Part shown: positions 1-64,000 of the stretch, piece by piece
Numbering within the stretch: the stretch's first letter is position 1
Layout of the letters: the number at the start of each line of letters is the position of its first letter
Assembly: GCA_965222075.1 (NCBI GenBank)
Contig: OZ244937.1
Coordinates: 1,440,001 to 1,504,000, forward strand
Direction: 5' to 3'
Length of the DNA stretch: 64,000 nt
From: Candidatus Latescibacterota bacterium
GTDB lineage: Bacteria > Latescibacterota > UBA2968 > GCA-2709665
The notes under the pieces: model-generated
The model's database searches: none
Told to the model about the DNA's origin: nothing
The model's input: the letters and a program-made list of their open reading frames with translations, nothing else
Translations under genes and position numbers: made by a program

Positions 1-1
1 C

Positions 2-370
2 AGCGATATTATCTTATGGGATAGTTCGCGTCGGGCTACCAGGGGGACACTCGGCCCGGTGGATGGCTCCCGGGGCATGGTCGACGCCATCCACCATGCC
101 GCCCACATGGCCCGCATACGCTCCCTCGCCGCCGCCCAGGAAATGCTCGCCAACGCGCTGGTAGACCAGGAGCCGCGCTTCTTCGCGGCCCTCGAAGCTG
201 TGCTCGAGGTTCTGCCGGTGTCCAGGGCCTATACCGGGATCGATCTGGAGGGCGAAACCGCAGACGCTGGCGACGATTTCGAAGCCCTCTACAAACTGGC
301 CCGCCTCGCATACGGCGACGAGATCGACGAGCCCGAGCAACTCAAGCTCTGGCAGGAAGAAAACGCCTGA
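2..370 (+). CDS. 5'-truncated ORF; probable C-terminus of a DUF1156-type adenine DNA methylase of a restriction-like system
   Basis: Frame is open from position 2 (SDIILWDSSRR...VDAIHHAAHMAR...QEENA*). It stops 2 nt before the PLD-SNF2 start. Product inferred from context and a helical VDAxH tail; no methylase motif lies inside the window. Confidence 0.5.
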   Translation, partial: SDIILWDSSRRATRGTLGPVDGSRGMVDAIHHAAHMARIRSLAAAQEMLANALVDQEPRFFAALEAVLEVLPVSRAYTGIDLEGETADAGDDFEALYKLARLAYGDEIDEPEQLKLWQEENA

Positions 371-372
371 CC

Positions 373-3300
373 ATGCTCTGCGATCGCACATGGAAGCTCA
401 AATACACGCCTGATAACGGCGATCTCGTCAAGCTGTTCTACGTCCCCGCGCTGGAGGACGCCGAGCGCTACGACCGGCTGACCGGATACTTCAATGCCCG
501 CGCCCTGACGCTGGCGTCACGCGGCATTGAGGGGCTGGTCCGAAACGGCGGCCGCATGCGGCTCGTGGCCGGCTGCACCCTGGCCCCGCCTGAGATCGAA
601 GCGATCGAAAAAGGCGAGCAACTCCGCGACCTCGTCGAACGGCATTTGACAAACCTCCCCCCGGCTCCACCGGACCCGGCATCATCCGATGCGCTGGAAC
701 TGCTGGCCTGGATGGTCGCGCGCGGCCATCTGGATGTGAAGGTCGCCGTCCCCTGCGACGCCAATAGCAAGCCGATCCCGGCGGACGGCATCTTTCACGA
801 GAAAGCCGGCATCATCGAGGACCGCGGCGGTGACAAGATCGCCTGGAACGGCAGCCTCAACGAGACGGCTGCCGGCTGGCGGCACAACTGGGAGAGTATC
901 AACGTCTACACGAGCTGGGGGCCGGAACCCGGACGGGTCGCGGATGAGGAGGCCAACTTCGCACGCATCTGGGCCAACAAGGCGCGCCGCGTGGTCGTGC
1001 TCGACGTGCCCGATGCCGTGCGCCAAGACCTGATGCGCTTCATGCCGGCAAATGACATGCCCGCCCGCCTCAAAGAGCTTGAAAAAAAGCCCGCGAAGCC
1101 TTCTCCGGAGCCGGAGGCGAAGGAATCCGCAAAGCCAGCGGAAATCCCACCCGACGACCTGAGAAGCCGCGTCTGGTCTTTTATCCAACATGCACCCTCA
1201 CTGCCTGGGGGCGAGCGCGTAGGCGAAGCAACTTCGGCTATTACCCCCTGGCCGCACCAGGTAAGGGCTTTTGAACGCCTCTACCGCGATTGGCCGCCCA
1301 GGCTTCTGATCGCCGACGAGGTCGGCCTCGGCAAGACCATCCAGGCGGGCATGCTGCTGCGCCAGGCCTGGCTTGCCGGACGCGCCAAACGGATCCTGAT
1401 CCTGGCGCCCAAGGCCGTCCTCGGACAATGGCAGGTCGAACTGCGCGAGAAGTTCAACCTGAATTGGCCGATCTACGACGGCCGCAAGCTGGTCTGGTAT
1501 GATTCCCCAGCGTGGCGTGGGCGGAACGAGCGCGATGTCGACCGCGATCACTGGCATCGCGAACCCGTGGTGATCGCGTCGAGTCACCTGATGCGCCGTC
1601 GCGACCGCGCAGCGGCGCTTCTGGAAGCCGAACCCTGGGATCTGGTGGTGCTCGACGAAGCCCACCATGCCCGGCGCCGAGCCGCGGGAAGCCAGCAGGA
1701 GGGCGGGCCGAACGCGCTTCTCCGGCTGATGCAGGGATTGAAGGACCGCGCCCGGGGACTGGTTCTGCTAACGGCGACGCCGATGCAGGTTCATCCTATC
1801 GAAGTTTGGGACTTGTTGAACCTGCTCGGCCTGCCGCCGGAGTGGACCGCCAGGGCGTTTCTGGACTTTTTCGACGACATTGAGCAGCCGAACCCGTCAT
1901 CGGAGGCGTTGGACCACATGGCACAGCTGTTTCAGTCGGTCGAACGCGCCTACGGTGAAACCAAAACGGAGGCCGTGCAACACCTCGCCGACCTGTCGCG
2001 CCTGAAGGTCAACAAGATTCTCCGCGCGCTACGTAACGACGCCAGCATCCCACGCCGTCAGCTGGAAACGACGGAGCGCCGGACGGCGGTCAAGATCATG
2101 CGGGCGAACACACCGCTCCGCAGGCTGGTCTCACGGCACACCCGCGAACTGCTGCGCCGCTACTTCAAGGCGGGAACGTTGACCACACGGATCGCCGAGC
2201 GCCGGGTCGAGGATCGCTTCCTCGAGATGACGGCCCAGGAGCGGGCGCTCTATGACGCGGTCGAGGATTACATCGCCAGCACCTACAACCAGGCCAGCGC
2301 CAACGAGCGCACGGCGGTAGGATTCGTCATGACCATCTACCGCCGCCGACTCGCCAGCAGTTTTAACGCCCTGCGCAAGACGCTTCAACGCCATCTCACC
2401 GCCATTGCCGCCGGCAACCCGGCGCAATTGACAGGGGTGGACGAAGACGTTTCGGACGATGAAGCCGTCGACGAAATTCCGGACGCAGAGGAGGTAGAAA
2501 AGCTGGAGCGCGAGGCGCTTGCCGCTGAGGAGGAGGCCGACATCCAAAGTCTCCTTGCCCGTATCGGCCAACTGCCGCCCGACAGCAAGCTCGAAAGCCT
2601 GAAGAGCACCCTCGCCGAGCTTCGCCACGACGGCTATCGCCAGGCGATGGTCTTCACCCAGTACACCGACACCATGGATTTTCTGCGTGAAGCGCTCCTG
2701 AAGGACGCCGATTCGAGGTTGATGTGCTTCTCGGGACGCGGTGGAGAAATACCCTCCGCCGACGGCTCCTGGCGTCGGGTCGGCCGCGACGATGCCAAAC
2801 GGCGGTTCCGCAAATTCGAGGCCGACGTTCTGATGTGCACCGACGCCGCGGCCGAGGGCCTGAACTTCCAGTTCTGCGGCGCCCTGATCAACTACGACAT
2901 GCCGTGGAACCCCATGCGGGTGGAACAGCGCATCGGCCGCATTGACCGGCTCGGCCAGCAGCATGAGATCATTCGGATCGTCAATCTGCACTACGAGGGC
3001 ACGGTCGAAACCGACGTTTACCGGGCACTCAGAAACCGCATCGGCCTGTTCGAGTCCGTGGTCGGCCGCTTACAGCCGATTCTGGCGCAATTGCCACGGA
3101 CGATCTCGCAGACGGTGCTGTCGGGCGAGGACCGGGATGCCCTGGGACGCGCTAATGTCGTGGACGCAATCGAGCAACAGGCACGGGAAGCCGCGGGACG
3201 GGGTTTCGATATCGATGTGGTGACGGACGAAGAACTCGCCATGCCGGTGCGTGCGCCGTCGTCTGTCACCATGGAGGATCTCGACAGAGTGATCGGATCA

Positions 3301-3540
3301 TCGGACATGATGCCGCCGGAGACCGATATCCAGCTCATGGGACATCGGGAATACGGCCTGTTGGCCCCCGGCATGACCGAGCGCTTGCGCGTGACCACTA
3401 ACCCGGAGTATTTCGAAGAAAACGCCGAAAGCCTGGAACTGTGGTCCCCCGGCAATCCCCTGTTTACCCCTCCGGAGTTCACAACACGGGCGGGCAAACC
3501 GCCAGCCGACAAGACGTTGAAGGATATCCTGGACGGCTGA
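373..3540 (+). CDS. PLD-family nuclease fused to SNF2/RapA-like SF2 helicase (restriction-like defence effector)
   Basis: N-terminal HEKAGIIED...GSLNET (HKD-like PLD motif); Walker A ADEVGLGKT; LDEAHH; LTATP; AAEGLNFQ; QRIGRIDR. Confidence 0.9.
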   Translation: MLCDRTWKLKYTPDNGDLVKLFYVPALEDAERYDRLTGYFNARALTLASRGIEGLVRNGGRMRLVAGCTLAPPEIEAIEKGEQLRDLVERHLTNLPPAPPDPASSDALELLAWMVARGHLDVKVAVPCDANSKPIPADGIFHEKAGIIEDRGGDKIAWNGSLNETAAGWRHNWESINVYTSWGPEPGRVADEEANFARIWANKARRVVVLDVPDAVRQDLMRFMPANDMPARLKELEKKPAKPSPEPEAKESAKPAEIPPDDLRSRVWSFIQHAPSLPGGERVGEATSAITPWPHQVRAFERLYRDWPPRLLIADEVGLGKTIQAGMLLRQAWLAGRAKRILILAPKAVLGQWQVELREKFNLNWPIYDGRKLVWYDSPAWRGRNERDVDRDHWHREPVVIASSHLMRRRDRAAALLEAEPWDLVVLDEAHHARRRAAGSQQEGGPNALLRLMQGLKDRARGLVLLTATPMQVHPIEVWDLLNLLGLPPEWTARAFLDFFDDIEQPNPSSEALDHMAQLFQSVERAYGETKTEAVQHLADLSRLKVNKILRALRNDASIPRRQLETTERRTAVKIMRANTPLRRLVSRHTRELLRRYFKAGTLTTRIAERRVEDRFLEMTAQERALYDAVEDYIASTYNQASANERTAVGFVMTIYRRRLASSFNALRKTLQRHLTAIAAGNPAQLTGVDEDVSDDEAVDEIPDAEEVEKLEREALAAEEEADIQSLLARIGQLPPDSKLESLKSTLAELRHDGYRQAMVFTQYTDTMDFLREALLKDADSRLMCFSGRGGEIPSADGSWRRVGRDDAKRRFRKFEADVLMCTDAAAEGLNFQFCGALINYDMPWNPMRVEQRIGRIDRLGQQHEIIRIVNLHYEGTVETDVYRALRNRIGLFESVVGRLQPILAQLPRTISQTVLSGEDRDALGRANVVDAIEQQAREAAGRGFDIDVVTDEELAMPVRAPSSVTMEDLDRVIGSSDMMPPETDIQLMGHREYGLLAPGMTERLRVTTNPEYFEENAESLELWSPGNPLFTPPEFTTRAGKPPADKTLKDILDG

Positions 3541-3562
3541 TGCACGGGCCGTCAGGTACGCC

Positions 3563-3715
3563 TGAAACAACAAAACGAGGAAATCCTGCTCTGCGTTGAA
3601 CCTGACCGCAGAAGTCCCGCCCCTTGTTGATTTTGAGCTGGGGTTCGACGGCTTGACGCACAATCCCAAAAGTCGGCGGTTCAAGCTGGCGGTTGCCTAT
3701 CAACTCAGGCGTTAA
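3563..3715 (+). pseudogene. Internally collapsed relic of a TonB-dependent receptor paralogue (leader plus last ~40 codons)
   Basis: 3593-3715 reads ALNLTAEVPPLVDFELGFDGLTHNPKSRRFKLAVAYQLRR*, compared with the receptor end GMNLLDTMPPLVNIEQAYDGFTHDPKGRRFKLAVRYQLGR*. 3563-3576 TGAAACAACAAAAC is identical to 5338-5351, the receptor's leader. Confidence 0.85.
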
Positions 3716-3733
3716 TGGAAGGAAAATGTTTAA

Positions 3734-5290
3734 ATGTGTGTAGAAGGAAAACAACCACAACTGCCGGATGACAAGGAGTACCGCAAGCTATTCGGTTTGG
3801 ATATCTACCTGACACCGGTGTTCGTGATTTCCAGTATCACCATTGTCGCCTTTGTCATTGGGGCACTTGTCTTCCAGGAAGCTGCGACGGAAGTTTTCAA
3901 AAATATCCGCGGGTGGCTTACGACAAACCTCGATTGGTTCTTTATGAGTGCTGCCAATCTCGTCTTGCTCTTTTGTCTGTATGTGGCTCTATCGCCCCTC
4001 GGCAAGGTGCGCCTGGGGGGCACGGACGCAAAACCCGAATACTCCAATTTAACCTGGCTTGCCATGCTCTTTGCAGCAGGTGTGGGCATAGGTCTGCTGT
4101 TTTTCGGGGTGGCGGAGCCGGTCTACTACTTTCAGAAGCCGCCGCTCGGCATTACCCCCAAAACAGAGGAGGCCGCTATCGTCGGCATCGCGGCGACGGT
4201 CTTCCACTGGGGGCTGCATGGTTGGGCAATCTACGGAGTCGTTGGACTCGCCCTCGGGTTTTTCGCGTACAACAAGGGATTGCCTCTCACCATCCGATCG
4301 GCGTTCTACCCCTTGTTTGGCGACCGCGTCTGGGGCTGGCCCGGACACATCATTGACACGTTCGCCATATTCGCAGGATTGTTTGGGCTTGCGACCTCCC
4401 TCGGTTTGGGGGTTCAACAGGTGACATCCGGGTTCAACTATCTGTTTGATATCCCTGCGAACAACACCACCATGGTGGTGCTGATTGTGGTGATCACGTC
4501 CATCGCGCTGACATCGGTGCTGACGGGTATTAATGTCGGTATCAAGCGTCTTAGCCAGTTCAACATGATTCTCGCGTTTTTGTTGCTATTGGCTGTTATC
4601 ATACTCGGTCCGACGCTCTACATTTTCAACAGTATATTCGCTGTGCTCGGTAGCTATCTCGCGAAGATTGTACCACTCAGCAACTGGATCGGGCGGGAAG
4701 ACACCGGCTTCCTGCACAACTGGACCACGTTCTACTGGGCGTGGTGGTTTGCCTGGGCGCCGTTCGTCGGCACGTTCATCGCCCGCGTTTCAAAGGGGCG
4801 CACCGTTCGCGAATTCATAATCTTCGTGCTCCTGGTGCCGACGCTTTTATGTTTACTGTGGTTTGGTACCTTTGGCAGCACTGCGTTCTACCAGCACATC
4901 GTTGAGGGCTATACCGGTGTAACCCAGAATGTTGAGGCCTGGAAGCTTGAAATTGTATTGTTTAAAATGTTTGACAAACTCCCCATGACGACATTACTTT
5001 CATCTGTTGCGATGCTTCTGACTATCGTATTTTTCGTTACCTCGTCAGACTCCGGATCGTTGATTATCGACACCATTGCAGCCGGCGGCAAGGTTGACGC
5101 CCCAGTAGCACAACGTATTTTCTGGTGTACGATTGAGGGGGTAGTCGCTATAGCGCTCCTGCTTGGTGGAGGATTAAATGCGTTGCAGGCTGCCTCGCTC
5201 GCAACCGGCTTCCCGTTCGCCATTGTCCTCCTGGGAATGGCAGTCTGCGTCTGGATGGGACTTCGTAGCGAAACGCGTAAATCGCACTGA
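3734..5290 (+). CDS. BCCT family (betaine/carnitine/choline) transporter
   Basis: About 12 TM segments; WLAMLFAAGVGIGLLFFGVAEP, FHWGLHGWAIY, WTTFYWAWWFAWAPFVGTFIARVSKGRT, FFVTSSDSG. Confidence 0.95.
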   Translation: MCVEGKQPQLPDDKEYRKLFGLDIYLTPVFVISSITIVAFVIGALVFQEAATEVFKNIRGWLTTNLDWFFMSAANLVLLFCLYVALSPLGKVRLGGTDAKPEYSNLTWLAMLFAAGVGIGLLFFGVAEPVYYFQKPPLGITPKTEEAAIVGIAATVFHWGLHGWAIYGVVGLALGFFAYNKGLPLTIRSAFYPLFGDRVWGWPGHIIDTFAIFAGLFGLATSLGLGVQQVTSGFNYLFDIPANNTTMVVLIVVITSIALTSVLTGINVGIKRLSQFNMILAFLLLLAVIILGPTLYIFNSIFAVLGSYLAKIVPLSNWIGREDTGFLHNWTTFYWAWWFAWAPFVGTFIARVSKGRTVREFIIFVLLVPTLLCLLWFGTFGSTAFYQHIVEGYTGVTQNVEAWKLEIVLFKMFDKLPMTTLLSSVAMLLTIVFFVTSSDSGSLIIDTIAAGGKVDAPVAQRIFWCTIEGVVAIALLLGGGLNALQAASLATGFPFAIVLLGMAVCVWMGLRSETRKSH

Positions 5291-5362
5291 TGAGAATATC
5301 AGGCAGGCGGATATGGAAGCTGTCTCTGCGGTACAGGTGAAACAACAAAACAAGGAGGTCCT

Positions 5363-8300
5363 ATGAAGTTCCGGAGCAGGTATATTCCGATTGTGGTATG
5401 CGCGGCATTGCTTTTCAGCGCGGATGCGGTTCGGGCACAATCTGCTGGAACCGTCACCGGTACTGTGGTCGATGCTGAAAATGGAGACAAATTGGAAGTG
5501 GTGCAGGTCTATATTTTAGCCCTGAATCTGGGCGTGGTGTCGGACGCACAAGGCCGCTTTACCATCCACAATGTGCCGCCTGGCGCGCACAAACTGAGGG
5601 CCGACCTGATCGGCTATGCGAGCGTGGAGATTGCGGTCACTGTGGCTGCCGGGCAGACGGTCTCCATCGCGTTGCAGATGCATCCCACCGCGCTTTACCT
5701 GGATGAACTGGTGGTGACCGGCACGGCCTTCAAAGAATCCCCCATCAACTTGCCCTATGCGGTCGCCGTGGTCGGGCGGAAAAAGATGGAAGAACAGGGG
5801 TCTCCGCAGGCCGTTGATTTCTTCAAGAACCTGGGCGCGAGCCACGGCGTGATCGGCGAGCGGAGCAGCTGGTACAACGCCGGCCAGGCCGCCACCCTTA
5901 CGGAGAGCATCGCCAACGTCAACCTGCGCGGCCTGGGGGCCTCGCGCACCCTGGTGTTGATCAACAGCCGCCGCCAGACCTATGTCCCGGCACGCTTGAT
6001 CGGTGGGCGATTCGTCGATGTCAATGTCATCCCCGCCATCGCCATTGACCGGGTCGAAGTGCTCAAAGAGGGGGCCTCGGCCATCTATGGGTCGGATGCG
6101 GTGGCCGGCGTGGCCAATTTCTTGACCCGCGCCGACTTTACGGGCTTTGAAGTCTCGGCGGCCCACGACCATTTCGCCGGGGCCGGCGATACCAACGCCG
6201 GCGCGATATGGGGTGGGAAACTCGGCAAGGCCCATGCGGTTATTTCTGCGGAATGGAGGGGACGGCAAAAGTTGCCGGCCTCCGAAAGGGACTACCTGCT
6301 CCAGCCGTGGTACGGTAGCGGGCAGCGCCTCGGATGGTCGAGCCTGGGCAACCCGGGCACCTTCGCCATCGGAGCGCCCGCTCCATGGACCGCCGCCATC
6401 CACGCCCCGCACTGCGAGGAATTCGGCGGCTACCGGGAATCCTGGACCTGCCGCTTCCGCTATCAGCAGTATGAGAATCTGATCGAGGACATGAGCCATA
6501 CCCGTGCTTTTGCCGAGATCAACGGTTCTCTGGACAATGGCACCGATTATCACGTCGAAGGCCTGTGGGCCGAGGCCAGGATTGACGATTGGTACACGAC
6601 CCCTTCGTACCCTCCCTTCCCCCTGACAGACACGAGTATCCAGGAGGTCGCGCCCAACCACCCGGGCAGGCAGGCGTTCTGCGACGACTACGGCGCTGGG
6701 CCCGGCGACCCATACTACGAGGCATGCCAGGGCAGCGAGAACTGGTATTTCAACGGCCGCCCGTTTGGCAACTCGGGCCCCGGGCGCACGCTGGACCGCG
6801 ACTCCCGCACGTGGCGCGTGGCGGCTTCCGCGAATGGCGACTTTAAGGCATTCGGCGGGCAGGACGCTCATTTTGACCTGGGTATGTCCTATTCCCGCAC
6901 CGAGGGCAACTACAACCTGCCGGGGGTGTACATCGAGCGGATATTCCTTGGCTTCCGCGGTTTTGGGGGGCCAAATTGCGGCGTTGGCGTGGAGGCGGAT
7001 CCCACGTCCCTTGCCGGGATGCGGCTCGGCGCGCTCAACGGCCAGGTGGCAGGTCAGGGCAACTGCCAGTACTACAACCCCTTCGGCAATGCCATCGAGT
7101 TCACGGATCAACATGGCTCGAAGTATGCAACCCAGGCGAATCCCACTTACCGCGCCAACCTTGCCAACAGCCCCCAATTGCGGCAATGGCTCAATCAGGA
7201 AGTCGATCTACAGAGCACCGCGGATATGCTGGTCGCCGATGCGACGCTGACCGGAACGTGGATCGAGGACGTCGCCAGTTACGCGGCCGGCTACCAGTTC
7301 CGTCTGTTCAATGCCAGCGGCGATCCCAACGACGCCGGTGACGTGACCATCAACCCCTGTCCGGTTGTGGGCGATAAGAATTGCTCAGAGGAAGATAAGT
7401 TTGGTCCCTATGCGTTTACGAATGTGAATCGGCCTTATGATGAATCTCAGACGGTGCATCGCTTCTTTGCCGAGATTCCCCTGAGCCTGGGAGAGCGCGT
7501 TGATGCGCAACTCGCCGCGAACTACGAGTTCCACGACGTGGCGAGCAGTTTCGATCCCAAGTTCGGCTGGCGCGCGCAACTTTCGCAATCCCCGACCCAC
7601 TCCCTGTTCATGCGCGGCTCGGTGCAGACGACGTTTCGCACGCCAGCGCTGGACGATGTGAATGAAAGCCCGCTTTCGACGCTCGAGTGGATCAATGAGA
7701 CGGGCGCCTATCAAACGGTGGACCGAATCGGGAGCAAGGACCTCAAACCCGAACAGGCTTTTACCTATAATGCGGGCCTCGTCCTGGTCACAGAGACGGG
7801 CTTTGATGCGACGTTCGACTACTGGAGCTACGATTTCAGCGATGTCATCGGCTCCATGCCGCACGGGGAAATTACTAAATTATATGCCGATGGAGCGAAT
7901 AAGGAGGCCCTGAAGCAATTCATTGTCTGCCCGGACGGGGTAGGCACGGGCACATGCGCGGCCTCAGAACTCGAGCGGGTGCGAGTTGATATCGTCAATT
8001 GGCCAGGGGTCAAGACCTCGGGGATTGATTTGCATCTGGGCACGCGGGCGCAGGCGGGATCGGGGCAATTCGAGGCCAGTCTGGACGGCACCTATACGCT
8101 GGCGTACAAGACCAAGGCCCTGACGCTCGGCAGCCTGGTGCTCCAGAAAGCGGCGGACGCTGCCGGCTACTTGAATTTTGGAAATCCCATTGCAACCTCG
8201 CTTCCCAAGTTCAAGGGCCGGGTATCGGCGGGCTATCACTGGAAAACCCACAGCCTCGTGAGCTTCCTGAACTACATTTCGTCTTACGAGGACCGGGGGT

Positions 8301-8539
8301 CAATGAACTCCGATAATGCTAAAATTAAAGAATTATTCGGTACCATCGACCCGTTCGTCACGTGGGATGTGAGCTTTCTTTGGAACTTGTCCAAGGGGGT
8401 CAACATCGCGGCCTCCGGGATGAACCTGCTCGACACTATGCCGCCTCTGGTCAACATCGAGCAAGCGTACGACGGCTTCACGCACGATCCCAAAGGCCGG
8501 CGGTTCAAGCTGGCGGTTCGATATCAACTCGGGCGTTGA
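5363..8539 (+). CDS. TonB-dependent receptor with N-terminal carboxypeptidase-regulatory-like domain
   Basis: Signal peptide; GTVTGTVVDAENG domain; TonB box LDELVVTG; plug NLRGLGASRTLVLIN...IDRVEVLKEGASAIYGSDAVAGVANF; C-terminal beta-strand; RBS AAGGAGG. Confidence 0.95.
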   Translation: MKFRSRYIPIVVCAALLFSADAVRAQSAGTVTGTVVDAENGDKLEVVQVYILALNLGVVSDAQGRFTIHNVPPGAHKLRADLIGYASVEIAVTVAAGQTVSIALQMHPTALYLDELVVTGTAFKESPINLPYAVAVVGRKKMEEQGSPQAVDFFKNLGASHGVIGERSSWYNAGQAATLTESIANVNLRGLGASRTLVLINSRRQTYVPARLIGGRFVDVNVIPAIAIDRVEVLKEGASAIYGSDAVAGVANFLTRADFTGFEVSAAHDHFAGAGDTNAGAIWGGKLGKAHAVISAEWRGRQKLPASERDYLLQPWYGSGQRLGWSSLGNPGTFAIGAPAPWTAAIHAPHCEEFGGYRESWTCRFRYQQYENLIEDMSHTRAFAEINGSLDNGTDYHVEGLWAEARIDDWYTTPSYPPFPLTDTSIQEVAPNHPGRQAFCDDYGAGPGDPYYEACQGSENWYFNGRPFGNSGPGRTLDRDSRTWRVAASANGDFKAFGGQDAHFDLGMSYSRTEGNYNLPGVYIERIFLGFRGFGGPNCGVGVEADPTSLAGMRLGALNGQVAGQGNCQYYNPFGNAIEFTDQHGSKYATQANPTYRANLANSPQLRQWLNQEVDLQSTADMLVADATLTGTWIEDVASYAAGYQFRLFNASGDPNDAGDVTINPCPVVGDKNCSEEDKFGPYAFTNVNRPYDESQTVHRFFAEIPLSLGERVDAQLAANYEFHDVASSFDPKFGWRAQLSQSPTHSLFMRGSVQTTFRTPALDDVNESPLSTLEWINETGAYQTVDRIGSKDLKPEQAFTYNAGLVLVTETGFDATFDYWSYDFSDVIGSMPHGEITKLYADGANKEALKQFIVCPDGVGTGTCAASELERVRVDIVNWPGVKTSGIDLHLGTRAQAGSGQFEASLDGTYTLAYKTKALTLGSLVLQKAADAAGYLNFGNPIATSLPKFKGRVSAGYHWKTHSLVSFLNYISSYEDRGSMNSDNAKIKELFGTIDPFVTWDVSFLWNLSKGVNIAASGMNLLDTMPPLVNIEQAYDGFTHDPKGRRFKLAVRYQLGR

Positions 8540-8540
8540 C

Positions 8541-8579
8541 AGAAAAAGGCACGGCCCCGTGGCCGTGCCTTTTTCTTTT
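8541..8579. terminator. Bidirectional intrinsic terminator
   Basis: AGAAAAAGGCACGGCC-ccgt-GGCCGTGCCTTTTTCT perfect hairpin between convergent genes. Confidence 0.9.
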
Positions 8580-8599
8580 GATCCTGTTCTACAGACCGT

Positions 8600-9160
8600 T
8601 TATTGGCCTGCGCCCAGCGTCAATCCCACGCTGAATCGGAAAGAACTGTCTATCTGATCGTCTGCAATAACAAGCTTCAGTTCGCCAAACCACAACAGCC
8701 CCCTGCTCACCTTTCGCTGAAATCCGAGCGGGATATTAAGGCTGATCTTGGTATCGTTTTTTAAGTCCGGATTGGCTTGAAGAAACGCAGGATCAAGCCG
8801 GTTGAGGTGAACGCCAATGCCCGCCCCGGCGTATCCGATCATTTTCCCGTTCTGAATAAACAGGTATCGGGCATCCCCGTTCAGCGAGAACGTCCTGTGA
8901 TTGTCCTGTAGAACCACATCCATCCCGGGCACCAGGTGGAGCTTGGGAATAACGACTGGCCCCAGGTCCAGATGCCCCCCCAGAACCAGGCTGGCGGTAT
9001 CGAATGAGGTCCCTCCAAAAACATTTTCCTGCTGCGTAAGGTCCACACCGACCTTCAGGCCAAGCCCCTTCAAACCGATCGCCTCCACGCTGCCTGCAAA
9101 GACCAGCAGGGCCAAAAAAACCCCTCCCATGCATCCCTTACGAAACATAAGCCATCCCAT
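8600..9160 (-). CDS. Outer-membrane beta-barrel protein (OmpA-like 8-strand)
   Basis: Signal peptide ending AGSVEA; amphipathic strands YAGAGIGVH, LWFGELKL, FRFSVGLTL; ATG at 9160 with GGAGGG RBS. Confidence 0.75.
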   Translation of the reverse strand: MGWLMFRKGCMGGVFLALLVFAGSVEAIGLKGLGLKVGVDLTQQENVFGGTSFDTASLVLGGHLDLGPVVIPKLHLVPGMDVVLQDNHRTFSLNGDARYLFIQNGKMIGYAGAGIGVHLNRLDPAFLQANPDLKNDTKISLNIPLGFQRKVSRGLLWFGELKLVIADDQIDSSFRFSVGLTLGAGQ

Positions 9161-9290
9161 ATCTGTTCCCTCCACTTTTTCAGGCGTCCGGCCGTCGACC
9201 TGAGCTGCTTAAAAAAATACGTACGGATGGTAAAATATACGGAAATCATCCCTTCAGGTCAAACCCTTGAAATACATCCGATGTATATTC

Positions 9291-10373
9291 TCAGACGTGA
9301 AACAAAAACTGAACCACATCCCCATCCCGCACCGGATAATCCTTACCTTCGGTCCGTATCTTTCCGGCCTCCCGGAGCCTGTCCATGCCACCGGCAGCGG
9401 CCAGGTCGCCATAAGAGACCACCTCTGCCCGGATGAACCCCTGCTCCATATCGGAATGAATTTCACCAGCCGCCTCCGGGGCAGGCGTTCCCTCTACGAG
9501 CTGCCATGCCCTGAGCTTTTCGTTGGCCACGGTATAAAAAGTAATCAGGTTCAGCAGCCGGTAGCCCGCCAGAATTAACCGGTCAACACCCGTCTCTTCC
9601 AACCCCAGATCGGACAGGAAGGCCTCCCGGTCTTCGGGAGGCAGCTGGGCGATCTCCGACTCGATCTGGGCCGAAATCACCAGCACCCGGTCCGGGCCGC
9701 AGCGCTCCTTCAGCCGCTCCGTATATGCCCCACCCTCAGGCACATTCTCTTCTCCCACATTCGCCAGATAAAGCACCGGCTTCCCGGTGAGGAAGTGGTA
9801 GCCCTTAACGACCCTCTGCTCGTCTTCGGAGAGGTCCAGGGCGTGCACCGGCACCTCCTGTTGCAGCTCCGATACAACCCTGACCACAATATCCTGCTCT
9901 CGTTTTTCAGGAGCGCGGGGACCGGCCTTCCTCAGCCGCTGCAGCGCCCCTTCGGCGGACTCCAAATCGGCTAAAATCAACTCCGTTCCAACGGTCTCCA
10001 CATCCCGCACCGGATCTACCCCACCCCCCACGTTGGCCACCCGGTCGTCTTCAAAACAGCGGACCACGTGCACCAGCGCATCCGCCTCCCGAATATGGCC
10101 CAAAAACCGGTTGCCCAGCCCCTCTCCCCGGCTGGCCCCCCGAACCAGTCCGGCGATGTCCACGAACCGAATGTGGGTAGGCGTACAGGTCTGGGGCTTT
10201 ATGATCTTGTTCAGACGAACCAGGCGTTCGTCCGGAACCTCCACCATCCCTACGTTGGGTTCCACGGTACAGAAAGGATAGTTGGATGCCTCGGCCTGCG
10301 CCTGGGTCAGGACGTTGAACAGCGTCGATTTGCCCACATTGGGCAGGCCGATAATTCCGATGAACAGGGACAT
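9291..10373 (-). CDS. ychF: Redox-regulated ATPase YchF
   Basis: GIIGLPNVGKSTLFN, NYPFCTVEPN, DIAGLVRGASRGEGLGNRFL, TGS domain EGKDYPVRDGDVVQFLF. Start moved to ATG 10373. Confidence 0.97.
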   Translation of the reverse strand: MSLFIGIIGLPNVGKSTLFNVLTQAQAEASNYPFCTVEPNVGMVEVPDERLVRLNKIIKPQTCTPTHIRFVDIAGLVRGASRGEGLGNRFLGHIREADALVHVVRCFEDDRVANVGGGVDPVRDVETVGTELILADLESAEGALQRLRKAGPRAPEKREQDIVVRVVSELQQEVPVHALDLSEDEQRVVKGYHFLTGKPVLYLANVGEENVPEGGAYTERLKERCGPDRVLVISAQIESEIAQLPPEDREAFLSDLGLEETGVDRLILAGYRLLNLITFYTVANEKLRAWQLVEGTPAPEAAGEIHSDMEQGFIRAEVVSYGDLAAAGGMDRLREAGKIRTEGKDYPVRDGDVVQFLFHV

Positions 10374-10397
10374 CTCACCTCGTATGGTGCGCCTTTG

Positions 10398-10436
10398 AAA
10401 AACGGCCAGCGATTGAGCGTTCAATTGCTGGCCGTT
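10398..10436 (-). terminator. Intrinsic terminator after the Mo-hydroxylase/MoaD operon
   Basis: AACGGCCAGCGATTGA-gcgt-TCAATTGCTGGCCGTT with a U-tract on the minus strand; near-identical hairpin at 20485-20526. Confidence 0.8.
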
Positions 10437-10457
10437 CAAACCTTCGGCGTTTGCCTG

Positions 10458-10724
10458 TTATCGCCCGCCGCTGATGGCGGTTACAAAGTGGATCTCGCTT
10501 TCCGGGTCTACCTTCTGCCTCATCCCCTCGTTGGTCACCACCCCGTCCACCGAAACGGCAAGACCGGGCCGAATCCGGTCCTCCTCGCACACCCGGTCTT
10601 TGACGCCAGGGTAGGCGGCCTCTAAGTTATTGATCACCTCCCGGATCGTCTCCCCTTCAACCCGAACCTGCTCCTTCCCGCCTGTCAGGCCCTGCATCAG
10701 CGATGGAATCCAGACCACGGGCAT
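10458..10724 (-). CDS. MoaD/ThiS family ubiquitin-like sulfur carrier
   Basis: MPVVWIPSLMQGLTGGKEQVRVEGETIREVINNL...EIHFVTAISGGR (88 aa), a beta-grasp signature; true start at ATG 10724. Confidence 0.9.
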   Translation of the reverse strand: MPVVWIPSLMQGLTGGKEQVRVEGETIREVINNLEAAYPGVKDRVCEEDRIRPGLAVSVDGVVTNEGMRQKVDPESEIHFVTAISGGR

Positions 10725-10728
10725 CGGG

Positions 10729-13056
10729 TTACGCCTTTCCATTTCCGTCTTTGGACCACAGGGTCTCCATGATCCGGCCCGGCGACATCGGCAGTTCGTA
10801 CATCCGCACGCCGACCGCCCGGTAAACCGCATTGGCAACAGCCGCCGGGGGCGGCACAATGGGCACCTCGCCCACGCCGCGCACCCCATAGGGATGCCCG
10901 GGGTTGGGCACCTCTACAATCACCGTCTCGATCATCGGCAGGTCTAAGCAGGTCGGCATCCGGTAGTCCAGGAAGCTGGCGTTGGTCAGCACCCCGTCTT
11001 TGTTGTAAATATACTCCTCGCTCAGCGCCCACCCAACGCCCTGCGCCACGCCACCCTGCATCTGCCCTTCCACGTAGCTGGGGTGGATCGCCTTCCCCGC
11101 GTCCTGGACGATGGTGCAGCGCAGGGTATCCACCTTCCCGGTCTCCGGGTCCACCTCCACGTCCACAATCATCAACGCAAAAGCCCCGCCCGGTCCCCTG
11201 GGCGTCACCGTCGCGCGGCCCACCAGCGCAGGTCCACCCGTCTGGCCGAGCTTCCCGGCCACTTCTTTGAATGTCATCGATTTCGACGCACCTGCCTGTG
11301 CGGAGCACGCAGACAGGTCCGACCTTGACCGGACCGCGCCATCTTCGTAGACCACGTCGTCTTCCGAGATTTCCCAGAACCGGGCCGCCCGCTCGACCAT
11401 CTGCCGTTTGATATCCTGCGCCGCCTCGTAGGCCGCAAAGCCGGTGGCAAAGGTGGTGCGGCTGCCTCCGGTTCCGTCCGTATGGCCGATGGCATCGGTA
11501 TCGACCACCATCGGCGTTACCTCCTCTGCCGGAATACCCAGCGCCTCTGCAAGGTGCATCGCAATAGACGTCCGGGTGCCCCCAATGTCCGGCGAGCCTT
11601 CCACCAGGGTAACCGACCCGTCGGGATTTACGTTCGCAATCGCGACCGACGTCCCCCCGCCGTTGAACCAGAACCCCAATGCGACACCCCGCCCCCGGTT
11701 CGGCCCCTCTAACGGGGCGGTGGTGTGGGGGTGGTCCATCGCAGCCCGGATCACCTCCTCACAGCCGATGCGGGGATAGATCGGGCCGTCCGCCCGCCGG
11801 GTGCCCTCTTTGGACGCATTCGCCAGCCGGAATTCAAGCGGGTCCATGTCCAGTTCTTCGCAGATCTCGTCGATCACCGTCTCGGACGCAAACGCCGCAT
11901 TCGTAGCCCCGGGCGCCCGGTAGGCCGACGTCTGGGGTTTGTTGACCACCACGTCGTACCCATCGATCTGCGTATTCTCGATATTGTAGGGCGCAAAAAT
12001 ACAGCCTGCGCCTGCCCCGACCGGAGACCCCGGATAGGCGCCCGCCTCGTAGGCCATATACGCCTCTGCGGCCACCAGCTTTCCCTCCCTCGTCGCCCCC
12101 ATCTTCACCCGGATGTACGACGCGGGCGTTGGACCGGTGCCCTTGAGGACCTCCGTCCGGCTCATCACAAACTTGACCGGATGGCCAGTTTTTTTGGAAA
12201 GCAGCGCCGCCACAGGCTCGTGGTAAACCCGAAACTTCCCGCCGAATCCCCCGCCGATCTCGGCTGGAACCACCCGAACCCTGGCAATGGGGATGCCCAG
12301 CACATCCGCCACCTGGCTGCGCACGTCGAAAGGCCCCTGTGTGCTGCACCAGACGGTCACCCGACCGTCCGTATTCCAGAGCGCCGTGGCGTTGTGGGGT
12401 TCGATATATCCCTGGTGCACCGTCCCGGTTGTAAACTCCCGCTCGACCACCACATCCGCCTCTTCGAACCCTTTCTCAACATCTCCGAACTTGTGCTGGA
12501 AGTGGTTGGCGATATTGCTCTTCTTATCGGTCTTTTCCCCCAGCGATCTCATCATCAGGTCGTCGTGCAAAAGGGGCACATCCTCTTTCATCGCCTTCTG
12601 AACATCCAGCACCGGGGGCAGGACCTCGTAGTCGACCTCGATCAGTTCCGCCGCCTCTTCCGCGATATGGACAGAGGTCGCAGCCACAGCCGCGACCGCA
12701 TGCCCCTCATAGAGCACCTTGTCATAGGCCAGCACGTTCTTCATCAGGTTGCTCAGCGTAACGACCCCCTCGCCCACCGCTCTGACCTTGTCTTCCACAA
12801 CCCTGGCCAGGTCCTTACCCGTCACCACCGCCTTCACACCGGGGTGCGCCTCTGCGCGGCTGGTATCGATCGATTTGATCCGCGCATGCGCATGCGGGCT
12901 TCTCAACGACTTCCCGTACAGCAGACCGGCCATCTGCACATCGGCCCCATACACCGCCCGCCCCGTCACCTTGTCCGCGCCGTCGTGCCGGATGGGCCGC
13001 GTACCGACGACTTTGTAATCCGTAATTCCCAGATATTCTTCCGTCTTTGTCGCCAT
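10729..13056 (-). CDS. Xanthine dehydrogenase/CoxL-like molybdopterin-binding subunit (paralogue 1; 9-aa repeat insertion)
   Basis: [45 protein letters not shown]. Confidence 0.95.
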   Translation of the reverse strand: MATKTEEYLGITDYKVVGTRPIRHDGADKVTGRAVYGADVQMAGLLYGKSLRSPHAHARIKSIDTSRAEAHPGVKAVVTGKDLARVVEDKVRAVGEGVVTLSNLMKNVLAYDKVLYEGHAVAAVAATSVHIAEEAAELIEVDYEVLPPVLDVQKAMKEDVPLLHDDLMMRSLGEKTDKKSNIANHFQHKFGDVEKGFEEADVVVEREFTTGTVHQGYIEPHNATALWNTDGRVTVWCSTQGPFDVRSQVADVLGIPIARVRVVPAEIGGGFGGKFRVYHEPVAALLSKKTGHPVKFVMSRTEVLKGTGPTPASYIRVKMGATREGKLVAAEAYMAYEAGAYPGSPVGAGAGCIFAPYNIENTQIDGYDVVVNKPQTSAYRAPGATNAAFASETVIDEICEELDMDPLEFRLANASKEGTRRADGPIYPRIGCEEVIRAAMDHPHTTAPLEGPNRGRGVALGFWFNGGGTSVAIANVNPDGSVTLVEGSPDIGGTRTSIAMHLAEALGIPAEEVTPMVVDTDAIGHTDGTGGSRTTFATGFAAYEAAQDIKRQMVERAARFWEISEDDVVYEDGAVRSRSDLSACSAQAGASKSMTFKEVAGKLGQTGGPALVGRATVTPRGPGGAFALMIVDVEVDPETGKVDTLRCTIVQDAGKAIHPSYVEGQMQGGVAQGVGWALSEEYIYNKDGVLTNASFLDYRMPTCLDLPMIETVIVEVPNPGHPYGVRGVGEVPIVPPPAAVANAVYRAVGVRMYELPMSPGRIMETLWSKDGNGKA
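11290..11318. repeat. Short palindromic element inserted in frame in Mo subunit 1
   Basis: ACCTGCCTGTGCGGAGCACGCAGACAGGT; deleting 11289-11315 (27 nt) restores SDPSKS as in the paralogues. Confidence 0.9.
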
Positions 13057-13092
13057 TTGTGGTCTATCTCCAGGGTCTTAACCCATTTTAAA

Positions 13093-13121
13093 ACCTGTCT
13101 GCGTGCATCGCACAGGCAGGT
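13093..13121. repeat. Short palindromic element, intergenic copy in opposite orientation
   Basis: ACCTGTCTGCGTGCATCGCACAGGCAGGT; its reverse complement matches the 11290 copy except for 2 loop bases. Confidence 0.9.
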
Positions 13122-13129
13122 CCGAATTT

Positions 13130-13166
13130 CCGTAGCATGCAGAGCGTCGGCAGGGCGCCCCTACGG
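13130..13166. repeat. Degenerate GTAG-type REP-like palindrome overlapping a stop codon
   Basis: Minus strand reads CCGTAGGGGCGCCCTG...GCATGCTACGG; the TAG of GTAG is the stop of Mo subunit 2. Confidence 0.4.
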
Positions 13167-15452
13167 TCCATCCCCACCTGTGGCCCAGAGCGCCTCCAGA
13201 ATCTGCCCCGGAGACATCGGCAGCACCTCCATCCGCACGCCGATCGCCCGGTAAATCGCATTGGCAAGCGCCGCCGGAGGAGGGACAATGGACGCCTCGC
13301 CTACGCCGCGCACCCCGTAGGGATGGCCCGGATTGGGCACCTCTACAATCACCGTTTCGATCATCGGCAGGTCCAGGCAGGTCGGCATCCGGTAATCCAG
13401 CAGGCTGGCGTTGGCCAGTTCCCCTCTTTCGGTGTAGAAATACTCCTCGTTCAGCCCCCACCCGATGCCCTGCGCCGTCCCGCCCTGCATCTGCCCTTCT
13501 ACGTAACTGGGGTGAATCGCCTTCCCCGCGTCCTGGACCATAGTCACGCGCAGAATATCAACCTTGCCGGTCTCCGGGTCCACTTCCACATCCACGATCA
13601 TCATCGTAAAGGATCCGCCCACCCCCTGTGGATCAACGGTCGCACGCCCCATCAACGGCCCGCCCGTTTGATTAAGCTTGCCTGACAACTCTTTGAACGA
13701 CAGAGATTTCGACGGATCAGATTTGGACCTGAACGTGCCGTCTTCAAATGCTACGTCATCCCCGGAGATCTCCCAGAATGTGGCGGCCCGCTCCACCATC
13801 TGCCGGATGATATCCTGCGCTGCTTCGTAAGCCGCCCAGCCGGTGGCGAAGGTCACGCGGCTACCGCCAGTGACGTCCGTCTCCCCCACCCCGTCGGTAT
13901 CCGCCACGACCGGCTTCACGTCCTCCACCGGGATGCCCAGCGGCTCGGCGAGCTGCATCGCCACCGACGTTCGCGTGCCGCCGATGTCGGTCGAACCCTC
14001 CACCAGGCTGACCGTACCGTCCGTATTCACGCTGGCGCTGGCGCTGGACTTCAGCCCCACGTTGAACCAGAAGCCGGACGCCACTCCCCGGCCCCGGTTC
14101 GGCCCCTCTATGGACGACCTGTAATGGTCGGATGCCATCGCCGCCTTCACCACCTCCTCGTGCCCGACCCGGGGGAAGGTCGGCCCATCCGCCCGGCGCG
14201 TGCCCTCCTTCGCCGAGTTCATCAGCCGAAACGCCAGAGGTTCCATCTCCAGCTGCTCGCAGATCTCGTCCACCACCGTCTCCGACCCAAACGCCGCATT
14301 GGTCGCGCCCGGCGCCCGGTAGGCCATCGTCTGCGGTTTGTTGACCACCACATTGTAGCCTTCGATCAGTATGTTCTCAATATCGTAGGGCGAAAAAATA
14401 CACATCGCCCCCGGCTCCGCCCAGCCGCCCGGGAACCCGCCCGACTCGTAGGCCAGATAGGCCTGTGCGGCCACCAGCCTGCCATCCTTTTTCGCTCCCA
14501 TCTTCACCCGGATATACGACCCCGGGGTCGGTCCGGTCGCCTTCAACACTTCGTCCCGGCTCATCACCATCTTCACCGGCCGGCCGGTCTTCCCTGACAG
14601 CAGCGCCGCAACAGGCTCCAAATAGACCCGGATCTTCCCGCCGAACCCCCCGCCGATCTCTGTGGGAATCACCCGCACGTTCACCACCGAAGTCTGGAGC
14701 AGCGCCGCCACCTGCTCACGGACCGTAAACGCCCCCTGGGTGCTGCACCAGACCGTCAGCCGCCCGTCCGGGTTCCACAGCGCCGTGGCGTTCTGCGGCT
14801 CGATATACCCCTGGTGCACAGTACCGGTTTGAAACTCCCGTTCGACCACCACGTCCGCCTCTTCAAATGCTTTCTCAACATCTCCGAATTTGTGCTGAAA
14901 GTGGGTGGCGATATTGCTCACCTTGCCGGTATCTTCGCCCAGGGACTGGGTGATCAAATCTTCAATCAGAAGCGGCGCATCCTCCGCCATCGCCTCCCGC
15001 ACGTCCAGCAGTGGCGGCAGCACCTCGTAGTCCACCTCGATCAGTTCCAGGGCCTCTTCGGCGGTGTGCGGGTCGGTGGCCGCCACCGCCGCCACCGCGT
15101 GCCCTTCGTAGAGCACCTTGCCGTCGGCCAGCACGTTGGCGCGCAGGTACAGGATATTGGTGGGACCCTCGCCCAACTCCACAATCGCCGACTCCGGAAC
15201 GGGGATATCCGCGACCGTCACCACGGCCCTCACCCCCGGGTGCGCCTCGGCCTTGCTGGTATCGATCGACTTGATCCGGGCGTGTGCATGGGGGCTGCGC
15301 AACACCTTCCCATGCAGCAGGCCGGCCATCTGCACATCGGCACCGTAGATCGCCCGCCCCGTTACCTTGTCCACCCCGTCGTGCCGGATCGGCCGGGTGC
15401 CGATCACCTTATAGTCTTCAATCCCCAGATAGTCTTCAGTCTTGGCCGCCAT
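13161..15452 (-). CDS. Xanthine dehydrogenase/CoxL-like molybdopterin-binding subunit (paralogue 2)
   Basis: Same motif set: [27 protein letters not shown]. Confidence 0.95.
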
Positions 15453-15457
15453 CGGTT

Positions 15458-15934
15458 CTATCCCTCCATCGTCTGGGCCGCATCCTGTACGGCCTGGACA
15501 ATTTTATCGTACCCGGTGCAACGACACAGATTGCCTGCCAGCCAGAGGCGGATCCGGTGTTCGGACGGATTCGGCTCCCGCTCCAGCAGCGCCTTTGCCG
15601 CCACGATAAACCCCGGCGTACAGATGCCACACTGAAGCGCCGCGTGTTCCAGGAACTTCTGCTGCAGCGGGTGCAGCCCCTCGGGGCTGGCGACCCCCTC
15701 GATCGTTGTGATCTCGCTCCCCTGCGCCTCCACCCCCAGCACCAGGCAGGAATCGACCACACGCCCGTCCAGGATTACGCTGCAGGCCCCGCAGTTACCG
15801 TTGCTGCACCCCTCTTTTGTGCCGGTCAGCCCGAGGGTATCCCTCAAGACCTCTAAGAGCGTCTCCCGGGGTTCACACAGGAGATCGACATCCTCACCGT
15901 TAATTTTGGTCTCTACGTGTACTTTGCCAGGCAT
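15458..15934 (-). CDS. (2Fe-2S)-binding small subunit, CoxS/CutS family
   Basis: [16 protein letters not shown]...SC; QCGICTPG; GNLCRCTGY. Confidence 0.96.
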
Positions 15935-15957
15935 TGATCCAGACTCCTTTGCTCGTT

Positions 15958-16833
15958 TTAAGACGCCTGTGCACGTTCAATAGCGCCCCTGATCGCTCGC
16001 CTGGTCAGCACGCCGGTCAGGTGCTTCCGCTGTTCCACGGTGCCGCGCATATCGCTAATAGGCCGGGCGGCCTCCCTCGCGATCTCCGCCGCCCTCTCAA
16101 CCGCCTCATCGGAAATTCCGTTCCCGGCCAGGGCCTCTGCGGCCTCCGACAGAAATAGGGGGATTGGCGCCACCGCGCCCACGGCAATCCGCGCAGACGC
16201 AACCCTGTTCTTGTCCTCATTCAGGACCACCGACGCGGCTGCGTTTACCACCGCGATATCCATCTCGTTCCTCGGAATGAACCGGAGGAAGAACGCCCCG
16301 GAATTGGGCTGCGGCGGTGGGATATGCAGCGAAACCAGAAACTCTCCGCTCTCCAAGACCGTCTGTCCGGGGCCCGTGCAGAAATCCTCAACCGCCACCT
16401 CCCGCCTGCCGTTGGGACCTGCAATCTGCGCCACTGCTCCAAGGACGATAATCGACGGAACCGTATCCGCCGCCGGAGAGGCATTGCACAGGTTGCCGCC
16501 CACCGTTGCGCGGCTCTGGATCTGAATCGACCCGATCAGCGACGTTGAATCCACCAGCGCCGGATAGGCCGCCGCGATGGCTTCATCCTCGTAAATCCGG
16601 CAGCAGGGCACCCCGGCGCCCAGTTGAAGCCCGTTCTCGGAATCGTAAGACAACGCGTTGGCCTCGGGGATCTTTTTGACGTCCACAAGAATATTCACCC
16701 GGAGCCGCCCCTCCTGGAGCTGTGCGATAATGTCGGACCCTCCGGCCAGCAAGCGGGCCTGATCGCCGTGTTCTGAAAGCAGCGAAACCACCTCATCGAC
16801 CGATTGGGGAGCCGCATAGTCAAATGCGTGCAA
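15958..16833 (-). CDS. FAD-binding medium subunit, CoxM/CutM family
   Basis: LLAGGSD, IQSRATVGGNLCNASPAAD, PISDMRG. Likely TTG start at 16833 with AGGAGG RBS. Confidence 0.95.
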   Translation of the reverse strand: MHAFDYAAPQSVDEVVSLLSEHGDQARLLAGGSDIIAQLQEGRLRVNILVDVKKIPEANALSYDSENGLQLGAGVPCCRIYEDEAIAAAYPALVDSTSLIGSIQIQSRATVGGNLCNASPAADTVPSIIVLGAVAQIAGPNGRREVAVEDFCTGPGQTVLESGEFLVSLHIPPPQPNSGAFFLRFIPRNEMDIAVVNAAASVVLNEDKNRVASARIAVGAVAPIPLFLSEAAEALAGNGISDEAVERAAEIAREAARPISDMRGTVEQRKHLTGVLTRRAIRGAIERAQAS

Positions 16834-16897
16834 GGCAATTCCTCCTATCGTTTTGGGAGATAAATGCGTCAAAAACCTGCTTTGGCCTTCGAGCACA

Positions 16898-16926
16898 AGA
16901 ATACGATTTCTCAACAACGCTGTCAA
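16898..16926 (-). promoter_or_regulatory. sigma70 promoter of the M-S-L-L-moaD operon
   Basis: TTGACA-17 nt-TATTCT on the minus strand, about 65 nt upstream of the start. Confidence 0.75.
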
Positions 16927-17021
16927 GCGTTTTTCAAATAGCTGTCCCTTGATTGTCTTTTACCTTAATTCCTTAAGCCCGAGTTTGGCAATCCATGCCG
17001 AGCCGGGGGCTCACAGGATCG

Positions 17022-18077
17022 TCATTTTGCTCCCCTGGCGCAGAGGACTGTATATCCCTCCCGCTGCCCTGCGTCTTTCACCTCTTCAAAGGCCTGCGCC
17101 ATCCGGCGGCGGTAGAGATTTGGCCGCATCACCACCACCATAAACCGTCCGCCGGGCCTGAGGTGCGCTGCGGCCCCCTCCACAAACGGACCGGCCGTTG
17201 CAATCCCTTCGTGCGTTGGCGGGTTGGACAGGATCAGATCGAACGCCTCTCCTGAAATCGCCTCGAACGTATCGCTCACCTCGGCCCTGGCGTTTGTAAC
17301 CCCATTCTTATCCAGATTTACCCGGGCGCACCGGACCGCCCGCAGGTCCGCATCCACCAGCACCGCCTCCCCCTGCCGGGCCAGCCGGGCTGCCGCAATC
17401 CCGATCGCCCCGTACCCGCACCCCAGGTCGAGCACCCGGTCTCCGGGCCGGACCGCCATCGTCTCGATCAAAAATCGGGTCCCGGGGTCCAGCCCGTCTC
17501 TGGAGAAGACCCCCGCCCGCACTTCAAAGCGATACGGACCGCAAGGCAGGTCCGGCACCTCAAAAGCATACAGGGTATTGACCGGTTCGACGCCCGGCGC
17601 CTCTCCCTTTTTGCAAGCCCGGTAGACCCGAACCCCTCCTTTTTTGGCGACCGCCTCCACATTCCCGAAAACCGCCTCAAGCCGTTTTCGGTAGCTCTCC
17701 ACCCCCCGGTCTTTGCGCCCGGACAGGCAGAACCTCCCTCCCATACGCAGCCTCGAAAAGGCCTCGTCGATCAGTTCAAACACCCGCTTCTTGGCCGCCC
17801 ACCGCACGGGTTGGTAGAGCACAACGTCAAAGGAGCCGCCGGATACCTCCTCCAGCGACTCCATCAGAACCGTCCGAAAATTGACCAATCCATCAGATTG
17901 TATCTTATGCTTGCAAAATCGAATATGCCGTATATCCGAACTCACAAAACAGATCTCTTCGGCCACCTCCGCCACCCCAAAACCAGCGGGCTTGCCCTCA
18001 CACCCCAGGTCCAGCACCCTCTCGCCGGGGCGAACTGCGGCACGCTTTATGAGCAGCATCTTTCTACCCCAGGGCAC
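17022..18077 (-). CDS. RsmC-like two-domain class I SAM methyltransferase
   Basis: GVFSRDGLDPGTRFL, VLDLGCGYGAIG, ILSNPPTH; degenerate N-terminal MTase repeat. Start could be ATG 18059. Confidence 0.85.
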   Translation of the reverse strand: MPWGRKMLLIKRAAVRPGERVLDLGCEGKPAGFGVAEVAEEICFVSSDIRHIRFCKHKIQSDGLVNFRTVLMESLEEVSGGSFDVVLYQPVRWAAKKRVFELIDEAFSRLRMGGRFCLSGRKDRGVESYRKRLEAVFGNVEAVAKKGGVRVYRACKKGEAPGVEPVNTLYAFEVPDLPCGPYRFEVRAGVFSRDGLDPGTRFLIETMAVRPGDRVLDLGCGYGAIGIAAARLARQGEAVLVDADLRAVRCARVNLDKNGVTNARAEVSDTFEAISGEAFDLILSNPPTHEGIATAGPFVEGAAAHLRPGGRFMVVVMRPNLYRRRMAQAFEEVKDAGQREGYTVLCARGAK

Positions 18078-18118
18078 GGCACCTGAAGACCATATTCAAA
18101 TTTCCCAAAATGACAACG

Positions 18119-18937
18119 TCACCCGCTCCGCTTGAGCCTCCCCGTTCGCTTCGCATAGACCTCGGCAAGGTGGAACACCCACAATCCCAGCGGAATCAGG
18201 ATCGCCCCGGTAATCACCAGAATCACCAGGTCTCCCCCCACCTCGGCCAGAGAGGCATTCTGAAGCAGCGCCTTTCGGATGGACCGCAGCGCATAGGTCC
18301 CCGGCGAATAGGTCGACAGCGGGCGCAGCCAGTCCGGCAGCACCGACACGTCATAATAGACCCCGGATATCAGCAGCACCAGCGTCCCGAAGATATCGCT
18401 TGCGCGGGCGCCCTTTTCCGGGGACAGGAGCGGGAACACCGCCGCCATCAGCCCCATCCCCAAAAAGGAGAGGCTGCCCGCGGCCAGCACCACGGCGGCC
18501 GTCTGCAGGTTGGCGTCCGCCAGACTCAGAGCGAAAAAGAATACCACGGCCAGCAGCACGATCCCCGCCCGGATAAACCCGTAGAGGACCGCATACAGAC
18601 ACTGCCCCACCAGGTGCGTCAACCGGTAGACCGGGGCCATAAAAGTATACTCGATCGTCCCCTCCCAGCGCTCCCAGGCCACCGATTCGGCCACCTCGTA
18701 AAAGAGCAGCCGGAGAAAATTCCACAGCACCGCACCCACAATCAGAAAAAGCACACTCTGGCGCACCTTCACCGGATCGTCTCCCCCCATGTAGACCCCG
18801 ATCAGCCCGATGGTGAGCACGTGCACCACGTTCCAGAGCACAAAAATGACCTCCCAGCTCGCGTAGCGGCGGGCCAGATTGAAATTCCGCTCCACAAACG
18901 CAACGGAGGCCTTCATTTCTCCTATCACAGAATTCAT
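18119..18937 (-). CDS. ABC-2 type exporter permease
   Basis: 6 TM; ERWEGTIEY; SGVYYDVSVLPDWL...SPGTYALRSIR. Confidence 0.9.
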   Translation of the reverse strand: MNSVIGEMKASVAFVERNFNLARRYASWEVIFVLWNVVHVLTIGLIGVYMGGDDPVKVRQSVLFLIVGAVLWNFLRLLFYEVAESVAWERWEGTIEYTFMAPVYRLTHLVGQCLYAVLYGFIRAGIVLLAVVFFFALSLADANLQTAAVVLAAGSLSFLGMGLMAAVFPLLSPEKGARASDIFGTLVLLISGVYYDVSVLPDWLRPLSTYSPGTYALRSIRKALLQNASLAEVGGDLVILVITGAILIPLGLWVFHLAEVYAKRTGRLKRSG

Positions 18938-19797
18938 TCTCCGCCTCCCCCTTCGGCTTCGTCCTCTAAGTCGGCATGGGCCAGGTCCTTGCCGGTCATC
19001 TTGAAAAATACGTCCTCCAGGGACCCACCCTCGCAGCCGGCGTGGATCTTGAGCTCCTCTACTGTTCCCATCGCAATAAACCGCCCGTGGTGAATAATGG
19101 CCACCCGGTCGCAGACCCGCTCGGCCTCGTCCATATCGTGGGTGGTCAGCAGCACCGTGGCGTCGTTCTTTTGTCTGATGTGCAGGATATAGTCCTGCAC
19201 CTGCCGCTTGGACACCGGATCCAGCCCCGTAGTCGGCTCGTCCATCAACAGCAGCACCGGCCGGGTAAACAGCGCCCGGGCCACGGCCACCTTCTGCTGC
19301 ATCCCCCGCGAGAGGTCCTCTAAGGGCTGATCCATCCGGTCCGACCCAAACCCCATCTCCCCCAGAATCTCCTCCACGCGCCGCCTGGCCTCCCGTATCG
19401 GCACCCCGTAGAGCCGGGCCGCGTAGCTCATATTCTCCCAGGCGGAGAGCTTCTTAAAAAAGGCCGCATCCACCGACACCCGGTTGATGTGGCGCCGCAC
19501 GGGCATAGCATCCTTCACCACGTCCATCCCGAAAATCCTGGCCTCGCCCGCGTCGTGAAACACCAGGGTCGAAAGAATCCGAACAAGGGTCGATTTCCCC
19601 GACCCATTGGGGCCCAGAACGCTGAAAATCTCGCCCCTGGGCACCTCGAAGCTCACTTCATCCACAGCGTAGACGGGCTTGCGCGTCGGGCGCAGCCTGC
19701 GCCAGAAACCGTTGCGCCCCTCCCGCTTCATCCGCACCGAAAACACCTTGCTGACCCCCTGGCAGAAAATGGCAGGGGCGCTCAAGTCGATATCCAA
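18934..19797 (-). CDS. ABC exporter ATP-binding protein
   Basis: GPNGSGKST, LSRGMQQK, LLMDEPTTGLD, TTHDMDEA. Confidence 0.95.
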   Translation of the reverse strand: MDIDLSAPAIFCQGVSKVFSVRMKREGRNGFWRRLRPTRKPVYAVDEVSFEVPRGEIFSVLGPNGSGKSTLVRILSTLVFHDAGEARIFGMDVVKDAMPVRRHINRVSVDAAFFKKLSAWENMSYAARLYGVPIREARRRVEEILGEMGFGSDRMDQPLEDLSRGMQQKVAVARALFTRPVLLLMDEPTTGLDPVSKRQVQDYILHIRQKNDATVLLTTHDMDEAERVCDRVAIIHHGRFIAMGTVEELKIHAGCEGGSLEDVFFKMTGKDLAHADLEDEAEGGGGE

Positions 19798-19876
19798 CGT
19801 GTCATTCCTCCAGTTCGTAAAAAAGAGGATGCGCCTTGCCGGCGCAACCCCTTCCCATTCATCTCCATCGCGTGGC

Positions 19877-20323
19877 TCAGACTCCAGCCTTCTTTTTCAG
19901 TCCCTGGTAGGAATTCTCTTCGGTCACCTCGGCCGATACCGGCAGCCCCGAATCCCGCCAGCCAGGCACCTCAACCCTCCCCGTGCCCGGGTTCACCCTG
20001 CCCCCAAACCCGCCCTGCACGTTCACAGGTCTTGTATACCCCGCCCCTTTCAGGATCTCTGCGGCCATCTGCGACCGGATGCCCGCCTGGCAACCGCAGT
20101 AAATCGGCTTCTCAGGGGGCAAAATCTTCTCTACGACCGCCAGAAAGTCAGGATTGGGCGCCATCCCTCCGCCTGGATTGGGAATGGCCACCGGTATATT
20201 GATGGCCCCCTCCGGGTGGCCCTGCGCAAATTCCATTTCGGTGCGCACGTCTAAATAGACCACTTCCGGATCGGCGTCCAGCGCCGCCTTGGCATCGGGG
20301 GGGGTTACCTGATCGATCGCCAT
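19877..20323 (-). CDS. Rhodanese-like sulfurtransferase
   Basis: YLDVRTEMEFAQGHPEGAINIP; active-site loop CQAGIRS; GWRDSGLPV. Confidence 0.93.
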   Translation of the reverse strand: MAIDQVTPPDAKAALDADPEVVYLDVRTEMEFAQGHPEGAINIPVAIPNPGGGMAPNPDFLAVVEKILPPEKPIYCGCQAGIRSQMAAEILKGAGYTRPVNVQGGFGGRVNPGTGRVEVPGWRDSGLPVSAEVTEENSYQGLKKKAGV

Positions 20324-20484
20324 AGTACCCTCTTTTATTGATGAAACGGTTTGACGTCACACGAATATCCATACCGCTTAATATATCCAAAAGCGCAAAT
20401 CTGTCCAGAAGATTTATGACCGTGACCGGCGCCGTTCGCACTTACCCCTCAGGCTCCTTACGCCTGCTCGAAGTATGACGTAAA

Positions 20485-20526
20485 GAAAAAAACGGCCAGC
20501 GATTGAACCCTCAACCGCTGGCCGTT
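20485..20526 (-). terminator. Intrinsic terminator after Mo subunit 3
   Basis: AAAAAAACGGCCAGCGATTGA-accc-TCAACCGCTGGCCGTT; homologous to the 10398 hairpin. Confidence 0.8.
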
Positions 20527-20575
20527 CAGGTTCCCAGCGCTTCTCCTACCTGCCGCCCCAGGGCCTCACCACCAG

Positions 20576-22882
20576 TCACGTCTTCCCGTTCCCACCCTTG
20601 CCGTTCTCGGACCAGAGGGCCTTCAAAATCCGTCCCGGAGACATTGGCAGTTCGTTCATCCGCACCCCGACTGCCCGGTAGATCGCATTGGCAACCGCCG
20701 CCAGCGGCGGTATAATGGACGCCTCACCCACCCCTCGCGCCCCGTAGGGGTGGCCCGGATTGGGCACCTCCACAATCACCGTTTCGATCATCGGCAGGTC
20801 CAGGCAGGTCGGCATCCGGTAATCCAGCAGGCTGGCGTTGGTCAGTTCCCCTTTCTCGTTGTAGATATACTCCTCGTTCAGCGCCCACCCGATGCCCTGC
20901 GCCATCCCGCCCTGCATCTGCCCTTCCACATAGCTTGGATAGATCGCCTTCCCTGCGTCCTGGATCATAGTCGCACGCAGGATATCCACCTTACCGGTCT
21001 CCGGATCGACTTCTACGTCCACAATCGCCTGGGTAAAAGACGCGCCCGCACCCCTGGGTTTCACGCTTGCACGCCCCATCACAGGTCCACCTGTCTCATC
21101 AAGTTTCCCCGCCATCTCTTTGAACATCAGGAATTTGGATGGATCGGACCTGGACTGAAAGACCCCATTTTCAAATTCCACATCGTCCTCGGAAATCTCC
21201 CAATAGAGGGCCGCCCTCTCGATCATCTGGCGCTCGACATCCTGCGCCGCCTCGTAGGACGCCCAGCCGGTGGCGAAGGCGGTGCGGCTGCCCCCCGTGT
21301 TGCCGGTATACGCGATCGCGTCGGTATCGGGCACGCTCGGTTTCACATCCTCCGCAGGGATGCCCAGCACCTCGGCAAGCTGCAATGCGCAGGCCGTCCG
21401 GGTGCCGCCGATGTCCACCGAGCCCTCCACCAGACTCACCGTCCCGTCGGCATTCACGCTCGCACAGGCGCTTGAAATACCCCCCCCGTTGCCCCAGAAC
21501 CCCGACGCCACCCCCCGGCCCCGGTTCGCTCCCTCCAGCGGGGTCTGGTAGTGGTCGCTTTCCATCGCCGCCTCCAAAACCTCCTCGTGCCCGACCCGGG
21601 GATAGACCGGCCCATCGGCCCGCCGTGTGCCCTCCTTCGCCGAATTTTTGAGCCGGAACGCCAGTGGGTCCATCCCCAGTTGCTCACAGAGTTCGTCGAT
21701 CACCGTCTCCGACGCAAACGCGGCATTGCTCACCCCGGGGGCCCGGTAGGCCGAGGTGGACGGCTTGTTGACCACCGCCTCATAGGCATCGATAAACACA
21801 TTCTCGATCGTGTAGGGGGCAAACATACAGCGTGCCCCGGCGCCCACCGGGCACCCGGGAAAGGCCCCCGCCTCATAGGCCAGGTAGGCGTATGCCGCAA
21901 CCAGCTTCCCCTCCCTGGTGGCCCCTATCTTCACCCGAATATACGACCCCGACGTAGGTCCGGTTGCTTGCAGCACCTCCGTTCGGGACATCACCAGCTT
22001 TACGGGATGTCCCGTCTGTTTGGAGAGCAACGCGGCCAGAGGCTCCAGATACACCTTGATCTTCCCGCCAAACCCGCCGCCGATCTCGGCCGGAACCACC
22101 CGGACTTTAGAGACCGACATATCGAAGAGCCTGGCTACCTGGTCCCGCACGCCAAACGCCCCCTGGTTGCTGCACCAGATGGTGAGGTGGCCGTCCGGGT
22201 TCCACAGCGCCGTGGCGTTCTGGGGCTCGATATACCCCTGGTGGACCATCCCGGTCTTAAACTCGTGTTCAACCACCACGTCCGCCTCTTCAAACCCCAC
22301 CTCTATATCGCCCAGTTTGTGCTGAAACTGCTGGGAAATATTGCTCACCTTCTCGGTCTCGGTACCCAGCGATCTGGTCGTCTGGTCTCCATGCAGGAGC
22401 GGCGCGCCGTCCGCCATCGCCTCTCGCACGTCCAGCACCGGTTCGAGAACCTCGTAGTCCACCTTGATCGATTCCAGCGCCTCTTCGGCCACGTGAGGAT
22501 TGATGGCCGCTACCGCCGCCACCGGGAACCCCTGGTAGAGCACCTTGTCGGTGGCCAGCACGGCGGCGAAGAGATGCTTCAGCCGGACAATCTCTTCACC
22601 CAGGTCCTCCACCTTGTCTTCGAAGGCGCGAATGAAATCCTGCCCCGTAATCACGGCCTTGACTCCCGGATGGGCCTCCGCGCGGCTGGTGTCAATCGAT
22701 TTGATCCGGGCATGCGCATGGGGGCTTCTCAACACCTTCCCGTGCAGCAGCCCCGCCATTTGCACGTCCGCCCCGTAGATCGCCCGCCCCGTCACCTTAT
22801 CCATGCCGTCGTGTCGAATCGGACGGGTCCCAACAACCTTGTAGTCTTCAATCCCCAGATACGCTTGGGCCTTCGTCGCCAT
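20576..22882 (-). CDS. Xanthine dehydrogenase/CoxL-like molybdopterin-binding subunit (paralogue 3, stand-alone)
   Basis: Starts [16 protein letters not shown] like the other two paralogues; AYRAPG, RGVGE. Confidence 0.95.
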   Translation of the reverse strand: MATKAQAYLGIEDYKVVGTRPIRHDGMDKVTGRAIYGADVQMAGLLHGKVLRSPHAHARIKSIDTSRAEAHPGVKAVITGQDFIRAFEDKVEDLGEEIVRLKHLFAAVLATDKVLYQGFPVAAVAAINPHVAEEALESIKVDYEVLEPVLDVREAMADGAPLLHGDQTTRSLGTETEKVSNISQQFQHKLGDIEVGFEEADVVVEHEFKTGMVHQGYIEPQNATALWNPDGHLTIWCSNQGAFGVRDQVARLFDMSVSKVRVVPAEIGGGFGGKIKVYLEPLAALLSKQTGHPVKLVMSRTEVLQATGPTSGSYIRVKIGATREGKLVAAYAYLAYEAGAFPGCPVGAGARCMFAPYTIENVFIDAYEAVVNKPSTSAYRAPGVSNAAFASETVIDELCEQLGMDPLAFRLKNSAKEGTRRADGPVYPRVGHEEVLEAAMESDHYQTPLEGANRGRGVASGFWGNGGGISSACASVNADGTVSLVEGSVDIGGTRTACALQLAEVLGIPAEDVKPSVPDTDAIAYTGNTGGSRTAFATGWASYEAAQDVERQMIERAALYWEISEDDVEFENGVFQSRSDPSKFLMFKEMAGKLDETGGPVMGRASVKPRGAGASFTQAIVDVEVDPETGKVDILRATMIQDAGKAIYPSYVEGQMQGGMAQGIGWALNEEYIYNEKGELTNASLLDYRMPTCLDLPMIETVIVEVPNPGHPYGARGVGEASIIPPLAAVANAIYRAVGVRMNELPMSPGRILKALWSENGKGGNGKT

Positions 22883-22987
22883 GGTGTTTTTCCTCCGTAA
22901 CGAGCGCTTTTTCGACACGGTTGGAGACCATCTCGACCTTGTAATGCAGGAAACGCCAACCCCACGAGCGGGCCGTCATATCCCGGT

Positions 22988-23221
22988 TCAGAGCCCCTGA
23001 TCCGGTTTCTGACGTTTTGCCCACCTCCCGTAAGCCCTCCAGTCGATCACTTCGCTCTCTCCATTACACCGGAGAATGCCACAGGCCAGGTATTCCTTCA
23101 CCCTGTCGGTTATTGCATCTGTGGGAATGTCTAAATACTTTGCGGCAACAGATTCTCCCAGACCGGTCTCAAGCAACTTGAGCAAAGCCCGGTCGTCGAT
23201 CGCTACAGGGCGTCCAGACAT
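22988..23221 (-). CDS. Small hypothetical protein, possibly winged-helix
   Basis: 77 aa with an HTH-like spacing (ESVAAKYLDIPTDAITDRVKEYLACGIL). Confidence 0.55.
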   Translation of the reverse strand: MSGRPVAIDDRALLKLLETGLGESVAAKYLDIPTDAITDRVKEYLACGILRCNGESEVIDWRAYGRWAKRQKPDQGL

Positions 23222-23349
23222 AGGCTAACCCCCGGGGGACGAGGCAACGACGATTAGGAAAACAGACGGGGGAGAAACTGGGAAAATGCTACGGTGAAAG
23301 ACAAGAAACGAAAAAAACAGGCCAAACGCCAGCAGAATTTGAAGCGGCG

Positions 23350-23386
23350 AGGCAGGCGCAGGCAGGCGCAGGCAGGCGCAGGCAGG
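23350..23386 (+). repeat. Tandem 10-bp repeat (AGGCAGGCGC)x3.7
   Basis: aggcaggcgc aggcaggcgc aggcaggcgc aggcagg; the unit contains the right arm of the palindrome family. Confidence 0.9.
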
Positions 23387-23530
23387 TAACCCTGCGATTT
23401 GTCTACCCTGGAAGAACCAGCGGGGGATGACCTATCGTGAGATTACACAAACGATCTTGCAGGGAGAGGTCGTTGATCAGAGCCCGAATGCTTCCCCCCA
23501 CCCTGGCCGATCCCGGTTCAAAATCATCGA

Positions 23531-23572
23531 AAAAAGAACCCCCTGCAAGCAGTTGTTCTTGCAGGGGGTTCT
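23531..23572 (-). terminator. Terminator after tRNA-Pro(CGG)
   Basis: AGAACCCCCTGCAAG...CTTGCAGGGGGTTCT with a minus-strand U-tract. Confidence 0.85.
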
Positions 23573-23575
23573 CAA

Positions 23576-23652
23576 TGGTCGGGGCGAGAGGATTTGAACC
23601 TCCGGCCTCCTGCTCCCGAAGCAGGCGCTCTACCGGACTGAGCCACGCCCCG
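23576..23652 (-). tRNA. tRNA-Pro(CGG)
   Basis: CGGGGCG acceptor; anticodon arm CCTGC-TTCGGGA-GCAGG; GGTTCAAATCC; CCA encoded. Confidence 0.97.
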
Positions 23653-23735
23653 ACAATCTCGATTTGACACTTAGAATCTGGAAACCCGGGTCGGGAGAAT
23701 ACAAATATAGCAATTTCTTAAGCCGGAAGCAAACA

Positions 23736-24323
23736 TCAACGGTTCAGGGCCAGCTTAACAACCACAGCCCCCAGCACAAGCAGAACCACAAAAACCACGA
23801 ACAGGATATTAAGATAGCGGTCGATAAAGGTCTTAATCGCAGGACCAAAAGCGGAGATCATCCCCCCTACCAGGAAGAACCGTCCCGACCGGCCCAGCAG
23901 GGAAGCGGATACGAGCGTGGCAAAGGGGATCTGAAAGACCCCCGCGGCAATTGCAAAAACCTTGTAAGGAACCGGCGTAAATCCTGCAATCGCAATGGCC
24001 CAAAAAGCGTTCTCCCGATATTGCCCGCCCACATAGTCGAACTGCTCAGTGACGCCGTAAAACTCGATAATCCAGTGCCCCACCAGTTCGTAGGACTCCA
24101 GCCCGATCACATAGCCAATTATCCCGCCGATCACCGACCCCACCGAACAGACCGCCGCGTAAAAGAGGGCGCGTTGGGGCAGTGAGATCGCCAGGGCGAT
24201 CAACAACACATCCGGCGGAACCGGAAAAAATGACGACTCCGCAAGTGCAAGCAGAAAAAGCGCGGGCGTAGCGTAGCGGCTCTCAGCCCACCCCATCACC
24301 CAGTCGTAGAGTCGCTTCAGCAT
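23736..24323 (-). CDS. YqaA/DedA (VTT domain) membrane protein
   Basis: [39 protein letters not shown]; start MLKRLYDW. Confidence 0.93.
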
Positions 24324-24393
24324 CCCCGACCCTATCCGGCCTCGCTGCTGGACGCGTAACATAGCAAATTGGTCCCCACCTCCAAAACCAAAC

Positions 24394-24443
24394 AGCAAAA
24401 CGGACAGAAGGCCGATCTTTCAAATCCTCCTGCCCGTTTTGCT
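24394..24443 (-). terminator. Hairpin downstream of tRNA-Pro(GGG)
   Basis: AGCAAAACGGACAGAAGG...CCTCCTGCCCGTTTTGCT imperfect inverted repeat. Confidence 0.55.
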
Positions 24444-24447
24444 CTTA

Positions 24448-24524
<77 letters not shown>

Positions 24525-24675
24525 ACATCAAAATATCCGCCCCTGACTTGTCGTTCCAGGTTTTGTTGCCAAGACAACGGTGGTTCTTGACCACAAGAGA
24601 TCGATGCATCAGATTTAATAAAAATAAGCCCAAACGCCCCAAAAGTCAATACCCAACCCCCCAGCCCCGGGCCTG

Positions 24676-26043
24676 TCAATCCACAGAGTTGCCGTAATAC
24701 CGAGAGCTGTAGTACATGCCGGCCAGGATCTTGATCAGGATATTCAAAACGGCCGCCACCGGGATTGCGATGACCATCCCCACAAACCCCCAGAAATGGG
24801 CCGAGACCACAAGCGCAAACATCACCCAGGCCGGATGCAGCCCAACCCGCTGCCCCACCACCCTGGGAGAGAGAAAATTACCCTCGATACCCTGCACCAC
24901 CACGAAAACACCGATCACCTTCAGTAGATTGGCAAAAGGGTCGGCGTCCAGAAGCGCAACCAGAGAGGCCACCCCCAGAGAAACGGCCAGACCAACGTAG
25001 GGAACCAGGTTGGAAATCCCGGCCATGAGGCCCAGAAGAACCGCGTACCGGATGCCGAGTAAGCCCAGCCCCAGAGAGGTCAAAGCCGCAATAAACCCGC
25101 AAACCAGGATCTGCCCACGCACATATTGACCCAGAACAATATCCACCCCCTTCAGAATCCCGACCATCATGTCGACATGGTGCCGGGGCAGGATATCCTG
25201 CAGGGCCTGTTTGATGCGCTCATAATCTTTTAACACGTAGAAGGTGACAAACGGGATTATCAGCAGGTTTAAAAGGGCCGCAAGCCCCGAGGTCAATCCT
25301 TTGAGGGCGGCCGTCGTCTGGTCGGCAAAGATCTGCCCCACCTGGGGCAGCTGTTCAACAAACCACTTTTGAATCTCACCGGCAGGGATCATATACCCGT
25401 AGAATCGGAGATTGGCCAGCAGACGCTCGTAAGCCCGCTCAATATCAGCCGCGTAAACGGGCAACCGTTGGGCCAGTTCTCTAACTTCATCGATCACCCT
25501 GGGGATCACCACGATCCCGATCCCCGACAGAACGCCCAGGACAAACAGAACGATGACGCCAATGGCCAGCGTTCGGGAGAGGCGACGTCCTATAACCCCA
25601 ACCAGGGGGGCTAAGAGATAGGCCAGAACAAAGGAAACCACAAATGGCCAGAGCAGACCGGCGACTTCGGATATAAACCATTCCGCAATCAGCAGGGTGG
25701 AAATAACACCGATGCCCACTTCAAACCGGACACCTTTTTGCGTGAGCAGGAGCAGGCCAAAAATCGAAGCGCCAACCAATAAGGGGGAGAGCCCGTCTCG
25801 CAGAAGCAGAACATAGAGCAAGGCCCCCAAAAAGATAAGAACGACCACCCGGAAAAAAAGACGGTCATCCGCCCCGGCAGGACCTGCCGTATCACCGAGC
25901 CGGGCATCGGGTTTGTCGGCGCTGTAACGGTCCGCGGCCTCCTGCCTGGGAGCAGGCGTAGGCATCGCCGAATCGGCCTCTTCTCGCGCCCCACGGCCCT
26001 CCAAAGTCCCCTCCGGGCCGCTGAGATCCCGATGAGATTCCAT
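24676..26043 (-). CDS. AI-2E family transporter
   Basis: LAYLLAPLV, YVRGQIL, NLVPYVG, QGIEGNFLSPRVVGQRVGLHP, GFVGMVIAIP. Confidence 0.93.
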   Translation of the reverse strand: MESHRDLSGPEGTLEGRGAREEADSAMPTPAPRQEAADRYSADKPDARLGDTAGPAGADDRLFFRVVVLIFLGALLYVLLLRDGLSPLLVGASIFGLLLLTQKGVRFEVGIGVISTLLIAEWFISEVAGLLWPFVVSFVLAYLLAPLVGVIGRRLSRTLAIGVIVLFVLGVLSGIGIVVIPRVIDEVRELAQRLPVYAADIERAYERLLANLRFYGYMIPAGEIQKWFVEQLPQVGQIFADQTTAALKGLTSGLAALLNLLIIPFVTFYVLKDYERIKQALQDILPRHHVDMMVGILKGVDIVLGQYVRGQILVCGFIAALTSLGLGLLGIRYAVLLGLMAGISNLVPYVGLAVSLGVASLVALLDADPFANLLKVIGVFVVVQGIEGNFLSPRVVGQRVGLHPAWVMFALVVSAHFWGFVGMVIAIPVAAVLNILIKILAGMYYSSRYYGNSVD

Positions 26044-26050
26044 GTCGCTC

Positions 26051-26959
26051 CTATCTCCCCTTACGTGTACTCAAAAAGCTTTCTGTCTGCTGATCGACAT
26101 CGAAAAACCGGAGAAAATGTCTGGGCCGGGTTGGATTTTCATATTCCCCGATCAGTTCGGGAACGCCGTCTCCATCTACATCGGCGTATCCGATCTTCTG
26201 CCCGAAACCGTCCGGGAAACGCCATTCCACCTGACGGTAAGTGGCATCCACAACAAACCCGGTATTCAAAACGATCTCTAAAATGCCATCGTCGTCCAGG
26301 TCACCCACGATAATACTGCGTGCAGAAAGACCCGGTTCGCTCTCCCACTCCAAAAAAAGGTGCTTGCAATCGTAGACATACAGGCGGGAAATCTCGGCCT
26401 CCCGCTGCCGCTCCGCCTCTTCCTGGCTCTCCCCTCTCACGCTGGGTTGATAGACCGACACATCGGCCACGGCCTCGCCGCAGAACACCAGTTCAAGTTG
26501 CGGGTCTTCATCCACATTGGTGACAACCATCGCAGAGATCGTGGCGTACTGATCATCGGTACTCCTCCAGATCACCTTGTAGTCGTCGGCTTTGTAAAAG
26601 ACGATATCCCCAAATTCTGAGTAGCCCACAATCTCAAGCTTTCCATCGGCGTCAATATCGGCCACAAAAATCTCTGCAATCGATGACTTAAGGGTCTCAC
26701 TGACCCACTCCTCCTGGAACCGGCCTTCCTTAAACCTCACCGCGTGAATCCGTCCCACGCGATCTCCGTAAATAATCCGGCGGTCGGTCCCATCTTCCGA
26801 GGCAATCACCCGCACGGGGTGCATCTCGTCAACGAACCCGCCAAATGAGATGTCCGGACTCTTTTTCCACCGGTACCATTCCAGCTCCCCGGTTCGGGCC
26901 GAGGGGACAGAAAAAATGGAAACCATCGCAAAAACGAAGACCGCCACAGCAATTCGCAT
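26051..26959 (-). CDS. Secreted FG-GAP/VCBS-repeat protein
   Basis: Signal peptide; repeated Ca-binding motifs ADIDADGKLEIV, NVDEDPQLELV, GDLDDDGILEIV, ADVDGDGVPELI. Confidence 0.85.
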   Translation of the reverse strand: MRIAVAVFVFAMVSIFSVPSARTGELEWYRWKKSPDISFGGFVDEMHPVRVIASEDGTDRRIIYGDRVGRIHAVRFKEGRFQEEWVSETLKSSIAEIFVADIDADGKLEIVGYSEFGDIVFYKADDYKVIWRSTDDQYATISAMVVTNVDEDPQLELVFCGEAVADVSVYQPSVRGESQEEAERQREAEISRLYVYDCKHLFLEWESEPGLSARSIIVGDLDDDGILEIVLNTGFVVDATYRQVEWRFPDGFGQKIGYADVDGDGVPELIGEYENPTRPRHFLRFFDVDQQTESFLSTRKGR

Positions 26960-26986
26960 AGTGGACCTCACCGAAAAGATCTAAGA

Positions 26987-27895
26987 TCAGAAAATGCTCA
27001 ACTTAAAATAGCGGGTAGGATCTCTCTTGATATCTTCCAGCAGGCTATTCACCGAAGCCAACGTGCTCTGAAGATCCCTGTAGAGCTGCTCGTCGCTGAC
27101 CAGGCGCCCCAGGGTGCCCTCTCCATTCCGGACCTTCCGCGAGACCTCATTCAGATTTCCCAGCATCTCCTGAAGAGACATGGAGGCAGCCTCCATGTTT
27201 TCCGACATCGCGGCCAGCCGCTCTGTTGTGGTGCGCAGGTCTTCCACGGCCTGCCGCACCTGCTCCCGGTTTTCGTCCAGCATACCCCGCGCCTCGCCGG
27301 AAGCCAGCGCCAGGCTCTCGATCGCTTTTGAAAACGTGGCCCGGTTCTCCTCCAGGATCGTCTTTAACTTGAACGTCGTGCTGTCCATCTGCGTCAGGGC
27401 GTTTTGGATATGGGTGAGGTTGCCTTCGGTGGCGAACTTATCCACTGCCCGATTCAGATCCTGGACCATGTCAGTCGCCCTGGCCGTCAGTTCCTCAAGC
27501 CCCGGGCTCGAGGTCCCGGTCAGGTGCTCGCCATCGGCAAGCACCTGGCTGTCCGAGCCCACCTGGATCTCGATCTCCTTCTCACCGAGCATGCCCTTGC
27601 TCCTTATGGTCAGCTTCGAATCCCGGGGCAGGCCCCGTACCTTTTCAAACCCGAGCGTCACCACCGGACGCCCCTCCCGGATGTCGATGTCCAGCACCTT
27701 CCCGACCTTGACGCCCCGGAGGGTCACCCAGGCGTTTGGGTCAAGCCCCTGAACAGAGTCGAATGTGGCGGTCACCTTGTAGCCCCCCGCAGCTCCGGCG
27801 TAATTCTCTGACAGCCACACAGAGCCCACCACCACAATCGCAAAGGCCACAAAGACGACCGCTCCCAGAACCACCTCACGCTCACGACTTGCCAT
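26987..27895 (-). CDS. mlaD: MlaD/MCE family protein
   Basis: N-terminal TM, FDSVQGL...GVKVGKV, GMLGEKEIEI, helical tail GEGTLGRLV. Confidence 0.9.
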   Translation of the reverse strand: MASREREVVLGAVVFVAFAIVVVGSVWLSENYAGAAGGYKVTATFDSVQGLDPNAWVTLRGVKVGKVLDIDIREGRPVVTLGFEKVRGLPRDSKLTIRSKGMLGEKEIEIQVGSDSQVLADGEHLTGTSSPGLEELTARATDMVQDLNRAVDKFATEGNLTHIQNALTQMDSTTFKLKTILEENRATFSKAIESLALASGEARGMLDENREQVRQAVEDLRTTTERLAAMSENMEAASMSLQEMLGNLNEVSRKVRNGEGTLGRLVSDEQLYRDLQSTLASVNSLLEDIKRDPTRYFKLSIF

Positions 27896-28640
27896 GTTCT
27901 CCCCCCAATTGCCCTGCAACAAAACCCTTGAATACCGGATCCTCCCGGATCTCCTCCGGAGCCCCCACCGCTGCTACCCTACCCTTATCGATCAATGCAA
28001 TCCTGTCCGAAACACGAAGGGCCAGCGGGATGTCGTGGGTCACCACAACCGAGGTGATATCCAGATCGTGTTGAAGTTTCAAAATCAGATCGCCCACGAC
28101 ATTGGCCGTATGGGGGTCCAACCCGGTGGTCGGCTCGTCGTAGAGGATAATATTGGGCGACAGGGCAATGGCCCGGGCCAGGGCCGCCCGTTTCCGCATC
28201 CCTCCCGAAAGGTCAACGGGCATCACCCCTTCAACGCCGGGCAGTTCCACCTGCTCCAGACAGACCCGCACCCGCTCGTCAATCTCGGACTCCGACATGG
28301 GGGTATGCATCCGCAGCCCGAAAGCGACGTTTTCTTTCACGTTCATCGAATCGAACAGCGCCGCAGACTGAAACAATACCCCGATGCGCTTTCGGAGCCC
28401 AAACAAATCTCCCTGCTTGATGACATTCATATCGTGTCCGGCCACCATCACACGCCCCTGGTCGGCCTGCAGGATGCCGATGACATGCTTTAGGGTCACA
28501 CTCTTGCCGCAGCCGCTGGGCCCCAGAATCGTGGTCACCTCACCCCAGTGGACCTCTAAGTTCAGCCCCTTCAACACCTGGTTCTCGTCGAACTGCTTGT
28601 ACACCTCTTCAAACCGGATTGCAGGTCCGTTTTGCGCCAT
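27882..28640 (-). CDS. mlaF: MlaF-like ABC ATPase
   Basis: GPSGCGKS, LFQSAALFDS, LSGGMRKRAALARA, YDEPTTGLDP. Confidence 0.92.
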   Translation of the reverse strand: MAQNGPAIRFEEVYKQFDENQVLKGLNLEVHWGEVTTILGPSGCGKSVTLKHVIGILQADQGRVMVAGHDMNVIKQGDLFGLRKRIGVLFQSAALFDSMNVKENVAFGLRMHTPMSESEIDERVRVCLEQVELPGVEGVMPVDLSGGMRKRAALARAIALSPNIILYDEPTTGLDPHTANVVGDLILKLQHDLDITSVVVTHDIPLALRVSDRIALIDKGRVAAVGAPEEIREDPVFKGFVAGQLGGEHGKS

Positions 28641-28656
28641 GGCCCGTCTCTATATC

Positions 28657-29430
28657 CTAATACAGCATCGTATGCGTCAAAAAATAATCCAGAATCAGGA
28701 TCAGGGCCGAAGAAACCACAACCGCGGCCGTAGCTGCCCGACCCACCCCCTGGGCCCCGCCCCCGGTCTGCAGCCCCATATAACATCCCATAAATGTGAT
28801 CAGCCCCCCGAAGACCATCGATTTCGCCAGCCCCACAAACACATCGTAAGCCTGAAAATCCAACTTCATGCCCTTGACAAAATTAAAGACGCTGATATCC
28901 ACCTTGATAATGGCGATGATGAACCCTGCACAGACAGACACAAAGCTGGAAAAGACCACCAGCACCGGGATCATCATCAGTCCGGCCAGCAGCCGGGGCA
29001 TCATCAGGTATCCCACCGGATCCACAGCCAGAGAGACCAGCGCATCCACCTGTTCGGAGACCTTCATAGACCCCACTTCCGAGGCGATGCCCGCCCCCAC
29101 GCGACCGGCCAGCACCAGCCCCATCAACACAGGCGCCAGTTCCAGCACCACAGAACGCAGCACCACGCTCCCCACCATATAATCCGGCACGTAGGCCTCC
29201 ATCTGATAGGCCATCTGGATGGAAACCGCCATCCCGCTGAAGCAGGAAACCAGGCAGACCAGAGACAGGGAACCCACCCCGATGGCATAGCACTGCTCAA
29301 CAACCTGCCGGCGATAAAAGTAGAGATGCCGGAACTCTCTCAGACAGCGGGTAAAATAGCGATACATATGATACGCCTGAGAGAAAAAGCGAACAATATA
29401 AACGCCGAGAAAACGGAAGAGACGTTCCAT
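28657..29430 (-). CDS. mlaE: MlaE-like ABC permease
   Basis: ELAPVLMGLVLAGRVGAGIASEVGSMKVSEQVDAL; GAQGVGRAATAAVV. Confidence 0.93.
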   Translation of the reverse strand: MERLFRFLGVYIVRFFSQAYHMYRYFTRCLREFRHLYFYRRQVVEQCYAIGVGSLSLVCLVSCFSGMAVSIQMAYQMEAYVPDYMVGSVVLRSVVLELAPVLMGLVLAGRVGAGIASEVGSMKVSEQVDALVSLAVDPVGYLMMPRLLAGLMMIPVLVVFSSFVSVCAGFIIAIIKVDISVFNFVKGMKLDFQAYDVFVGLAKSMVFGGLITFMGCYMGLQTGGGAQGVGRAATAAVVVSSALILILDYFLTHTMLY

Positions 29431-29613
29431 ATTATCTCTGCAATGGCAAAAGGTGAAAAAACGCAAAAAACCGACCTAACGATCCATAGAAAGAATCCCC
29501 CAAAAGGAGAAATTGGAAAGAAGATCAAAACAGGAAGGATCGGCCTGCCGGCCGTTGGCTTTGCAGGTCCGACAGAAGGAGCGGGGACTTTGAAACCGTT
29601 ACAAACCAGGCAC

Positions 29614-30483
29614 TCAGGCCTCTCCACGCTTTCCCTGGGCAAGCTCCGCATTCAGCTCTCCACCCACAAGCAGGAACAGGGCCGTGAGGTAAATCCAGAT
29701 CTGGAGAGCGATAAATCCGCCCAGGAGGCCGTAGACCCTGTTGTAATAGCTGAAATTGCCCACATAATATCCAAACCCCTTGGAAAGGAAAAACCAGAGC
29801 ACGGCAAACAGCACGGCGCCAGGCAGCACCTGCAGGAGTTTTGGCCTGTAGTTGGGCGCAATGTGGTAGAGCAACCCGGCCATCACCACCGCACTTAAGA
29901 AACCGACCGGCCATTTGAGCAACACGACCAGGGAGGGAAGCACACCTTCCACCAGACCAAGACGCACCAGCAGCTGTTGTTCAATCCACGTTCCCATGAT
30001 CAGGAAGTTAAAGGAGACCACCATAGCCAGCCCCACCCCGACCATCAGCCCAACAGAAAGCATTCGGCGAAACCAGAAGGACCGGGCCTCCTCAACGCCA
30101 TAGGCCCGGTTGAGGGCCTTGATCGTCGCCGAGATCGCGCTTGAGGCGGCCCACAGCGCCCCCAAAAGACCGATGGTCATAAGCTTTGGGGAACTGGCTG
30201 CAACCAGATTGCGGACATTTTCCTCCACCATTTCCCTCACAAGATCGTGGAGGAAAATCCCCATCACATCCAGAGACCTGGACACAAATTCCGGCGTAAT
30301 CCCCAGAAGCCCGGCCAGAGCCGCGGTAAACACCGCCGCCGGAAAGATGGAAAGAGAGAAGTCGAATGCCATCTCACCGGCGATCTCCGTGCACTCATGG
30401 TCCATAACGCGGCGAAAGACACGCTTGCAGATCTGAGCGATCGTTCGGCCCCATTTCCATCTCCATAATCTACGGTCCGCCAT
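29614..30483 (-). CDS. YihY/virulence factor BrkB family membrane protein
   Basis: LSIFPA, LWAASSA...ALNRAY, YNRVYGLLGG...WIY...GGELNA. Start uncertain. Confidence 0.9.
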   Translation of the reverse strand: MADRRLWRWKWGRTIAQICKRVFRRVMDHECTEIAGEMAFDFSLSIFPAAVFTAALAGLLGITPEFVSRSLDVMGIFLHDLVREMVEENVRNLVAASSPKLMTIGLLGALWAASSAISATIKALNRAYGVEEARSFWFRRMLSVGLMVGVGLAMVVSFNFLIMGTWIEQQLLVRLGLVEGVLPSLVVLLKWPVGFLSAVVMAGLLYHIAPNYRPKLLQVLPGAVLFAVLWFFLSKGFGYYVGNFSYYNRVYGLLGGFIALQIWIYLTALFLLVGGELNAELAQGKRGEA

Positions 30484-30625
30484 CGAGAGAGAACTGCCCC
30501 CTGGCATGTGTAAGGGCCAACCTGAAGATAGCTGCAATTTAAGCATTTACAAGCAAGATCGCAAGAACCATCCGCCAATGCAACAGGAAAATAAGAGAAC
30601 GCACCACCTCTTGCGCTCCAGCCGG

Positions 30626-30658
30626 AAAAAAAACGGGCAGGGCCGCTTCGCCCTGCCC
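30626..30658 (-). terminator. Terminator after the sigma factor gene
   Basis: GGGCAGGGC-cgcttc-GCCCTGCCC with A8 (U8 on the minus strand). Confidence 0.85.
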
Positions 30659-30674
30659 ACTCTGCGCTCTGCCC

Positions 30675-30695
30675 GCCTGCCTGCTGCAGGCAGGC
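30675..30695. repeat. Short palindromic element (minimal form)
   Basis: GCCTGCCTG-CTG-CAGGCAGGC. Confidence 0.85.
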
Positions 30696-30702
30696 TGGAA
30701 CC

Positions 30703-31605
30703 TCAGACCACGTCTTCCCAGGAGTCTTCGGCGTGCACCCGTTGTTTAAAAAACCGGCGCAGTTTTCCCAGGGCCCGGTTGCGGATCTGGCGCACCCGCT
30801 CACGCGTCACACCCAGGTTCGCCCCGATCTCTCCCAGGGTGTGCCGCTCCTGGCCGTCCAGCCCGAAATAGGCCCGAATCACCTCTGCCTCCCGGCTGTC
30901 CAAGCTGCCGATCAGCGATTCGTTGACCAACTCCAGGCGATCCCGTTCCAGAACATGCAAATCGGGCTCCGGCTCTTCTACCTGGAGGATCTGGAGCAGC
31001 GTCTGCTCTCCAGCCGGATCCATCGGAGATTCCAGCGAAAGGTCGGAACGGACACACCGAAGTGCGCGTTCCGCACGCTTCCGGCTGATCTTCATGTCGG
31101 TGGCCACTTCGTCCAGCGTGGGCACCCGGCCCAGTTCCTGCGTCATCTGCCCCCAGCGCCTCGCCATCCGGTCCATGTCTTCCTGACGATTGGCCGGCAT
31201 CGAGACCGTCGAGGTCCGCTTCAGGGCGTTCAGAATGGCCTGGCGGATCCACCAGACCGCATAGCTGATGAACTTATACCCCCGCTTCTCATCAAACCGC
31301 TTAAGGGCCTCCATCAACCCCATGTTTCCCTCTGCAATCAGGTCCGACAGGGGCACCCCACGGCCCTGGTATTCTAAAGCGACACTGACCACAAAGCGCA
31401 GGTTGGAGGTAATCAACCGTTCAATGGCCCTGGCATCCCCTTTCCGGGCACGCCGCAGGGTCTTTTCTTCCTCCTTGCGGCTCATCGGAGGGTACTTGCG
31501 CAATTCCTTCAGATATCGCTGCACGGAAGCATCGTGTGCAGAACGCGTCTGAACCGTATCGTTCGAATCCATATCCAGCAACGACTCCTCTCGGATTTCT
31601 GTCAT
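30703..31605 (-). CDS. RNA polymerase sigma-70 factor, RpoD/SigA family lacking region 1.1
   Basis: SNLRFVVSVA, DLIAEGNMGL, GYKFISYAVWWIRQAI, TLGEIGANLGVTRERVRQI; ATG 31605 with GGAGGTGA RBS. Confidence 0.95.
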   Translation of the reverse strand: MTEIREESLLDMDSNDTVQTRSAHDASVQRYLKELRKYPPMSRKEEEKTLRRARKGDARAIERLITSNLRFVVSVALEYQGRGVPLSDLIAEGNMGLMEALKRFDEKRGYKFISYAVWWIRQAILNALKRTSTVSMPANRQEDMDRMARRWGQMTQELGRVPTLDEVATDMKISRKRAERALRCVRSDLSLESPMDPAGEQTLLQILQVEEPEPDLHVLERDRLELVNESLIGSLDSREAEVIRAYFGLDGQERHTLGEIGANLGVTRERVRQIRNRALGKLRRFFKQRVHAEDSWEDVV

Positions 31606-31621
31606 CTCATCACCTCCTGGC

Positions 31622-31642
31622 ACCTGCCTGCTGCAGGCAGGT
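31622..31642. repeat. Short palindromic element (minimal form) next to the sigma RBS
   Basis: ACCTGCCTG-CTG-CAGGCAGGT. Confidence 0.85.
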
Positions 31643-31710
31643 CAGTATCCAAGGCCTGGAGATTTTGGGGTGCATATCTTAAACGAACCGTCTGTCAAAA
31701 AGTTCCACGC

Positions 31711-31739
31711 GCCTGCCTGCGTCCCCCGGACAGGCAGGC
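31711..31739. repeat. Short palindromic element (long form)
   Basis: GCCTGCCTGCGTCC-CCC-GGACAGGCAGGC. Confidence 0.85.
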
Positions 31740-31960
31740 CAACTATGCCCAACCCGCCTCAAACTGTCATTATGGCAGTACAACATGCTGCCATGTGACT
31801 GTGAGCCAAAAAAGCGTCGCTTCTCAGAGCATCCAGGCGAAAGCAGCGCCTTTCACAAAATCTAACATAAGCTATTGCTTTATAAAATTTTATCTCCGAA
31901 CCAATCCGTCCAAATCAATCGCCTGCTCAATGAGCACCGACCCCTTTGCGCCCTAAGGTA

Positions 31961-31977
31961 TGCATAATCTGTGCCAG
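31961..31977 (-). promoter_or_regulatory. Candidate sigma54 (-24/-12) promoter upstream of the sigma70 gene
   Basis: Minus strand CTGGCACAGATTATGCA (GG-N10-GC spacing). Confidence 0.4.
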
Positions 31978-32088
31978 AACATCAAATTCAGGCGTTTTTG
32001 TTTTCTCTCTACAATCTATTAGATGATCCTGACCCACAATTTGTTTCCGAATGGCCCCATTGACCAGACGCGTAATACACTTTCTTCA

Positions 32089-32128
32089 AAAAATAATAAA
32101 GGGTTATGACGCTTTCGTCATAACCCTT
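32089..32128 (-). terminator. Terminator after tRNA-Arg
   Basis: AAGGGTTATGAC-gctttc-GTCATAACCCTT followed by a U-rich tract on the minus strand. Confidence 0.85.
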
Positions 32129-32299
32129 CTGGTTTGACATGGTGGGACATACAGGATTCGAACCTGTGACCTCTGGTTCCGGAGACCAGCGCTCTATCCA
32201 GACTGAGCTAACCCTTCTGGTTTGACATGGTGGGACATACAGGATTCGAACCTGTGACCTCTGGTTCCGGAGACCAGCGCTCTATCCAGACTGAGCTAA
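32121..32299. repeat. Perfect 88-bp tandem duplication covering most of tRNA-Arg
   Basis: 32121-32208 is identical to 32209-32296; the units are bounded by TAA microhomology. Confidence 0.95.
32140..32211 (-). pseudogene. 5'-truncated copy of tRNA-Arg(CCG)
   Basis: Identical to the intact gene but the 5' acceptor strand GGGGCAT is replaced by GAAGGGT, so the acceptor stem is disrupted. Confidence 0.85.
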
Positions 32300-32305
32300 T
32301 GCCCC
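32228..32305 (-). tRNA. tRNA-Arg(CCG)
   Basis: GGGGCAT/ATGTCCC acceptor; anticodon arm CTGGT-CTCCGGA-ACCAG; GGTTCGAATCC; CCA encoded. Confidence 0.97.
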
Positions 32306-32319
32306 GCGCTCAAATCCGT

Positions 32320-32415
32320 CTAACGGTCCCGCTTTTTATGCCGGTCTCTTCTCCGGCGCTTCTTCCGTTTGTGCGTCGCAATCTTCCGCCGTTTTCGCTT
32401 TCTTCCACAGGGCAA
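32320..32415 (-). CDS. 31-aa basic protein, bS22/mS38 (AURKAIP1/COX24-domain) ribosomal protein-like; not in the ORF track
   Basis: AGGAGG RBS then TTG start; MPCGRKRKRRKIATHKRKKRRRRDRHKKRDR*; lies between hup and tRNA-Arg. Confidence 0.85.
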   Translation of the reverse strand: MPCGRKRKRRKIATHKRKKRRRRDRHKKRDR

Positions 32416-32448
32416 TAGAACACCTCCTCTTGTGACTGTCGATATGTG

Positions 32449-32742
32449 TCAACGCTCGCCCCTCTGGCCCCCCTCCACACCGGATCGAAGTTCCCGGGAG
32501 GGCTTGAAAACCGGCACAGACCGTTCAGAAATCTTCACGACCTCGCCCGTCTTGGGATTTCTTCCGGTCCGGGAAGCCCGGGTGACCACCTTAAAGGTCC
32601 CAAAGCCTCGAATTTCGACGTGTTCCCCCTTCTGCAGTGCCGAACTCACAGAGGAAAGGAATCCTTCAACCACAGTGGCCGTATCGGTCTTGGTCAGTCC
32701 GACCGCCTCTGCAATCTGATTCACAATGTCGGCTTTGGTCAC
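32449..32742 (-). CDS. hup: HU family DNA-binding protein
   Basis: MTKADIV...VEIRGFGTF...RTGRNPKTGE...PVFKPSRELR. Confidence 0.95.
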   Translation of the reverse strand: MTKADIVNQIAEAVGLTKTDTATVVEGFLSSVSSALQKGEHVEIRGFGTFKVVTRASRTGRNPKTGEVVKISERSVPVFKPSRELRSGVEGGQRGER

Positions 32743-33011
32743 CTAAAACCCTTTCTTAATTCTTAACCATCAAGGAAATTTCTCCTCTGGCCGGATATGC
32801 CTGAAAATCGATTGAGCGTAAATTATGAAAATGGGGTACGTTTGTCAATAGAAATCGCCCTGGACCGCCTCCGGGTCCATCACTACGGAGATCTTCCGAG
32901 AAAGCCCACGCATCCATTGGTGGCATTTCCCTTGCATTCCTGGATAGAGTCCGTATATTTTTTCGTAAATCGGCTGGTGGGTGAGCCAGGATCTGAGTTG
33001 AGGGAATTGCA

Positions 33012-33458
33012 ATGGAAAGTCAAATTTATGACGTCAGCGGTGGTGTTCATCGCATGTTTCGTGTGTTCATCTTTCTTTTTGGAGCTACAACCATTATGAA
33101 CGGTGTTATGGGTCTTCGTCGCGGAGACCTCATATTTGGTATAATTATGTCAGTCTGTGGACTTATTTTCGCCGTGCCGGCCTTTTTTATTCATTATATC
33201 GATACGTATAAGATTACGCTCCAAGATGAGTGTTTGAAGTTTAAGCGAAGTCCGTTTAGGGAACGTGTTTTACCTTGGGATGATATTTCCATCATTCGGG
33301 TCAAATGGCTTAGTTTAGATATTGAATTAAAGACCGGGAAGATTGAGAAGATCAATTTTTCTGACTGGGGCTATGAGAAGAATCAAACCGTGAAACCAAT
33401 ATTCCTTTCAGATTTAAAGAAATATGCTCAGGCGAAAGGAATAGAAATAGTAGAGTAA
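33012..33458 (+). CDS. Hypothetical membrane protein (2 TM plus a possible PH-like domain), AT-rich
   Basis: 148-aa ORF with two hydrophobic segments and a ...LPWDDISIIRV... motif; composition differs from its neighbours. Confidence 0.7.
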   Translation: MESQIYDVSGGVHRMFRVFIFLFGATTIMNGVMGLRRGDLIFGIIMSVCGLIFAVPAFFIHYIDTYKITLQDECLKFKRSPFRERVLPWDDISIIRVKWLSLDIELKTGKIEKINFSDWGYEKNQTVKPIFLSDLKKYAQAKGIEIVE

Positions 33459-33565
33459 AGAAATCGCTCGAATCGGCGGATTCGCGTGAAAGGCCCAGGC
33501 GACTTCAGGTAACATCGGCTTCAAGTTCACCACCTTCCCACCCCCCCACAACCTAAAGATGATGA

Positions 33566-33883
33566 ATGGATATTCAGAACATCATTCAAGCTATAGAATC
33601 GCAACAATACCGCATCACTGATCATGCAGATGAAGAAGCTCAATCGGATCAGCTGAAGTTTGAAGAAATATTCTATTCCGTACGCAATGGCGAAATTATT
33701 GAAGATTATCCAACGGATCATCCCTACCCAAGCTGTCTGATATATGGTTCAAATGCAGAAGGAGCACCCATACATAGTGTTTGGGCCTACAATGAGGCGA
33801 ATCAATGGGCAGTTTTGATCACAGTTTACTGCCCTGACTCAACACGTTGGATAAATTGGCGTGAAAGGAGAAAGGATTTATGA
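33566..33883 (+). CDS. DUF4258 domain protein (predicted toxin)
   Basis: ITDHADEE...GEIIEDYP..PYPSCLIYG...PIHSVW...LITVY.PD...W. Confidence 0.88.
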   Translation: MDIQNIIQAIESQQYRITDHADEEAQSDQLKFEEIFYSVRNGEIIEDYPTDHPYPSCLIYGSNAEGAPIHSVWAYNEANQWAVLITVYCPDSTRWINWRERRKDL

Positions 33884-34125
33884 AGCCATTTGATCAATGC
33901 CCGGTATGTGGTGGCGAACTTGGAGAAAAAGAGGTCGAGAAGGTTTTACGAGGCGGGAATCATACTGCAATCTTAACCGTTCAAGCTGAAGTTTGTCTGC
34001 ATTGTGGTGAACGTCTTTATACGCCGGAGGCTATAAACCGTTTTGAGGAGATTAGATCAAAATTAGAACGGGAAGAAATCGCCGATTTTCAACCTGTTGG
34101 TCAAGCCTTTCAAGTAACACCATAG
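33880..34125 (+). CDS. YgiT/MqsA-type zinc-finger protein (predicted antitoxin)
   Basis: CPVCGG...VCLHCGERLY; ATGA overlap with the DUF4258 stop. Confidence 0.88.
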   Translation: MKPFDQCPVCGGELGEKEVEKVLRGGNHTAILTVQAEVCLHCGERLYTPEAINRFEEIRSKLEREEIADFQPVGQAFQVTP

Positions 34126-34175
34126 GTTGTGGGTTCTCTACGGTGACAATCGAATCCAAAGCGGGAGGATACAAA

Positions 34176-34220
34176 CCATGGGCGTCATCACGATCTCCAT
34201 GGGCGTCATCACGATCTCCA
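34176..34220 (+). repeat. Perfect 21-bp tandem duplication of the gene start
   Basis: CCATGGGCGTCATCACGATCT x2 + CCA, giving MGVITIS-MGVITIS. Confidence 0.95.
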
Positions 34221-34903
34221 GGGAATACGGCAGCGATGGCCACACGGTCGCACGCAAGGCGGCGGACAGGTTGGGCTACCTCTGTATGGACAAGGAACTG
34301 ATCGTGGAAGTGGCCCGCCAGGCGCAGGTCCCCGTATCCGAGGTGGAACGCTTCGACGAACAACCGGAACACCCCGCGCTACGCGTGCTCAGAAAGTTTC
34401 TGACACCGGGGTATCCCGACGCCCTAACCGGCCTGTCGGAGTACGAATGGTGGGCCACGGTCACGGTCCCCGAATTCACCGGCCGGGGAGACCGGACGCT
34501 CTCCGTCTTAGACGAAGAGGCCTACGTGAAGCTGACACAGGACGTCATCTTACGCCTGGCGAACCGCGGCAATGTCGTCCTTGTGGGACGCGGCAGCCAG
34601 GCGCTCCTGACCGGTCGATCCAATGTCCTGCATGCGCGCATCGTGGCCCCTGTGGACTACCGAATTCGGACCACGATGGAGCGGGACGGCCTGGAGCGCC
34701 AGGACGCGGCCAGACGGATGCAGAAGGTGGACGAGCAGCGAAAGCGCTACGTCAAGCGGCACTACGGCATCAACCGGAACGTTCCGCAACATTACCACCT
34801 CACCGTCAACACGGCCCAGATCGGTGTGGAGGGCGCAGCCGACATCGTCGTGGAGGCCACGCGCCACCTGCCGATGGAACGGGGCTATTATCCGCAGGGA
34901 TGA
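34178..34903 (+). CDS. Cytidylate kinase-like family protein
   Basis: VITISREYGSDG, VVLVGRG, D..RKRY...Y, YHLTVNT; GGGAGG RBS before ATG 34178. Confidence 0.9.
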   Translation: MGVITISMGVITISREYGSDGHTVARKAADRLGYLCMDKELIVEVARQAQVPVSEVERFDEQPEHPALRVLRKFLTPGYPDALTGLSEYEWWATVTVPEFTGRGDRTLSVLDEEAYVKLTQDVILRLANRGNVVLVGRGSQALLTGRSNVLHARIVAPVDYRIRTTMERDGLERQDAARRMQKVDEQRKRYVKRHYGINRNVPQHYHLTVNTAQIGVEGAADIVVEATRHLPMERGYYPQG

Positions 34904-34937
34904 ATGCCAGACAAAGGGACCGTACGTATTCCTACCC

Positions 34938-34973
34938 AAAAAGAAGGCCCCGAAGAAAATCCTTCGGGGCCTT
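34938..34973. terminator. Terminator between convergent genes
   Basis: AAGGCCCCGAAG-aaaatc-CTTCGGGGCCTT. Confidence 0.8.
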
Positions 34974-35014
34974 GCCTGCTTCCAGGGACGCAGACCGCAG
35001 AGATCACAAAAGTT

Positions 35015-35458
35015 TTACGCTCTTCCCTTCTCCAACATCCCCACCAGCATCTCCAGCGCCGCAATATATCCCCGCCACTTAAACCCCGCGATCTGTCCGA
35101 CCGCCACTGCCGAAATACACGAACACCGCCGGAACTCCTCCCGGGCGTGGATATTGGACAGGTGCACCTCCACGGTCGGCAGCCGGCTGTCTTCAATCGC
35201 ATCCCGGAGCGAATACCCGACCCCGGTCAGCCCCGCGGGATTGACAATCATCCCCTGCACATTTTCTCGTTCGGCCTGGATCTTATCCACCAGATCGCCC
35301 TCGTGGTTCGACTGGAGAAACACCAGCTCGCAGCCCAACTCGCCGGCCTTCTCCGCCATCTGTCGGTGAATCTCCTCCAGCGGCATCACCCCGTAGTGTT
35401 CGGCCTTCCGTTTGCCCAGCATATTCAGATTGGGCCCCTGCAGGACAAGGATCACCAT
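35015..35458 (-). CDS. aroQ: Type II 3-dehydroquinate dehydratase
   Basis: GPNLNMLGKR...YG, QSNHEG, NPAG, VEVHLSNIHAREEFR; start ATG 35458. Confidence 0.96.
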   Translation of the reverse strand: MVILVLQGPNLNMLGKRKAEHYGVMPLEEIHRQMAEKAGELGCELVFLQSNHEGDLVDKIQAERENVQGMIVNPAGLTGVGYSLRDAIEDSRLPTVEVHLSNIHAREEFRRCSCISAVAVGQIAGFKWRGYIAALEMLVGMLEKGRA

Positions 35459-35522
35459 TGGCTGCTCCCCTGAAAAGCGTTCATTCTCCATTTCGGTGCT
35501 GCCATTGTCTGATCTCCTCCTC

Positions 35523-35584
35523 AACATGGATGGACAGGATAGACAGGATAAGGAAAAATCCTGTTCATCGTGTGTATCCATGTT
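35523..35584. repeat. 62-bp imperfect palindrome (ACAGGAT-type repeat)
   Basis: AACATGGATGGACAGGATAGACAGGAT-aaggaaaa-ATCCTGTTCATCGTGTGTATCCATGTT, intergenic. Confidence 0.75.
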
Positions 35585-35592
35585 CCGGAATT

Positions 35593-36672
35593 TCATGTAT
35601 ACATTTCGTACCGCCCCTCCTGGTTCAGCCGCTCCACCACATCCTTCACCCGCTGCGCCCCGTCCCGCCGGCAGATCAGGAGCGCATCGGGTGTATCCAC
35701 CACAACCAGGTCCTCCACGTCAACCAGCGCAATCAGCTTTCCGGTGGGACCGCAGGCCGTCACGCGTCGCGCATCGAGCGCCAGGATCTCGCCCGAAAAG
35801 AGGCTGCCCTCCGCATCGGTCGGCAGCACATCGGTCAGCGCCCCCCAGCTCCCGATGTCGCTCCAGTCGATATCGGCCTCCAGTGTGGCCACCCGCTCTG
35901 CCCGTTCAAGAATGGCATAATCAACGGCAACCTCCGCCATCTTCGGATATTCCCGCGCGATCGTCCCGGCCTCTTCCGGCGTCCCCACGGCGCGCTGGAT
36001 CTGCATCAGGATCTCATAAATCTCCGGCTCAAACCGTCTAAAAAGATCCAGCACCGTCCCTGCCTTCCACACGAACATATTGCTGTTCCAAAGGTACTGC
36101 CCACTCTCCGTATAGGCCCTGGCCCGCGCCTCGTCCGGTTTCTCCGTAAACGCCTCAACCGCATAGACCGGCTCTGCCTCAACCCGCTTCAGCACCTCCC
36201 CTTTCCGGATGTGTCCGTAGCCCGTCTCCACCCGCGTTGGCACCACGCCAATGGTAAAAAGCGTATCGGGCGTCTCCTCCAGCGCGGCCCCGGCAACCCG
36301 AAGCAGGCGGCAGAATTCGTCTGGCCTTCCAATATGGGCGTCCGATCCGAGGCTGGCAACGGTGCAGCCGGGAAAACGCGCCTCTAAAAGCGCGCATTCC
36401 AGCCCCACGGCCGGACCGGTATTGCGCAGCGCCGGTTCCACGATCAGACACTCGGCCGGAAGGTCGGGAACCTGTTCACACACGAGGGAAACCAGATTGA
36501 CGCCCGTAGAGACGAACAGATCCCCCGGGCCTACCAGCGGGCCGATGCGGTCCACGGCCTCCTGGAGCATCGTGCGGTCGCCGACCATCGCGTGGAACTG
36601 TTTGGGGCGGTCTTTCCGGCTATAAGGCCACAGGCGCGTGCCCACCCCCCCGGCACGGATAATGACTTTCAT
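35593..36672 (-). CDS. Mannose-1-phosphate guanylyltransferase
   Basis: AGGVGTRLWPYSRKDRPKQF, EPALRNTGPA, ETGYGHI, FTEKPD, WNSNMF, WSDIGSW. Confidence 0.93.
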   Translation of the reverse strand: MKVIIRAGGVGTRLWPYSRKDRPKQFHAMVGDRTMLQEAVDRIGPLVGPGDLFVSTGVNLVSLVCEQVPDLPAECLIVEPALRNTGPAVGLECALLEARFPGCTVASLGSDAHIGRPDEFCRLLRVAGAALEETPDTLFTIGVVPTRVETGYGHIRKGEVLKRVEAEPVYAVEAFTEKPDEARARAYTESGQYLWNSNMFVWKAGTVLDLFRRFEPEIYEILMQIQRAVGTPEEAGTIAREYPKMAEVAVDYAILERAERVATLEADIDWSDIGSWGALTDVLPTDAEGSLFSGEILALDARRVTACGPTGKLIALVDVEDLVVVDTPDALLICRRDGAQRVKDVVERLNQEGRYEMYT

Positions 36673-36693
36673 CCAAACCTCCTGTTTCGCATC

Positions 36694-39681
36694 CTATGCT
36701 TCGAGGGAATCGTTCACCTCAACCCGTCTGGCTACGTCGCCTTCCCCAAAATCGTAAATATCGAACGCCATCCTGCCGTCGTTGTTTCCATCCACCGGAA
36801 AGGCCGCACACACCTCTGGTGGCGCATCCAGCACGATGGCGCCCTCTTCAACGCGCACGACCCGGAGTTCCTTCCCCGCCTCGTTCACAATCCGCGCCCC
36901 TCGACATTGCGCCCGAATCGGATCCTGGATCACGATATCCGTGTCGTAAAACAGGCGTGTCCCTTCGCTCGCGCCGGTCAGACCCCCTCTGGCAACGCGC
37001 AGATCGGTCCACCGGTCGCCGATCCTCACCCGGCCGTCCGGCAAAACCGCATCCACCCGGTAAAACGTGTTGCGGTCCAGATCGTTTTCAAAAATCAGCA
37101 GATCGCCCTGGGCAACCGATGCCGCCTGATTCAGCACAATGGTCCGCGATGCTCGATCCACCGCGCACACAGGTCCGGCCGCACACAGACGGGCCGTGAC
37201 CTCTCGCAGGGTCGCGCCGTCGGAACCCAACGCCTGAAAACGGACGGCCTCGCCTCCGGCTTCTACCTTCCATCCGCTGCCATCTTTGAAATCAATACTC
37301 AGACTGCGCTCAGCCGGATCGAACCGGACATCCGTAACATCGGCCCGGCCCTGATGCGGCTCCACCACAGCGCGAAAAAACGACTCGGTTCCAGCGTCGC
37401 CGTCCATGTGCCCTGCTCGGGCGATCAGAAAAGGCAATTGGGTATTCTTTGAGGGCGTGCTGGGGGCCGTCGGGCCCTCGCCCACCACGAATTCCCCGGC
37501 GCAGCCGGTCGGCATCCAGAAATCGAGCTGCGTCTGTTCCCCGTCGCCTCTGGGGAACAAAACCTTCAGCGCCCCCCCGTTCTCGTCAACCTGCACCGGA
37601 CGCACGTTTGTCAGATACGCAAGACAGCGGTCCGTGCTGCCTTCAACAGGCTCGGCGTAGGGCACCGGCCTGCCGTACCACATCCCCTGCAGCGTCTCGA
37701 AGGCAGACTGCGCACCCGGTGTTGCGCCCTCAACAGCCACGCTTTGGGCGCCGTCCGCAGCGGCCCCGTGGAAACTGTAGAGGTGTTCCCTGCCGCCCCG
37801 TACCTGGAAGAAATCCACCACAAGGGGGACGCCGTCCGGCTTCTCGATAAAGCACAGCGTACGCCGATAGAGCGATGTAAGACCTTTGTACGAGCGCGGA
37901 GCACTGCCGGCGAACACCTTGAACCCGGGCCGGTCCACGAAAAGCTTCAACTCGCTCCGCTCGAAGTCACCGTCCATCCGCTGCCGGTCCACCGTCACCG
38001 TCCAGTGGGACAGCGTATGGTTCACCCAGTCATCACGCGTGGGAGATTTCAGGTTATCGGGATACCCGATGTCGGGCACCAGTGGGTAACCGAAACCGTA
38101 GAGAATCGGGTTGAACGTGTCGAAGTGGGTGTGGCTGCCGCCAAAGCCGTCGAACGTAACGAACAGGTCAAAGGGCGCCGCCCTGTTTTCGCCCCGCAGC
38201 ACGGCGTACCCCGCCCGGGTCACGGTGCTTGGGAAACGCGTCTGCGGAAACGCCTTCAACGCATCCTGGAGGACTGCGGCCTTCTCGTCGCCGTAATCGG
38301 CCAGAAGCCCTTCAAACGTCTTGAACGCCGGGCCGGCAGATGAACCGCCCATCCAGACGAGGGGCCACAGCAGGCGCGGGTCTTTGTATTCCAGGTACGC
38401 GTCCGCGTACTCATCAACGCTGAAGCCGGGCCGCTTGCCCAGCTTTGGGAGCGGCTGTCCCCCCGCGTCGTCCGTATTGGGCAAAACCGCGTTATGGCAG
38501 ACCATCGACGGCGCAAACAGAAACCCCTTCACAACGCGTGGAGACATCAAGTTGGGATCGAAACGTCGAAGCCGCGCAAACGTATTCCGCAGGGCGCGCA
38601 CACCCATCTGGCCGTAGCCGGGGATGGCGCCCTCGTAATAGGCCCCGTCGTTGGTAAACCAGTTGGTGGCGATGTCGTCCAGCGTCGAATGCACATAGTC
38701 GTAGTACTCCCGCTTGTCCAGCACAACAGCCAGCAGGCTCAACGTCTGCAGGTGGACCATCGTCGCATTGGCGTACCTGGGCCGAATCGCCCTATACATC
38801 TTCCCGTAATCGTGGAGCAGGTCCTGCTCAATACACGCCAGCAGGTCGGCCGCAGCCACCTTCCCGTCACCGTCGTAGTCGTGTTCCGGATCGTCCCCCC
38901 AGGGCCTGCCCGCACGCCCGTAGTCGAGGCGCAGCAGCGATTCGTCTGCCAGGATCGCGTCTTTGATCAAATCGTAGGCAAGCGCATAGCAATCCGTGTG
39001 GCGCGGCTCCCAGACATAGTCCATAATCTTGACATGGTGCGGAAATTCAAGGCCCACCCTGTCGTAGGAAGCGAAGTCTTCGCGCTTCACATGCGGAAAC
39101 ACGCTGGCAAGCCGCAGGAGCAGCACCGCAGCCGCATGCGCCGCCTGGGCCTTGCGCGGGTCTCCGTCTTCGGCAAGCAGATGCGCGACAGCCAGGTCCT
39201 TCACCAGGGGACCCAGCTTCATCCAGCGGCCCCAGCAGGCGTAGTGGGCATGGAAATAAAACTTCAAACCATAGGTCGGGTTGGGCTCTCCATCTACCAT
39301 TTGTCGCGTATCCAGCCACCCCTGTTCCTCCCTGGGCGAGTCGGGCGTGCCCGACTCGGGGAAATCCTCGTTCGGATACGTCTCTCCGGCGATGGAACAG
39401 GTGATCCTGTACGGCACGAACGGGTCTGCGCTCTGTGTAAAAACATACCGGCCGCCTCGGTGAACCGGGCAGCCGTAGATCACATCCCCCTCATGGACAA
39501 ACAACGAACGCTTAACCCTGGGATCGGGCACGAAATCGATAAGCCATTCGTCGTCGGCATTCAGCAGACGCTCGTCCGGCCCCCCCACGAGCCTCTCGCG
39601 CAGGGCCGCAGCCTCGGGATATCTGGCGCAATTTTTTGCCAGATTCGCGAATGCTTCAGGGCCGATTGTTCGAGGCGCCAA
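36694..39681 (-). CDS. Heparinase II/III-like protein
   Basis: DGAYYEGAIPGY, HTHFD...LYGFG...PDIGY, HTLSHWTVTVD, YRRTL; TTG 39681 with AGGAGG RBS. Confidence 0.75.
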   Translation of the reverse strand: MAPRTIGPEAFANLAKNCARYPEAAALRERLVGGPDERLLNADDEWLIDFVPDPRVKRSLFVHEGDVIYGCPVHRGGRYVFTQSADPFVPYRITCSIAGETYPNEDFPESGTPDSPREEQGWLDTRQMVDGEPNPTYGLKFYFHAHYACWGRWMKLGPLVKDLAVAHLLAEDGDPRKAQAAHAAAVLLLRLASVFPHVKREDFASYDRVGLEFPHHVKIMDYVWEPRHTDCYALAYDLIKDAILADESLLRLDYGRAGRPWGDDPEHDYDGDGKVAAADLLACIEQDLLHDYGKMYRAIRPRYANATMVHLQTLSLLAVVLDKREYYDYVHSTLDDIATNWFTNDGAYYEGAIPGYGQMGVRALRNTFARLRRFDPNLMSPRVVKGFLFAPSMVCHNAVLPNTDDAGGQPLPKLGKRPGFSVDEYADAYLEYKDPRLLWPLVWMGGSSAGPAFKTFEGLLADYGDEKAAVLQDALKAFPQTRFPSTVTRAGYAVLRGENRAAPFDLFVTFDGFGGSHTHFDTFNPILYGFGYPLVPDIGYPDNLKSPTRDDWVNHTLSHWTVTVDRQRMDGDFERSELKLFVDRPGFKVFAGSAPRSYKGLTSLYRRTLCFIEKPDGVPLVVDFFQVRGGREHLYSFHGAAADGAQSVAVEGATPGAQSAFETLQGMWYGRPVPYAEPVEGSTDRCLAYLTNVRPVQVDENGGALKVLFPRGDGEQTQLDFWMPTGCAGEFVVGEGPTAPSTPSKNTQLPFLIARAGHMDGDAGTESFFRAVVEPHQGRADVTDVRFDPAERSLSIDFKDGSGWKVEAGGEAVRFQALGSDGATLREVTARLCAAGPVCAVDRASRTIVLNQAASVAQGDLLIFENDLDRNTFYRVDAVLPDGRVRIGDRWTDLRVARGGLTGASEGTRLFYDTDIVIQDPIRAQCRGARIVNEAGKELRVVRVEEGAIVLDAPPEVCAAFPVDGNNDGRMAFDIYDFGEGDVARRVEVNDSLEA

Positions 39682-39701
39682 AACGCTTCCTCCTATAGTA
39701 C

Positions 39702-40223
39702 CTACGCGAGTCCGTAGGCCGACGGCGCAAAGGTGACCGCGCGCAGCCGCCCCTCTCCGTCCGACGCGCAAACCCCGAAGCGGATGCCTGTCGCGCCCTC
39801 CGACATCGCACGGATCGCCAGCCCAAGCGCCCGGCCGGCGTTCTCGATCAGCGCCAGCTCCCCCACCCGGTTGACCTCAACCCAGTGCAGGCTCCCCTCA
39901 TCGCAGGGTCCTACATCGGCGCGATCCGTCCGGGCCGTACAGAAAACAAGCAGCGCAACATCGCCCCCTTCGGGCTGGGTCAGCACCACCTGGATCTTCA
40001 AATCGCTGACATCGCCCGCCGCAAGCCCGGTCTCCTCAAGTACCTCCCGCAGCGCAGCGCCCTCCAGGTCCGCCATCTCGTCCAGCGCCACCCGCCCGCC
40101 CACCCCGGTCCACAGGCCGGGCGCAAACCGTCGATCCTCAGACCGGCGCAGCAGGAGCACCCGGTTGTCTCGAAACAGGAAGACCGCAACATAAGCCTTC
40201 AGACCGGTGGCCATAAGCGACAT
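39702..40223 (-). CDS. NUDIX hydrolase
   Basis: GGRV...AALREVLEETGL Nudix box; CDEGSLHWV. Confidence 0.9.
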   Translation of the reverse strand: MSLMATGLKAYVAVFLFRDNRVLLLRRSEDRRFAPGLWTGVGGRVALDEMADLEGAALREVLEETGLAAGDVSDLKIQVVLTQPEGGDVALLVFCTARTDRADVGPCDEGSLHWVEVNRVGELALIENAGRALGLAIRAMSEGATGIRFGVCASDGEGRLRAVTFAPSAYGLA

Positions 40224-40252
40224 TCCCGGGAATATCGTATCTCGTTATTTAG

Positions 40253-41122
40253 TCACGAGTCGCCAGATACGGGCGCATCCCACAACAGCAAAAGCAGCCT
40301 GGAGAGGGTCTGCTTCATATGCGTTCTGGGAACAACCATATCCACAAATCCGTGTTCCAGGACCTTCTCGGCGCGTTGGGCGCTGCGCAGGCCCTCCATC
40401 TCCTCCTCCCCCACCGAACTTCCGGTGATCCGCTCTCCGGTAAATCCGATAAGGGCGTTCGGCTCGGCAATATTGATATCGCCGATCAACGCATAACTGG
40501 CCGACACCCCCGCCGTGGTCGGATCGGTTAGAACCGAAATAAACGGCAGCCCCTCCTCTGAGAATTGAGCCAGTTCGACGTTGATCTTGGCCATCTGCAT
40601 CAGCGCTAAAGTGCTTTCCTGCATCCGGGCGCCGCCCGACCGGCAGATCAGGATCAGCGGCAGCCTCTCCTGTATACACCGGTCGATCAGTCGGCAGATC
40701 CGCTCCCCCTCCGCCGACCCCAGAGATCCTCCCACAAACCCGAACTCGTGAATCCCGATGCCGACGGCCTGTCCATCGATCCGGCCGATCCCGGTGCAGA
40801 CGGCCGCATCCAGGCCGGTCCTTTTTCGGTGTTCCTTGATCCGCTCGGAGTACTTGATCCGGTCCTCGAAGTGGAGGGAATCCGCCGATTTGACCTCCTG
40901 GCCAATCTCCTGGAAAGACCGCTTGTCCGCCACACAATCCAAATACTCCCGGTAGCTGATCCGGAAGTGTGCCGCGCAGTTGGGGCAGATCCCGCAGTTC
41001 TGATCCACCCGCCTGCGGTAGACCGTCTGGTGACACCGCTCGCATTTGATCCAGAGGTTGTCCGGCAGACCTCGCTTTACCATTGTCCGAATACCGGACT
41101 TCAGCTTATCGAACCAGTTCAT
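40253..41122 (-). CDS. accD: Acetyl-CoA carboxylase carboxyltransferase beta subunit
   Basis: LWIKCERC...CPNC Zn ribbon, SGGARMQE, LMQMAK, DPTTAGV, HGFVDMVV. Confidence 0.96.
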   Translation of the reverse strand: MNWFDKLKSGIRTMVKRGLPDNLWIKCERCHQTVYRRRVDQNCGICPNCAAHFRISYREYLDCVADKRSFQEIGQEVKSADSLHFEDRIKYSERIKEHRKRTGLDAAVCTGIGRIDGQAVGIGIHEFGFVGGSLGSAEGERICRLIDRCIQERLPLILICRSGGARMQESTLALMQMAKINVELAQFSEEGLPFISVLTDPTTAGVSASYALIGDINIAEPNALIGFTGERITGSSVGEEEMEGLRSAQRAEKVLEHGFVDMVVPRTHMKQTLSRLLLLLWDAPVSGDS

Positions 41123-41283
41123 AACCTTACTCCCTCTAAAGCGCATAGCGTATTGGGCCGCTTTTGAGCGCTTTGCCTCTGCTTATCTTTTACCTGAAGC
41201 TTGCACAGCGGAAAAATATACGGCCATTCGCGGTGGGGCACAAGGAGATTTATCCCTTCATGTTTCACGAAACAGTTTTTCTG

Positions 41284-41312
41284 TTGACTCGCTTTCACAA
41301 ATCTTATAGATT
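41284..41312 (+). promoter_or_regulatory. sigma70 promoter candidate for the LysR gene
   Basis: TTGACT-17 nt-TAGATT. Confidence 0.55.
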
Positions 41313-41362
41313 ATTCCAGATACTGTTCAACAGACCTAATGGTTCAGAGGCCTTTATGCTGC

Positions 41363-41406
41363 GCCTACCTGCGTCCGCCTGTCTGCAACAGGCAGGACAG
41401 GCAGGC
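41363..41406. repeat. Nested palindromic elements (one inside the loop of another)
   Basis: Outer GCCTACCTGCGTCC...GGACAGGCAGGC (compare 31711); inner CCTGTCTG-CAA-CAGGCAGG. Confidence 0.8.
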
Positions 41407-41474
41407 GGGTCCGTGGAAGATTTACAGACCCATCCTGTTCACCTTTAATCCCTTCATGAATGGAGAGTGTTTCC

Positions 41475-42383
41475 GTGCTGATCGAAAGCCTGAAAGTCTT
41501 CTGCGATCTGATTGAGACCCAGAGTTTTTCGAAAACGGCCGTCCTCAACTCGGTCACCCAGTCTGCCGTGAGCCAGCAGCTTAAAAGCATTGAGAAACGG
41601 CAGGGGAGGCAGCTCTTGGAACGCGAAAAGCGCCGGCTCACCCTTACGGCCGAGGGGGAGATCTTCTATCGTTATTCCAGAGAAATTGTCCGGCGCTACG
41701 AGGAGATGCAGCACCGAATCCAGGCACTGGGAGGTGTGGTCTCGGGGAGCATCCGCCTCTCGGCCATCTACAGCGTTGGGATGCTGGAACTCGCCCCCTA
41801 CCTCAAGGCCTACCTCAAAGCCTACCCCAAGGTCAACCTCCGTCTGGAATACAACCAGGCGCAGAAGATCTACGACGACGTGGCCAACAGCGGAATCGAC
41901 CTGGGCATCGTGGCCTACCCCCGGGCGCAACGAAACGTGGATGTCATCCAGTTCACAGAGGATCAGATGGTGCTCATCGGCCATTCCTCACATTCCCTGA
42001 CAAAGCAGCAATCTGTTGCCCCCAAAGACCTCCAGGGGCATCCGCTGGTTCTCTTTGGCCCGGAAACGCCCACCCGGCGCGCCATCGATCGCTTCTTCCG
42101 AAAGCACGGGGTGCGCCCCAACGTGGTGATGGAACTCGACCATATTGCAACGCTCATGCACGCCGTGGAGGTCGACATCGGCCTCTCCATTGTCCCGGTG
42201 CCTGCCGTAGAGTCCCGGGACACCCTCAAGGCCCTGTCTTTCAAGGGTGATCCCTTTGTCCGCCCGCTGGGCATCCTCCACAGGCGGGGGCGCAGTTTCT
42301 CCGTAGCCACCCAGAAACTGCTTGAGGTGCTCACAGAAGGCAAGCAGATACCGGATCCTGGCCGGAAAAGAAAAAAGATTTAG
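41475..42383 (+). CDS. LysR family transcriptional regulator
   Basis: SFSKTA...TQSAVSQQLKSIE...LTAEGE HTH plus substrate-binding domain. Confidence 0.95.
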   Translation: MLIESLKVFCDLIETQSFSKTAVLNSVTQSAVSQQLKSIEKRQGRQLLEREKRRLTLTAEGEIFYRYSREIVRRYEEMQHRIQALGGVVSGSIRLSAIYSVGMLELAPYLKAYLKAYPKVNLRLEYNQAQKIYDDVANSGIDLGIVAYPRAQRNVDVIQFTEDQMVLIGHSSHSLTKQQSVAPKDLQGHPLVLFGPETPTRRAIDRFFRKHGVRPNVVMELDHIATLMHAVEVDIGLSIVPVPAVESRDTLKALSFKGDPFVRPLGILHRRGRSFSVATQKLLEVLTEGKQIPDPGRKRKKI

Positions 42384-42394
42384 GCCCTGTGAAG

Positions 42395-44335
42395 ATGAAA
42401 ACAAGAGATAAATGGGTCGTGGTGTTGCTGATCGCCGCCCTCCCGGCGGTGGCGTCCGGCCTTGAAGACCCGGCGCTCTTTTCGATACACGCCGATCCAT
42501 CCGATCTACGCCCCGGTGAAACCGTCACGGTCTGGATCGATGTGACGCTCACGGCGGACTGGCACATCTATTCGGCCACCACGCCACCCGGCGGGCCCTA
42601 CCCTACGGAGATCCACCTTGAAGAGGAAGGCCGGTTTCGCCAGGTCGGTCCAATCATCCAGCCCCCCCCCCTCAAAGAGCATGACCCCAACTTCGACATG
42701 GAGGTGGAGTATTACGGCAAAGCCGTCCGCTTCGGTGTGCGGGCGGACGTGACCGATGCGGTCCCATCCGGCCAGACCCGCCTCAGAGGCCGGGTCACCT
42801 ACATGCTCTGCAACGCCACTTCCTGCCTGCCCCCCACCACCTATACGTTTGAAGTCCCGCTTCAAATCGTCTCTGGCACACCCCGCCCCCGGTATGTCAC
42901 CAACCTGGCCCCCGCGCCGGGGGCATCGCCTGCGCAAGAGCCTGAACAGTTTGACGGCCTGGGCAGCATCGCCGACGTGGAGCGGGCCGTATCCGGGGGG
43001 CTGGGCGCCTTTCTCTACCTCGCCTTCAGCATGGGCTTCCTCGCCCTTCTGACCCCCTGTGTTTTTCCCATGGTACCCATCACGGTCTCCTTTTTCACCA
43101 AACAGGAGACCCGGAGCCGGGCGGAATCGGTCGTCAAATCCCTCGTCTACTGTGCCGGAATCACCTTCACCTTTACCGGCCTTGGCCTCCTGCTGGCCGT
43201 CACCCTGGGCGCCTCGGGAGCCAGCCTTTTCGCCGCCAATCCCTGGATCAACCTTCTCATCACCGGCATCTTCGTCGCCTTTGCGCTCAGCCTCTTCGGC
43301 CTCTTCGAGATCCGGCTGCCCTCGGGCCTCCTCACACGCTTAAGCCAGGTCCAGGGCGGGAGCTACGGGGCCATCCTCCTGATGGGTTTTACCTTTACCC
43401 TTACCTCCTTTACCTGCACAGCCCCCTTTGTAGGCGCCCTCCTGGTGCTCACCGCTCAGGGCGCCTGGACGTGGCCGATCCTGGGCATGCTCGCCTTCTC
43501 CGCCGCCTTCGCGCTGCCCTTCTTCTTCCTTGCCCTCTTTCCCCAGGGCCTCAGCGCCCTTCCCAAAAGCGGGGGCTGGCTCAACGCCGTCAAGGTCGTC
43601 ATGGGATTCCTGGAACTGGCAGCGGCCCTGAAATTCCTCAGCAATGCCGACCTGGTCTGGGGGTGGGGCATCCTCTCGCGGGAGGTCTTCTTAGCCGTCT
43701 GGATCGCCATTTTCGCCTTCTGCGGGATCTACCTGCTGGGCAAGATCCGGCTCCCCCACGACTCACCCCTCGAATCGGTAGGCCCGCTACGGCTCCTCTA
43801 CAGCCTCGGGTGCCTGGCCTTCAGCATCTACCTCACCACGGGCCTCTTCGGCGCCCCCCTGGGCGAACTGGACGCCTTCTTTCCCCCTTACGGCAGCCAG
43901 GGCCCCATCGCCAAGATCCGGAGCGGGAAAGAACTGACCTGGCAGGCAGACTATGAGACTGCGCTCTCAGAGGCCAGATCCACGGGGAAACCCATCTTTA
44001 TCGACTTTACCGGCTACGCCTGCACCAATTGCCGGTGGATGGAGGCCAACGTCTTCCCCGATCCCCAGGTGTGGCCTCTCCTGGAACGCTATGTGCGCCT
44101 GCAGCTCTATACGGACGGGCTGGGGGAGGTCTACGACCGCAATCGGGCCTTCCAGGAGACGCGTTTTGGAACGGTCGCCCTCCCCTTCTACGCCATTATG
44201 TCTCCCGAAGATAGCGAAATTGCCCGCTTCCCCGGCCTAACGCGTGACAAGAACCTCTTTGTACGGTTTCTGCAAACAGGGGTCTCCACAACCCTGCAGA
44301 TCGGCGTATCCGAGGGGCAAAATGAAGGAACTTAA
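42395..44335 (+). CDS. dsbD: Thiol:disulfide interchange protein DsbD
   Basis: N-domain CNATSCLPP; TM domain LTPCVFPM and SFTCTAP; thioredoxin DFTGYACTNC. Confidence 0.93.
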   Translation: MKTRDKWVVVLLIAALPAVASGLEDPALFSIHADPSDLRPGETVTVWIDVTLTADWHIYSATTPPGGPYPTEIHLEEEGRFRQVGPIIQPPPLKEHDPNFDMEVEYYGKAVRFGVRADVTDAVPSGQTRLRGRVTYMLCNATSCLPPTTYTFEVPLQIVSGTPRPRYVTNLAPAPGASPAQEPEQFDGLGSIADVERAVSGGLGAFLYLAFSMGFLALLTPCVFPMVPITVSFFTKQETRSRAESVVKSLVYCAGITFTFTGLGLLLAVTLGASGASLFAANPWINLLITGIFVAFALSLFGLFEIRLPSGLLTRLSQVQGGSYGAILLMGFTFTLTSFTCTAPFVGALLVLTAQGAWTWPILGMLAFSAAFALPFFFLALFPQGLSALPKSGGWLNAVKVVMGFLELAAALKFLSNADLVWGWGILSREVFLAVWIAIFAFCGIYLLGKIRLPHDSPLESVGPLRLLYSLGCLAFSIYLTTGLFGAPLGELDAFFPPYGSQGPIAKIRSGKELTWQADYETALSEARSTGKPIFIDFTGYACTNCRWMEANVFPDPQVWPLLERYVRLQLYTDGLGEVYDRNRAFQETRFGTVALPFYAIMSPEDSEIARFPGLTRDKNLFVRFLQTGVSTTLQIGVSEGQNEGT

Positions 44336-44343
44336 GAGCCGCC

Positions 44344-45209
44344 ATGCAGAAACGCCTTACAATCTGCGTACTGCTTGCGATCCCGGCCTTTGTGGGAGTG
44401 CCTGCCCGTGCCGAATGGGATTGGTATGCGGGAGATATCACCCGCTATACGAGCCGGAACACGGCCGCCGTGATCCCCGAGCGGGTTCAGACCGGAATCG
44501 ACGCGGGGCTGGACTGGCTGGTCCTTTGGGGCCACTTCTCAGAAGGGATTTTCATCGGGCTGCGGGACATCATCCAGGAATTCGACCTGAACACCCCCCG
44601 CATCACCCCCATCCTGTCGTATGGTTTTCCAGTACACGGAGGGCGCAGATAACAACCAGATCGTCGGCCTGCTGGACGACCCTGCTCCATTTGTTCGGAC
44701 CTACCTCATCCGCGCCCTCAAGCCAACCCCCTACGATCCCGTCCTGACCCGATACCTGATCGCCGCCTCCCGGTCTCCTCACCCCGGCATCGCGGCGGCC
44801 GCGGTGGACAAACTGGTGGAAATGGGCACCCACAACTACCGGGTCATCAGGGCGTTGCTCGATTCGGCCCGGGCCGGAAACGCCTATGCCATAGAACCGG
44901 TCGGGTGGATCGGGGACCGGCGGTGCATTCCAGACTTAGAGGCCATCTTCCTGAAAGAGGCGCACGGCCCCCTTAAGCGGTCCAGTTTTCTGGCCCTTGA
45001 AAAGATGGGCGCGCCTTATATTGGCAGAAAAGAGGTGGTCTGCGCCCGGATACCGGCCCCCCCTCGAACTCGCCCTGGTCAGCGGACGGACGGCTTCCCG
45101 ACGATGGACGTGGTCGGTCACCTACGACAGCCCCGACAACCCGGATCGATTTGGGGATATGATCTTCGAAACAGCCCCTTCAGAACAAGAGAATACAAAC
45201 CATGAATGA
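44344..45209 (+). pseudogene. Collapsed/frameshifted relic of a large secreted multidomain gene (PHP-like start, HEAT repeats, C-terminal beta domain)
   Basis: Three overlapping fragments with two frame changes: signal peptide + WYAGD...GLDWL (44344-44652); HEAT repeats LLDDPAPFVR (44621-~45060); WTWSVTY...PDRFGDMIFE (to 45209). Confidence 0.55.
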
Positions 45210-45819
45210 TCTCACGGAACTCCCTCTCTTTCCGCTCGATAATGTGGTCCTCCTTCCGTTCAAGCGCGTTCCACTCCACATCTTTGAAGAACGTTATAAA
45301 CAGATGATCAACATGTGTATGGATGAGGAAACCGAGTTCGGAATCGTATGGGGAAATGACGACACGTTCCAGGAGGTCGGCTCTGCCGCCCTGGTTACCG
45401 ACTTGATCTCCCGGCTTCCCGACGGTCGGATGAAGATCGTTACTCAGGGCACACGGCGTTTTCGGGTACTGGAACGGTTCGACATCCACCCTTACATCAC
45501 AGGAATCGTGGAAGAGATCAACGACGAACCGGAAGTGCCCGATTTCGACCTGGGCAACAAGGTACAGGACTTATACCGGGAAGCGTTGAAGCTCTCTTTG
45601 GGCTGGTTTAAGCCAAAAAAAGAGGAGGATATCAACCCCTCTGAACTCTCATTCGTTGTAGCGGGCAGTCTCAGCCTGTCCCTTCCTGAACAGCAGGCGA
45701 TCCTGGAGATGCGCTCGGCCAACGAACGGCTGCAGACCGTATCGAAAATCCTGGAAGAGGCCCTGCAGGGGATTCGGGAGGTCAAGAGACGGACCGGCGG
45801 CAACGGAAACCTGGAATGA
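45202..45819 (+). CDS. LON peptidase substrate-binding domain protein
   Basis: LPLFPL.VVLLP...PLHIFEERY; DGRMKI...GTRRFRV; EQQAILE...ERL. Confidence 0.92.
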   Translation: MNDLTELPLFPLDNVVLLPFKRVPLHIFEERYKQMINMCMDEETEFGIVWGNDDTFQEVGSAALVTDLISRLPDGRMKIVTQGTRRFRVLERFDIHPYITGIVEEINDEPEVPDFDLGNKVQDLYREALKLSLGWFKPKKEEDINPSELSFVVAGSLSLSLPEQQAILEMRSANERLQTVSKILEEALQGIREVKRRTGGNGNLE

Positions 45820-45867
45820 AAAAACAGAGAGCCGGGAAAACGGTCTCCCTGAATTTAAGGAGGTAAA

Positions 45868-46428
45868 ATGGCGCTGCCCAGCCGGGAAGAGGCGATGGAC
45901 CTCTTACGAACGCATACCGAAAATGAGAATCTGATCAAACACATGCTCGCCGTAGAAGCGGGCATGCGGGCCTATGCGCGCAAATTCGGGGAAAATGAGG
46001 AGCTGTGGGGCATCACCGGCCTGCTGCACGACTTCGACTACGAAAAGCACCCCACACCTGAAGAACACCCCATGTTCGGGGTGCGCATCTTAGAGGAAAA
46101 GGGCTATCCCGAGGAAATGATCCACGCCATCAAGGCCCACGCCACCTACCTGGGCGTACCCCGCGAAAGCCTCCTGGACAAAGCCCTCTTTGCCGTGGAC
46201 GAACTCACCGGTTTCATCGTCGCCGTCACCCTGATGCAGCCCAGCCGGAAACTCGCCGACCTGAAGGTCTCTTCCGTGCGTAAGAAATTGAAACAGAAAG
46301 GCTTTGCGCGCACCGTCAGCCGGGAAGACATCCAAACCGGCGTCGAAGAACTGGGCATACCCCGGGAAGAACACATCGCCTTCGTCATCGAGGCGATGGC
46401 GGGAATCGCCGACGACCTGGGGCTCTGA
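45868..46428 (+). CDS. HD domain (HDIG-type) metal-dependent phosphohydrolase
   Basis: KHMLAVEA, GLLHDFDYE, KAH, AVDELTGF. Confidence 0.92.
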   Translation: MALPSREEAMDLLRTHTENENLIKHMLAVEAGMRAYARKFGENEELWGITGLLHDFDYEKHPTPEEHPMFGVRILEEKGYPEEMIHAIKAHATYLGVPRESLLDKALFAVDELTGFIVAVTLMQPSRKLADLKVSSVRKKLKQKGFARTVSREDIQTGVEELGIPREEHIAFVIEAMAGIADDLGL

Positions 46429-46436
46429 TCTCCTCC

Positions 46437-47255
46437 CTACCCTTCCCCCAGCAACCCTTTAAAAAACCGCACATCGGTCCGCGCCAGGTCGATCACCGTA
46501 TCCACCGGCTCGCCGCCGTACTCGCTGTGGAAGCTGATCGGCCCGTCAAAATTCACCTGCTTCAGCGCCCGCAGCAGCGCCGTCCAGTCTCCAAAGCCCT
46601 GCCCCAGCCGGACCGTCCGGGCGTGCCAACTCGTCTTGCCCCCCTGCACCACCCGCTGCCGCTCCAGGTCTTTGAACGCCATCACAGACAGGTAGTCCTG
46701 CACGATATTCAGCGCCATCTCAATCGGCTCCCCACAAATCGAGAGGTGGCCCGGATCGGAAAACACCCCCACGTGCTTCGGGTTGAACCCCTTCACCAGA
46801 TTCATAACCGAACTGGAATTCAACCCCATTGACAGCCCCGAGTGGTTGTGCACGACCGTCTGCACCCCGTGCTTTTCCGACAGCCCCTGAAACCCCTCCA
46901 GATAGCCCCGGACCACATCCACCTCCTCCCAGTAGTTCTGTTCCGGCTTCCAGTGCCAGTACCCCAGCTTGATATGCTGCACCCCGGCCTCGCCGCAGGC
47001 CGCGTAGAGCCGTTCGGCATAATCCATATCGGGCGTCGTAAAATCTCCCGGCGTTGTCACCAGCGGAATCGAAAGCCCTTCGTCCGCAAACTGTTTGGCC
47101 GCTTCCGGCAGCGCCGTCTCCACGTTCTCCGGATTCACAGGATACCCCGGCCGTGTGCAGAGGTCTGCGCCCTGCACCCCCACCGATTTCAACGCCGCAA
47201 TAATACCCGGCACATCCAGCCCTTCCAGATGCTTCGTAAACATGATGAATTTCAT
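46437..47255 (-). CDS. Sugar phosphate isomerase/epimerase (TIM barrel)
   Basis: DLCTRPG, HNHSG, DPGH, FKD, LGQG, FDGPISFHSEY. Confidence 0.88.
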   Translation of the reverse strand: MKFIMFTKHLEGLDVPGIIAALKSVGVQGADLCTRPGYPVNPENVETALPEAAKQFADEGLSIPLVTTPGDFTTPDMDYAERLYAACGEAGVQHIKLGYWHWKPEQNYWEEVDVVRGYLEGFQGLSEKHGVQTVVHNHSGLSMGLNSSSVMNLVKGFNPKHVGVFSDPGHLSICGEPIEMALNIVQDYLSVMAFKDLERQRVVQGGKTSWHARTVRLGQGFGDWTALLRALKQVNFDGPISFHSEYGGEPVDTVIDLARTDVRFFKGLLGEG

Positions 47256-47279
47256 GACAGGCCTCCCCGGATCCCCGTG

Positions 47280-48296
47280 TTAAATCTGTGACTGATAAAT
47301 CGCGTCCACCAGTTCCATCGTCTTTGTCGCATCCTCAAAATTCGTGTCCGGCTGTTTGCCCTTCCGGATGCAGTCGATGAAATGCCGGTTCATATCGTAC
47401 TCCCCAAACGCGCGATACTTCTCCTTGCTGCCGCTGATCTCAAACCCATCCAGCACCTCCACAGGCTCAACCTTCCCGTCCGCGAACACCTTCCCTCCCT
47501 CTTCGATATCCCCGAAAACGGAAATCCCCGGCGAATGGATCTCCACCGTAAACATTCGCCGACCGGTCATCCAGTTGGTCAGCAGCACGCCGGTTGCCCC
47601 GGAACTGAATTTGACCAGCGCCAAATGGATATTACAGTGCTCCGCATCCTGCCGCCGCACGTCGCTGGCCACGCGCTCCACCTCACCCCCGCATAAATAG
47701 CGCAGCGTATCCACGGCATGAATCGCATCGCATGTCAGAATATCCATCGCGCCCTGGTAGTAGGGCGCGCCTCCAACCGCGCTCTTGTAAAAAGTCGCCA
47801 CCGCGCTGTGCACAGGCCCCTTTTTCCTGCAAAGCGCCATTCCCCGCCTCACCAGCGGCGCAAACCGCCTCTGGAACGTCACGCCCGTGAGCACCCTGTT
47901 CTTTCTGGCCAGAATCGCCATCTGCCGCGTCTGTTCCGTCGTCACCGCCGGTGGTTTCTCGATAAACAGGTGGCACCCCATCTCCATCACCGTCGCCGCG
48001 ATATTGTACAGGAACTGCGGCGGCATAATCGCATACACCGCATCCGGCTTCTCCTTCTCGATCATCTCCACGTAATTCGTATACCGTCCTTTGATCCCGA
48101 ACCTCTCCGCGGCGGTGTTCAACCGCGCCTCATTCAGCTCCGAAACCGCCACAACCTCCGCACCGGGGATATCCTTTAGCGACGGATAATGCACGCTGGA
48201 TGCGCGTCCTCCCGCCCCGACAAACGCCACCCGGACCTTCTTCTTCCTCCCGGCCCGCTTCGCAGTCTTCCTGGCCTTTTTCCCAGCCTTAGGCAT
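47280..48296 (-). CDS. Gfo/Idh/MocA family oxidoreductase
   Basis: VGAGG, HLFIEKP, FQRRF, DAIHAVD. Confidence 0.93.
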   Translation of the reverse strand: MPKAGKKARKTAKRAGRKKKVRVAFVGAGGRASSVHYPSLKDIPGAEVVAVSELNEARLNTAAERFGIKGRYTNYVEMIEKEKPDAVYAIMPPQFLYNIAATVMEMGCHLFIEKPPAVTTEQTRQMAILARKNRVLTGVTFQRRFAPLVRRGMALCRKKGPVHSAVATFYKSAVGGAPYYQGAMDILTCDAIHAVDTLRYLCGGEVERVASDVRRQDAEHCNIHLALVKFSSGATGVLLTNWMTGRRMFTVEIHSPGISVFGDIEEGGKVFADGKVEPVEVLDGFEISGSKEKYRAFGEYDMNRHFIDCIRKGKQPDTNFEDATKTMELVDAIYQSQI

Positions 48297-48309
48297 AGCA
48301 ATCCTCCCT

Positions 48310-49263
48310 TTACCGGTACACCGCCTGGATCAACGCCCGCATATACCCCACCGCAAATGCCCGACCCGCCCAGAACGTCGACTCCTGCTGTGGAAATCCC
48401 GGCGTGTGGTCCATCATAAACGGACCTTCGAACCCAACCTCCTGATACGTCTGCATCGCCTCGTACATATCCTGGTCCCCCTCGTCCACAAACACCTCCT
48501 GGAACTTTTTCGGGGTGCCCCGGATATTCCGGAAATGCACGTAGACGATCTTGCCCCGTCCCCCGATATCCCGGATCGCCTCACACACGTTCACACCCAT
48601 CTCGGCCACACACCCCTGGCAGAAGAGCATCGCGTTGGAATCGCTGGGCACCATATCGAAAGTCCGGTGGTACTGCTCCAGGGTCGACACGATCCGTGCG
48701 GCTCCTCCCAGCGGCTCGGGAATCGGCGGGTCGTCCGGGTGAAGCGCCATCCGCACCCCACACGCCTCTGCGACCGGGATCACACGCTCCAGAAAATACT
48801 GCAAATTCTCCCAGATCTTCTCTTCCAGGATCGTCTTGTCCGGGTGATGCGGCGGGTCTTTCATCAACACGTCGTAATCGAAGGTGCTGTACCGGGCGCC
48901 CCCCCGTCCGGGGGGCGTGGACTCGGTCCGGAAATTCCCCACCGGCTTGAAATTGTATCCCAGCGTCGGAATCCCAACCTCGCCCATGTTCCGTAGCATA
49001 GTACACCAGGCCTCGATCTTCTCGTCCCGGTCCGGCAATGCAAGCGAAATTTCGTCCCAGCCGGTCGCCGCAACATTCATCAGCTTCAAGCCGTGGGACT
49101 CGGCCAGCCTCTTCAAATCCCTCCAGTACTCCGTAAGATCCTCACCCTTCCTTATCCCCGGCGGCGCTGCATTCACCGTCAGATAATCCACCCCGATCGC
49201 CTTGAAAAAACTCAAATTCTCATCGTTGATCTGATTCCACGGAAGCTGCTCCTGAATCGTCAT
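48310..49263 (-). CDS. uxuA: Mannonate dehydratase (UxuA)-like, paralogue A
   Basis: YNFKP, ALHPDDPP, FCQG, HFRNIRG, MMDHTP. Confidence 0.85.
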   Translation of the reverse strand: MTIQEQLPWNQINDENLSFFKAIGVDYLTVNAAPPGIRKGEDLTEYWRDLKRLAESHGLKLMNVAATGWDEISLALPDRDEKIEAWCTMLRNMGEVGIPTLGYNFKPVGNFRTESTPPGRGGARYSTFDYDVLMKDPPHHPDKTILEEKIWENLQYFLERVIPVAEACGVRMALHPDDPPIPEPLGGAARIVSTLEQYHRTFDMVPSDSNAMLFCQGCVAEMGVNVCEAIRDIGGRGKIVYVHFRNIRGTPKKFQEVFVDEGDQDMYEAMQTYQEVGFEGPFMMDHTPGFPQQESTFWAGRAFAVGYMRALIQAVYR

Positions 49264-49299
49264 CGCATTCCTCCTTTACACCATCTGAACCAGCGGCCT

Positions 49300-50253
49300 T
49301 CATCGATACACAGCCTGGATCATCGCCCGCATATATCCCACCGCAAACGCACGACCCGCCCAGAACGTCGATTCTTCCTGAGGGAACCGCGGCGTGTGGT
49401 CCATCATAAACGGACCCTCGAACCCCACCTCCCTGTACGTCTGCATCGCCTCGTACATATCCTGATCTCCCTCGTCCACAAACACCTCCTGAAAACTTTT
49501 GGGCGTCCCCCGAATATTTCGGAAGTGGACGGCAACGATCTTGCCCCGCCCCCCGATGTCCCGGATCGCGTCGCACACATTCTCCCCCATCTCGGCCACG
49601 CACCCCTGGCAGAAGAGCATCGCGTTGGAATCGCTGGGCACCATATCGAAAATCCGGCGATACTGCTCCAGGGTCGACACGATCCGTGCGGCCCCTCCCA
49701 GCGGCTCGGGAATCGGTGGGTCGTCCGGGTGAAGCGCCAGCCGTATCCCCGCTTCTTCGGCCACCGGAATCACGCGCTCCAGGTAGTACTCCAGATTCTC
49801 CCGGATCATCTCTTCCGAAATCGCCTTGTCGGGGTAATAAGGGGGATCTTTCATCAACGCGTCGTAGTCGAACGTGCTGTACCGGGCGCCCCCCCGTCCC
49901 GGCGGGATCGATTCCGTCCGGAAATTCCCCGCCGGTTTGAAGCTGTACGTCATTGCCCGCACGCCTGCTGCGCCCACATTGCTCAGCAAGGTACACATCG
50001 CTTCAATCTTCTCGTCCCGGTCCGGCAATCCCAGCGTAATCTCGTCCCAGGTCCTTCCCCCGATGCTGTTCAACGCCAGCCCGTGAGATGCAACCTTCCT
50101 GCGCATCTCCTTCCAGTAATCCGCACGGTCCTGCCCGTCTTTCACCTCCGGCGGCGGCGAATGAACGGAAACACAGTCGACCCCGATCGCCTTGAAAAAA
50201 CGCAAATGCTCATCGTCGATCTGATGCCAGGGAAGGTGTTCCTGAATGGTCAT
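49300..50253 (-). CDS. uxuA: Mannonate dehydratase (UxuA)-like, paralogue B
   Basis: Same 954-nt length as paralogue A; start MTIQEHLPW with AGGAGG RBS; HPDDPP, HFRN, MMDHTP. Confidence 0.85.
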   Translation of the reverse strand: MTIQEHLPWHQIDDEHLRFFKAIGVDCVSVHSPPPEVKDGQDRADYWKEMRRKVASHGLALNSIGGRTWDEITLGLPDRDEKIEAMCTLLSNVGAAGVRAMTYSFKPAGNFRTESIPPGRGGARYSTFDYDALMKDPPYYPDKAISEEMIRENLEYYLERVIPVAEEAGIRLALHPDDPPIPEPLGGAARIVSTLEQYRRIFDMVPSDSNAMLFCQGCVAEMGENVCDAIRDIGGRGKIVAVHFRNIRGTPKSFQEVFVDEGDQDMYEAMQTYREVGFEGPFMMDHTPRFPQEESTFWAGRAFAVGYMRAMIQAVYR

Positions 50254-50328
50254 AACGGTCCTCCTCCTGAAACGGGCGGGCGGGCGGTCACCCTTACGGG
50301 GAAACACGATCCCTCCCCCCCTCATACC

Positions 50329-51291
50329 CTACCGATACACCGCGTGTATCAACCCCCTGATATGCCCCACCGCAAACGCCTGACCCGCCCATTCCGTCTG
50401 GGGCAGCCCCGGCGTGTGATCCATCATAAACGGCCCGTTAAAGCCCGCATCTCGATAAATCTCCATCGCCCTGCGCATATCGATATCGCCTTCGTCTAAG
50501 AACACCTCCTGAAAAACGGGCAACGCCCCCCGGACGTTTCGGAAATGGACAAAGACGATCTTCTCCCTGGTTGCCATTTCGTGAATGGCGTCATAAACGT
50601 CTACCCCCATTTCCGTCACGCACCCCTGGCAGAACAGCATGCCGTTGGACCTGCTCGGCGCCAGACCGAAAACCCGGCGGTACTGCTCCAGGGTCGACGC
50701 GATCTGCGCCACGCCCGCCAGCGGTTCGGGAATCGGTGGGTCGTCCGGGTGCAGCGCCATCCGCACCCCGGCCTCCTCGGCCACCGGAATCACCCGTTTG
50801 AGGAAGTAGTCCATATGCTCCCACATCTCATCTTCGGTGACCGGAAGCTCGTGGGGTTTGGGCCGGTTGAGTGAAAACTCGTGGTAATTGAAGGTGCTGT
50901 ACTTTGCCCCCCCGCGGCCGATCGCCGATGTCGTTCGAAAATTCCCCATCGGCTTGAAATTGTACCCCAGCGCCGGAATCCCGGCCGCCCCGACGCACCG
51001 CAGCATCTGGCACCATGCCTCGATCTTCTCATCCCGGTCGTCCATCCCCAGCGTAATCTCGTCCCAGCCCGCCATAAACAGGCTGTACAGCTCCATCCCG
51101 TGGGATTCCACCTTCGCCTTCGCCGCTTCCAAAAACTCGGTGCTGTCCCGGCCATCCCTCAAATCCATCGAAGGGTCCACCCGGTGCATTGCCCGGATAT
51201 CCAGGCAGATCATATCCACCCCAATCGCCCTGTAAAAACGCAAATGCGTGTCGTCAAACTCACCCCATTGGATGAGATCCTGGATGTACAT
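50329..51291 (-). CDS. uxuA: Mannonate dehydratase (UxuA)-like, paralogue C
   Basis: YNFKP, HPDDPP, FCQG, HFRNVRG, MMDHTP. Confidence 0.85.
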   Translation of the reverse strand: MYIQDLIQWGEFDDTHLRFYRAIGVDMICLDIRAMHRVDPSMDLRDGRDSTEFLEAAKAKVESHGMELYSLFMAGWDEITLGMDDRDEKIEAWCQMLRCVGAAGIPALGYNFKPMGNFRTTSAIGRGGAKYSTFNYHEFSLNRPKPHELPVTEDEMWEHMDYFLKRVIPVAEEAGVRMALHPDDPPIPEPLAGVAQIASTLEQYRRVFGLAPSRSNGMLFCQGCVTEMGVDVYDAIHEMATREKIVFVHFRNVRGALPVFQEVFLDEGDIDMRRAMEIYRDAGFNGPFMMDHTPGLPQTEWAGQAFAVGHIRGLIHAVYR

Positions 51292-51303
51292 AAAATTCCC
51301 TCC

Positions 51304-52446
51304 TCACGCCTTCGGGTCCAGCAGGCGGTTGATGCCGAACACGCCGATATCGAACCGGCTGGCGCTCCCCACGGCCATGTCGGCCAGGATCTCTCCGATC
51401 ACCGCCGAGAACTTGAACCCATGGCCCGAGCAGGGGCTGCCGATGACCACTTGCGGGTGCTCGGGATGGTAGTCGATGAGCCATCGGGAATCGGGCAGAT
51501 TGGTGTACATGCACACAACGCTCTCAAGCACCCTGCCTGCGGCATCGGGAATGTACCGCTCTACCAGGGGCCTGATCACCCCTTCGTCTTCGGCTGTGGT
51601 CTTTCGAACCAGGGAATCCGGATCAACCCCCGGTTGCCCCCGGTGCAGCGCCGCCTTGAAGCCGCGGCCAAAATTGGGTTGGCAGTAGAATGAGGGGCCC
51701 GGCCCGCACCCCCACGAATTATTCGGACATCGATCCGGCGTGAACAGCTCTGCGTTTCGGACCGGCTTGAACATAAAAATCGTCATCCGCTCAATCGTAA
51801 CCGGAAGGCCCAGCTCGGCAACCAGCCGATCCACCCAGGCGCCGGCGGTAATCACCAGCCGGTCTGCCCTGAACGTTCCCTTCGCAGTCGTCACCCGAAC
51901 CCCGCCGCCGTCCGGGTTCCATGCCAGCACCGGTTCGTCGCAGCGCAGCCCGGCGCCGGCCTGCTCGGCCAGTTTCAGGTACGCCCCGATGCACTTCTCA
52001 GGAAACACTGCCCCGGCCCTGGGTTCGTAGATCCCCTCCCAATCCTCTTCGGGCCGGAACATCGGGTACCGGCGCCGGATCTCATCCGCCGGAATTCGCT
52101 CGATCGGAATGCCAAACGCCTTGGCGCTTTGCACCATGCCCCTGGCGTCCCGGTCGTCCGCGCGCCGCATCGACAGGTGGCCGTACGTCTTAACCAGCTC
52201 CTCGCCGCTGGCCCGCTCCAGCTCATACCACAGCTCATAGGCGCGCAGCACCAGCGGCACATACCCGGAGCCGGCGGGATACGCCTCTCGAATAACCCGC
52301 GCGTGGCCGTGCGAGGACCCCTGGCCGTGGGGTGGACGAAACCGGTCGAACCCGAGCACACGCTTTCCCCGCACTGCAAGCTGGTACACGGTTGCGCTGC
52401 CCATTGCGCCCATGCCGGCAACGATCACATCAACAGTACGCGTCAT
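51304..52446 (-). CDS. solA: N-methyl-L-tryptophan oxidase / monomeric sarcosine oxidase family
   Basis: GMGAMGS, GSSHGHARVIR, flavinylation CMYT, CSGHGFKF. Confidence 0.9.
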   Translation of the reverse strand: MTRTVDVIVAGMGAMGSATVYQLAVRGKRVLGFDRFRPPHGQGSSHGHARVIREAYPAGSGYVPLVLRAYELWYELERASGEELVKTYGHLSMRRADDRDARGMVQSAKAFGIPIERIPADEIRRRYPMFRPEEDWEGIYEPRAGAVFPEKCIGAYLKLAEQAGAGLRCDEPVLAWNPDGGGVRVTTAKGTFRADRLVITAGAWVDRLVAELGLPVTIERMTIFMFKPVRNAELFTPDRCPNNSWGCGPGPSFYCQPNFGRGFKAALHRGQPGVDPDSLVRKTTAEDEGVIRPLVERYIPDAAGRVLESVVCMYTNLPDSRWLIDYHPEHPQVVIGSPCSGHGFKFSAVIGEILADMAVGSASRFDIGVFGINRLLDPKA

Positions 52447-52493
52447 CGATCTCCGCCGCTCTGGATGGTCCGGCTCCTGAAACCACAGGGGAG

Positions 52494-52638
52494 ATTATGC
52501 GCCTGGATTCATCCAAAGTCAAGCACAGAATGGCCAGGGGCTCAAGCCCTCCTGCCCGGACACGGTCCGTCCCTTACTTACTGTGAAATGGGTTTGGCAA
52601 CATCTCCACAGGATAGCCATTTCGCCCGTTTCTGTCAA
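52494..52638 (-). promoter_or_regulatory. Two tandem sigma70 promoter candidates upstream of solA
   Basis: TTGACT-17-CATAAT (52494-52522) and TTGACA-17-TATCCT (52610-52638) on the minus strand. Confidence 0.55.
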
Positions 52639-52776
52639 GGATGCGATGCGCAAAAGGAAGGTATTTGAATGCCCCAAAAAAGACTTGCGCCCGCCCGTTT
52701 AATTGTGTATATCCAAAATAGACAAAGCTAAGAGGTTCCCGTTCGATCCACTTCACCCCACTCAGGGGGGTTCACC

Positions 52777-52962
52777 ATGCAGCAAGCGCCCACACTGGAA
52801 TCCAGGTTATCCCGCGTAGAAGGCATTGTCGAGCAAATCGACAAGCGCCTAACAAGCCTCGAAACGCGCATGGCCAGCCTGGAAATCGGTCAACGCTGGA
52901 TTATCGGTATCCAGTTCACCACGCTGTTGACGCTTGGATCACTCATTCTTTTCAAGCTCTAA
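52777..52962 (+). CDS. Small coiled-coil protein with C-terminal TM (XhlA/DUF1640-like)
   Basis: 61 aa; heptads LESRLSRVEG...LETRMASLE then RWIIGIQFTTLLTLGSLILFKL; AGGGGG RBS. Confidence 0.75.
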   Translation: MQQAPTLESRLSRVEGIVEQIDKRLTSLETRMASLEIGQRWIIGIQFTTLLTLGSLILFKL

Positions 52963-52965
52963 CAC

Positions 52966-53000
52966 GCCTGCCTGTGCGTGTGCCACGCACGCAGACAGGT
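52966..53000. repeat. Short palindromic element (long form) just after a stop codon
   Basis: GCCTGCCTGTGCGTG-TGC-CACGCACGCAGACAGGT. Confidence 0.9.
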
Positions 53001-53302
53001 AAGGACGGAACCCCGCCCTTAACGCGATGTTGAGAATTTCTGGCCTAGAGAGACAATCCGCCCGAATCCGCTAATTGGCCTTGAAATCTCAAATCCCACC
53101 AGATAAAGGCGCCGTTGCCAGTGAGATAAACGCCTACAAAAAGAGTGTGATACGCAATAGTATCGTTAAAGGTGCAGAGTCCCACGACCACCATCCATGA
53201 AGCCCATCAGATCAATATAAAAGGTTTAAATCAATAAAATACTGTACGCAACCAGGTATATGGCAAGTCCCCCTTTCTACGCCTGTTCTTAAGTCCCCCT
53301 TT

Positions 53303-54598
53303 TTACTCCTGTTCAATGACCTCGATCTTATGGCCATCGGTCCACCTGTCCGGCCAGCCATCGGCGGTGTAGCCTGTGGCCTCAGCGGTCCGCAGCGACG
53401 AGAAAGGCCCATCGCCCAAACGGGCCAGCACACCGCCGGGACCCATATCCGGATCGACGGCAACCGTCACGTCCAGGGGCTGATCGATGGGCACCTCAGG
53501 TCCTGTCCAGACGCAGGGATAGCGCTCACGTGGATCGTAGAGCGCAACCGTAAGCCGGGGTGCCCAGCCGTCCAGCGAAATGCGCACCCGGGGAAACGGC
53601 TCGGCTTCACAACGTCCCTCAAGCAGCACGCGCGCCGGCGAGGACGCAATCTCTTCGGCCTTGAACCGCCAGATTCGTGCGGTGCCGGGCGCCAGAGGCC
53701 ACGCGACCGACTCGCGCCTGCGTCCTTCCATATCCAGGGTCTGGCACCGCAGACCCTGATCGTCCAGGGCAATCTGCACCAGGTGGTGGTACTCGGTTGG
53801 TGCGGGCATGCACCCGCCCGGACCAAAACTTGTGCCGGCGCCGCCGCTGGTCATCTGCAGCACACCCTGGTGCACCTGCGCGTCGAATGCAATCACGTGG
53901 CTGCACAAATACGCGGTCACACGATGGCGTGCCAGTACATCCCAGAACGGTCTTCCAAATTCGGGAGACATCGTCCAGATGCGGGCGGTGTATCCATTCA
54001 CCGGATAAACCGGCGTATGCCCCATTACAACCTTGTGGGCCGCATCCGCATGCTCGGTCAAAACGCGATCGACCCACCCGTGGTCCGCCCGGCCACCGAA
54101 AACCGTAGACGGAGCGCCCAGTGTCGTAGCATACACATTCAGCGCAATCATCAGAAGCTCGCCCTCGCGCACAAAATAGCTCAGCCCCTCCTGGCCGGGA
54201 GGCCCGTTGGCCGGAATCTCGGGAAACACCTCGCGCCATACGTCCTCGCTCACAGCATTAAACGTATCGTGATTCCCGGCAATGCGGTAGACCGGAACCC
54301 CCATGTCCCTCAGGGGCTTCATCTCCCCCCCCAGAACGCGGCCCCACTCTGCCCGCAGGGCATCCGGGTCCGGATTCGGACCGTGGTCGCGTTTGAGGCC
54401 CCAGATCATATCTCCCAGGAAACACACAAAATCGGGCCCGGGCGTCAGCCGCCCCATCACATCGTGCAGCGCAGCCAGATGCTGCTCGTGGTTCCGACCC
54501 GGCTCCGGCGGGCCAATGCAGCAGTCTCCGTATGCCACAAACTGGCATCCCGACCCGCCGCGGGGCGTCAGAGCCGATACCGAATCTGCTATATTCAT
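53303..54598 (-). CDS. Calcineurin-like metallophosphoesterase
   Basis: YGD, FLGD, AGNHD, MGH.P, CSH; start MNIADS. Confidence 0.88.
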   Translation of the reverse strand: MNIADSVSALTPRGGSGCQFVAYGDCCIGPPEPGRNHEQHLAALHDVMGRLTPGPDFVCFLGDMIWGLKRDHGPNPDPDALRAEWGRVLGGEMKPLRDMGVPVYRIAGNHDTFNAVSEDVWREVFPEIPANGPPGQEGLSYFVREGELLMIALNVYATTLGAPSTVFGGRADHGWVDRVLTEHADAAHKVVMGHTPVYPVNGYTARIWTMSPEFGRPFWDVLARHRVTAYLCSHVIAFDAQVHQGVLQMTSGGAGTSFGPGGCMPAPTEYHHLVQIALDDQGLRCQTLDMEGRRRESVAWPLAPGTARIWRFKAEEIASSPARVLLEGRCEAEPFPRVRISLDGWAPRLTVALYDPRERYPCVWTGPEVPIDQPLDVTVAVDPDMGPGGVLARLGDGPFSSLRTAEATGYTADGWPDRWTDGHKIEVIEQE

Positions 54599-54624
54599 CG
54601 AATTTCCCTCCAAAACCGTATATC

Positions 54625-55413
54625 CTACCACGGTCGATTCGCCGGCACCGGCTGCTCCAGCCCGTCCGCCCGGACGTTGGCCCCGTTGACCCACCGCGCC
54701 CGCTCCGAGGCCAGGAACAGGACCACATCGGCCACCTCTTCCGGCGTGCCGAGCCGCCCCATCGGGAAGCCGTCCCGCTCGTAGGCGGCGAACTTCTCCG
54801 GCTCCCTCTGTCGAAAGGCGTCCCAGCTTCCCTCCTCAAACAGGATTGACCCCGGCGACACCACGTTTACCCGGATGCGGTCGTGAACCAACTCCAGCGC
54901 CAGCGGCTCGGCCATAAAGATCTGCGCCGCCTTCGACGCCCCGTACTGCGGCGCTCCGCTCAGCTGTGGAATCCAGCCGGAGATGGAGGAAATAAACACC
55001 ACCGACCCGCCCCCTCGCGCCTGCATATGAGGCACGACCAGGCGCGTCAGCCGCACCCCCTGAAACACATTGTACTCAAACGTCTCCACCCAGTCCTCGT
55101 CCGACGACGCCACCAGCCCTTTGCCGATGCCAAACCCCACATTGTTGATCAGAATATCGATTCCGCCCAGCTGCGCGGCGGCCTCTTCCACAAACCGGCG
55201 CGCATCCTCCGGCCGCAGCACGTCCGCCGGGATCGGGGCTGCGCGCACCCCCAGGGCCTCAACCTGCTCTGCCGCACGCCCAAGCACATCCTCCCGCCGG
55301 GCGCACATGGCAACATCGCACCCCTCCTTCGCCAGCCCGAGGGCCGTGGCCAGGCCGATTCCCTGGCTGGCGCCCGTCACAAGCGCCACCTTACCCTCAA
55401 GTTCCAGATCCAT
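54625..55413 (-). CDS. SDR family NAD(P)-dependent oxidoreductase
   Basis: TGASQGIG, NNVG, YGASK, VSPG, PMGRLG.PEEVA. Confidence 0.95.
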   Translation of the reverse strand: MDLELEGKVALVTGASQGIGLATALGLAKEGCDVAMCARREDVLGRAAEQVEALGVRAAPIPADVLRPEDARRFVEEAAAQLGGIDILINNVGFGIGKGLVASSDEDWVETFEYNVFQGVRLTRLVVPHMQARGGGSVVFISSISGWIPQLSGAPQYGASKAAQIFMAEPLALELVHDRIRVNVVSPGSILFEEGSWDAFRQREPEKFAAYERDGFPMGRLGTPEEVADVVLFLASERARWVNGANVRADGLEQPVPANRPW

Positions 55414-55613
55414 CTCGCACCTCCGGAGATTGACTTCACCACAGGAATGGAATTCGGTATCGCTTACAATATAGGCGTCTATTCTGCCCAGCGCACTTAA
55501 AAAAAACACAAGCAGCGGAACCTGAGCCCTTTCCACGGGTCCTATACTTGGTTATATTTAAAGGTGAAACGCTACCATCGTCCTCTTACAAAAATAGGGC
55601 TTCTTTGTCAGTG

Positions 55614-55970
55614 ATGTTCTCTTGCTTAAAAAAATGTTCCGCCCTCTTCCTGAGCCTGGCCGTGCTGCTGGCGGGCGTAAACTGTTTCTGCTGGGCGCAG
55701 GTTGCTGCGCAGACCTGCCATGCCCCGGCAAAGATGTCGGACTGCTGCTGCGGTGAAGAGGGCGAAGTGACGGACGACACCTCCGACCTCCCTCCAATGC
55801 TCCTTCCGCCGGCTCCCAAACTGCCGGGTCCTGAGATCTGCGCAGACGTTCAATGCTCCCTTCCCCACCTTTCCAGTCCTCTCCATGTCCGGCAGGCGGA
55901 AACCACTCGCATCGCCTCCTCACGCGCTTCTCCTGTGCTCTATATTCTCAACGCCTCTTTCCTCATCTGA
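55614..55970 (+). CDS. Cys-rich exported small protein / putative metal-responsive leader ORF
   Basis: Signal-like N-terminus, NCFC, TCH, DCCC, Pro-rich linker, C-terminal RASPVLYILNASFLI; first gene before the efflux operon. Confidence 0.7.
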   Translation: MFSCLKKCSALFLSLAVLLAGVNCFCWAQVAAQTCHAPAKMSDCCCGEEGEVTDDTSDLPPMLLPPAPKLPGPEICADVQCSLPHLSSPLHVRQAETTRIASSRASPVLYILNASFLI

Positions 55971-56114
55971 TTCCCTCCTGTGGACGTCCCTGTTCAGGAC
56001 GTTCTCTGCCTATTTTTCCCGTTTTCTTATTTCCGAAATCTTCAGAAGTGTAGACACGCATCCCGTCAGAGGCCTTTTCTCTTGGCATGGATGCAGACGA
56101 GGAGATCGTACACC

Positions 56115-57386
56115 GTGAACAGTTTCAAAATGGCCCTCCGGGCAGGGTGCTTCCTCACGGCCTTCACCACAAGCTTCGCGGGCGCTGAAGCGCTCAACCT
56201 GAAAGCGCTGATTGACGAAGCGCTTGCGAACAATCCGGAACTGACCGCCCTGAAGAGCCGGTGGGAGGCGTTTGAGACGCGGGTGCCCCGGGCAGGGGCA
56301 TTGAACGATCCGACGCTTCGGCTCGACGCAATAAACCTGCCCACAAGTACATTCGACTTCAACACTACGCCAATGTCGGGAAAATCGGTCATGTTCAGCC
56401 AGCAGATCCCCTTTCCGGGCACGCTGGCAGCCAGGGAGCGGATGGCGAGACACGCGGCAGCATCGGCCCGGGAAATCTATCGGGACCGGGAAGGCGTGAT
56501 TGTGAACATGGTCAAGCAGGCCTACTTCAGCCTGGCGTTTTTTGACCGATCGATCCGGATCACGCAGAAAAACAAGGCATTGTTGAAGGACTTCATCCGA
56601 ATCGCCCAGACGAAATACGCGGTGGGCCGCGGTCTGCAGCAGGATGTGCTTAAAGCCCAGGTGTCGCTATCGGGGTTGATGGACCGATTAATCAAGCTCA
56701 GGCGGATGCGACGGACGGCCGAAGCGCAGCTGAACCTGGTGCTCAACCGGCCCCCACAAGCGCCGGTCGGTGCCCCGGATGGGGTGACCCTGACCCCGCT
56801 GGCGCTGTCCCTGGAAGCGATCCGGCAGGCCGCGCTGGAAAACCGCCATCTGCTGAAAGGGATCAACCAGACCATCCAGCAGTGGGCAGCGGCAAAAGAG
56901 GCTGCCCGCCGGCAGCTCTGGCCGTACTTCACCTTCACCTTTGGCTACCGGCAGCGGGCGTTTATGCCCACAGACCCGGTGAAAGGCAGCGATTTTCTCT
57001 CCTTCGGCGTGGGAATAAGCCTGCCGATCTACCGGGGGCGCAAGCAACACCAGAAAGTAGCCGAGGCGCAGGCCAACATCCGGATGGTCGAAGCGCAGCA
57101 CGAGGCGGCCAGGCAGCGGGTGCTTTTCCAGGTGCAGACGATCTACCTGGAGATTGGACAGCATAGGGAAGAGGCGGAGTTGTTCCGGACCGCCATCTTA
57201 CCCCAGGCGGAGCAATCTCTCCGATCCGCGGCGGCCGGCTACCAGGTGGACAAGGTCGACTTTCTGACCCTGTTAAACAATCAGGTCACGCTTTTCAATT
57301 TCGAAATCGACTACTACCGGCATGTGACAGAACACGAAAAACAACTGGCGGACTTAGAAGCGGTCGTTGGAAAGCGGCTTTTTTAA
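56115..57386 (+). CDS. TolC family outer-membrane efflux protein (CusC-like)
   Basis: ALANNPEL, QQIPFPG, GRGLQQDVLKAQ, YQVDKVDFLTLL; GTG 56115 after GGAG. Confidence 0.92.
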   Translation: MNSFKMALRAGCFLTAFTTSFAGAEALNLKALIDEALANNPELTALKSRWEAFETRVPRAGALNDPTLRLDAINLPTSTFDFNTTPMSGKSVMFSQQIPFPGTLAARERMARHAAASAREIYRDREGVIVNMVKQAYFSLAFFDRSIRITQKNKALLKDFIRIAQTKYAVGRGLQQDVLKAQVSLSGLMDRLIKLRRMRRTAEAQLNLVLNRPPQAPVGAPDGVTLTPLALSLEAIRQAALENRHLLKGINQTIQQWAAAKEAARRQLWPYFTFTFGYRQRAFMPTDPVKGSDFLSFGVGISLPIYRGRKQHQKVAEAQANIRMVEAQHEAARQRVLFQVQTIYLEIGQHREEAELFRTAILPQAEQSLRSAAAGYQVDKVDFLTLLNNQVTLFNFEIDYYRHVTEHEKQLADLEAVVGKRLF

Positions 57387-57401
57387 CCAGGGGGTGGTCC
57401 T

Positions 57402-58682
57402 ATGAAGACCAAACAGAGCATAGTGGTGATTCTGGCCCTGGGAGTTGGATTTGCCACAGGGGTCTGGATGGGAGGAGACCATGGAACAGGACACGAAGCG
57501 ACAGAAGCGGCGACCTACCGATGTCCGATGCACCCGACCGTGGTCTCGGAAAGGCCGGGGAGTTGCCCGATCTGCGGGATGGACCTGGTGGCGGACAAAA
57601 CGCACGGGGAAGCTCACGTATCCGGCGAACGCAAAATGGAAAGCGGAAGGGGCGTGAAGATCGACCCTGCGACAGTGCAGAACATCGGGGTGAAGACCGC
57701 GGTGGTAGAGCGGCAGCCGCTGGTCCGCACGGTGCGCACCGTGGGGCGCGTGGACTACGACGAGACCCGAATGACCGATGTGAACACCAAGGTCACCGGC
57801 TGGGTGGAACGATTGTTTGTGGACTACACTGGACAGATGGTAAAAAAGGGACAGCCGCTTTTGGAGATCTACAGTCCCGAACTTGTGGCTGCCCAGGAGG
57901 AATACCTGACGGCCCTGGACTACAACCGGCGGCTGATGGAAAGCGCCTCCGAGGAGATTGCGGCAGGGGCGCTTGACCTGCTCAGATCGGCCAGACAGCG
58001 GCTTCTCTACTGGGACATCACCGAAGAACAGATTGCCGAACTGGAGCGCACCCGGCAGGTCAAGCGGACGATGACCCTCCACTCCCCGCAGCAGGGCGTG
58101 GTCGTCCACAAGGACGTATTCGATGGGGCGCACATCAAAGCCGGCCAACACCTCTACCGGATCGCCGACCTCTCCCGGGTCTGGGTCTACGCCCACATCT
58201 ACGAGTACGAACTGCCCTGGATCAAGATGGGACAGGAAGCGGAAGTGGAACTCTCCTACGAACCGGGAAAGACCTTCCGGGGAAAGGTGACTTACGTCTA
58301 CCCCTTCTTAGAGTCGAAGACGCGGACGGTGAAGGTGCGGATGGTATTCCCAAACCCCGGGATAAAGTTGAAACCGGAGATGTATGCCAATGTCAAAATA
58401 AAGCCTGTCGTGTCCCGCAACGCGGTCGTCGTGCCGACGCAGGCGGTGATCCGTTCCGGGACGCGCAACGTGGTCATTCTGGACCTCGGCGAGGGCCGCT
58501 TCCTGCCCCGGGAGGTCGTGCTGGGCGTCGAAGCGGAGGGGGTCACCGAGGCCATCAAAGGCCTGGCGGAGGGGGATCGGATCGTGACGTCGGCGCAGTT
58601 CCTGATCGATTCGGAGAGCCACCTGAAGGCGGCGCTGGCCACGATGGGCGGGGATCGGTCGGAAGCGGGACATCAGCATTAG
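57402..58682 (+). CDS. cusB: CusB-like RND periplasmic adaptor with heavy-metal-binding domain
   Basis: YRCPMHP...CPICGMDL, IYSPELVAAQEEY, KPEMYA, FLIDSES. Confidence 0.9.
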   Translation: MKTKQSIVVILALGVGFATGVWMGGDHGTGHEATEAATYRCPMHPTVVSERPGSCPICGMDLVADKTHGEAHVSGERKMESGRGVKIDPATVQNIGVKTAVVERQPLVRTVRTVGRVDYDETRMTDVNTKVTGWVERLFVDYTGQMVKKGQPLLEIYSPELVAAQEEYLTALDYNRRLMESASEEIAAGALDLLRSARQRLLYWDITEEQIAELERTRQVKRTMTLHSPQQGVVVHKDVFDGAHIKAGQHLYRIADLSRVWVYAHIYEYELPWIKMGQEAEVELSYEPGKTFRGKVTYVYPFLESKTRTVKVRMVFPNPGIKLKPEMYANVKIKPVVSRNAVVVPTQAVIRSGTRNVVILDLGEGRFLPREVVLGVEAEGVTEAIKGLAEGDRIVTSAQFLIDSESHLKAALATMGGDRSEAGHQH

Positions 58683-58724
58683 GCCCCCTCCCCTTGTGGG
58701 GAAGGAGGGTCAGAGGGTTAGATC

Positions 58725-61700
58725 GTGCTCAACCGAATCATCGAAGCAAGTCTCCGTAACCGTTTCCTGATCGTCCTTGGAACGTTGTTCGCCATTGGGT
58801 GGGGGATCTACGCAGTGTGGAACACCCCCTTAGACGCGATTCCGGACCTGTCGGACGTGCAGGTGATTATCCTTACGGAGTATCCCGGGCAGGCGCCCCA
58901 GGTGGTGGAAGACCAGATCACCTATCCGTTGACCACCGCGATGCTGGCGGTGCCCTTTGCCAAGGCCGTGCGGGGCTACTCCTTTTTCGGGCTGTCGTTC
59001 GTCTACGTCATCTTCGAAGACGGCACGGACATGTACTGGGCGCGCAGCCGGGTGCTGGAGTACCTCAACTTCGTCTCGGGCCGCCTGCCCGGGGGCGTCA
59101 CCCCCTCGCTCGGTCCGGATGCGACGGGCGTGGGCTGGGTCTACGAATACGTTCTGGAGGACACCACGGGGAAACACGACCTGGCCGAACTCCGCTCAAT
59201 CCAGGACTGGTACCTGCGCTACGAACTGACCGGTGTGCCCGGTGTGTCGGAGGTGGCCAGCATCGGCGGCTTTGTGAAACAGTACCAGGTCACCGTGGAC
59301 CCGAACAGGCTGCTGGCCTACAACATCCCCCTGCAGAAGATCCGGACGGCAATCCGGCGCAGCAACAACGACGTGGGGGGACGGTTGATCGAAATGGGCG
59401 AGACGGAATTTATGGTGCGCGGCCTGGGCTACATCAACTCCCTGGACGACATCCGCAGCGTTCCGGTCGGCGTGGACGCCGGTGGGACGCCGATCCGGGT
59501 GCGGGACATCGCCACCGTACAGCTTGGGCCGGAACTGCGGCGGGGGCTGGCCGAGTGGAACGGACAGGGAGAGGTCGTCGGCGGCATCGTGGTCATGCGC
59601 TACGGAGAAAATGCCTTAGCCGTGATCGACCGGGTAAAAGAAAAGATCGAATCTCTCAAACCCGGTCTGCCCGAGGGCGTGGTCATCCGAACCGCCTACG
59701 ATCGGTCGGCATTGATCCTGCGGGCGATCGACAATCTCAAGGGAAAACTGATCGAAGAGAGCGCGGTGGTGGCCCTCGTCTGCATCCTCTTCCTGCTCCA
59801 CTTACGCAGCGCCTTCGTGGCAATCGTCACCCTGCCCGTGGGCATCCTGATCTCCTTTGCGATCATGCACAACCAGGGGATCAACGCGAACATCATGTCC
59901 TTAGGCGGCATCGCCATCGCCATTGGAGCGATGGTGGACGCGGCCATCGTCATGATCGAAAACGCGCACAAACACATCGAACGGGATGCGGGAAAAAAGG
60001 ACCACTGGGAGATCATCCTGGACGCCTCTAAGGAAGTGGGACCGGCGCTGTTCTACTCCCTGCTGATCATCACCCTCTCCTTCCTGCCGGTCTTCACGCT
60101 GCAGGCGCAGGAGGGCAGGCTGTTCAAACCCCTGGCGTTTACCAAAACCTACGCGATGGCCGCCTCCGCGCTCCTGGCGATTACGATTGTGCCGGTGCTG
60201 ATGGGCTTCTTCATCCGGGGCCGGATTCTGCCTGAGCGCAAGAACCCGATCAACCGACTCCTGATTCGGATCTACCGGCCCGCGATCGACTGGGTGCTGC
60301 GTCACAAGATCGCCACCATCGTCCTGGCCGGCCTTATGCTGTTTGTCACCGTCTTTCCGTTCGGGAGCATGGTCCTGTCCCACTTTTCCGACCTGCCTGT
60401 GCGCCGCACGCAGACAGGTCACCTCCAAAGCCTGAGCTACCGTGCCCTGGTGAAAGTAGACCGGCTTTTTCCTTTAGAGAAGATCGGCTCGGAGTTTATG
60501 CCCCCCCTCTACGAAGGCGACCTGCTCTACATGCCCACCACCCTGCCCGGCATCTCCGTCACAAAGGCCCGGGAACTCCTGCAGCAAACCGACAAGATCA
60601 TCCGCACCTTCCCGGAGGTACACCACGTATTCGGGAAGATCGGGCGGGCGGAAACGGCCACGGACCCGGCCCCTCTGTCCATGATCGAGACCACGATCAT
60701 GCTCAAGCCGGAAAGCGGGTGGCGGCCGGGGATGACGCCGGAAAAGCTGGTGGACGCCCTCAACGAGGCCATCCGGTTCCCCGGCCTGACGAACGCCTGG
60801 ACGATGCCAATCAAAACCCGGATTGATATGCTTTCAACCGGCATCAAGACCCCGGTGGGGATCAAGGTTGCAGGGGACAACCTGGAGACACTGCAGCGGT
60901 TGGGCAAACAGATCGAAGACGTGGTGCGGAACCTGCCGGGCACCCTGAGCGTGTTCGCCGAGCGGGTGGTCGGCGGGAACTACCTGGACTTTGAAATCGA
61001 CCGGGAGGAGGCCGCACGCTACGGGCTTACCGTGGGAGACGTGCAGGACATCATCATGTCGGCCGTAGGCGGCATGAACATCACCCACACCGTGGAGGGA
61101 CGGGAGCGATACCCGGTGAACCTGCGCTACGGCCGGGAACTGCGGGACAACCTCCCGGCGCTGCGCCGGGTGCTGGTGCCCACGCCCATGGGAGCGCAGG
61201 TACCGATCGGACAGCTTGCGGCTATCCACATCCGGAAGGGCCCGCCGGGCATCAAGAGTGAAAATGCCCGCCTGAATGCCTGGGTCTACGTGGACATCAA
61301 GAACATCGACGTGGGGACCTACGTGGGACGGGCGCAGCAGGCGGTGCTGGAGCACGTGCAGATGCCGCCCGGCTACACCGTGATCTGGAGCGGGCAGTAC
61401 GAGTATATGCAGCGGGCTGAGAAGCGGTTGAAAGTGGTCGTCCCCGTAACGTTGGGAATCATCTTCCTGCTGCTGTTCCTGAACTTTCGGAATGTAGTCG
61501 AAAGCCTGATCGTCATGCTTTCCCTGCCCTTCGCGCTGGTCGGTGGCATCTGGCTCATGTACCTGCTGGACTACAACATGAGCGTGGCCGTAGGGGTAGG
61601 CTTTATCGCATTGGGCGGGGTGGCCGCAGAGACGGGGGTGATCATGCTGATCTACTTAGACCACGCCTACGAGGCGATACGCCGCGAAAAGGGCGCCCGG

Positions 61701-61964
61701 ATGGGACCGAAAGACCTCTACGAAGCGATTATGATCGGAGCCGTGGAACGGGTACGGCCCAAAATGATGACCGTCACGGCGATCATGGCCGGGTTGCTCC
61801 CGATCATGTGGGGCCACGGCGCCGGGTCTCAGGTGATGAAGCGCATCGCCGCGCCGATGGTGGGCGGAATGATCTCGTCCACGATTCTGACCCTGTTGGT
61901 CATCCCCGCGATCTATGCCCTCTGGAAGGGGTGGGAGCTGCGCCGGACAAAAAATAGTGAATGA
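58725..61964 (+). CDS. cusA: CusA/SilA family heavy-metal RND permease
   Basis: DAIPDLSDVQVI, GPDATGVGWVY, GSEFMPPLYEGDLLYMP, DPAPLSMIET, AWTMPI, RVRPKMMT. Confidence 0.96.
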   Translation: MLNRIIEASLRNRFLIVLGTLFAIGWGIYAVWNTPLDAIPDLSDVQVIILTEYPGQAPQVVEDQITYPLTTAMLAVPFAKAVRGYSFFGLSFVYVIFEDGTDMYWARSRVLEYLNFVSGRLPGGVTPSLGPDATGVGWVYEYVLEDTTGKHDLAELRSIQDWYLRYELTGVPGVSEVASIGGFVKQYQVTVDPNRLLAYNIPLQKIRTAIRRSNNDVGGRLIEMGETEFMVRGLGYINSLDDIRSVPVGVDAGGTPIRVRDIATVQLGPELRRGLAEWNGQGEVVGGIVVMRYGENALAVIDRVKEKIESLKPGLPEGVVIRTAYDRSALILRAIDNLKGKLIEESAVVALVCILFLLHLRSAFVAIVTLPVGILISFAIMHNQGINANIMSLGGIAIAIGAMVDAAIVMIENAHKHIERDAGKKDHWEIILDASKEVGPALFYSLLIITLSFLPVFTLQAQEGRLFKPLAFTKTYAMAASALLAITIVPVLMGFFIRGRILPERKNPINRLLIRIYRPAIDWVLRHKIATIVLAGLMLFVTVFPFGSMVLSHFSDLPVRRTQTGHLQSLSYRALVKVDRLFPLEKIGSEFMPPLYEGDLLYMPTTLPGISVTKARELLQQTDKIIRTFPEVHHVFGKIGRAETATDPAPLSMIETTIMLKPESGWRPGMTPEKLVDALNEAIRFPGLTNAWTMPIKTRIDMLSTGIKTPVGIKVAGDNLETLQRLGKQIEDVVRNLPGTLSVFAERVVGGNYLDFEIDREEAARYGLTVGDVQDIIMSAVGGMNITHTVEGRERYPVNLRYGRELRDNLPALRRVLVPTPMGAQVPIGQLAAIHIRKGPPGIKSENARLNAWVYVDIKNIDVGTYVGRAQQAVLEHVQMPPGYTVIWSGQYEYMQRAEKRLKVVVPVTLGIIFLLLFLNFRNVVESLIVMLSLPFALVGGIWLMYLLDYNMSVAVGVGFIALGGVAAETGVIMLIYLDHAYEAIRREKGARMGPKDLYEAIMIGAVERVRPKMMTVTAIMAGLLPIMWGHGAGSQVMKRIAAPMVGGMISSTILTLLVIPAIYALWKGWELRRTKNSE
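60391..60419. repeat. Short palindromic element inserted in frame in cusA
   Basis: ACCTGCCTGTGCGCCGCACGCAGACAGGT, read as DLPVRRTQTG; differs from the 11290 copy only in the loop. Confidence 0.9.
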
Positions 61965-62035
61965 TCAAACACAGTAATGATGTATCTTAAAAGCAAACAT
62001 CCGCCGGATTCATACACTTTAACGGAGGTTATACC

Positions 62036-62395
62036 ATGCGTTTTTACATCTTTTCACTCCTATCCGCAGGACTGCTGGCGCTCTCCCTCTCCGCGCTCAA
62101 CTCCTGCGCCACAAAAACCGAGGCGAAAGTCGCCGAAATCAAGCTTCCCACGATTCAGTGTGGGGCCTGCGTAAAAACGGTTTCCAAGGCCCTTGAGAAC
62201 ACCGAAGGCGTAAAAGAGGTCAACGTGGACCTGAAAAAAAAGCTGGCCAGGGTAACCTACCTGCCGGACCGGACCGACCTCACCAGCCTGGAGCAGGCCG
62301 TGGCCAGGGCCGGCTACGATGCGAACAGCACCAGGTGCGACCCCGAGGCCTACGCCAGCCTCCCCGACTGCTGCAAGCTTCCGGACGCGAAATAA
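62036..62395 (+). CDS. Exported heavy-metal-associated (HMA) domain protein, probable lipoprotein
   Basis: Lipobox-like LNSC, IQCGAC, C-terminal AYASLPDCCK. Confidence 0.9.
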   Translation: MRFYIFSLLSAGLLALSLSALNSCATKTEAKVAEIKLPTIQCGACVKTVSKALENTEGVKEVNVDLKKKLARVTYLPDRTDLTSLEQAVARAGYDANSTRCDPEAYASLPDCCKLPDAK

Positions 62396-62440
62396 CGCAC
62401 ATCCAGACCGGATCGATGGAAATCTCCCGCATCACCTCCT

Positions 62441-63847
62441 TCATTGAGCAGCTTTCTTAAGCCGCCGGGTCGCCCACAGGTTCCAACCCAGGATAGCCAC
62501 GGCGGTCCAGCTCAGAAGCCCTGAAATGCCAAAGGCGGCCATTGAAACCATCAGGCCGCCGGGCACACGGTCCAGGAGGTCGCTCAGAACCAGCGGCCCC
62601 ACCCGGAAGAACGCGGCCGCTCCGGCGACCCAGAAGGTGACCGCGACCAGCGCCGGGTAAGCGACCCGCCGTTTGTGGAGGAATCCCGGGACCATGCGTG
62701 GGGCCATTCCGAAAATCAGGAGGGAGATGAAGCCGGCGAGGTAGATATGACGGACCGCGTCCGGGCCTGCCGGGGAAGGCATCCCGCCCAGGGCGGCCAG
62801 GCCGGCGATGCATTCGAGTCCAGCGCCCAGGGCCAGCCAGGCGTAGGCAGCGTAGAGCAGCCACTCGAAGCGGCCGAATTCCCCGTAGTCAGGCAGCCCT
62901 TTTCGGGTAGGGCGACGGTCGGGACCGGGCGCTCCGATGCGCTTGCTTGTCCAGGGGGAACGTCTCCGGAAAAGGATGTCGAGTTTCCAGATAAAGCAGA
63001 GGAGCGTTCCCCCTTTGAAGGCTCCTCCGAAGCTGGAAAAGAGGCGACCGATCCCTTCCTGTTCCGGAAAGAGGTTCAAGAGTTCGATCAGGACTGGCAG
63101 CTGCTCCAGGGTAAGGGCCAGAAGGTAGACAATGCCGATCCCCCGTACCGGCCAGTCTGCTGCTGGAAGGCGGAGATAGAGGGGGAAAGTCCGAATAGAA
63201 AAGGCCATGGCGACCGGGAGCAGCACCAGGCCAACGAAAAGGCCGATCCCAAAACGGTTCCAGGCGATCCGTACGAGGGTGTTTCCCTCGTAGGCGGCAA
63301 ACAGGACCAGAGTGCTGCTAATAGCAGTGTAGAACACCCACCCGCAGACGGCCATCAGGAGGAAGATGCGCACAGAGCGCAGGGCCGGCCGATGCCGGGC
63401 TGCCCGGCGGACCGTTCCCACCAGCAAAATGAGGTAGAACCCTACGCCGATGGCCTCTGCAGTCCCGGAGAGCCCCATCACCCAGCGGAGGCCGAGGCGC
63501 ACGGTCTCTGAGGGGTAACTGTGGAGCAGCGGCTGCGCGAGCGTCCTGAAAAGAATACCGAAGGTAAGAAAAGCACAGGTCCAGGGGAGCAGCCGGGGAA
63601 AGCGGAGAGACACACCGGCCAGGCGAGGGACAAAGTAGAGACTGACGCCGATGATGAAGAGGCCGGTCCACCCCATAAGCTGCGCGTGTCCGTGGGCCTG
63701 AAGCATCGCCGCCCACCAGTTACCCATGGACAGGTCAAACCCGATCATCACCGCCAGCACGGCCGCATAGCCAAACCCGGCGGTGAGGGCGATGCCGATT
63801 GCGGCCAGGACGAAGCCAAACTCGAATTCCGTATATTTCAACATCAT
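62441..63847 (-). CDS. NnrS-like multi-TM membrane protein
   Basis: About 12 TM; HGHAQLMGWTGLFIIG...PRL and RHIYLAGF...GMAPRMVP histidine motifs. Confidence 0.7.
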   Translation of the reverse strand: MMLKYTEFEFGFVLAAIGIALTAGFGYAAVLAVMIGFDLSMGNWWAAMLQAHGHAQLMGWTGLFIIGVSLYFVPRLAGVSLRFPRLLPWTCAFLTFGILFRTLAQPLLHSYPSETVRLGLRWVMGLSGTAEAIGVGFYLILLVGTVRRAARHRPALRSVRIFLLMAVCGWVFYTAISSTLVLFAAYEGNTLVRIAWNRFGIGLFVGLVLLPVAMAFSIRTFPLYLRLPAADWPVRGIGIVYLLALTLEQLPVLIELLNLFPEQEGIGRLFSSFGGAFKGGTLLCFIWKLDILFRRRSPWTSKRIGAPGPDRRPTRKGLPDYGEFGRFEWLLYAAYAWLALGAGLECIAGLAALGGMPSPAGPDAVRHIYLAGFISLLIFGMAPRMVPGFLHKRRVAYPALVAVTFWVAGAAAFFRVGPLVLSDLLDRVPGGLMVSMAAFGISGLLSWTAVAILGWNLWATRRLKKAAQ

Positions 63848-64000
63848 ATCCCCTATACCTTACGTCTCGTCGGTGAACGTGCTCTCGATGTCCCCCCAAC
63901 GTGCGTGTACCGTCAGGCAAGATGTGGCATAAGATACGGAAGTTGGGAGTTGGAATCCAGAAGGAAATCCCATCGAGAGGTTGGTATGACCCTTAAAAAG

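Follow-up and report, generated by a model that had tools for sequence, protein, structure and literature searches.

A 27-base hairpin, a piece of selfish DNA found nearly unchanged in many phyla, has recently arrived in frame in a working enzyme gene. The segment lies at positions 11291..11317 (+ strand) of the window, i.e., the whole stretch of 64,000 nucleotides that was analysed, and is best explained, with a probability of about 0.85, as a single copy of a mobile, hairpin-forming repeat of 27 nt that inserted very recently. On the + strand it reads as an imperfect palindrome, CCTGCCTGTGCG GAG CACGCAGACAGG, in frame in a gene of the minus strand (10729..13056, 775 aa), "subunit 1", for the molybdopterin-binding large subunit of an XDH/CODH-family enzyme. 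It encodes residues 581-589, LSACSAQAG, in the protein stretch ...RSRSD-LSACSAQAG-ASKSMTF.... Because the insert is 27 nt long and contains no stop codon in the host frame, the reading frame has been kept and the gene is intact.

An in-frame insertion of 27 nt had already been proposed in a preliminary description, from the comparison with two paralogues of the window, namely paralogue 2 (13161..15452, minus strand, 763 aa, 74% identical) and paralogue 3 (20576..22918, minus strand, 780 aa, 73% identical); the in-window alignment bears out that both lack the nine residues and read SD-PSK at the site. While the insertion itself is upheld by the orthologues and by a natural strain, its edges, first placed at 11289-11315, have to be moved. 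Deleting 11289-11315 from the window does give GAC CCG TCG AAA, as then calculated, though this is not the historical deletion. In the alignment with the paralogues and external orthologues, the gap falls exactly at 11291-11317 with respect to the orthologues of a genome of the same genus (G001, 97% aa identity) and of a genome of the same family (G004, 92%), both of which read TCG GAT GC(T/G) TCG AAG, i.e., S-D-A-S-K. Together with a contig from public run X10, this gap sets the true edges 2 nt away from those first given and the ancestral state as D-A, with Ala, rather than the D-P of the paralogues, with Pro, that had been taken for the empty state. The direction of change was not readable from the paralogues alone, before external data were brought in.

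The empty site, initially a reconstruction, is seen directly in these two orthologues as well as in a near-identical natural strain: the contig of run X10 (1818 nt), set against 11140-12984, has one other letter changed and lacks the 27 letters at 11291. The filled allele was assembled in two independent public runs from other studies, namely X3 (contig of 1514 nt, 0 differences) and X13 (contig of an RNA library, covering 11188-11383). The with/without polymorphism envisaged earlier is thus real: among near-identical strains, the insert is still present in some and absent from others. As for the possibility that the nine-residue extension is ancestral across the subfamily, the alignments say otherwise, since the nine residues are present in 0/45 homologous segments from 30 related genomes and the insert columns hold more than one residue in 0/121 other homologues of an alignment of 122 sequences.

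The insert belongs to a genome-wide and cross-phylum family, of which the preliminary description makes no mention, whose unit is an imperfect palindrome, CCTGCCTGTGCG-NNG-CACGCAGACAGG, composed of imperfect inverted arms of 12 nt and a loop of 3 nt. In the genome, 37 copies of the 27-mer are exact, and 59 share its arms; a genome search tolerating at most one mismatch returned 39 sites, against 0 for a reversed-pattern control. In the window, a 27-mer search with up to three mismatches found 3 sites, against 0 in 100 shuffles, and the insert is therefore not a product of chance. Variation among copies is restricted almost entirely to loop positions 13-14, and the 24 stem bases, three non-Watson-Crick positions among them, are invariant across phyla while the loop varies. 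Copy lengths are a multiple of 3 in 55/59 cases (27, 30, 33, 36, and 57 nt), a proportion that shrinks to 5/8 when counted by length class and supports no strong claim. The copies are strongly clustered in the genome, with 15 gaps between neighbours shorter than 2 kb, where 2000 random trials gave 1.2 such gaps on average and never more than 6. At L082 and L132, the element is nested in itself. An Rfam search of window positions 10000-14000 with E up to 1 gave no match, and an inverted-repeat finder run with a seed of 6 reported nothing at the insert site because the arms are imperfect. When both 12-mer arms and their reverse complements were sought in the main text of the literature, 22 papers matched; the 20 listed appeared to concern primers or other unrelated contexts, and none of them dealt with repeats. 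Openness in all six reading frames was considered as a design feature of the 27-mer and discarded, as 26-31% of random 27-mers are also open in all six.

Mobility is apparent from six clean comparisons of filled and empty sites, the one in the enzyme gene among them. Each shows a gain of exactly 27 nt between the A and the T of GA^T, and the target is never duplicated, in line with what had first been observed in the enzyme gene. The moved unit is a single 27-mer in 6/6 clean insertions, and the two orientations are equally represented (3 and 3), GA^TC sites being ambiguous in this respect. The early remark that target bases contribute to the palindrome also proves correct, an A on one side and a T on the other, usually as GA...T(C), making the stem longer, and the hint of a target preference has become a rule at the six clean empty sites, all of which are GA^T. 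Over the 59 copies, A^T flanks 24, AT making up 4.8% of dinucleotides. As a general rule, insertion into the tip of a hairpin already present was rejected, flank complementarity being equal to that of a shuffled-partner control save at 4/137 loci. With 37 exact copies, 6 insertions absent from sister genomes, and marked clustering, the family is, or was until recently, active in the source genome.

Two of the filled sites lie in the window besides the one in subunit 1. One copy (13094..13120, minus strand, loop ATG) lies in the 104 nt that separate the tandem pair of large-subunit genes and is missing in the same-genus genome G001, where the empty site reads CGGA^TTTT. The other (60392..60418, + strand, loop CCG) sits in frame in an AcrB/RND-type transporter ORF (58722-61961, + strand; Pfam ACR_tran, E 2e-228) and is missing in the orthologues of G001, G004, and G003, with CCGA^TCAC as the empty site. 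For other copies, the search for an empty site gave no match for L035 and found no orthologue in G001 or G004 for L041, in an fn3/LRR gene; the FG-GAP copy arrived within a larger, composite insertion (about 129 nt), which makes its own edges unreadable.

Residence within genes is common, at least 10 of the 37 copies being spanned or bracketed by a Pfam match, and the genes with in-frame copies include those for the CoxL-like subunit, the AcrB-type pump, an fn3 protein, and several transposases. Outside the source genome, that of a sponge-associated bacterium, genic copies are present at L123 and L134 as well as in phage capsid-fusion and terminase ORFs, and the L117 copy sits in an ORF named IS91-like from a reading of its motifs. 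The exact 24 fixed bases occur in at least 121 stretches of genome_contigs, with unrelated flanks, and likewise in 22 viral-contig stretches. Among the 80 titled matches listed, about 18 phylum-level labels are represented, all attached to MAGs and possibly including mis-binned contigs, together with one archaeal MAG label borne by a contig of 3.8 kb. Among the relatives, 10/30 carry 1-4 copies each. The transposase and phage genes with in-frame copies are plausible vehicles between hosts.

Lacking coding capacity, the element must, we infer, be moved in trans. In the proposed mechanism, a nuclease or transposase would recognise the folded single-stranded hairpin and cut at the hairpin foot; in the enzyme gene, the element went in exactly between the A and the T of a GA^T of the coding sequence and left the target unduplicated. 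The mobiliser may tentatively be attributed to the HUH-type enzyme class (RAYT/IS200-IS605 or IS91/Helitron-like), at rather less than even odds; no cognate gene was found in the genome. Elements of the Helitron/IS91 type enter their targets precisely between an A and a T, leave them unduplicated, and carry near one end a hairpin that is recognised. The 27-mer resembles them in entering between A and T without duplication at 6/6 empty sites, and differs in ending with CC...GG rather than TC...CTRR, in having no Rep/Hel or intact Y2 gene nearby, and in consisting entirely of a single 27-nt hairpin. In IS200/IS605 elements and their non-autonomous derivatives (PATEs), a hairpin is recognised, insertion takes place 3' of a fixed short target in one orientation, the target is not duplicated, and the mechanism is single-stranded. 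The hairpin and absence of target duplication of the 27-mer are consistent with such a mechanism, but the 27-mer does not have two distinct ends and uses both orientations at its target, and the one intact TnpA of the genome has unrelated hairpins. Counting against an HUH enzyme are the lack of a significant replichore bias (36:23 over 59 copies, Fisher p 0.15), unlike the lagging-strand bias of IS608-type elements, and the modest hairpin energy of a single DNA copy (-7 to -8 kcal/mol, z -1.4 to -3.4); in addition, the use of both orientations at GA^T (3 and 3, GA^TC sites again being ambiguous) argues against a fixed guide-target geometry.

The candidates surveyed in the genome were (i) Y1_Tnp, with 2 matches, i.e., a gene for an IS200-like TnpA at C1:2071937-2072296, accompanied by hairpins of another kind, and a broken copy, neither of them near or flanked by a family copy, (ii) Y2_Tnp, with one degenerate remnant containing a stop codon about 20 kb from the nearest copy, (iii) GIY-YIG, with a single match inside a 629-aa ORF and no cognate, (iv) DUF559, with 4 genes bracketed by other hairpins and no matching cassette, and (v) a REPtron-like gene between inverted copies, for which two candidate regions contained no HUH-like ORF. 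Across 30 relatives, Y1_Tnp and the element do not co-occur, G004 having 32 matches and 0 copies, and G011 and G012 a copy and no match, and none of 121 external loci matched the IS200-like TnpA below E 0.5 in tblastn. Lone arms also exist in the genome, and an unsystematic look noticed none paired around a transposase gene.

Alternatively, the family may have no dedicated transposase, its copies being spread by template switching or microhomology-mediated repair, an explanation judged unlikely. A nascent strand ending in ...GA would jump to a copy flanked by GA...T(C), copy the hairpin, and return at the T, so that any host receiving a copy, e.g., inside an IS or a phage, could propagate it. 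This would account for the sharing of GA and T by 6/6 empty sites with the commonest flanks of existing copies, for the use of both orientations, expected if either strand of a GA-element-TC donor were copied, and for the strong local clustering; it would also agree with the failure to find a cognate enzyme or a link with Y1_Tnp, and spread across phyla would need no co-transferred enzyme. Microhomology of 1-3 nt is, however, weak for exact and repeated events, the 5' flank in other phyla is G in 101/123 copies and not A, and template switching leaves unexplained why the stem is invariant across phyla with a varying loop, a frozen stem (its three non-Watson-Crick positions included) that suggests recognition by a sequence-specific factor.

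Among known systems, REP and REPIN elements come close. As presented by Di Nocera et al. 2013 (PMC3733652) and Bertels & Rainey 2011 (PMC3116915), they are short (20-40 nt), imperfect, GC-rich, and non-coding palindromes with tens of dispersed copies, sometimes clustered or nested and some lying inside ORFs and read through, all of which applies to the 27-mer. REPIN doublets are taken as the replicative unit of REP/REPIN-RAYT elements, and the two REP superfamilies of PMC3733652 have a GTAG or CGTC tag at one end. The 27-mer departs from this scheme in several respects: within 8 nt of the ends of the 59 copies, GTAG/CTAC is absent and CGTC/GACG appears 7 times, the source genome yielded no RAYT with 27-mer repeats on its flanks, and the 27-mer moved as a singlet in 6/6 cases rather than as an inverted doublet. 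The genic location of at least 10/37 copies and the recurrence of the same 24 fixed bases in many phyla further set it apart from REP.

Rickettsia palindromic elements (RPE) are said to be about 100-150 bp long and confined to Rickettsia. They share with the 27-mer the presence of a palindromic repeat in frame in functional genes, read as an added surface segment, translation and surface position being putative for the 27-mer; the latter differs by its 27 nt, its sponge-associated host, and its roughly 18 phylum labels among the titled matches listed. The cyanobacterial SDR1-8 elements are reportedly 21-27 nt long, mobile according to filled/empty comparisons, and proposed as the smallest mobile elements; they are also said to be often nested in themselves or in other repeats, to be restricted to one cyanobacterial subgroup, and to move possibly through an RNA intermediate. 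They and the 27-mer are similar in size and in filled/empty mobility, the 27-mer occurring in many phyla. The 27-mer departs from MITEs dependent on a DDE transposase, whose terminal inverted repeats are flanked by a target-site duplication, in that none is present at any of the 6 empty/filled pairs. While intragenic REPs and RPEs are a known kind, the untagged, singlet, cross-phylum 27-mer family looks like a new variant.

For the enzyme gene, the consequence is a predicted loop. Its product is assigned to the molybdopterin large subunits of the XDH/CODH family from its Pfam domains (Ald_Xan_dh_C, MoCoBD_1, and MoCoBD_2) and from adjoining genes on the same strand upstream of the large-subunit genes (15458..16926), namely those for a [2Fe-2S] small subunit (15458-15934, minus strand) and an FAD-binding medium subunit (15958-16926, minus strand), giving the gene order M-S-L-L; the nearest solved relatives are 1rm6_A (E 8e-99) and 8uem_A CoxL. 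In an AF2 model of mean pLDDT 95.1, the inserted segment is a coil between strands 574-577 and 593-595, with a pLDDT of 66 for the block 581-590 against 94 and 95 for its neighbours, and it aligns to the ...GSQDPG... turn of 1rm6_A. The C-terminal molybdopterin-binding domain is thus predicted to have a beta-hairpin whose tip, the turn, holds the nine extra residues, and structure prediction thereby agrees with the loop anticipated in the preliminary description.

This loop is most likely a tolerated passenger and not an adaptation. It is very improbable that the loop, or the mRNA hairpin encoded with it, has a selected function in subunit contacts, translation, or mRNA stability, a reading that could invoke the intact gene, the assembly of the filled allele in several runs and an RNA library, and the more fully paired hairpin that the mRNA strand can form (-27.6 kcal/mol, 67 nt, z -2.0). 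Against it, the same element occurs in many unrelated genes, spacers, and transposases, the empty allele persists in a strain 1 nt different over 1.8 kb, 0/121 homologues have a loop at the site, and the pLDDT of the segment is low. That the extension is ancestral and was lost in paralogues and orthologues, or is an assembly artefact, has next to no chance of being right, given that the G001 and G004 orthologues and 45/45 segments of relatives lack the insert, that the insert is an exact copy of a dispersed repeat, and that the filled form was assembled with 0 differences in X3 and X13 (RNA library) next to the empty form of X10.

The locus exhibits the birth of a protein loop, its filled and empty alleles coexisting in nature 1 nt apart over 1.8 kb. 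It is a clean setting in which to study the tolerance of proteins to random insertions of nine residues and the possible recruitment of the resulting loops. The rules of the family are sharp and testable: the insert measures exactly 27 nt, goes in at GA^T in either orientation without duplicating it, and combines a free loop with frozen stems. Were the moving activity identified, the few known routes of DNA mobility would gain a further mechanism. In practice, inserts of this kind displace alignments and may pass for adaptive loops specific to a lineage. Going further is speculative, and we hold it as a doubtful possibility that the 27-mer ranks among the smallest mobile DNAs, a single hairpin whose 24 stem bases are frozen over about 18 bacterial phylum labels (among the titled matches listed), one archaeal MAG label, and phages, which would travel harmlessly in frame in transposase and phage genes and be placed at GA^T, with the target left unduplicated, by an activity other than RAYT, specific for hairpins and either ubiquitous or new. 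If true, nine-residue loops inserted in prokaryotic proteins would have in it a general source that has been overlooked. The copies in transposase and phage genes suggest how a gene-less 27-mer could cross phyla.

Two further palindromes are present in the window. A variant of 33 nt, in which the 12-nt arms are unchanged and separated by 9 nt (52967..52999, + strand), lies directly past a small ORF, within a stretch of 755 nt (about 52553-53307) that G001 lacks, and a 27-nt palindrome of a sister family related to the main one, of the type CCTGCCTGCGTCC CCC GGACAGGCAGG, is located at 31712..31738 (+ strand).

The large-subunit gene hosting the 27-mer occupies positions 10729..13056 of the window on the minus strand, where the ORF containing the flagged bases encodes 775 aa with matches to Ald_Xan_dh_C, MoCoBD_1 and MoCoBD_2 (Pfam). 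Judging from sequence, it is a molybdopterin-binding large subunit of the xanthine dehydrogenase / CO dehydrogenase family, the nearest solved relatives being 4-hydroxybenzoyl-CoA reductase alpha (1rm6_A, E 8e-99) and a CoxL (8uem_A). A second large subunit, a [2Fe-2S] subunit and an FAD subunit are encoded upstream on the same strand, in an operon (10729-16926) where the FAD and [2Fe-2S] subunit genes precede two large-subunit genes in tandem. This tandem pair is also present in relatives, and a lone third large-subunit paralogue, identified as an ORF (20576..22918), lies 4 kb from the operon. The three paralogues are 73-74% identical to one another and, as the preliminary description had claimed, nine extra residues are restricted to the first one, between D580 and A590.

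It had further been proposed that deleting 11289-11315 restores the D-P of the paralogues, which is right as arithmetic but not as a historical event, since orthologues place the gap elsewhere. When 30 related genomes were searched at the protein level, the orthologue of a same-genus relative (G001, 97% identity) gave a match of 2298 nt, versus 2325 nt for G000, the genome of the window, and that of a same-family relative (G004, 92% identity) one of 2295 nt. When aligned as DNA, both lack the 27 nt exactly at window 11291-11317, the orthologues reading TCG GAT GC(T/G) TCG AAG (S-D-A-S-K) and the window TCG GA[27 nt]T GCG TCG AAA. These edges are fixed, since the insert starts with a base unlike the one that follows it and ends with a base unlike the one that precedes it. 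An extension ancestral to the subfamily is contradicted by the absence of the insert from all 45 homologous segments found at the loci of the relatives and by an alignment in which the nine insert columns hold no residue in 119 of 121 other homologues (34-74% identity) and one residue in 2.

The stretch is present in public sequencing runs labelled sponge metagenome or coded organisms, and contigs of four runs were compared. In X10, a 1818-nt contig covering window 11140-12984 exhibits one other letter and misses 27 letters at 11291, and is an empty allele from an almost identical strain. In contrast, a 1514-nt contig of X3 (window 11140-12653) and a 196-nt contig of the RNA library X13 (window 11188-11383; possibly DNA carry-over) correspond to filled alleles with 0 differences. 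A with/without polymorphism, which the preliminary description had suggested looking for, thus exists, and the occurrence of an empty allele in a near-identical strain beside filled ones indicates a very recent insertion at 11291. Alternatively, the empty form in X10 could originate from precise loss of the 27 nt; recent gain or precise loss, mobility follows on either reading. With its edges corrected, the finding is real: a tiny mobile hairpin has recently entered a working gene, where its presence is still polymorphic.

The inserted 27 nt form an imperfect palindrome composed of CCTGCCTGTGCG, a 3-nt loop and CACGCAGACAGG. Allowing up to 3 mismatches, the window holds three sites, versus 0 in 100 shuffles, the second copy being located in the intergenic spacer of the large-subunit tandem (13094-13120) and the third in an AcrB/RND pump gene (60392-60418). 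Genome-wide (5.36 Mb, 59.3% G+C, one contig), 39 sites were found with at most 1 mismatch, against 0 for the reversed control, and 37 copies are exact. When the two arms were allowed to enclose a middle of 3-33 nt, 59 copies were retrieved, with lengths of 27 nt (37), 36 (9), 30 (6), 33 (2) and 31 (2), as well as 34, 28 and 57 nt (one each). Variation among copies is almost confined to loop positions 13-14, while the arms are invariant, including two C·A oppositions and one T·G. The copies are strongly clustered (15 neighbour gaps below 2 kb versus a random mean of 1.2), with two new insertions 1.8 kb apart, one within the host gene and one beside it, and their orientation respective to the replichores, defined by GC skew (origin near 4.21 Mb, terminus near 1.34 Mb), presents no significant bias (Fisher p 0.15).

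For six copies, G001 and/or G004 provided a clean empty site at the orthologous position, namely TCGGA^TGCG for 11291-11317, CGGA^TTTT for the spacer copy, CCGA^TCAC for the AcrB copy, and GTGA^TGGG, TGGA^TCGA and CCGA^T for those at G000:C1:4022890, G000:C1:4023022 and G000:C1:1872327, respectively. All six comparisons reveal an exact gain of 27 nt between the A and T of GA^T, in either orientation (three versus three), and none exhibits a target-site duplication, in line with what had been noticed at the first site. The flanking bases are A and T in 24/59 copies (per-site background 4.8%), and GA^T is found on either strand in 19/59 (background 3.6%). As such, the target adds one or two further base pairs to the stem, which substantiates the earlier suggestion that target bases extend the palindrome.

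For each of the 37 exact copies, the longest open frame across the element was scanned with Pfam, and the element was spanned or bracketed by a domain match in at least 10. Besides the host large subunit and the AcrB/RND pump, the genes concerned encode a cadherin/fn3/LRR protein (in its fn3 domain), an FG-GAP/ASPIC protein, where the copy is part of a bigger composite insertion of ~129 nt, and six transposases of four kinds (DDE_Tnp_4 twice, DUF4096, DUF772 and DDE_5 twice); three further copies lie in UPF0236-type ORFs, adjoining the matched stretch. Openness in all six frames was discarded as a special trait, 26-31% of random 27-mers of like composition being also open. In the family alignment, the insert falls at the turn of the ...DG.V.VKG.P.K..S..ELA hairpin and aligns with ...GSQDPG... 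in 1rm6_A. In an AlphaFold2 model of the host protein (122-sequence alignment; mean pLDDT 95.1, pTM 0.94), the insert is predicted as coil between strands 574-577 and 593-595, with a pLDDT of 66 for residues 581-590 and of 94 and 95 for the flanking blocks. Single copies folded as DNA give modest energies, and the mRNA strand is predicted to form a better-paired version of the hairpin.

Beyond this genome, 1-4 copies are present in 10 of 30 relatives, three of them from another family of the order, and a scan of one genome per species retrieved the 24 fixed bases in at least 121 stretches. The 80 matches listed with titles bear some 18 phylum-level labels, e.g., Thermodesulfobacteriota, Nitrospirota, Verrucomicrobia/Kiritimatiellae, Latescibacterota, Planctomycetota, Methylomirabilota, Chloroflexota, Acidobacteriota, Bacillota, Spirochaeta and Elusimicrobia, and include one 3.8 kb contig of a Methanosarcinales MAG, which may be mis-binned. 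Among the matches listed, flanks are related only within genomes and unrelated between them, the 5' neighbour is G in 101/123 copies, the junction is purine^pyrimidine in 96/123, and 15 of 121 loci have at least 80 open codons on both sides; Pfam matches occur in 4 of these 15 and span the element in two, i.e., a Mutator-type transposase and an N6 methylase. The element also occurs in 22 stretches of viral contigs. In L205, an IMG/VR contig, one copy (6001-6027) lies in a 698-aa ORF ending in a phage capsid domain and another (10119-10145) in the ORF of a terminase large subunit; the spacing of 4118 nt recurs between the two copies of a second viral contig. In L117, a Thermodesulfobacteriota MAG contig, two inverted 27-mers (301-327 and 667-693, 340 nt apart) both appear in frame in one putative IS91-like transposase ORF, so named from its motifs.

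Regarding mobilisation, we favour a single-strand nuclease or transposase that would recognise the hairpin, because the target is not duplicated, the stems are frozen and the loop free, and the junction is A^T; as a rival explanation, copies would spread by microhomology-guided template switching. Among candidates for such a hairpin-recognising enzyme, the two Y1_Tnp matches in G000, i.e., a 147-aa IS200-like gene, whose hairpins are unrelated, and a broken copy, are not near any copy of the family, Y2_Tnp is limited in G000 to one remnant with a stop codon, the sole GIY-YIG match there is within a 629-aa ORF, and its four DUF559 genes are associated with other hairpins (see below). Neither does Y1_Tnp presence follow the element among relatives. 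G004 (8.1 Mb) has 32 Y1_Tnp (IS200/IS605-type) matches, many identical, and 0 copies of the 27-mer.

Intragenic REPs and RPEs are already described (PMC3733652), and the best-studied mechanism is that of REPINs with RAYTs (PMC3116915). The 27-mer family differs from REPs and REPINs in that neither the GTAG/CGTC tag nor a cognate RAYT was found, and from REPINs in that it moves not as a doublet but as a singlet. In its behaviour, it probably comes closest to the very small SDR elements of cyanobacteria. Events of this type are known, but the literature searched does not appear to describe the family itself, the GA^T rule, the movement as a singlet or the constancy across phyla.

Other hairpins were observed. 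G000 has four DUF559 (Vsr-like nuclease) genes outside the window, of which three are in tandem (G000:C1:3759015-3760392 and 3773924-3774512), and each is bracketed by two types distinct from the 27-mer, namely a 23-nt hairpin (CCCCTCCCCG AAA CGGGGAGGGG) and a 25-nt one (CCCCCTTTCC...GGAAAGGGGG). In other phyla, the 27-mer sometimes sits within CCCCTCCCC-type hairpins (loci L089 and L108). Sister families of 27-nt palindromes share the 12+3+12 design (e.g., CTTGCCTGCGCG CAG CGCGCAAGCAGG and CCCGCCTGCGCG CTG CGCGCGGGCAGG), each with its own pair of C/T oppositions between arms; they occur at G000:C1, e.g., 318895, 319721, 320260, 1541010 and 2040214, and are often nested with the main family. 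At G000:C1:2492830-2492955, two identical copies with identical flanks, 99 nt apart, suggest that a 99-nt unit was duplicated in tandem. Within the window, a 755-nt stretch (52553-53307) that is not in G001 holds a small ORF ending at ~52960, directly followed by the 33-nt variant of the palindrome.

Follow-up and report, generated by a model that had tools for sequence, protein, structure and literature searches.

A very small REP-like hairpin inserted in frame into genes of a Latescibacterota bacterium and recurring in many phyla

A family of short DNA hairpins, recognised in the genome of Candidatus Latescibacterota bacterium, was found to enter DNA as discrete insertions without target duplication and with a preference for certain flanking bases, to recur in several gene families, and to be spread widely across bacterial taxa. 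The hairpins came to light in a 64,000-nucleotide stretch of contig OZ244937.1 (positions 1,440,001 to 1,504,000 of the forward strand), which is termed the window hereafter. With moderate confidence, they are regarded as a very small, non-autonomous, REP-like palindromic element that would be mobilised in trans by a putative HUH-type enzyme.

The hairpin family in the window

Eight matches to the pattern CCTGYCTG-N3-19-CAGRCAGG are present in the window, whereas 100 shuffles that preserve dinucleotide content average 0.01 matches and none reaches eight, and the bare octamer occurs 29 times against an expectation of 4.67 +/- 2.21 (largest shuffle count, 10). The original prediction would have failed if the motif were no commoner than composition predicts, which is clearly not the case. 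All eight loci that it described exist, while its start coordinates were one base too low; the corrected positions are collected in Table 1.

Table 1. Hairpin copies and associated genes in the window
Feature	Coordinates	Strand	Description
Xanthine dehydrogenase / aldehyde oxidase family molybdopterin-binding subunit (Mo subunit 1), 775 aa	10729..13056	-	Host gene 1; Pfam Ald_Xan_dh_C, MoCoBD_1, MoCoBD_2
27-nt hairpin	11291..11317	-	Canonical form on minus strand, CCTGTCTGCGTGC-TCC-GCACAGGCAGG; inside Mo subunit 1
27-nt hairpin	13094..13120	+	ATC loop, canonical form on plus strand; intergenic, with a Mo-subunit gene on each side
19-nt perfect palindrome	30676..30694		CCTGCCTG-CTG-CAGGCAGG; 8 nt past stop of sigma-70-family gene, ahead of T-run hairpin
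Sigma-70-family gene	30703-31623	-	Bracketed by two identical 19-nt palindromes
19-nt palindrome	31623..31641		Same as at 30676; just upstream of ribosome-binding site and ATG of sigma-factor gene
27-nt variant	31712..31738		CCTGCCTG-CG-TCC-CCC-GGA-CAGGCAGG; same 8-bp stem and CG bulge, inner stem differs
Nested pair	41363..41405	+	Inner CCTGTCTG-CAA-CAGGCAGG (41378-41396) within outer CCTGCGTCC...GGACAGGCAGG hairpin; intergenic, between accD-like gene and LysR gene
33-nt hairpin	52967..52999	-	Canonical arms on minus strand, inner stem 3 bp longer; intergenic
CusA-type heavy-metal RND efflux pump (CusA), 1079 aa	58725..61964	+	Host gene 2; Pfam ACR_tran in two stretches split at about residue 547; homologues named CusA/SilA
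27-nt hairpin	60392..60418	-	Canonical form on minus strand; inside CusA

In its core form the hairpin reads CCTGTCTGCGTGC-loop-GCACAGGCAGG. Its outer stem, CCTGYCTG/CAGRCAGG, is 8 bp long and usually includes one T.G position; two nucleotides, CG, bulge out of the 5' arm, and the inner stem of 3-6 bp carries a loop of 3-8 nt. Lengths are mostly 27 or 30 nt, with 27 to 36 nt given for the hairpin in general and 19 to 33 nt for the window copies, and the predicted folds range from -4.5 to -14.4 kcal/mol with DNA parameters. The arms are made of 4-mers (CCTG TCTG CGTG) and are devoid of stop codons across six frames. No Rfam family matching the hairpin was found. The structure outlasts the sequence, as the variant at 31712 and its near-identical counterpart at the Latescibacterota locus L033 keep the 8-bp stem and the CG bulge with a different inner stem, while the hairpin at 52967 differs by a single loop base from the 33-mers of the Latescibacterota loci L016/L017. 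The pair at 41363-41405 proved to be nested, as first described, and folds into one two-tier hairpin of -14.4 kcal/mol.

Like REPs, which are imperfect palindromes of 20 to 40 bp in many dispersed and predominantly extragenic copies, the hairpins are dispersed (8 copies in 64 kb), six being intergenic and two lying inside intact genes; no strand bias is visible among the five oriented window copies. Separately, a tandem array of 3'-arm-like units, GAGGCAGGCG followed by repeated CAGGCAGGCG, forms the end of a basic ORF of 31 aa at 23349..23386 (+) and is a candidate relative of the hairpin family.

In-frame insertions in two genes

The two coding copies, 27 nt each and therefore multiples of 3, are read in opposite element orientations and cause neither a stop nor a frameshift, in agreement with the original prediction, and the empty orthologous sites that it called for were found for both genes. 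In Mo subunit 1, the hairpin specifies the peptide LSACSAQAG at residues 581-589. Exactly 27 nt, or 9 aa, are absent from two in-window paralogues (13161-15452 and 20576-22918) in a DNA-level comparison, and the peptide is absent from all 116 of the 116 aligned homologues. One of the proteins compared, P0122, with 95% identity over this region, has SD|ASK at the insertion site, and excision of the 27 nt from Mo subunit 1 yields GAT GCG TCG, matching the D-A-S of P0122; the junction bases differ (A|C vs G|T). In the AlphaFold2 model of Mo subunit 1 (mean pLDDT 84, pTM 0.86), the insert is predicted to form a low-confidence coil that separates H578-582 from E593-595, pLDDT dropping under 50 over residues 584-589, so that the expected loop location is supported by the model for this protein.

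In CusA, plus-strand reading of the hairpin gives LPVRRTQTG (residues 557-565), a peptide missing from 49 of the 50 aligned homologues, the sole exception, P0004, being identical to the window across the searched region. The 92% identical P0005 reads SDHP-QSL at the site. Among 121 CusA proteins compared, the peptide is confined to P0001-P0004, and the insertion is also carried by three further database entries (P0002-P0004). Both coding copies in the window sit at A^T, and neither site shows a target duplication.

Spread beyond the window and recurrence in other gene families

An exact scan for 24 arm bases returned at least 120 loci, whereas about 0.06 matches in 596 Gb would be expected by chance according to calculation. 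Record titles name 24 phyla among the matches listed, comprising Latescibacterota-like genomes and 23 others, and the host DNA at the listed loci ranges from 28 to 71% G+C. This spread of identical arms did not figure in the original prediction. The outside sample consists of 125 distinct copies among the matches listed; since exact arms were demanded in choosing them, arm conservation is not measurable from these copies. Their length is a multiple of 3 in 112 of 125, which may reflect a few master copies; the four commonest sequences account for 51 copies, and 20 copies share one sequence. The flanks are mostly unique. Loci of 9 kb or more held 70 hairpins in 816,037 nt, mostly the ascertained copy. 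Twenty-one of the 125 outside copies lie in the longest open frames scanned, few of them with Pfam-supported coding context. None of 72,556 plasmids and none of 50,697 phages gave a full-length match to the hairpin, so that no vector for the spread was found.

Nearly all listed matches are metagenome-assembled genomes (MAGs), as would be the case for an assembly or library artefact inserted into contigs, but such an origin is scarcely credible, for the listed matches also include a complete genome, long-read chromosomes and short-read assemblies, the same CusA insertion occurs in P0002-P0004, and the copies keep the reading frame, nest in one another and are specific in their targets.

In-frame insertion into functional ORFs, by which Rickettsia palindromic elements (RPEs) are recognised, recurs in other gene families and phyla. 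The hairpin peptide occurs in 15 among the 120 BREX-3 PglZ homologues listed, at four different sites; exact 9-aa insertions are found at these four sites and in an IS256-type transposase (L103), which differs from P0362 by one 9-aa gap. On a tree of 113 full-length PglZ proteins with the inserts cut out, site 1 requires five gains or losses, and this patchy pattern could stem from recombination between alleles instead of re-insertion. In coding copies both element orientations occur and all six frames are seen open, which argues for DNA-level rather than RNA-level action.

These coding copies also bear on the notion that the host keeps a non-mobile DNA or RNA hairpin for a conserved binding protein, be it a terminator, an mRNA stabiliser, or a nucleoid or gyrase site. 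The intergenic position of six of the eight window copies, the bracketing of the sigma-factor gene, another copy upstream of rpoH in L036 and the apparent invariance of the arms in the exact-arm sample would accord with such a function. It is nevertheless improbable, given that unrelated ORFs are interrupted in both orientations, close orthologues are without the hairpin, the flanks are mostly unique with no gene family consistently nearby among the listed loci, Rfam offers no match, and a separate T-run hairpin was discerned by sequence inspection beyond the palindrome at 30676.

Similar palindromes might also be built repeatedly on the spot where replication slips or switches template at short repeats of the CCTG/CAGG kind, an origin for which the 4-mer composition of the arms, the tandem CAGGCAGGCG array at 23349-23386 and the arm arrays in L061 could be adduced. 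This origin is highly improbable, however, as at least 120 loci, some of them in DNA of 28 to 34% G+C, share 24 identical bases and an identical asymmetric bulge, and the empty sites are without a CCTG repeat as starting point.

Insertion sites and search for a mobilising enzyme

The flanks of the 125 distinct copies give the consensus YR^CR, with C (55) and T (36) at position -2, G (66) and A (41) at -1, C (106) at +1, and A (49) and G (41) at +2. Flank-to-flank folds of -10 kcal/mol or stronger were predicted for 24 of 123 copies, against 5.6 expected with shuffled partners, and copies lie at the tips of other hairpins or nested in copies about four times as often as expected from shuffled flanks, nested copies sitting at the GTG^C of their host copy in either orientation. 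A filled site exceeds its empty counterpart by precisely the 27 nt of the palindrome, in contrast with DDE-type MITEs, which combine terminal inverted repeats with a direct duplication of the target; flank dinucleotides are not duplicated and junction bases are not repeated in the Mo subunit 1, CusA and L103 IS256-type comparisons. The reported lack of the GTAG signature of REPs extends to the outside sample, where GTAG was found within 8 nt either side of 0 of 125 copies and CTAC within 8 nt of 1 of 125, with 12 scattered matches to CGTC/GACG.

As originally stated, no transposase lies in the window, none being found among 65 ORFs (Pfam) and 11 small ORFs, nor was a Y1/HUH domain found among the window ORFs scanned. 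The neighbour scan covered 138 ORFs within 1.5 kb of copies at the first 45 long loci (L001-L046 minus L011, L017), with 89 other neighbour ORFs outside it, and revealed as the only mobile-element genes a single ISL3 transposase and a single ISCR/IS91 transposase, besides one GxxExxY protein. Neither a recurrent neighbour gene across the listed loci nor a RAYT (tnpAREP) gene flanked by repeats (REPtron) in the window or among the 138 neighbour ORFs was found. The original interpretation as a minimal trans-mobilised element that adds peptides thus stands with respect to discrete, in-frame, GTAG-less insertion, while its mobilisation in trans by an enzyme remains inferred only, because no candidate enzyme was found.

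The same lack of an enzyme in the window and in the neighbour ORFs scanned would suit relic repeats, scattered by an element now inactive here and moving passively with host genes through horizontal transfer or homologous recombination. Most genomes hold about one copy per locus, and BREX genes are frequently transferred, which could account for the patchy PglZ pattern. This alternative is rather unlikely, however: the Mo subunit 1 and CusA insertions are younger than orthologues 95% and 92% identical, very different genomes share identical arms and even entire 27-mers, which is hard to maintain in decaying relics, and the nested copies imply repeated rounds of insertion.

Comparison with known palindromic elements

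Single REP hairpins are generally regarded as immobile, doublets (REPINs) being the moving unit; the copies here are mostly singletons rather than inverted doublets, which counts against a mobile REP-like element, and no REPtron was seen in the scanned ORFs. According to excerpts of PMC3733652 and PMC6006769, REPs and REPINs with their RAYTs share with the hairpins imperfect palindromes of 20 to 40 bp, a dispersed and mostly intergenic location, occasional occurrence within ORFs with the frame kept, stem bulges and G.T pairs, and no target duplication. They differ in the conserved, unpaired GT[AG]G or CGTC tag at the hairpin foot, which the present hairpins are without, the ends of the latter coinciding with the stem foot. 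Known REP families are each tied to a single tnpAREP gene and a single lineage (PMC6006769, excerpts), and the same invariant arms in 24 named phyla among the listed matches therefore fit poorly. In the same excerpts, TnpA-Y1 classes 2.6 and 3 have associated motifs without GT[AG]G, and TnpA-Y1 genes show a patchy distribution through horizontal transfer; CGTC REPs are likewise described without a known transposase (PMC3733652, excerpts). Small palindromes of REP size are already described there as lying inside ORFs, among the GTAG/CGTC REPs and with Rickettsia RPE-4 and RPE-6 as examples, and inside tnpAREP genes in excerpts of PMC6006769, so that in-frame insertion of tiny palindromes is not new in itself and the original interpretation was overstated on this point.

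RPEs resemble the hairpins in being palindromic, in lying in frame in functional genes and in adding peptide segments. RPE-1 is far longer than the hairpin, and the families RPE-1 to RPE-8 are Rickettsia-specific, whereas the hairpin occurs in Latescibacterota-like genomes and 23 other phyla among the listed matches. Two of them, RPE-4 and RPE-6, are CGTC elements of REP size (PMC3733652, excerpts). The RPE sequences are presumably unrelated to the hairpin.

Single-strand IS200/IS605 elements of the 'peel and paste' type and PATEs, miniature versions derived from them, have in common with the hairpin, as proposed, imperfect hairpins recognised on one strand, precise excision and insertion without target duplication, and a short sequence preference beside the insertion point. 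IS200/IS605 elements carry two different subterminal hairpins with cut sites offset some bases from the hairpin foot, whereas the ends here are the foot itself. Furthermore, these elements and PATEs measure at least about 100 nt, while a single 27-nt hairpin would be the whole element here, and the degenerate YR^CR preference contrasts with the fixed 4 to 5-mer of IS200/IS605-derived elements. A wide, patchy distribution is shared with IS200/IS605, where it arises via horizontal transfer (PMC6006769, excerpts).

Organellar mobile GC-rich palindromes are also very short and enter coding regions, where in-frame copies are tolerated. Examples are the yeast mitochondrial GC clusters and double-hairpin elements, and coding palindromes have reportedly been described in the mitochondria of Nematomorpha; to our knowledge, their mover has likewise not been named. 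They differ in being organellar and lineage-restricted, with sequences unrelated to the hairpin.

Proposed mechanism

In the favoured reading, that of a REP-like element mobilised in trans, the hairpin itself would be the mobile unit, inserted as a discrete whole, in both orientations, at a cut between purine and pyrimidine, with the target not duplicated, and frequently ending up within another copy or on the tip of a hairpin already present. Insertion into a gene would add 9 to 12 residues, because the arms are without stop codons and most copies are 3n long, and would survive where these residues fall in loops, most surviving copies being intergenic. A trans-acting enzyme would recognise the folded single strand, to which the asymmetric bulge and the mismatch point. 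The mover would most plausibly belong to the TnpA-Y1 (IS200/RAYT) type of HUH tyrosine transposases and act by precise cut-and-paste, this assignment to the HUH single-strand transposases being a guess, and either the enzyme or the copies may have spread horizontally between phyla. With eight copies in the window, two of them within genes to which exactly nine amino acids are added, and the same hairpin across phyla, the family behaves like an extremely small mobile element.

Hairpin Copies in the Window and Their Architecture

The palindromic motif CCTGYCTG-N3-19-CAGRCAGG matched eight times in the window, as compared with 0.01 on average over 100 shuffles that preserved dinucleotide content, and the bare octamer was present 29 times against an expectation of 4.67 +/- 2.21, which places the motif far above what composition predicts, one of the checks on which the original prediction had been staked. 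All eight loci that it had listed are present, with coordinates correct within one base. Two copies lie within long intact genes assigned by Pfam annotation and are read there in opposite element orientations, as had been claimed, and six of the eight are intergenic.

Four copies (11291, 13094, 52967 and 60392) have longer arms in common on one strand, arranged as CCTGTCTGCGTGC-loop-GCACAGGCAGG. In the DNA fold of this long-arm form, the outer stem spans 8 bp, one position of which is T.G; this is followed by a CG bulge of 2 nt and an inner stem that measures 3 to 6 bp, and the loop has 3 to 5 nt. Because complementarity between the two arms is always imperfect, a defined strand can be assigned to the element, termed here the T-form. 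At 31712 the outer stem and CG bulge are retained with a different inner stem (TCC/GGA), and a near-identical relative of this variant is found in one Latescibacterota locus, which indicates that the architecture is conserved and not merely the letters. A purine/pyrimidine junction was found at the insertion point of all eight window copies.

Several other features accompany the hairpins. A stretch of 12 kb encodes three Mo-binding subunits that are paralogues with 73 to 74% identity; two of them are adjacent and located beside 2Fe-2S and FAD subunit genes. A near-identical pair of 36-nt hairpins, with arms AACGGCCAGCGATTGA and TCAAYYGCTGGCCGTT and a 4-nt loop, stands downstream of two of these three paralogues and represents either a second small repeat family or part of a duplicated gene segment. 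A small, highly basic open reading frame (ORF) has at its end a tandem series of CAGGCAGGCG units similar to the hairpin 3' arm. Just past two tRNA genes, a stretch of lower G+C content (0.53) encodes a likely toxin-antitoxin pair, and this region may be a small integrated island. Sigma-factor genes are neighbours of the element outside the window as well (loci with the L prefix carry the exact arms in other genomes): L036 has a copy upstream of rpoH, and L043 has one upstream of a gene for an ECF sigma factor, which may be coincidence.

Coordinates of the hairpin copies and other features of the window
Feature	Position	Context	Host gene or partner	Basis
Hairpin copy	11291-11317	within 775-aa molybdopterin-binding subunit (Mo subunit 1), xanthine dehydrogenase family	10729-13056 (-)	Pfam
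Hairpin copy	13094	intergenic, between two Mo-subunit genes
19-nt perfect palindrome	30676-30694	flanks one sigma-70-family gene	identical copy on the other side, 31623-31641
19-nt perfect palindrome	31623-31641	flanks the same sigma-70-family gene	identical copy, 30676-30694
Hairpin copy	31712	intergenic, farther upstream of the same sigma-70-family gene
Nested hairpin pair	41363-41405	divergent promoter region
Hairpin copy	52967	within 850-nt spacer
Hairpin copy	60392-60418	within 1079-aa CusA-type RND pump	58725-61964 (+)	Pfam
Mo-subunit paralogue	13161-15452
Mo-subunit paralogue	20576-22918
2Fe-2S and FAD subunit genes	15458-16926
36-nt hairpin	10401-10436		20491-20526
36-nt hairpin	20491-20526		10401-10436
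31-aa basic ORF	23294-23389
Two tRNA genes	32143-32305
DUF4258 protein, then MqsA-like zinc-ribbon protein	33566-34125

In-Frame Insertion into Protein-Coding Genes

Compared with its two in-window paralogues (74 and 73% identical), Mo subunit 1 contains exactly nine extra residues, LSACSAQAG, and at the DNA level the sole difference at the insert is the 27-nt palindrome. The insert columns are empty in all 116 aligned homologues. The closest of these, P0122 (766 aa, with 95% identity over the searched region), has RSRSD|ASKSMTF at the site, and excision of the 27 nt from the window gene leaves exactly GAT GCG TCG. Similarly, the CusA insert LPVRRTQTG is absent from 49 of 50 aligned homologues, including P0005 (92% identical), which reads SDHP-QSL at the site; the single exception, P0004, does not differ from the window over the region searched, and among 121 CusA proteins the peptide was confined to the window's own lineage. 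The junction bases differ at both sites (A|C and G|T), which excludes a target duplication and fixes the boundaries within one base. The search for orthologues suggested by the original prediction yielded empty sites for both coding copies and no target duplication. Within the window the empty-site comparison covers these two coding copies, because megablast gave no match between window and outside loci and protein matches were distant only.

The expectation that coding insertions fall in surface loops is compatible with the predicted structure of one protein. In the AlphaFold2 model of Mo subunit 1 (mean pLDDT 84, pTM 0.86), the insert forms a coil between helix 578-582 and strand 593-595, with pLDDT below 50 at residues 584-589 and averages of 88 and 89 in the flanking ten-residue blocks. 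The CusA model, with a mean pLDDT of 59, was too poor to place its insert.

In-frame insertion is general, extending beyond the window genes to the BREX-3 protein PglZ and an IS256-type transposase. The copy in L103 interrupts the latter, and the alignment with its best homologue has a single gap, exactly nine residues long. L080 bears its copy within PglZ, and among the matches listed 15 of 120 PglZ homologues carry a hairpin-encoded nonapeptide, at four different sites, three of which read LSACxAQAG and one, C-terminal, LPVRGTQTG. In a FastTree phylogeny of 113 full-length proteins from which the inserts had been cut, insert-bearing proteins stand beside insert-free sisters on well-supported branches, and site 1 needs five gains or losses. 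As far as sequences can tell, this pattern would fit recurrent insertion into a single target, and equally precise loss or allelic recombination.

Distribution among Genomes

An exact scan for the 24 arm bases with a gap of 1 to 15 nt, performed over one genome per species (596 Gb), recovered at least 120 loci, against about 0.06 expected by chance according to our own arithmetic. Among the matches listed, 119 loci are bacterial and one archaeal, the latter on a 3.8-kb contig, and record titles and taxonomy name 24 phyla; most of these matches come from metagenome bins, in which single short contigs may be mis-binned, and they also include a complete Brocadia genome and several long-read chromosomes. 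The phyla listed include Latescibacterota, Thermodesulfobacteriota, Verrucomicrobiota, Planctomycetota (with anammox genera), Nitrospirota, Pseudomonadota, Bacillota and Methylomirabilota, together with two Patescibacteria loci, and the host DNA of the listed loci spans 28 to 71% G+C. The listed loci do not contain the window. Latescibacterota loci carry 3 to 4 hairpins per 20 kb, similar to the window, and most other genomes hold little besides the ascertained copy. A search of 72,556 plasmids gave no full-length copy, with 73 records matching over about 20 to 30 nt only, and 50,697 phages gave no match.

Properties of the Outside Copies

The outside loci, selected by exact arms and with long flanks for 80 of the 120 listed, provided 125 distinct copies. 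Their lengths are 27 nt (61 copies), 30 nt (38), 33 nt (6), 36 nt (5), 39 nt (2), 29 nt (7), 28 nt (3), 26 nt (2) and 31 nt (1); a multiple of three thus applies to 112 of 125, with the qualification that four sequences make up 51 of the copies, so that the lengths cannot be counted as independent. No frame of the arms contains a stop codon, and across copies all six frames were seen open.

Read in T-form orientation, the flanks of the 125 copies show C55/T36 at -2 and G66/A41 at -1 on the 5' side, and C106 at +1 and A49/G41 at +2 on the 3' side, which amounts to an insertion preference for YR^CR (^ marking the insertion point) without duplication. Flank-to-flank folding at or below -10 kcal/mol was observed for 24 of 123 copies, as compared with 5.6 expected when flanks were re-paired randomly. 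About half of the 24 are nested in another copy, in either orientation and mostly at GTG^C by the loop, and the remainder sit exactly at the tip of unrelated hairpins.

A longer repeat enclosing the hairpin was considered and rejected, as the flanks are mostly unique, and the similarity in flank among three Brocadiaceae copies extends over only about 45 nt. Local exceptions were noted: a short CAGGATnAACAGGAT-like motif directly adjoins the hairpin in L016, L081, L041 (3' flank), L040 (5' flank) and L056, loci assigned to different phyla, and the same CATAAATAAAATGAAAATYC follows it in the three Brocadiaceae loci (L014, L026 and L071), from which it follows that in some genomes the hairpin belongs to a slightly longer repeat. 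In L061 (5160-5250), four 5' arms and two 3' arms are arrayed in the C-terminal tail of a RecJ-like ORF, and the array has the appearance of same-orientation insertions of one copy into another.

Search for a Mobilizing Enzyme

In agreement with the earlier statement that no transposase lies in the window, none was found among the window ORFs scanned. The linked enzyme gene that the original prediction had envisaged did not emerge: no such gene was tied to the repeat in the window or in the loci examined, and no neighbour gene family recurred across loci. All-against-all BLASTP of 2,566 locus ORFs returned generic families only, namely response regulators, GGDEF proteins, ABC ATPases, histidine kinases and dehydrogenases. 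Applied to 138 of the ORFs lying up to 1.5 kb from a copy, NCBIfam identified one ISL3 and one ISCR/IS91 transposase as the only mobile-element genes, one GxxExxY protein and otherwise housekeeping genes. The PD-(D/E)XK_3/GxxExxY family was discarded as the mover, since it occurs in three loci and near a copy only in L056, which was taken as coincidence. Small unannotated ORFs of the window and beside the hairpin clusters of L016, L033 and L042 gave no nuclease or transposase domain. Rfam detected only four tRNAs in the whole window at the gathering threshold, and, with E values up to 10 allowed, two of the copies gave matches at chance level only. As a single case, an ISCR/IS91-family (HUH Y2) transposase ORF in L031 (9433-10971) bears a hairpin copy in its last 20 codons.

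Comparison with Known Systems and Proposed Mechanism

Small REPs inside ORFs, Rickettsia RPE-4 and RPE-6 among them, and CGTC REPs without a transposase are described in PMC3733652; the principle of tiny in-frame palindromes is therefore known, and the window hairpin works like REPs and RPEs. It differs from REP families in lacking both their defining tag (GTAG was found within 8 nt of none of the 125 outside copies) and their lineage specificity, and from MITEs in lacking a duplication. Unlike typical REP/RAYT systems, the element ends at the foot of the stem, occurs mostly as singletons and is invariant across phyla. Neither the arm strings nor the six encoded peptides were found in the literature searched, where the REP consensus tables of PMC3733652 and PMC6006769 could hold a relative, and the same partly accessible literature yielded no report of a palindromic repeat family with invariant arms over many phyla. 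To that extent, we could not find a precedent for the sequence family itself or for its cross-phylum arm invariance.

We infer that the mover would be a hairpin-recognising HUH enzyme of the TnpA-Y1 kind, acting on single strands and in trans, as suggested by several features: targets are not duplicated, an asymmetric bulge and a mismatch are conserved, insertions occur at hairpin tips, both orientations are used, and gain or loss is possibly precise. PMC6006769 offers a candidate kind of enzyme, in that TnpA-Y1 genes are patchy and spread horizontally, and the motifs associated with classes 2.6 and 3 lack GT[AG]G.

The strongest joint reading, advanced tentatively and judged somewhat doubtful as a whole, is that a 27-nt single hairpin with near-invariant arms constitutes the smallest prokaryotic mobile DNA yet seen, active in more than 20 bacterial phyla. 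It would insert precisely, and perhaps excise, at YR^YR sites and hairpin tips, remain harmless in six frames and repeatedly add nine-residue loops, driven by a single-strand DNA enzyme that spreads horizontally or by replication/repair machinery ubiquitous among hosts. Its hosts possibly include bacteria of the candidate phyla radiation and one archaeon, and the decorated proteins may comprise Mo enzymes, CusA, BREX PglZ and transposases.

If this reading holds, one 27-nt hairpin would suffice as mobile DNA and thereby set a lower size limit, one sequence family would operate over much of the bacterial tree, and a widespread unrecognised single-strand DNA enzyme or host process would be indicated. 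The invariant 24-base arms could trace recent horizontal contact among uncultured lineages, and hairpin insertions could mislead gene callers and alignment-based annotation. Moreover, the element would naturally supply additional peptide loops to enzymes, transporters and proteins of phage defence, and its presence at four independent sites of BREX-3 PglZ suggests either that this protein is a hot target or that the insertions are tolerated there as a source of variation.
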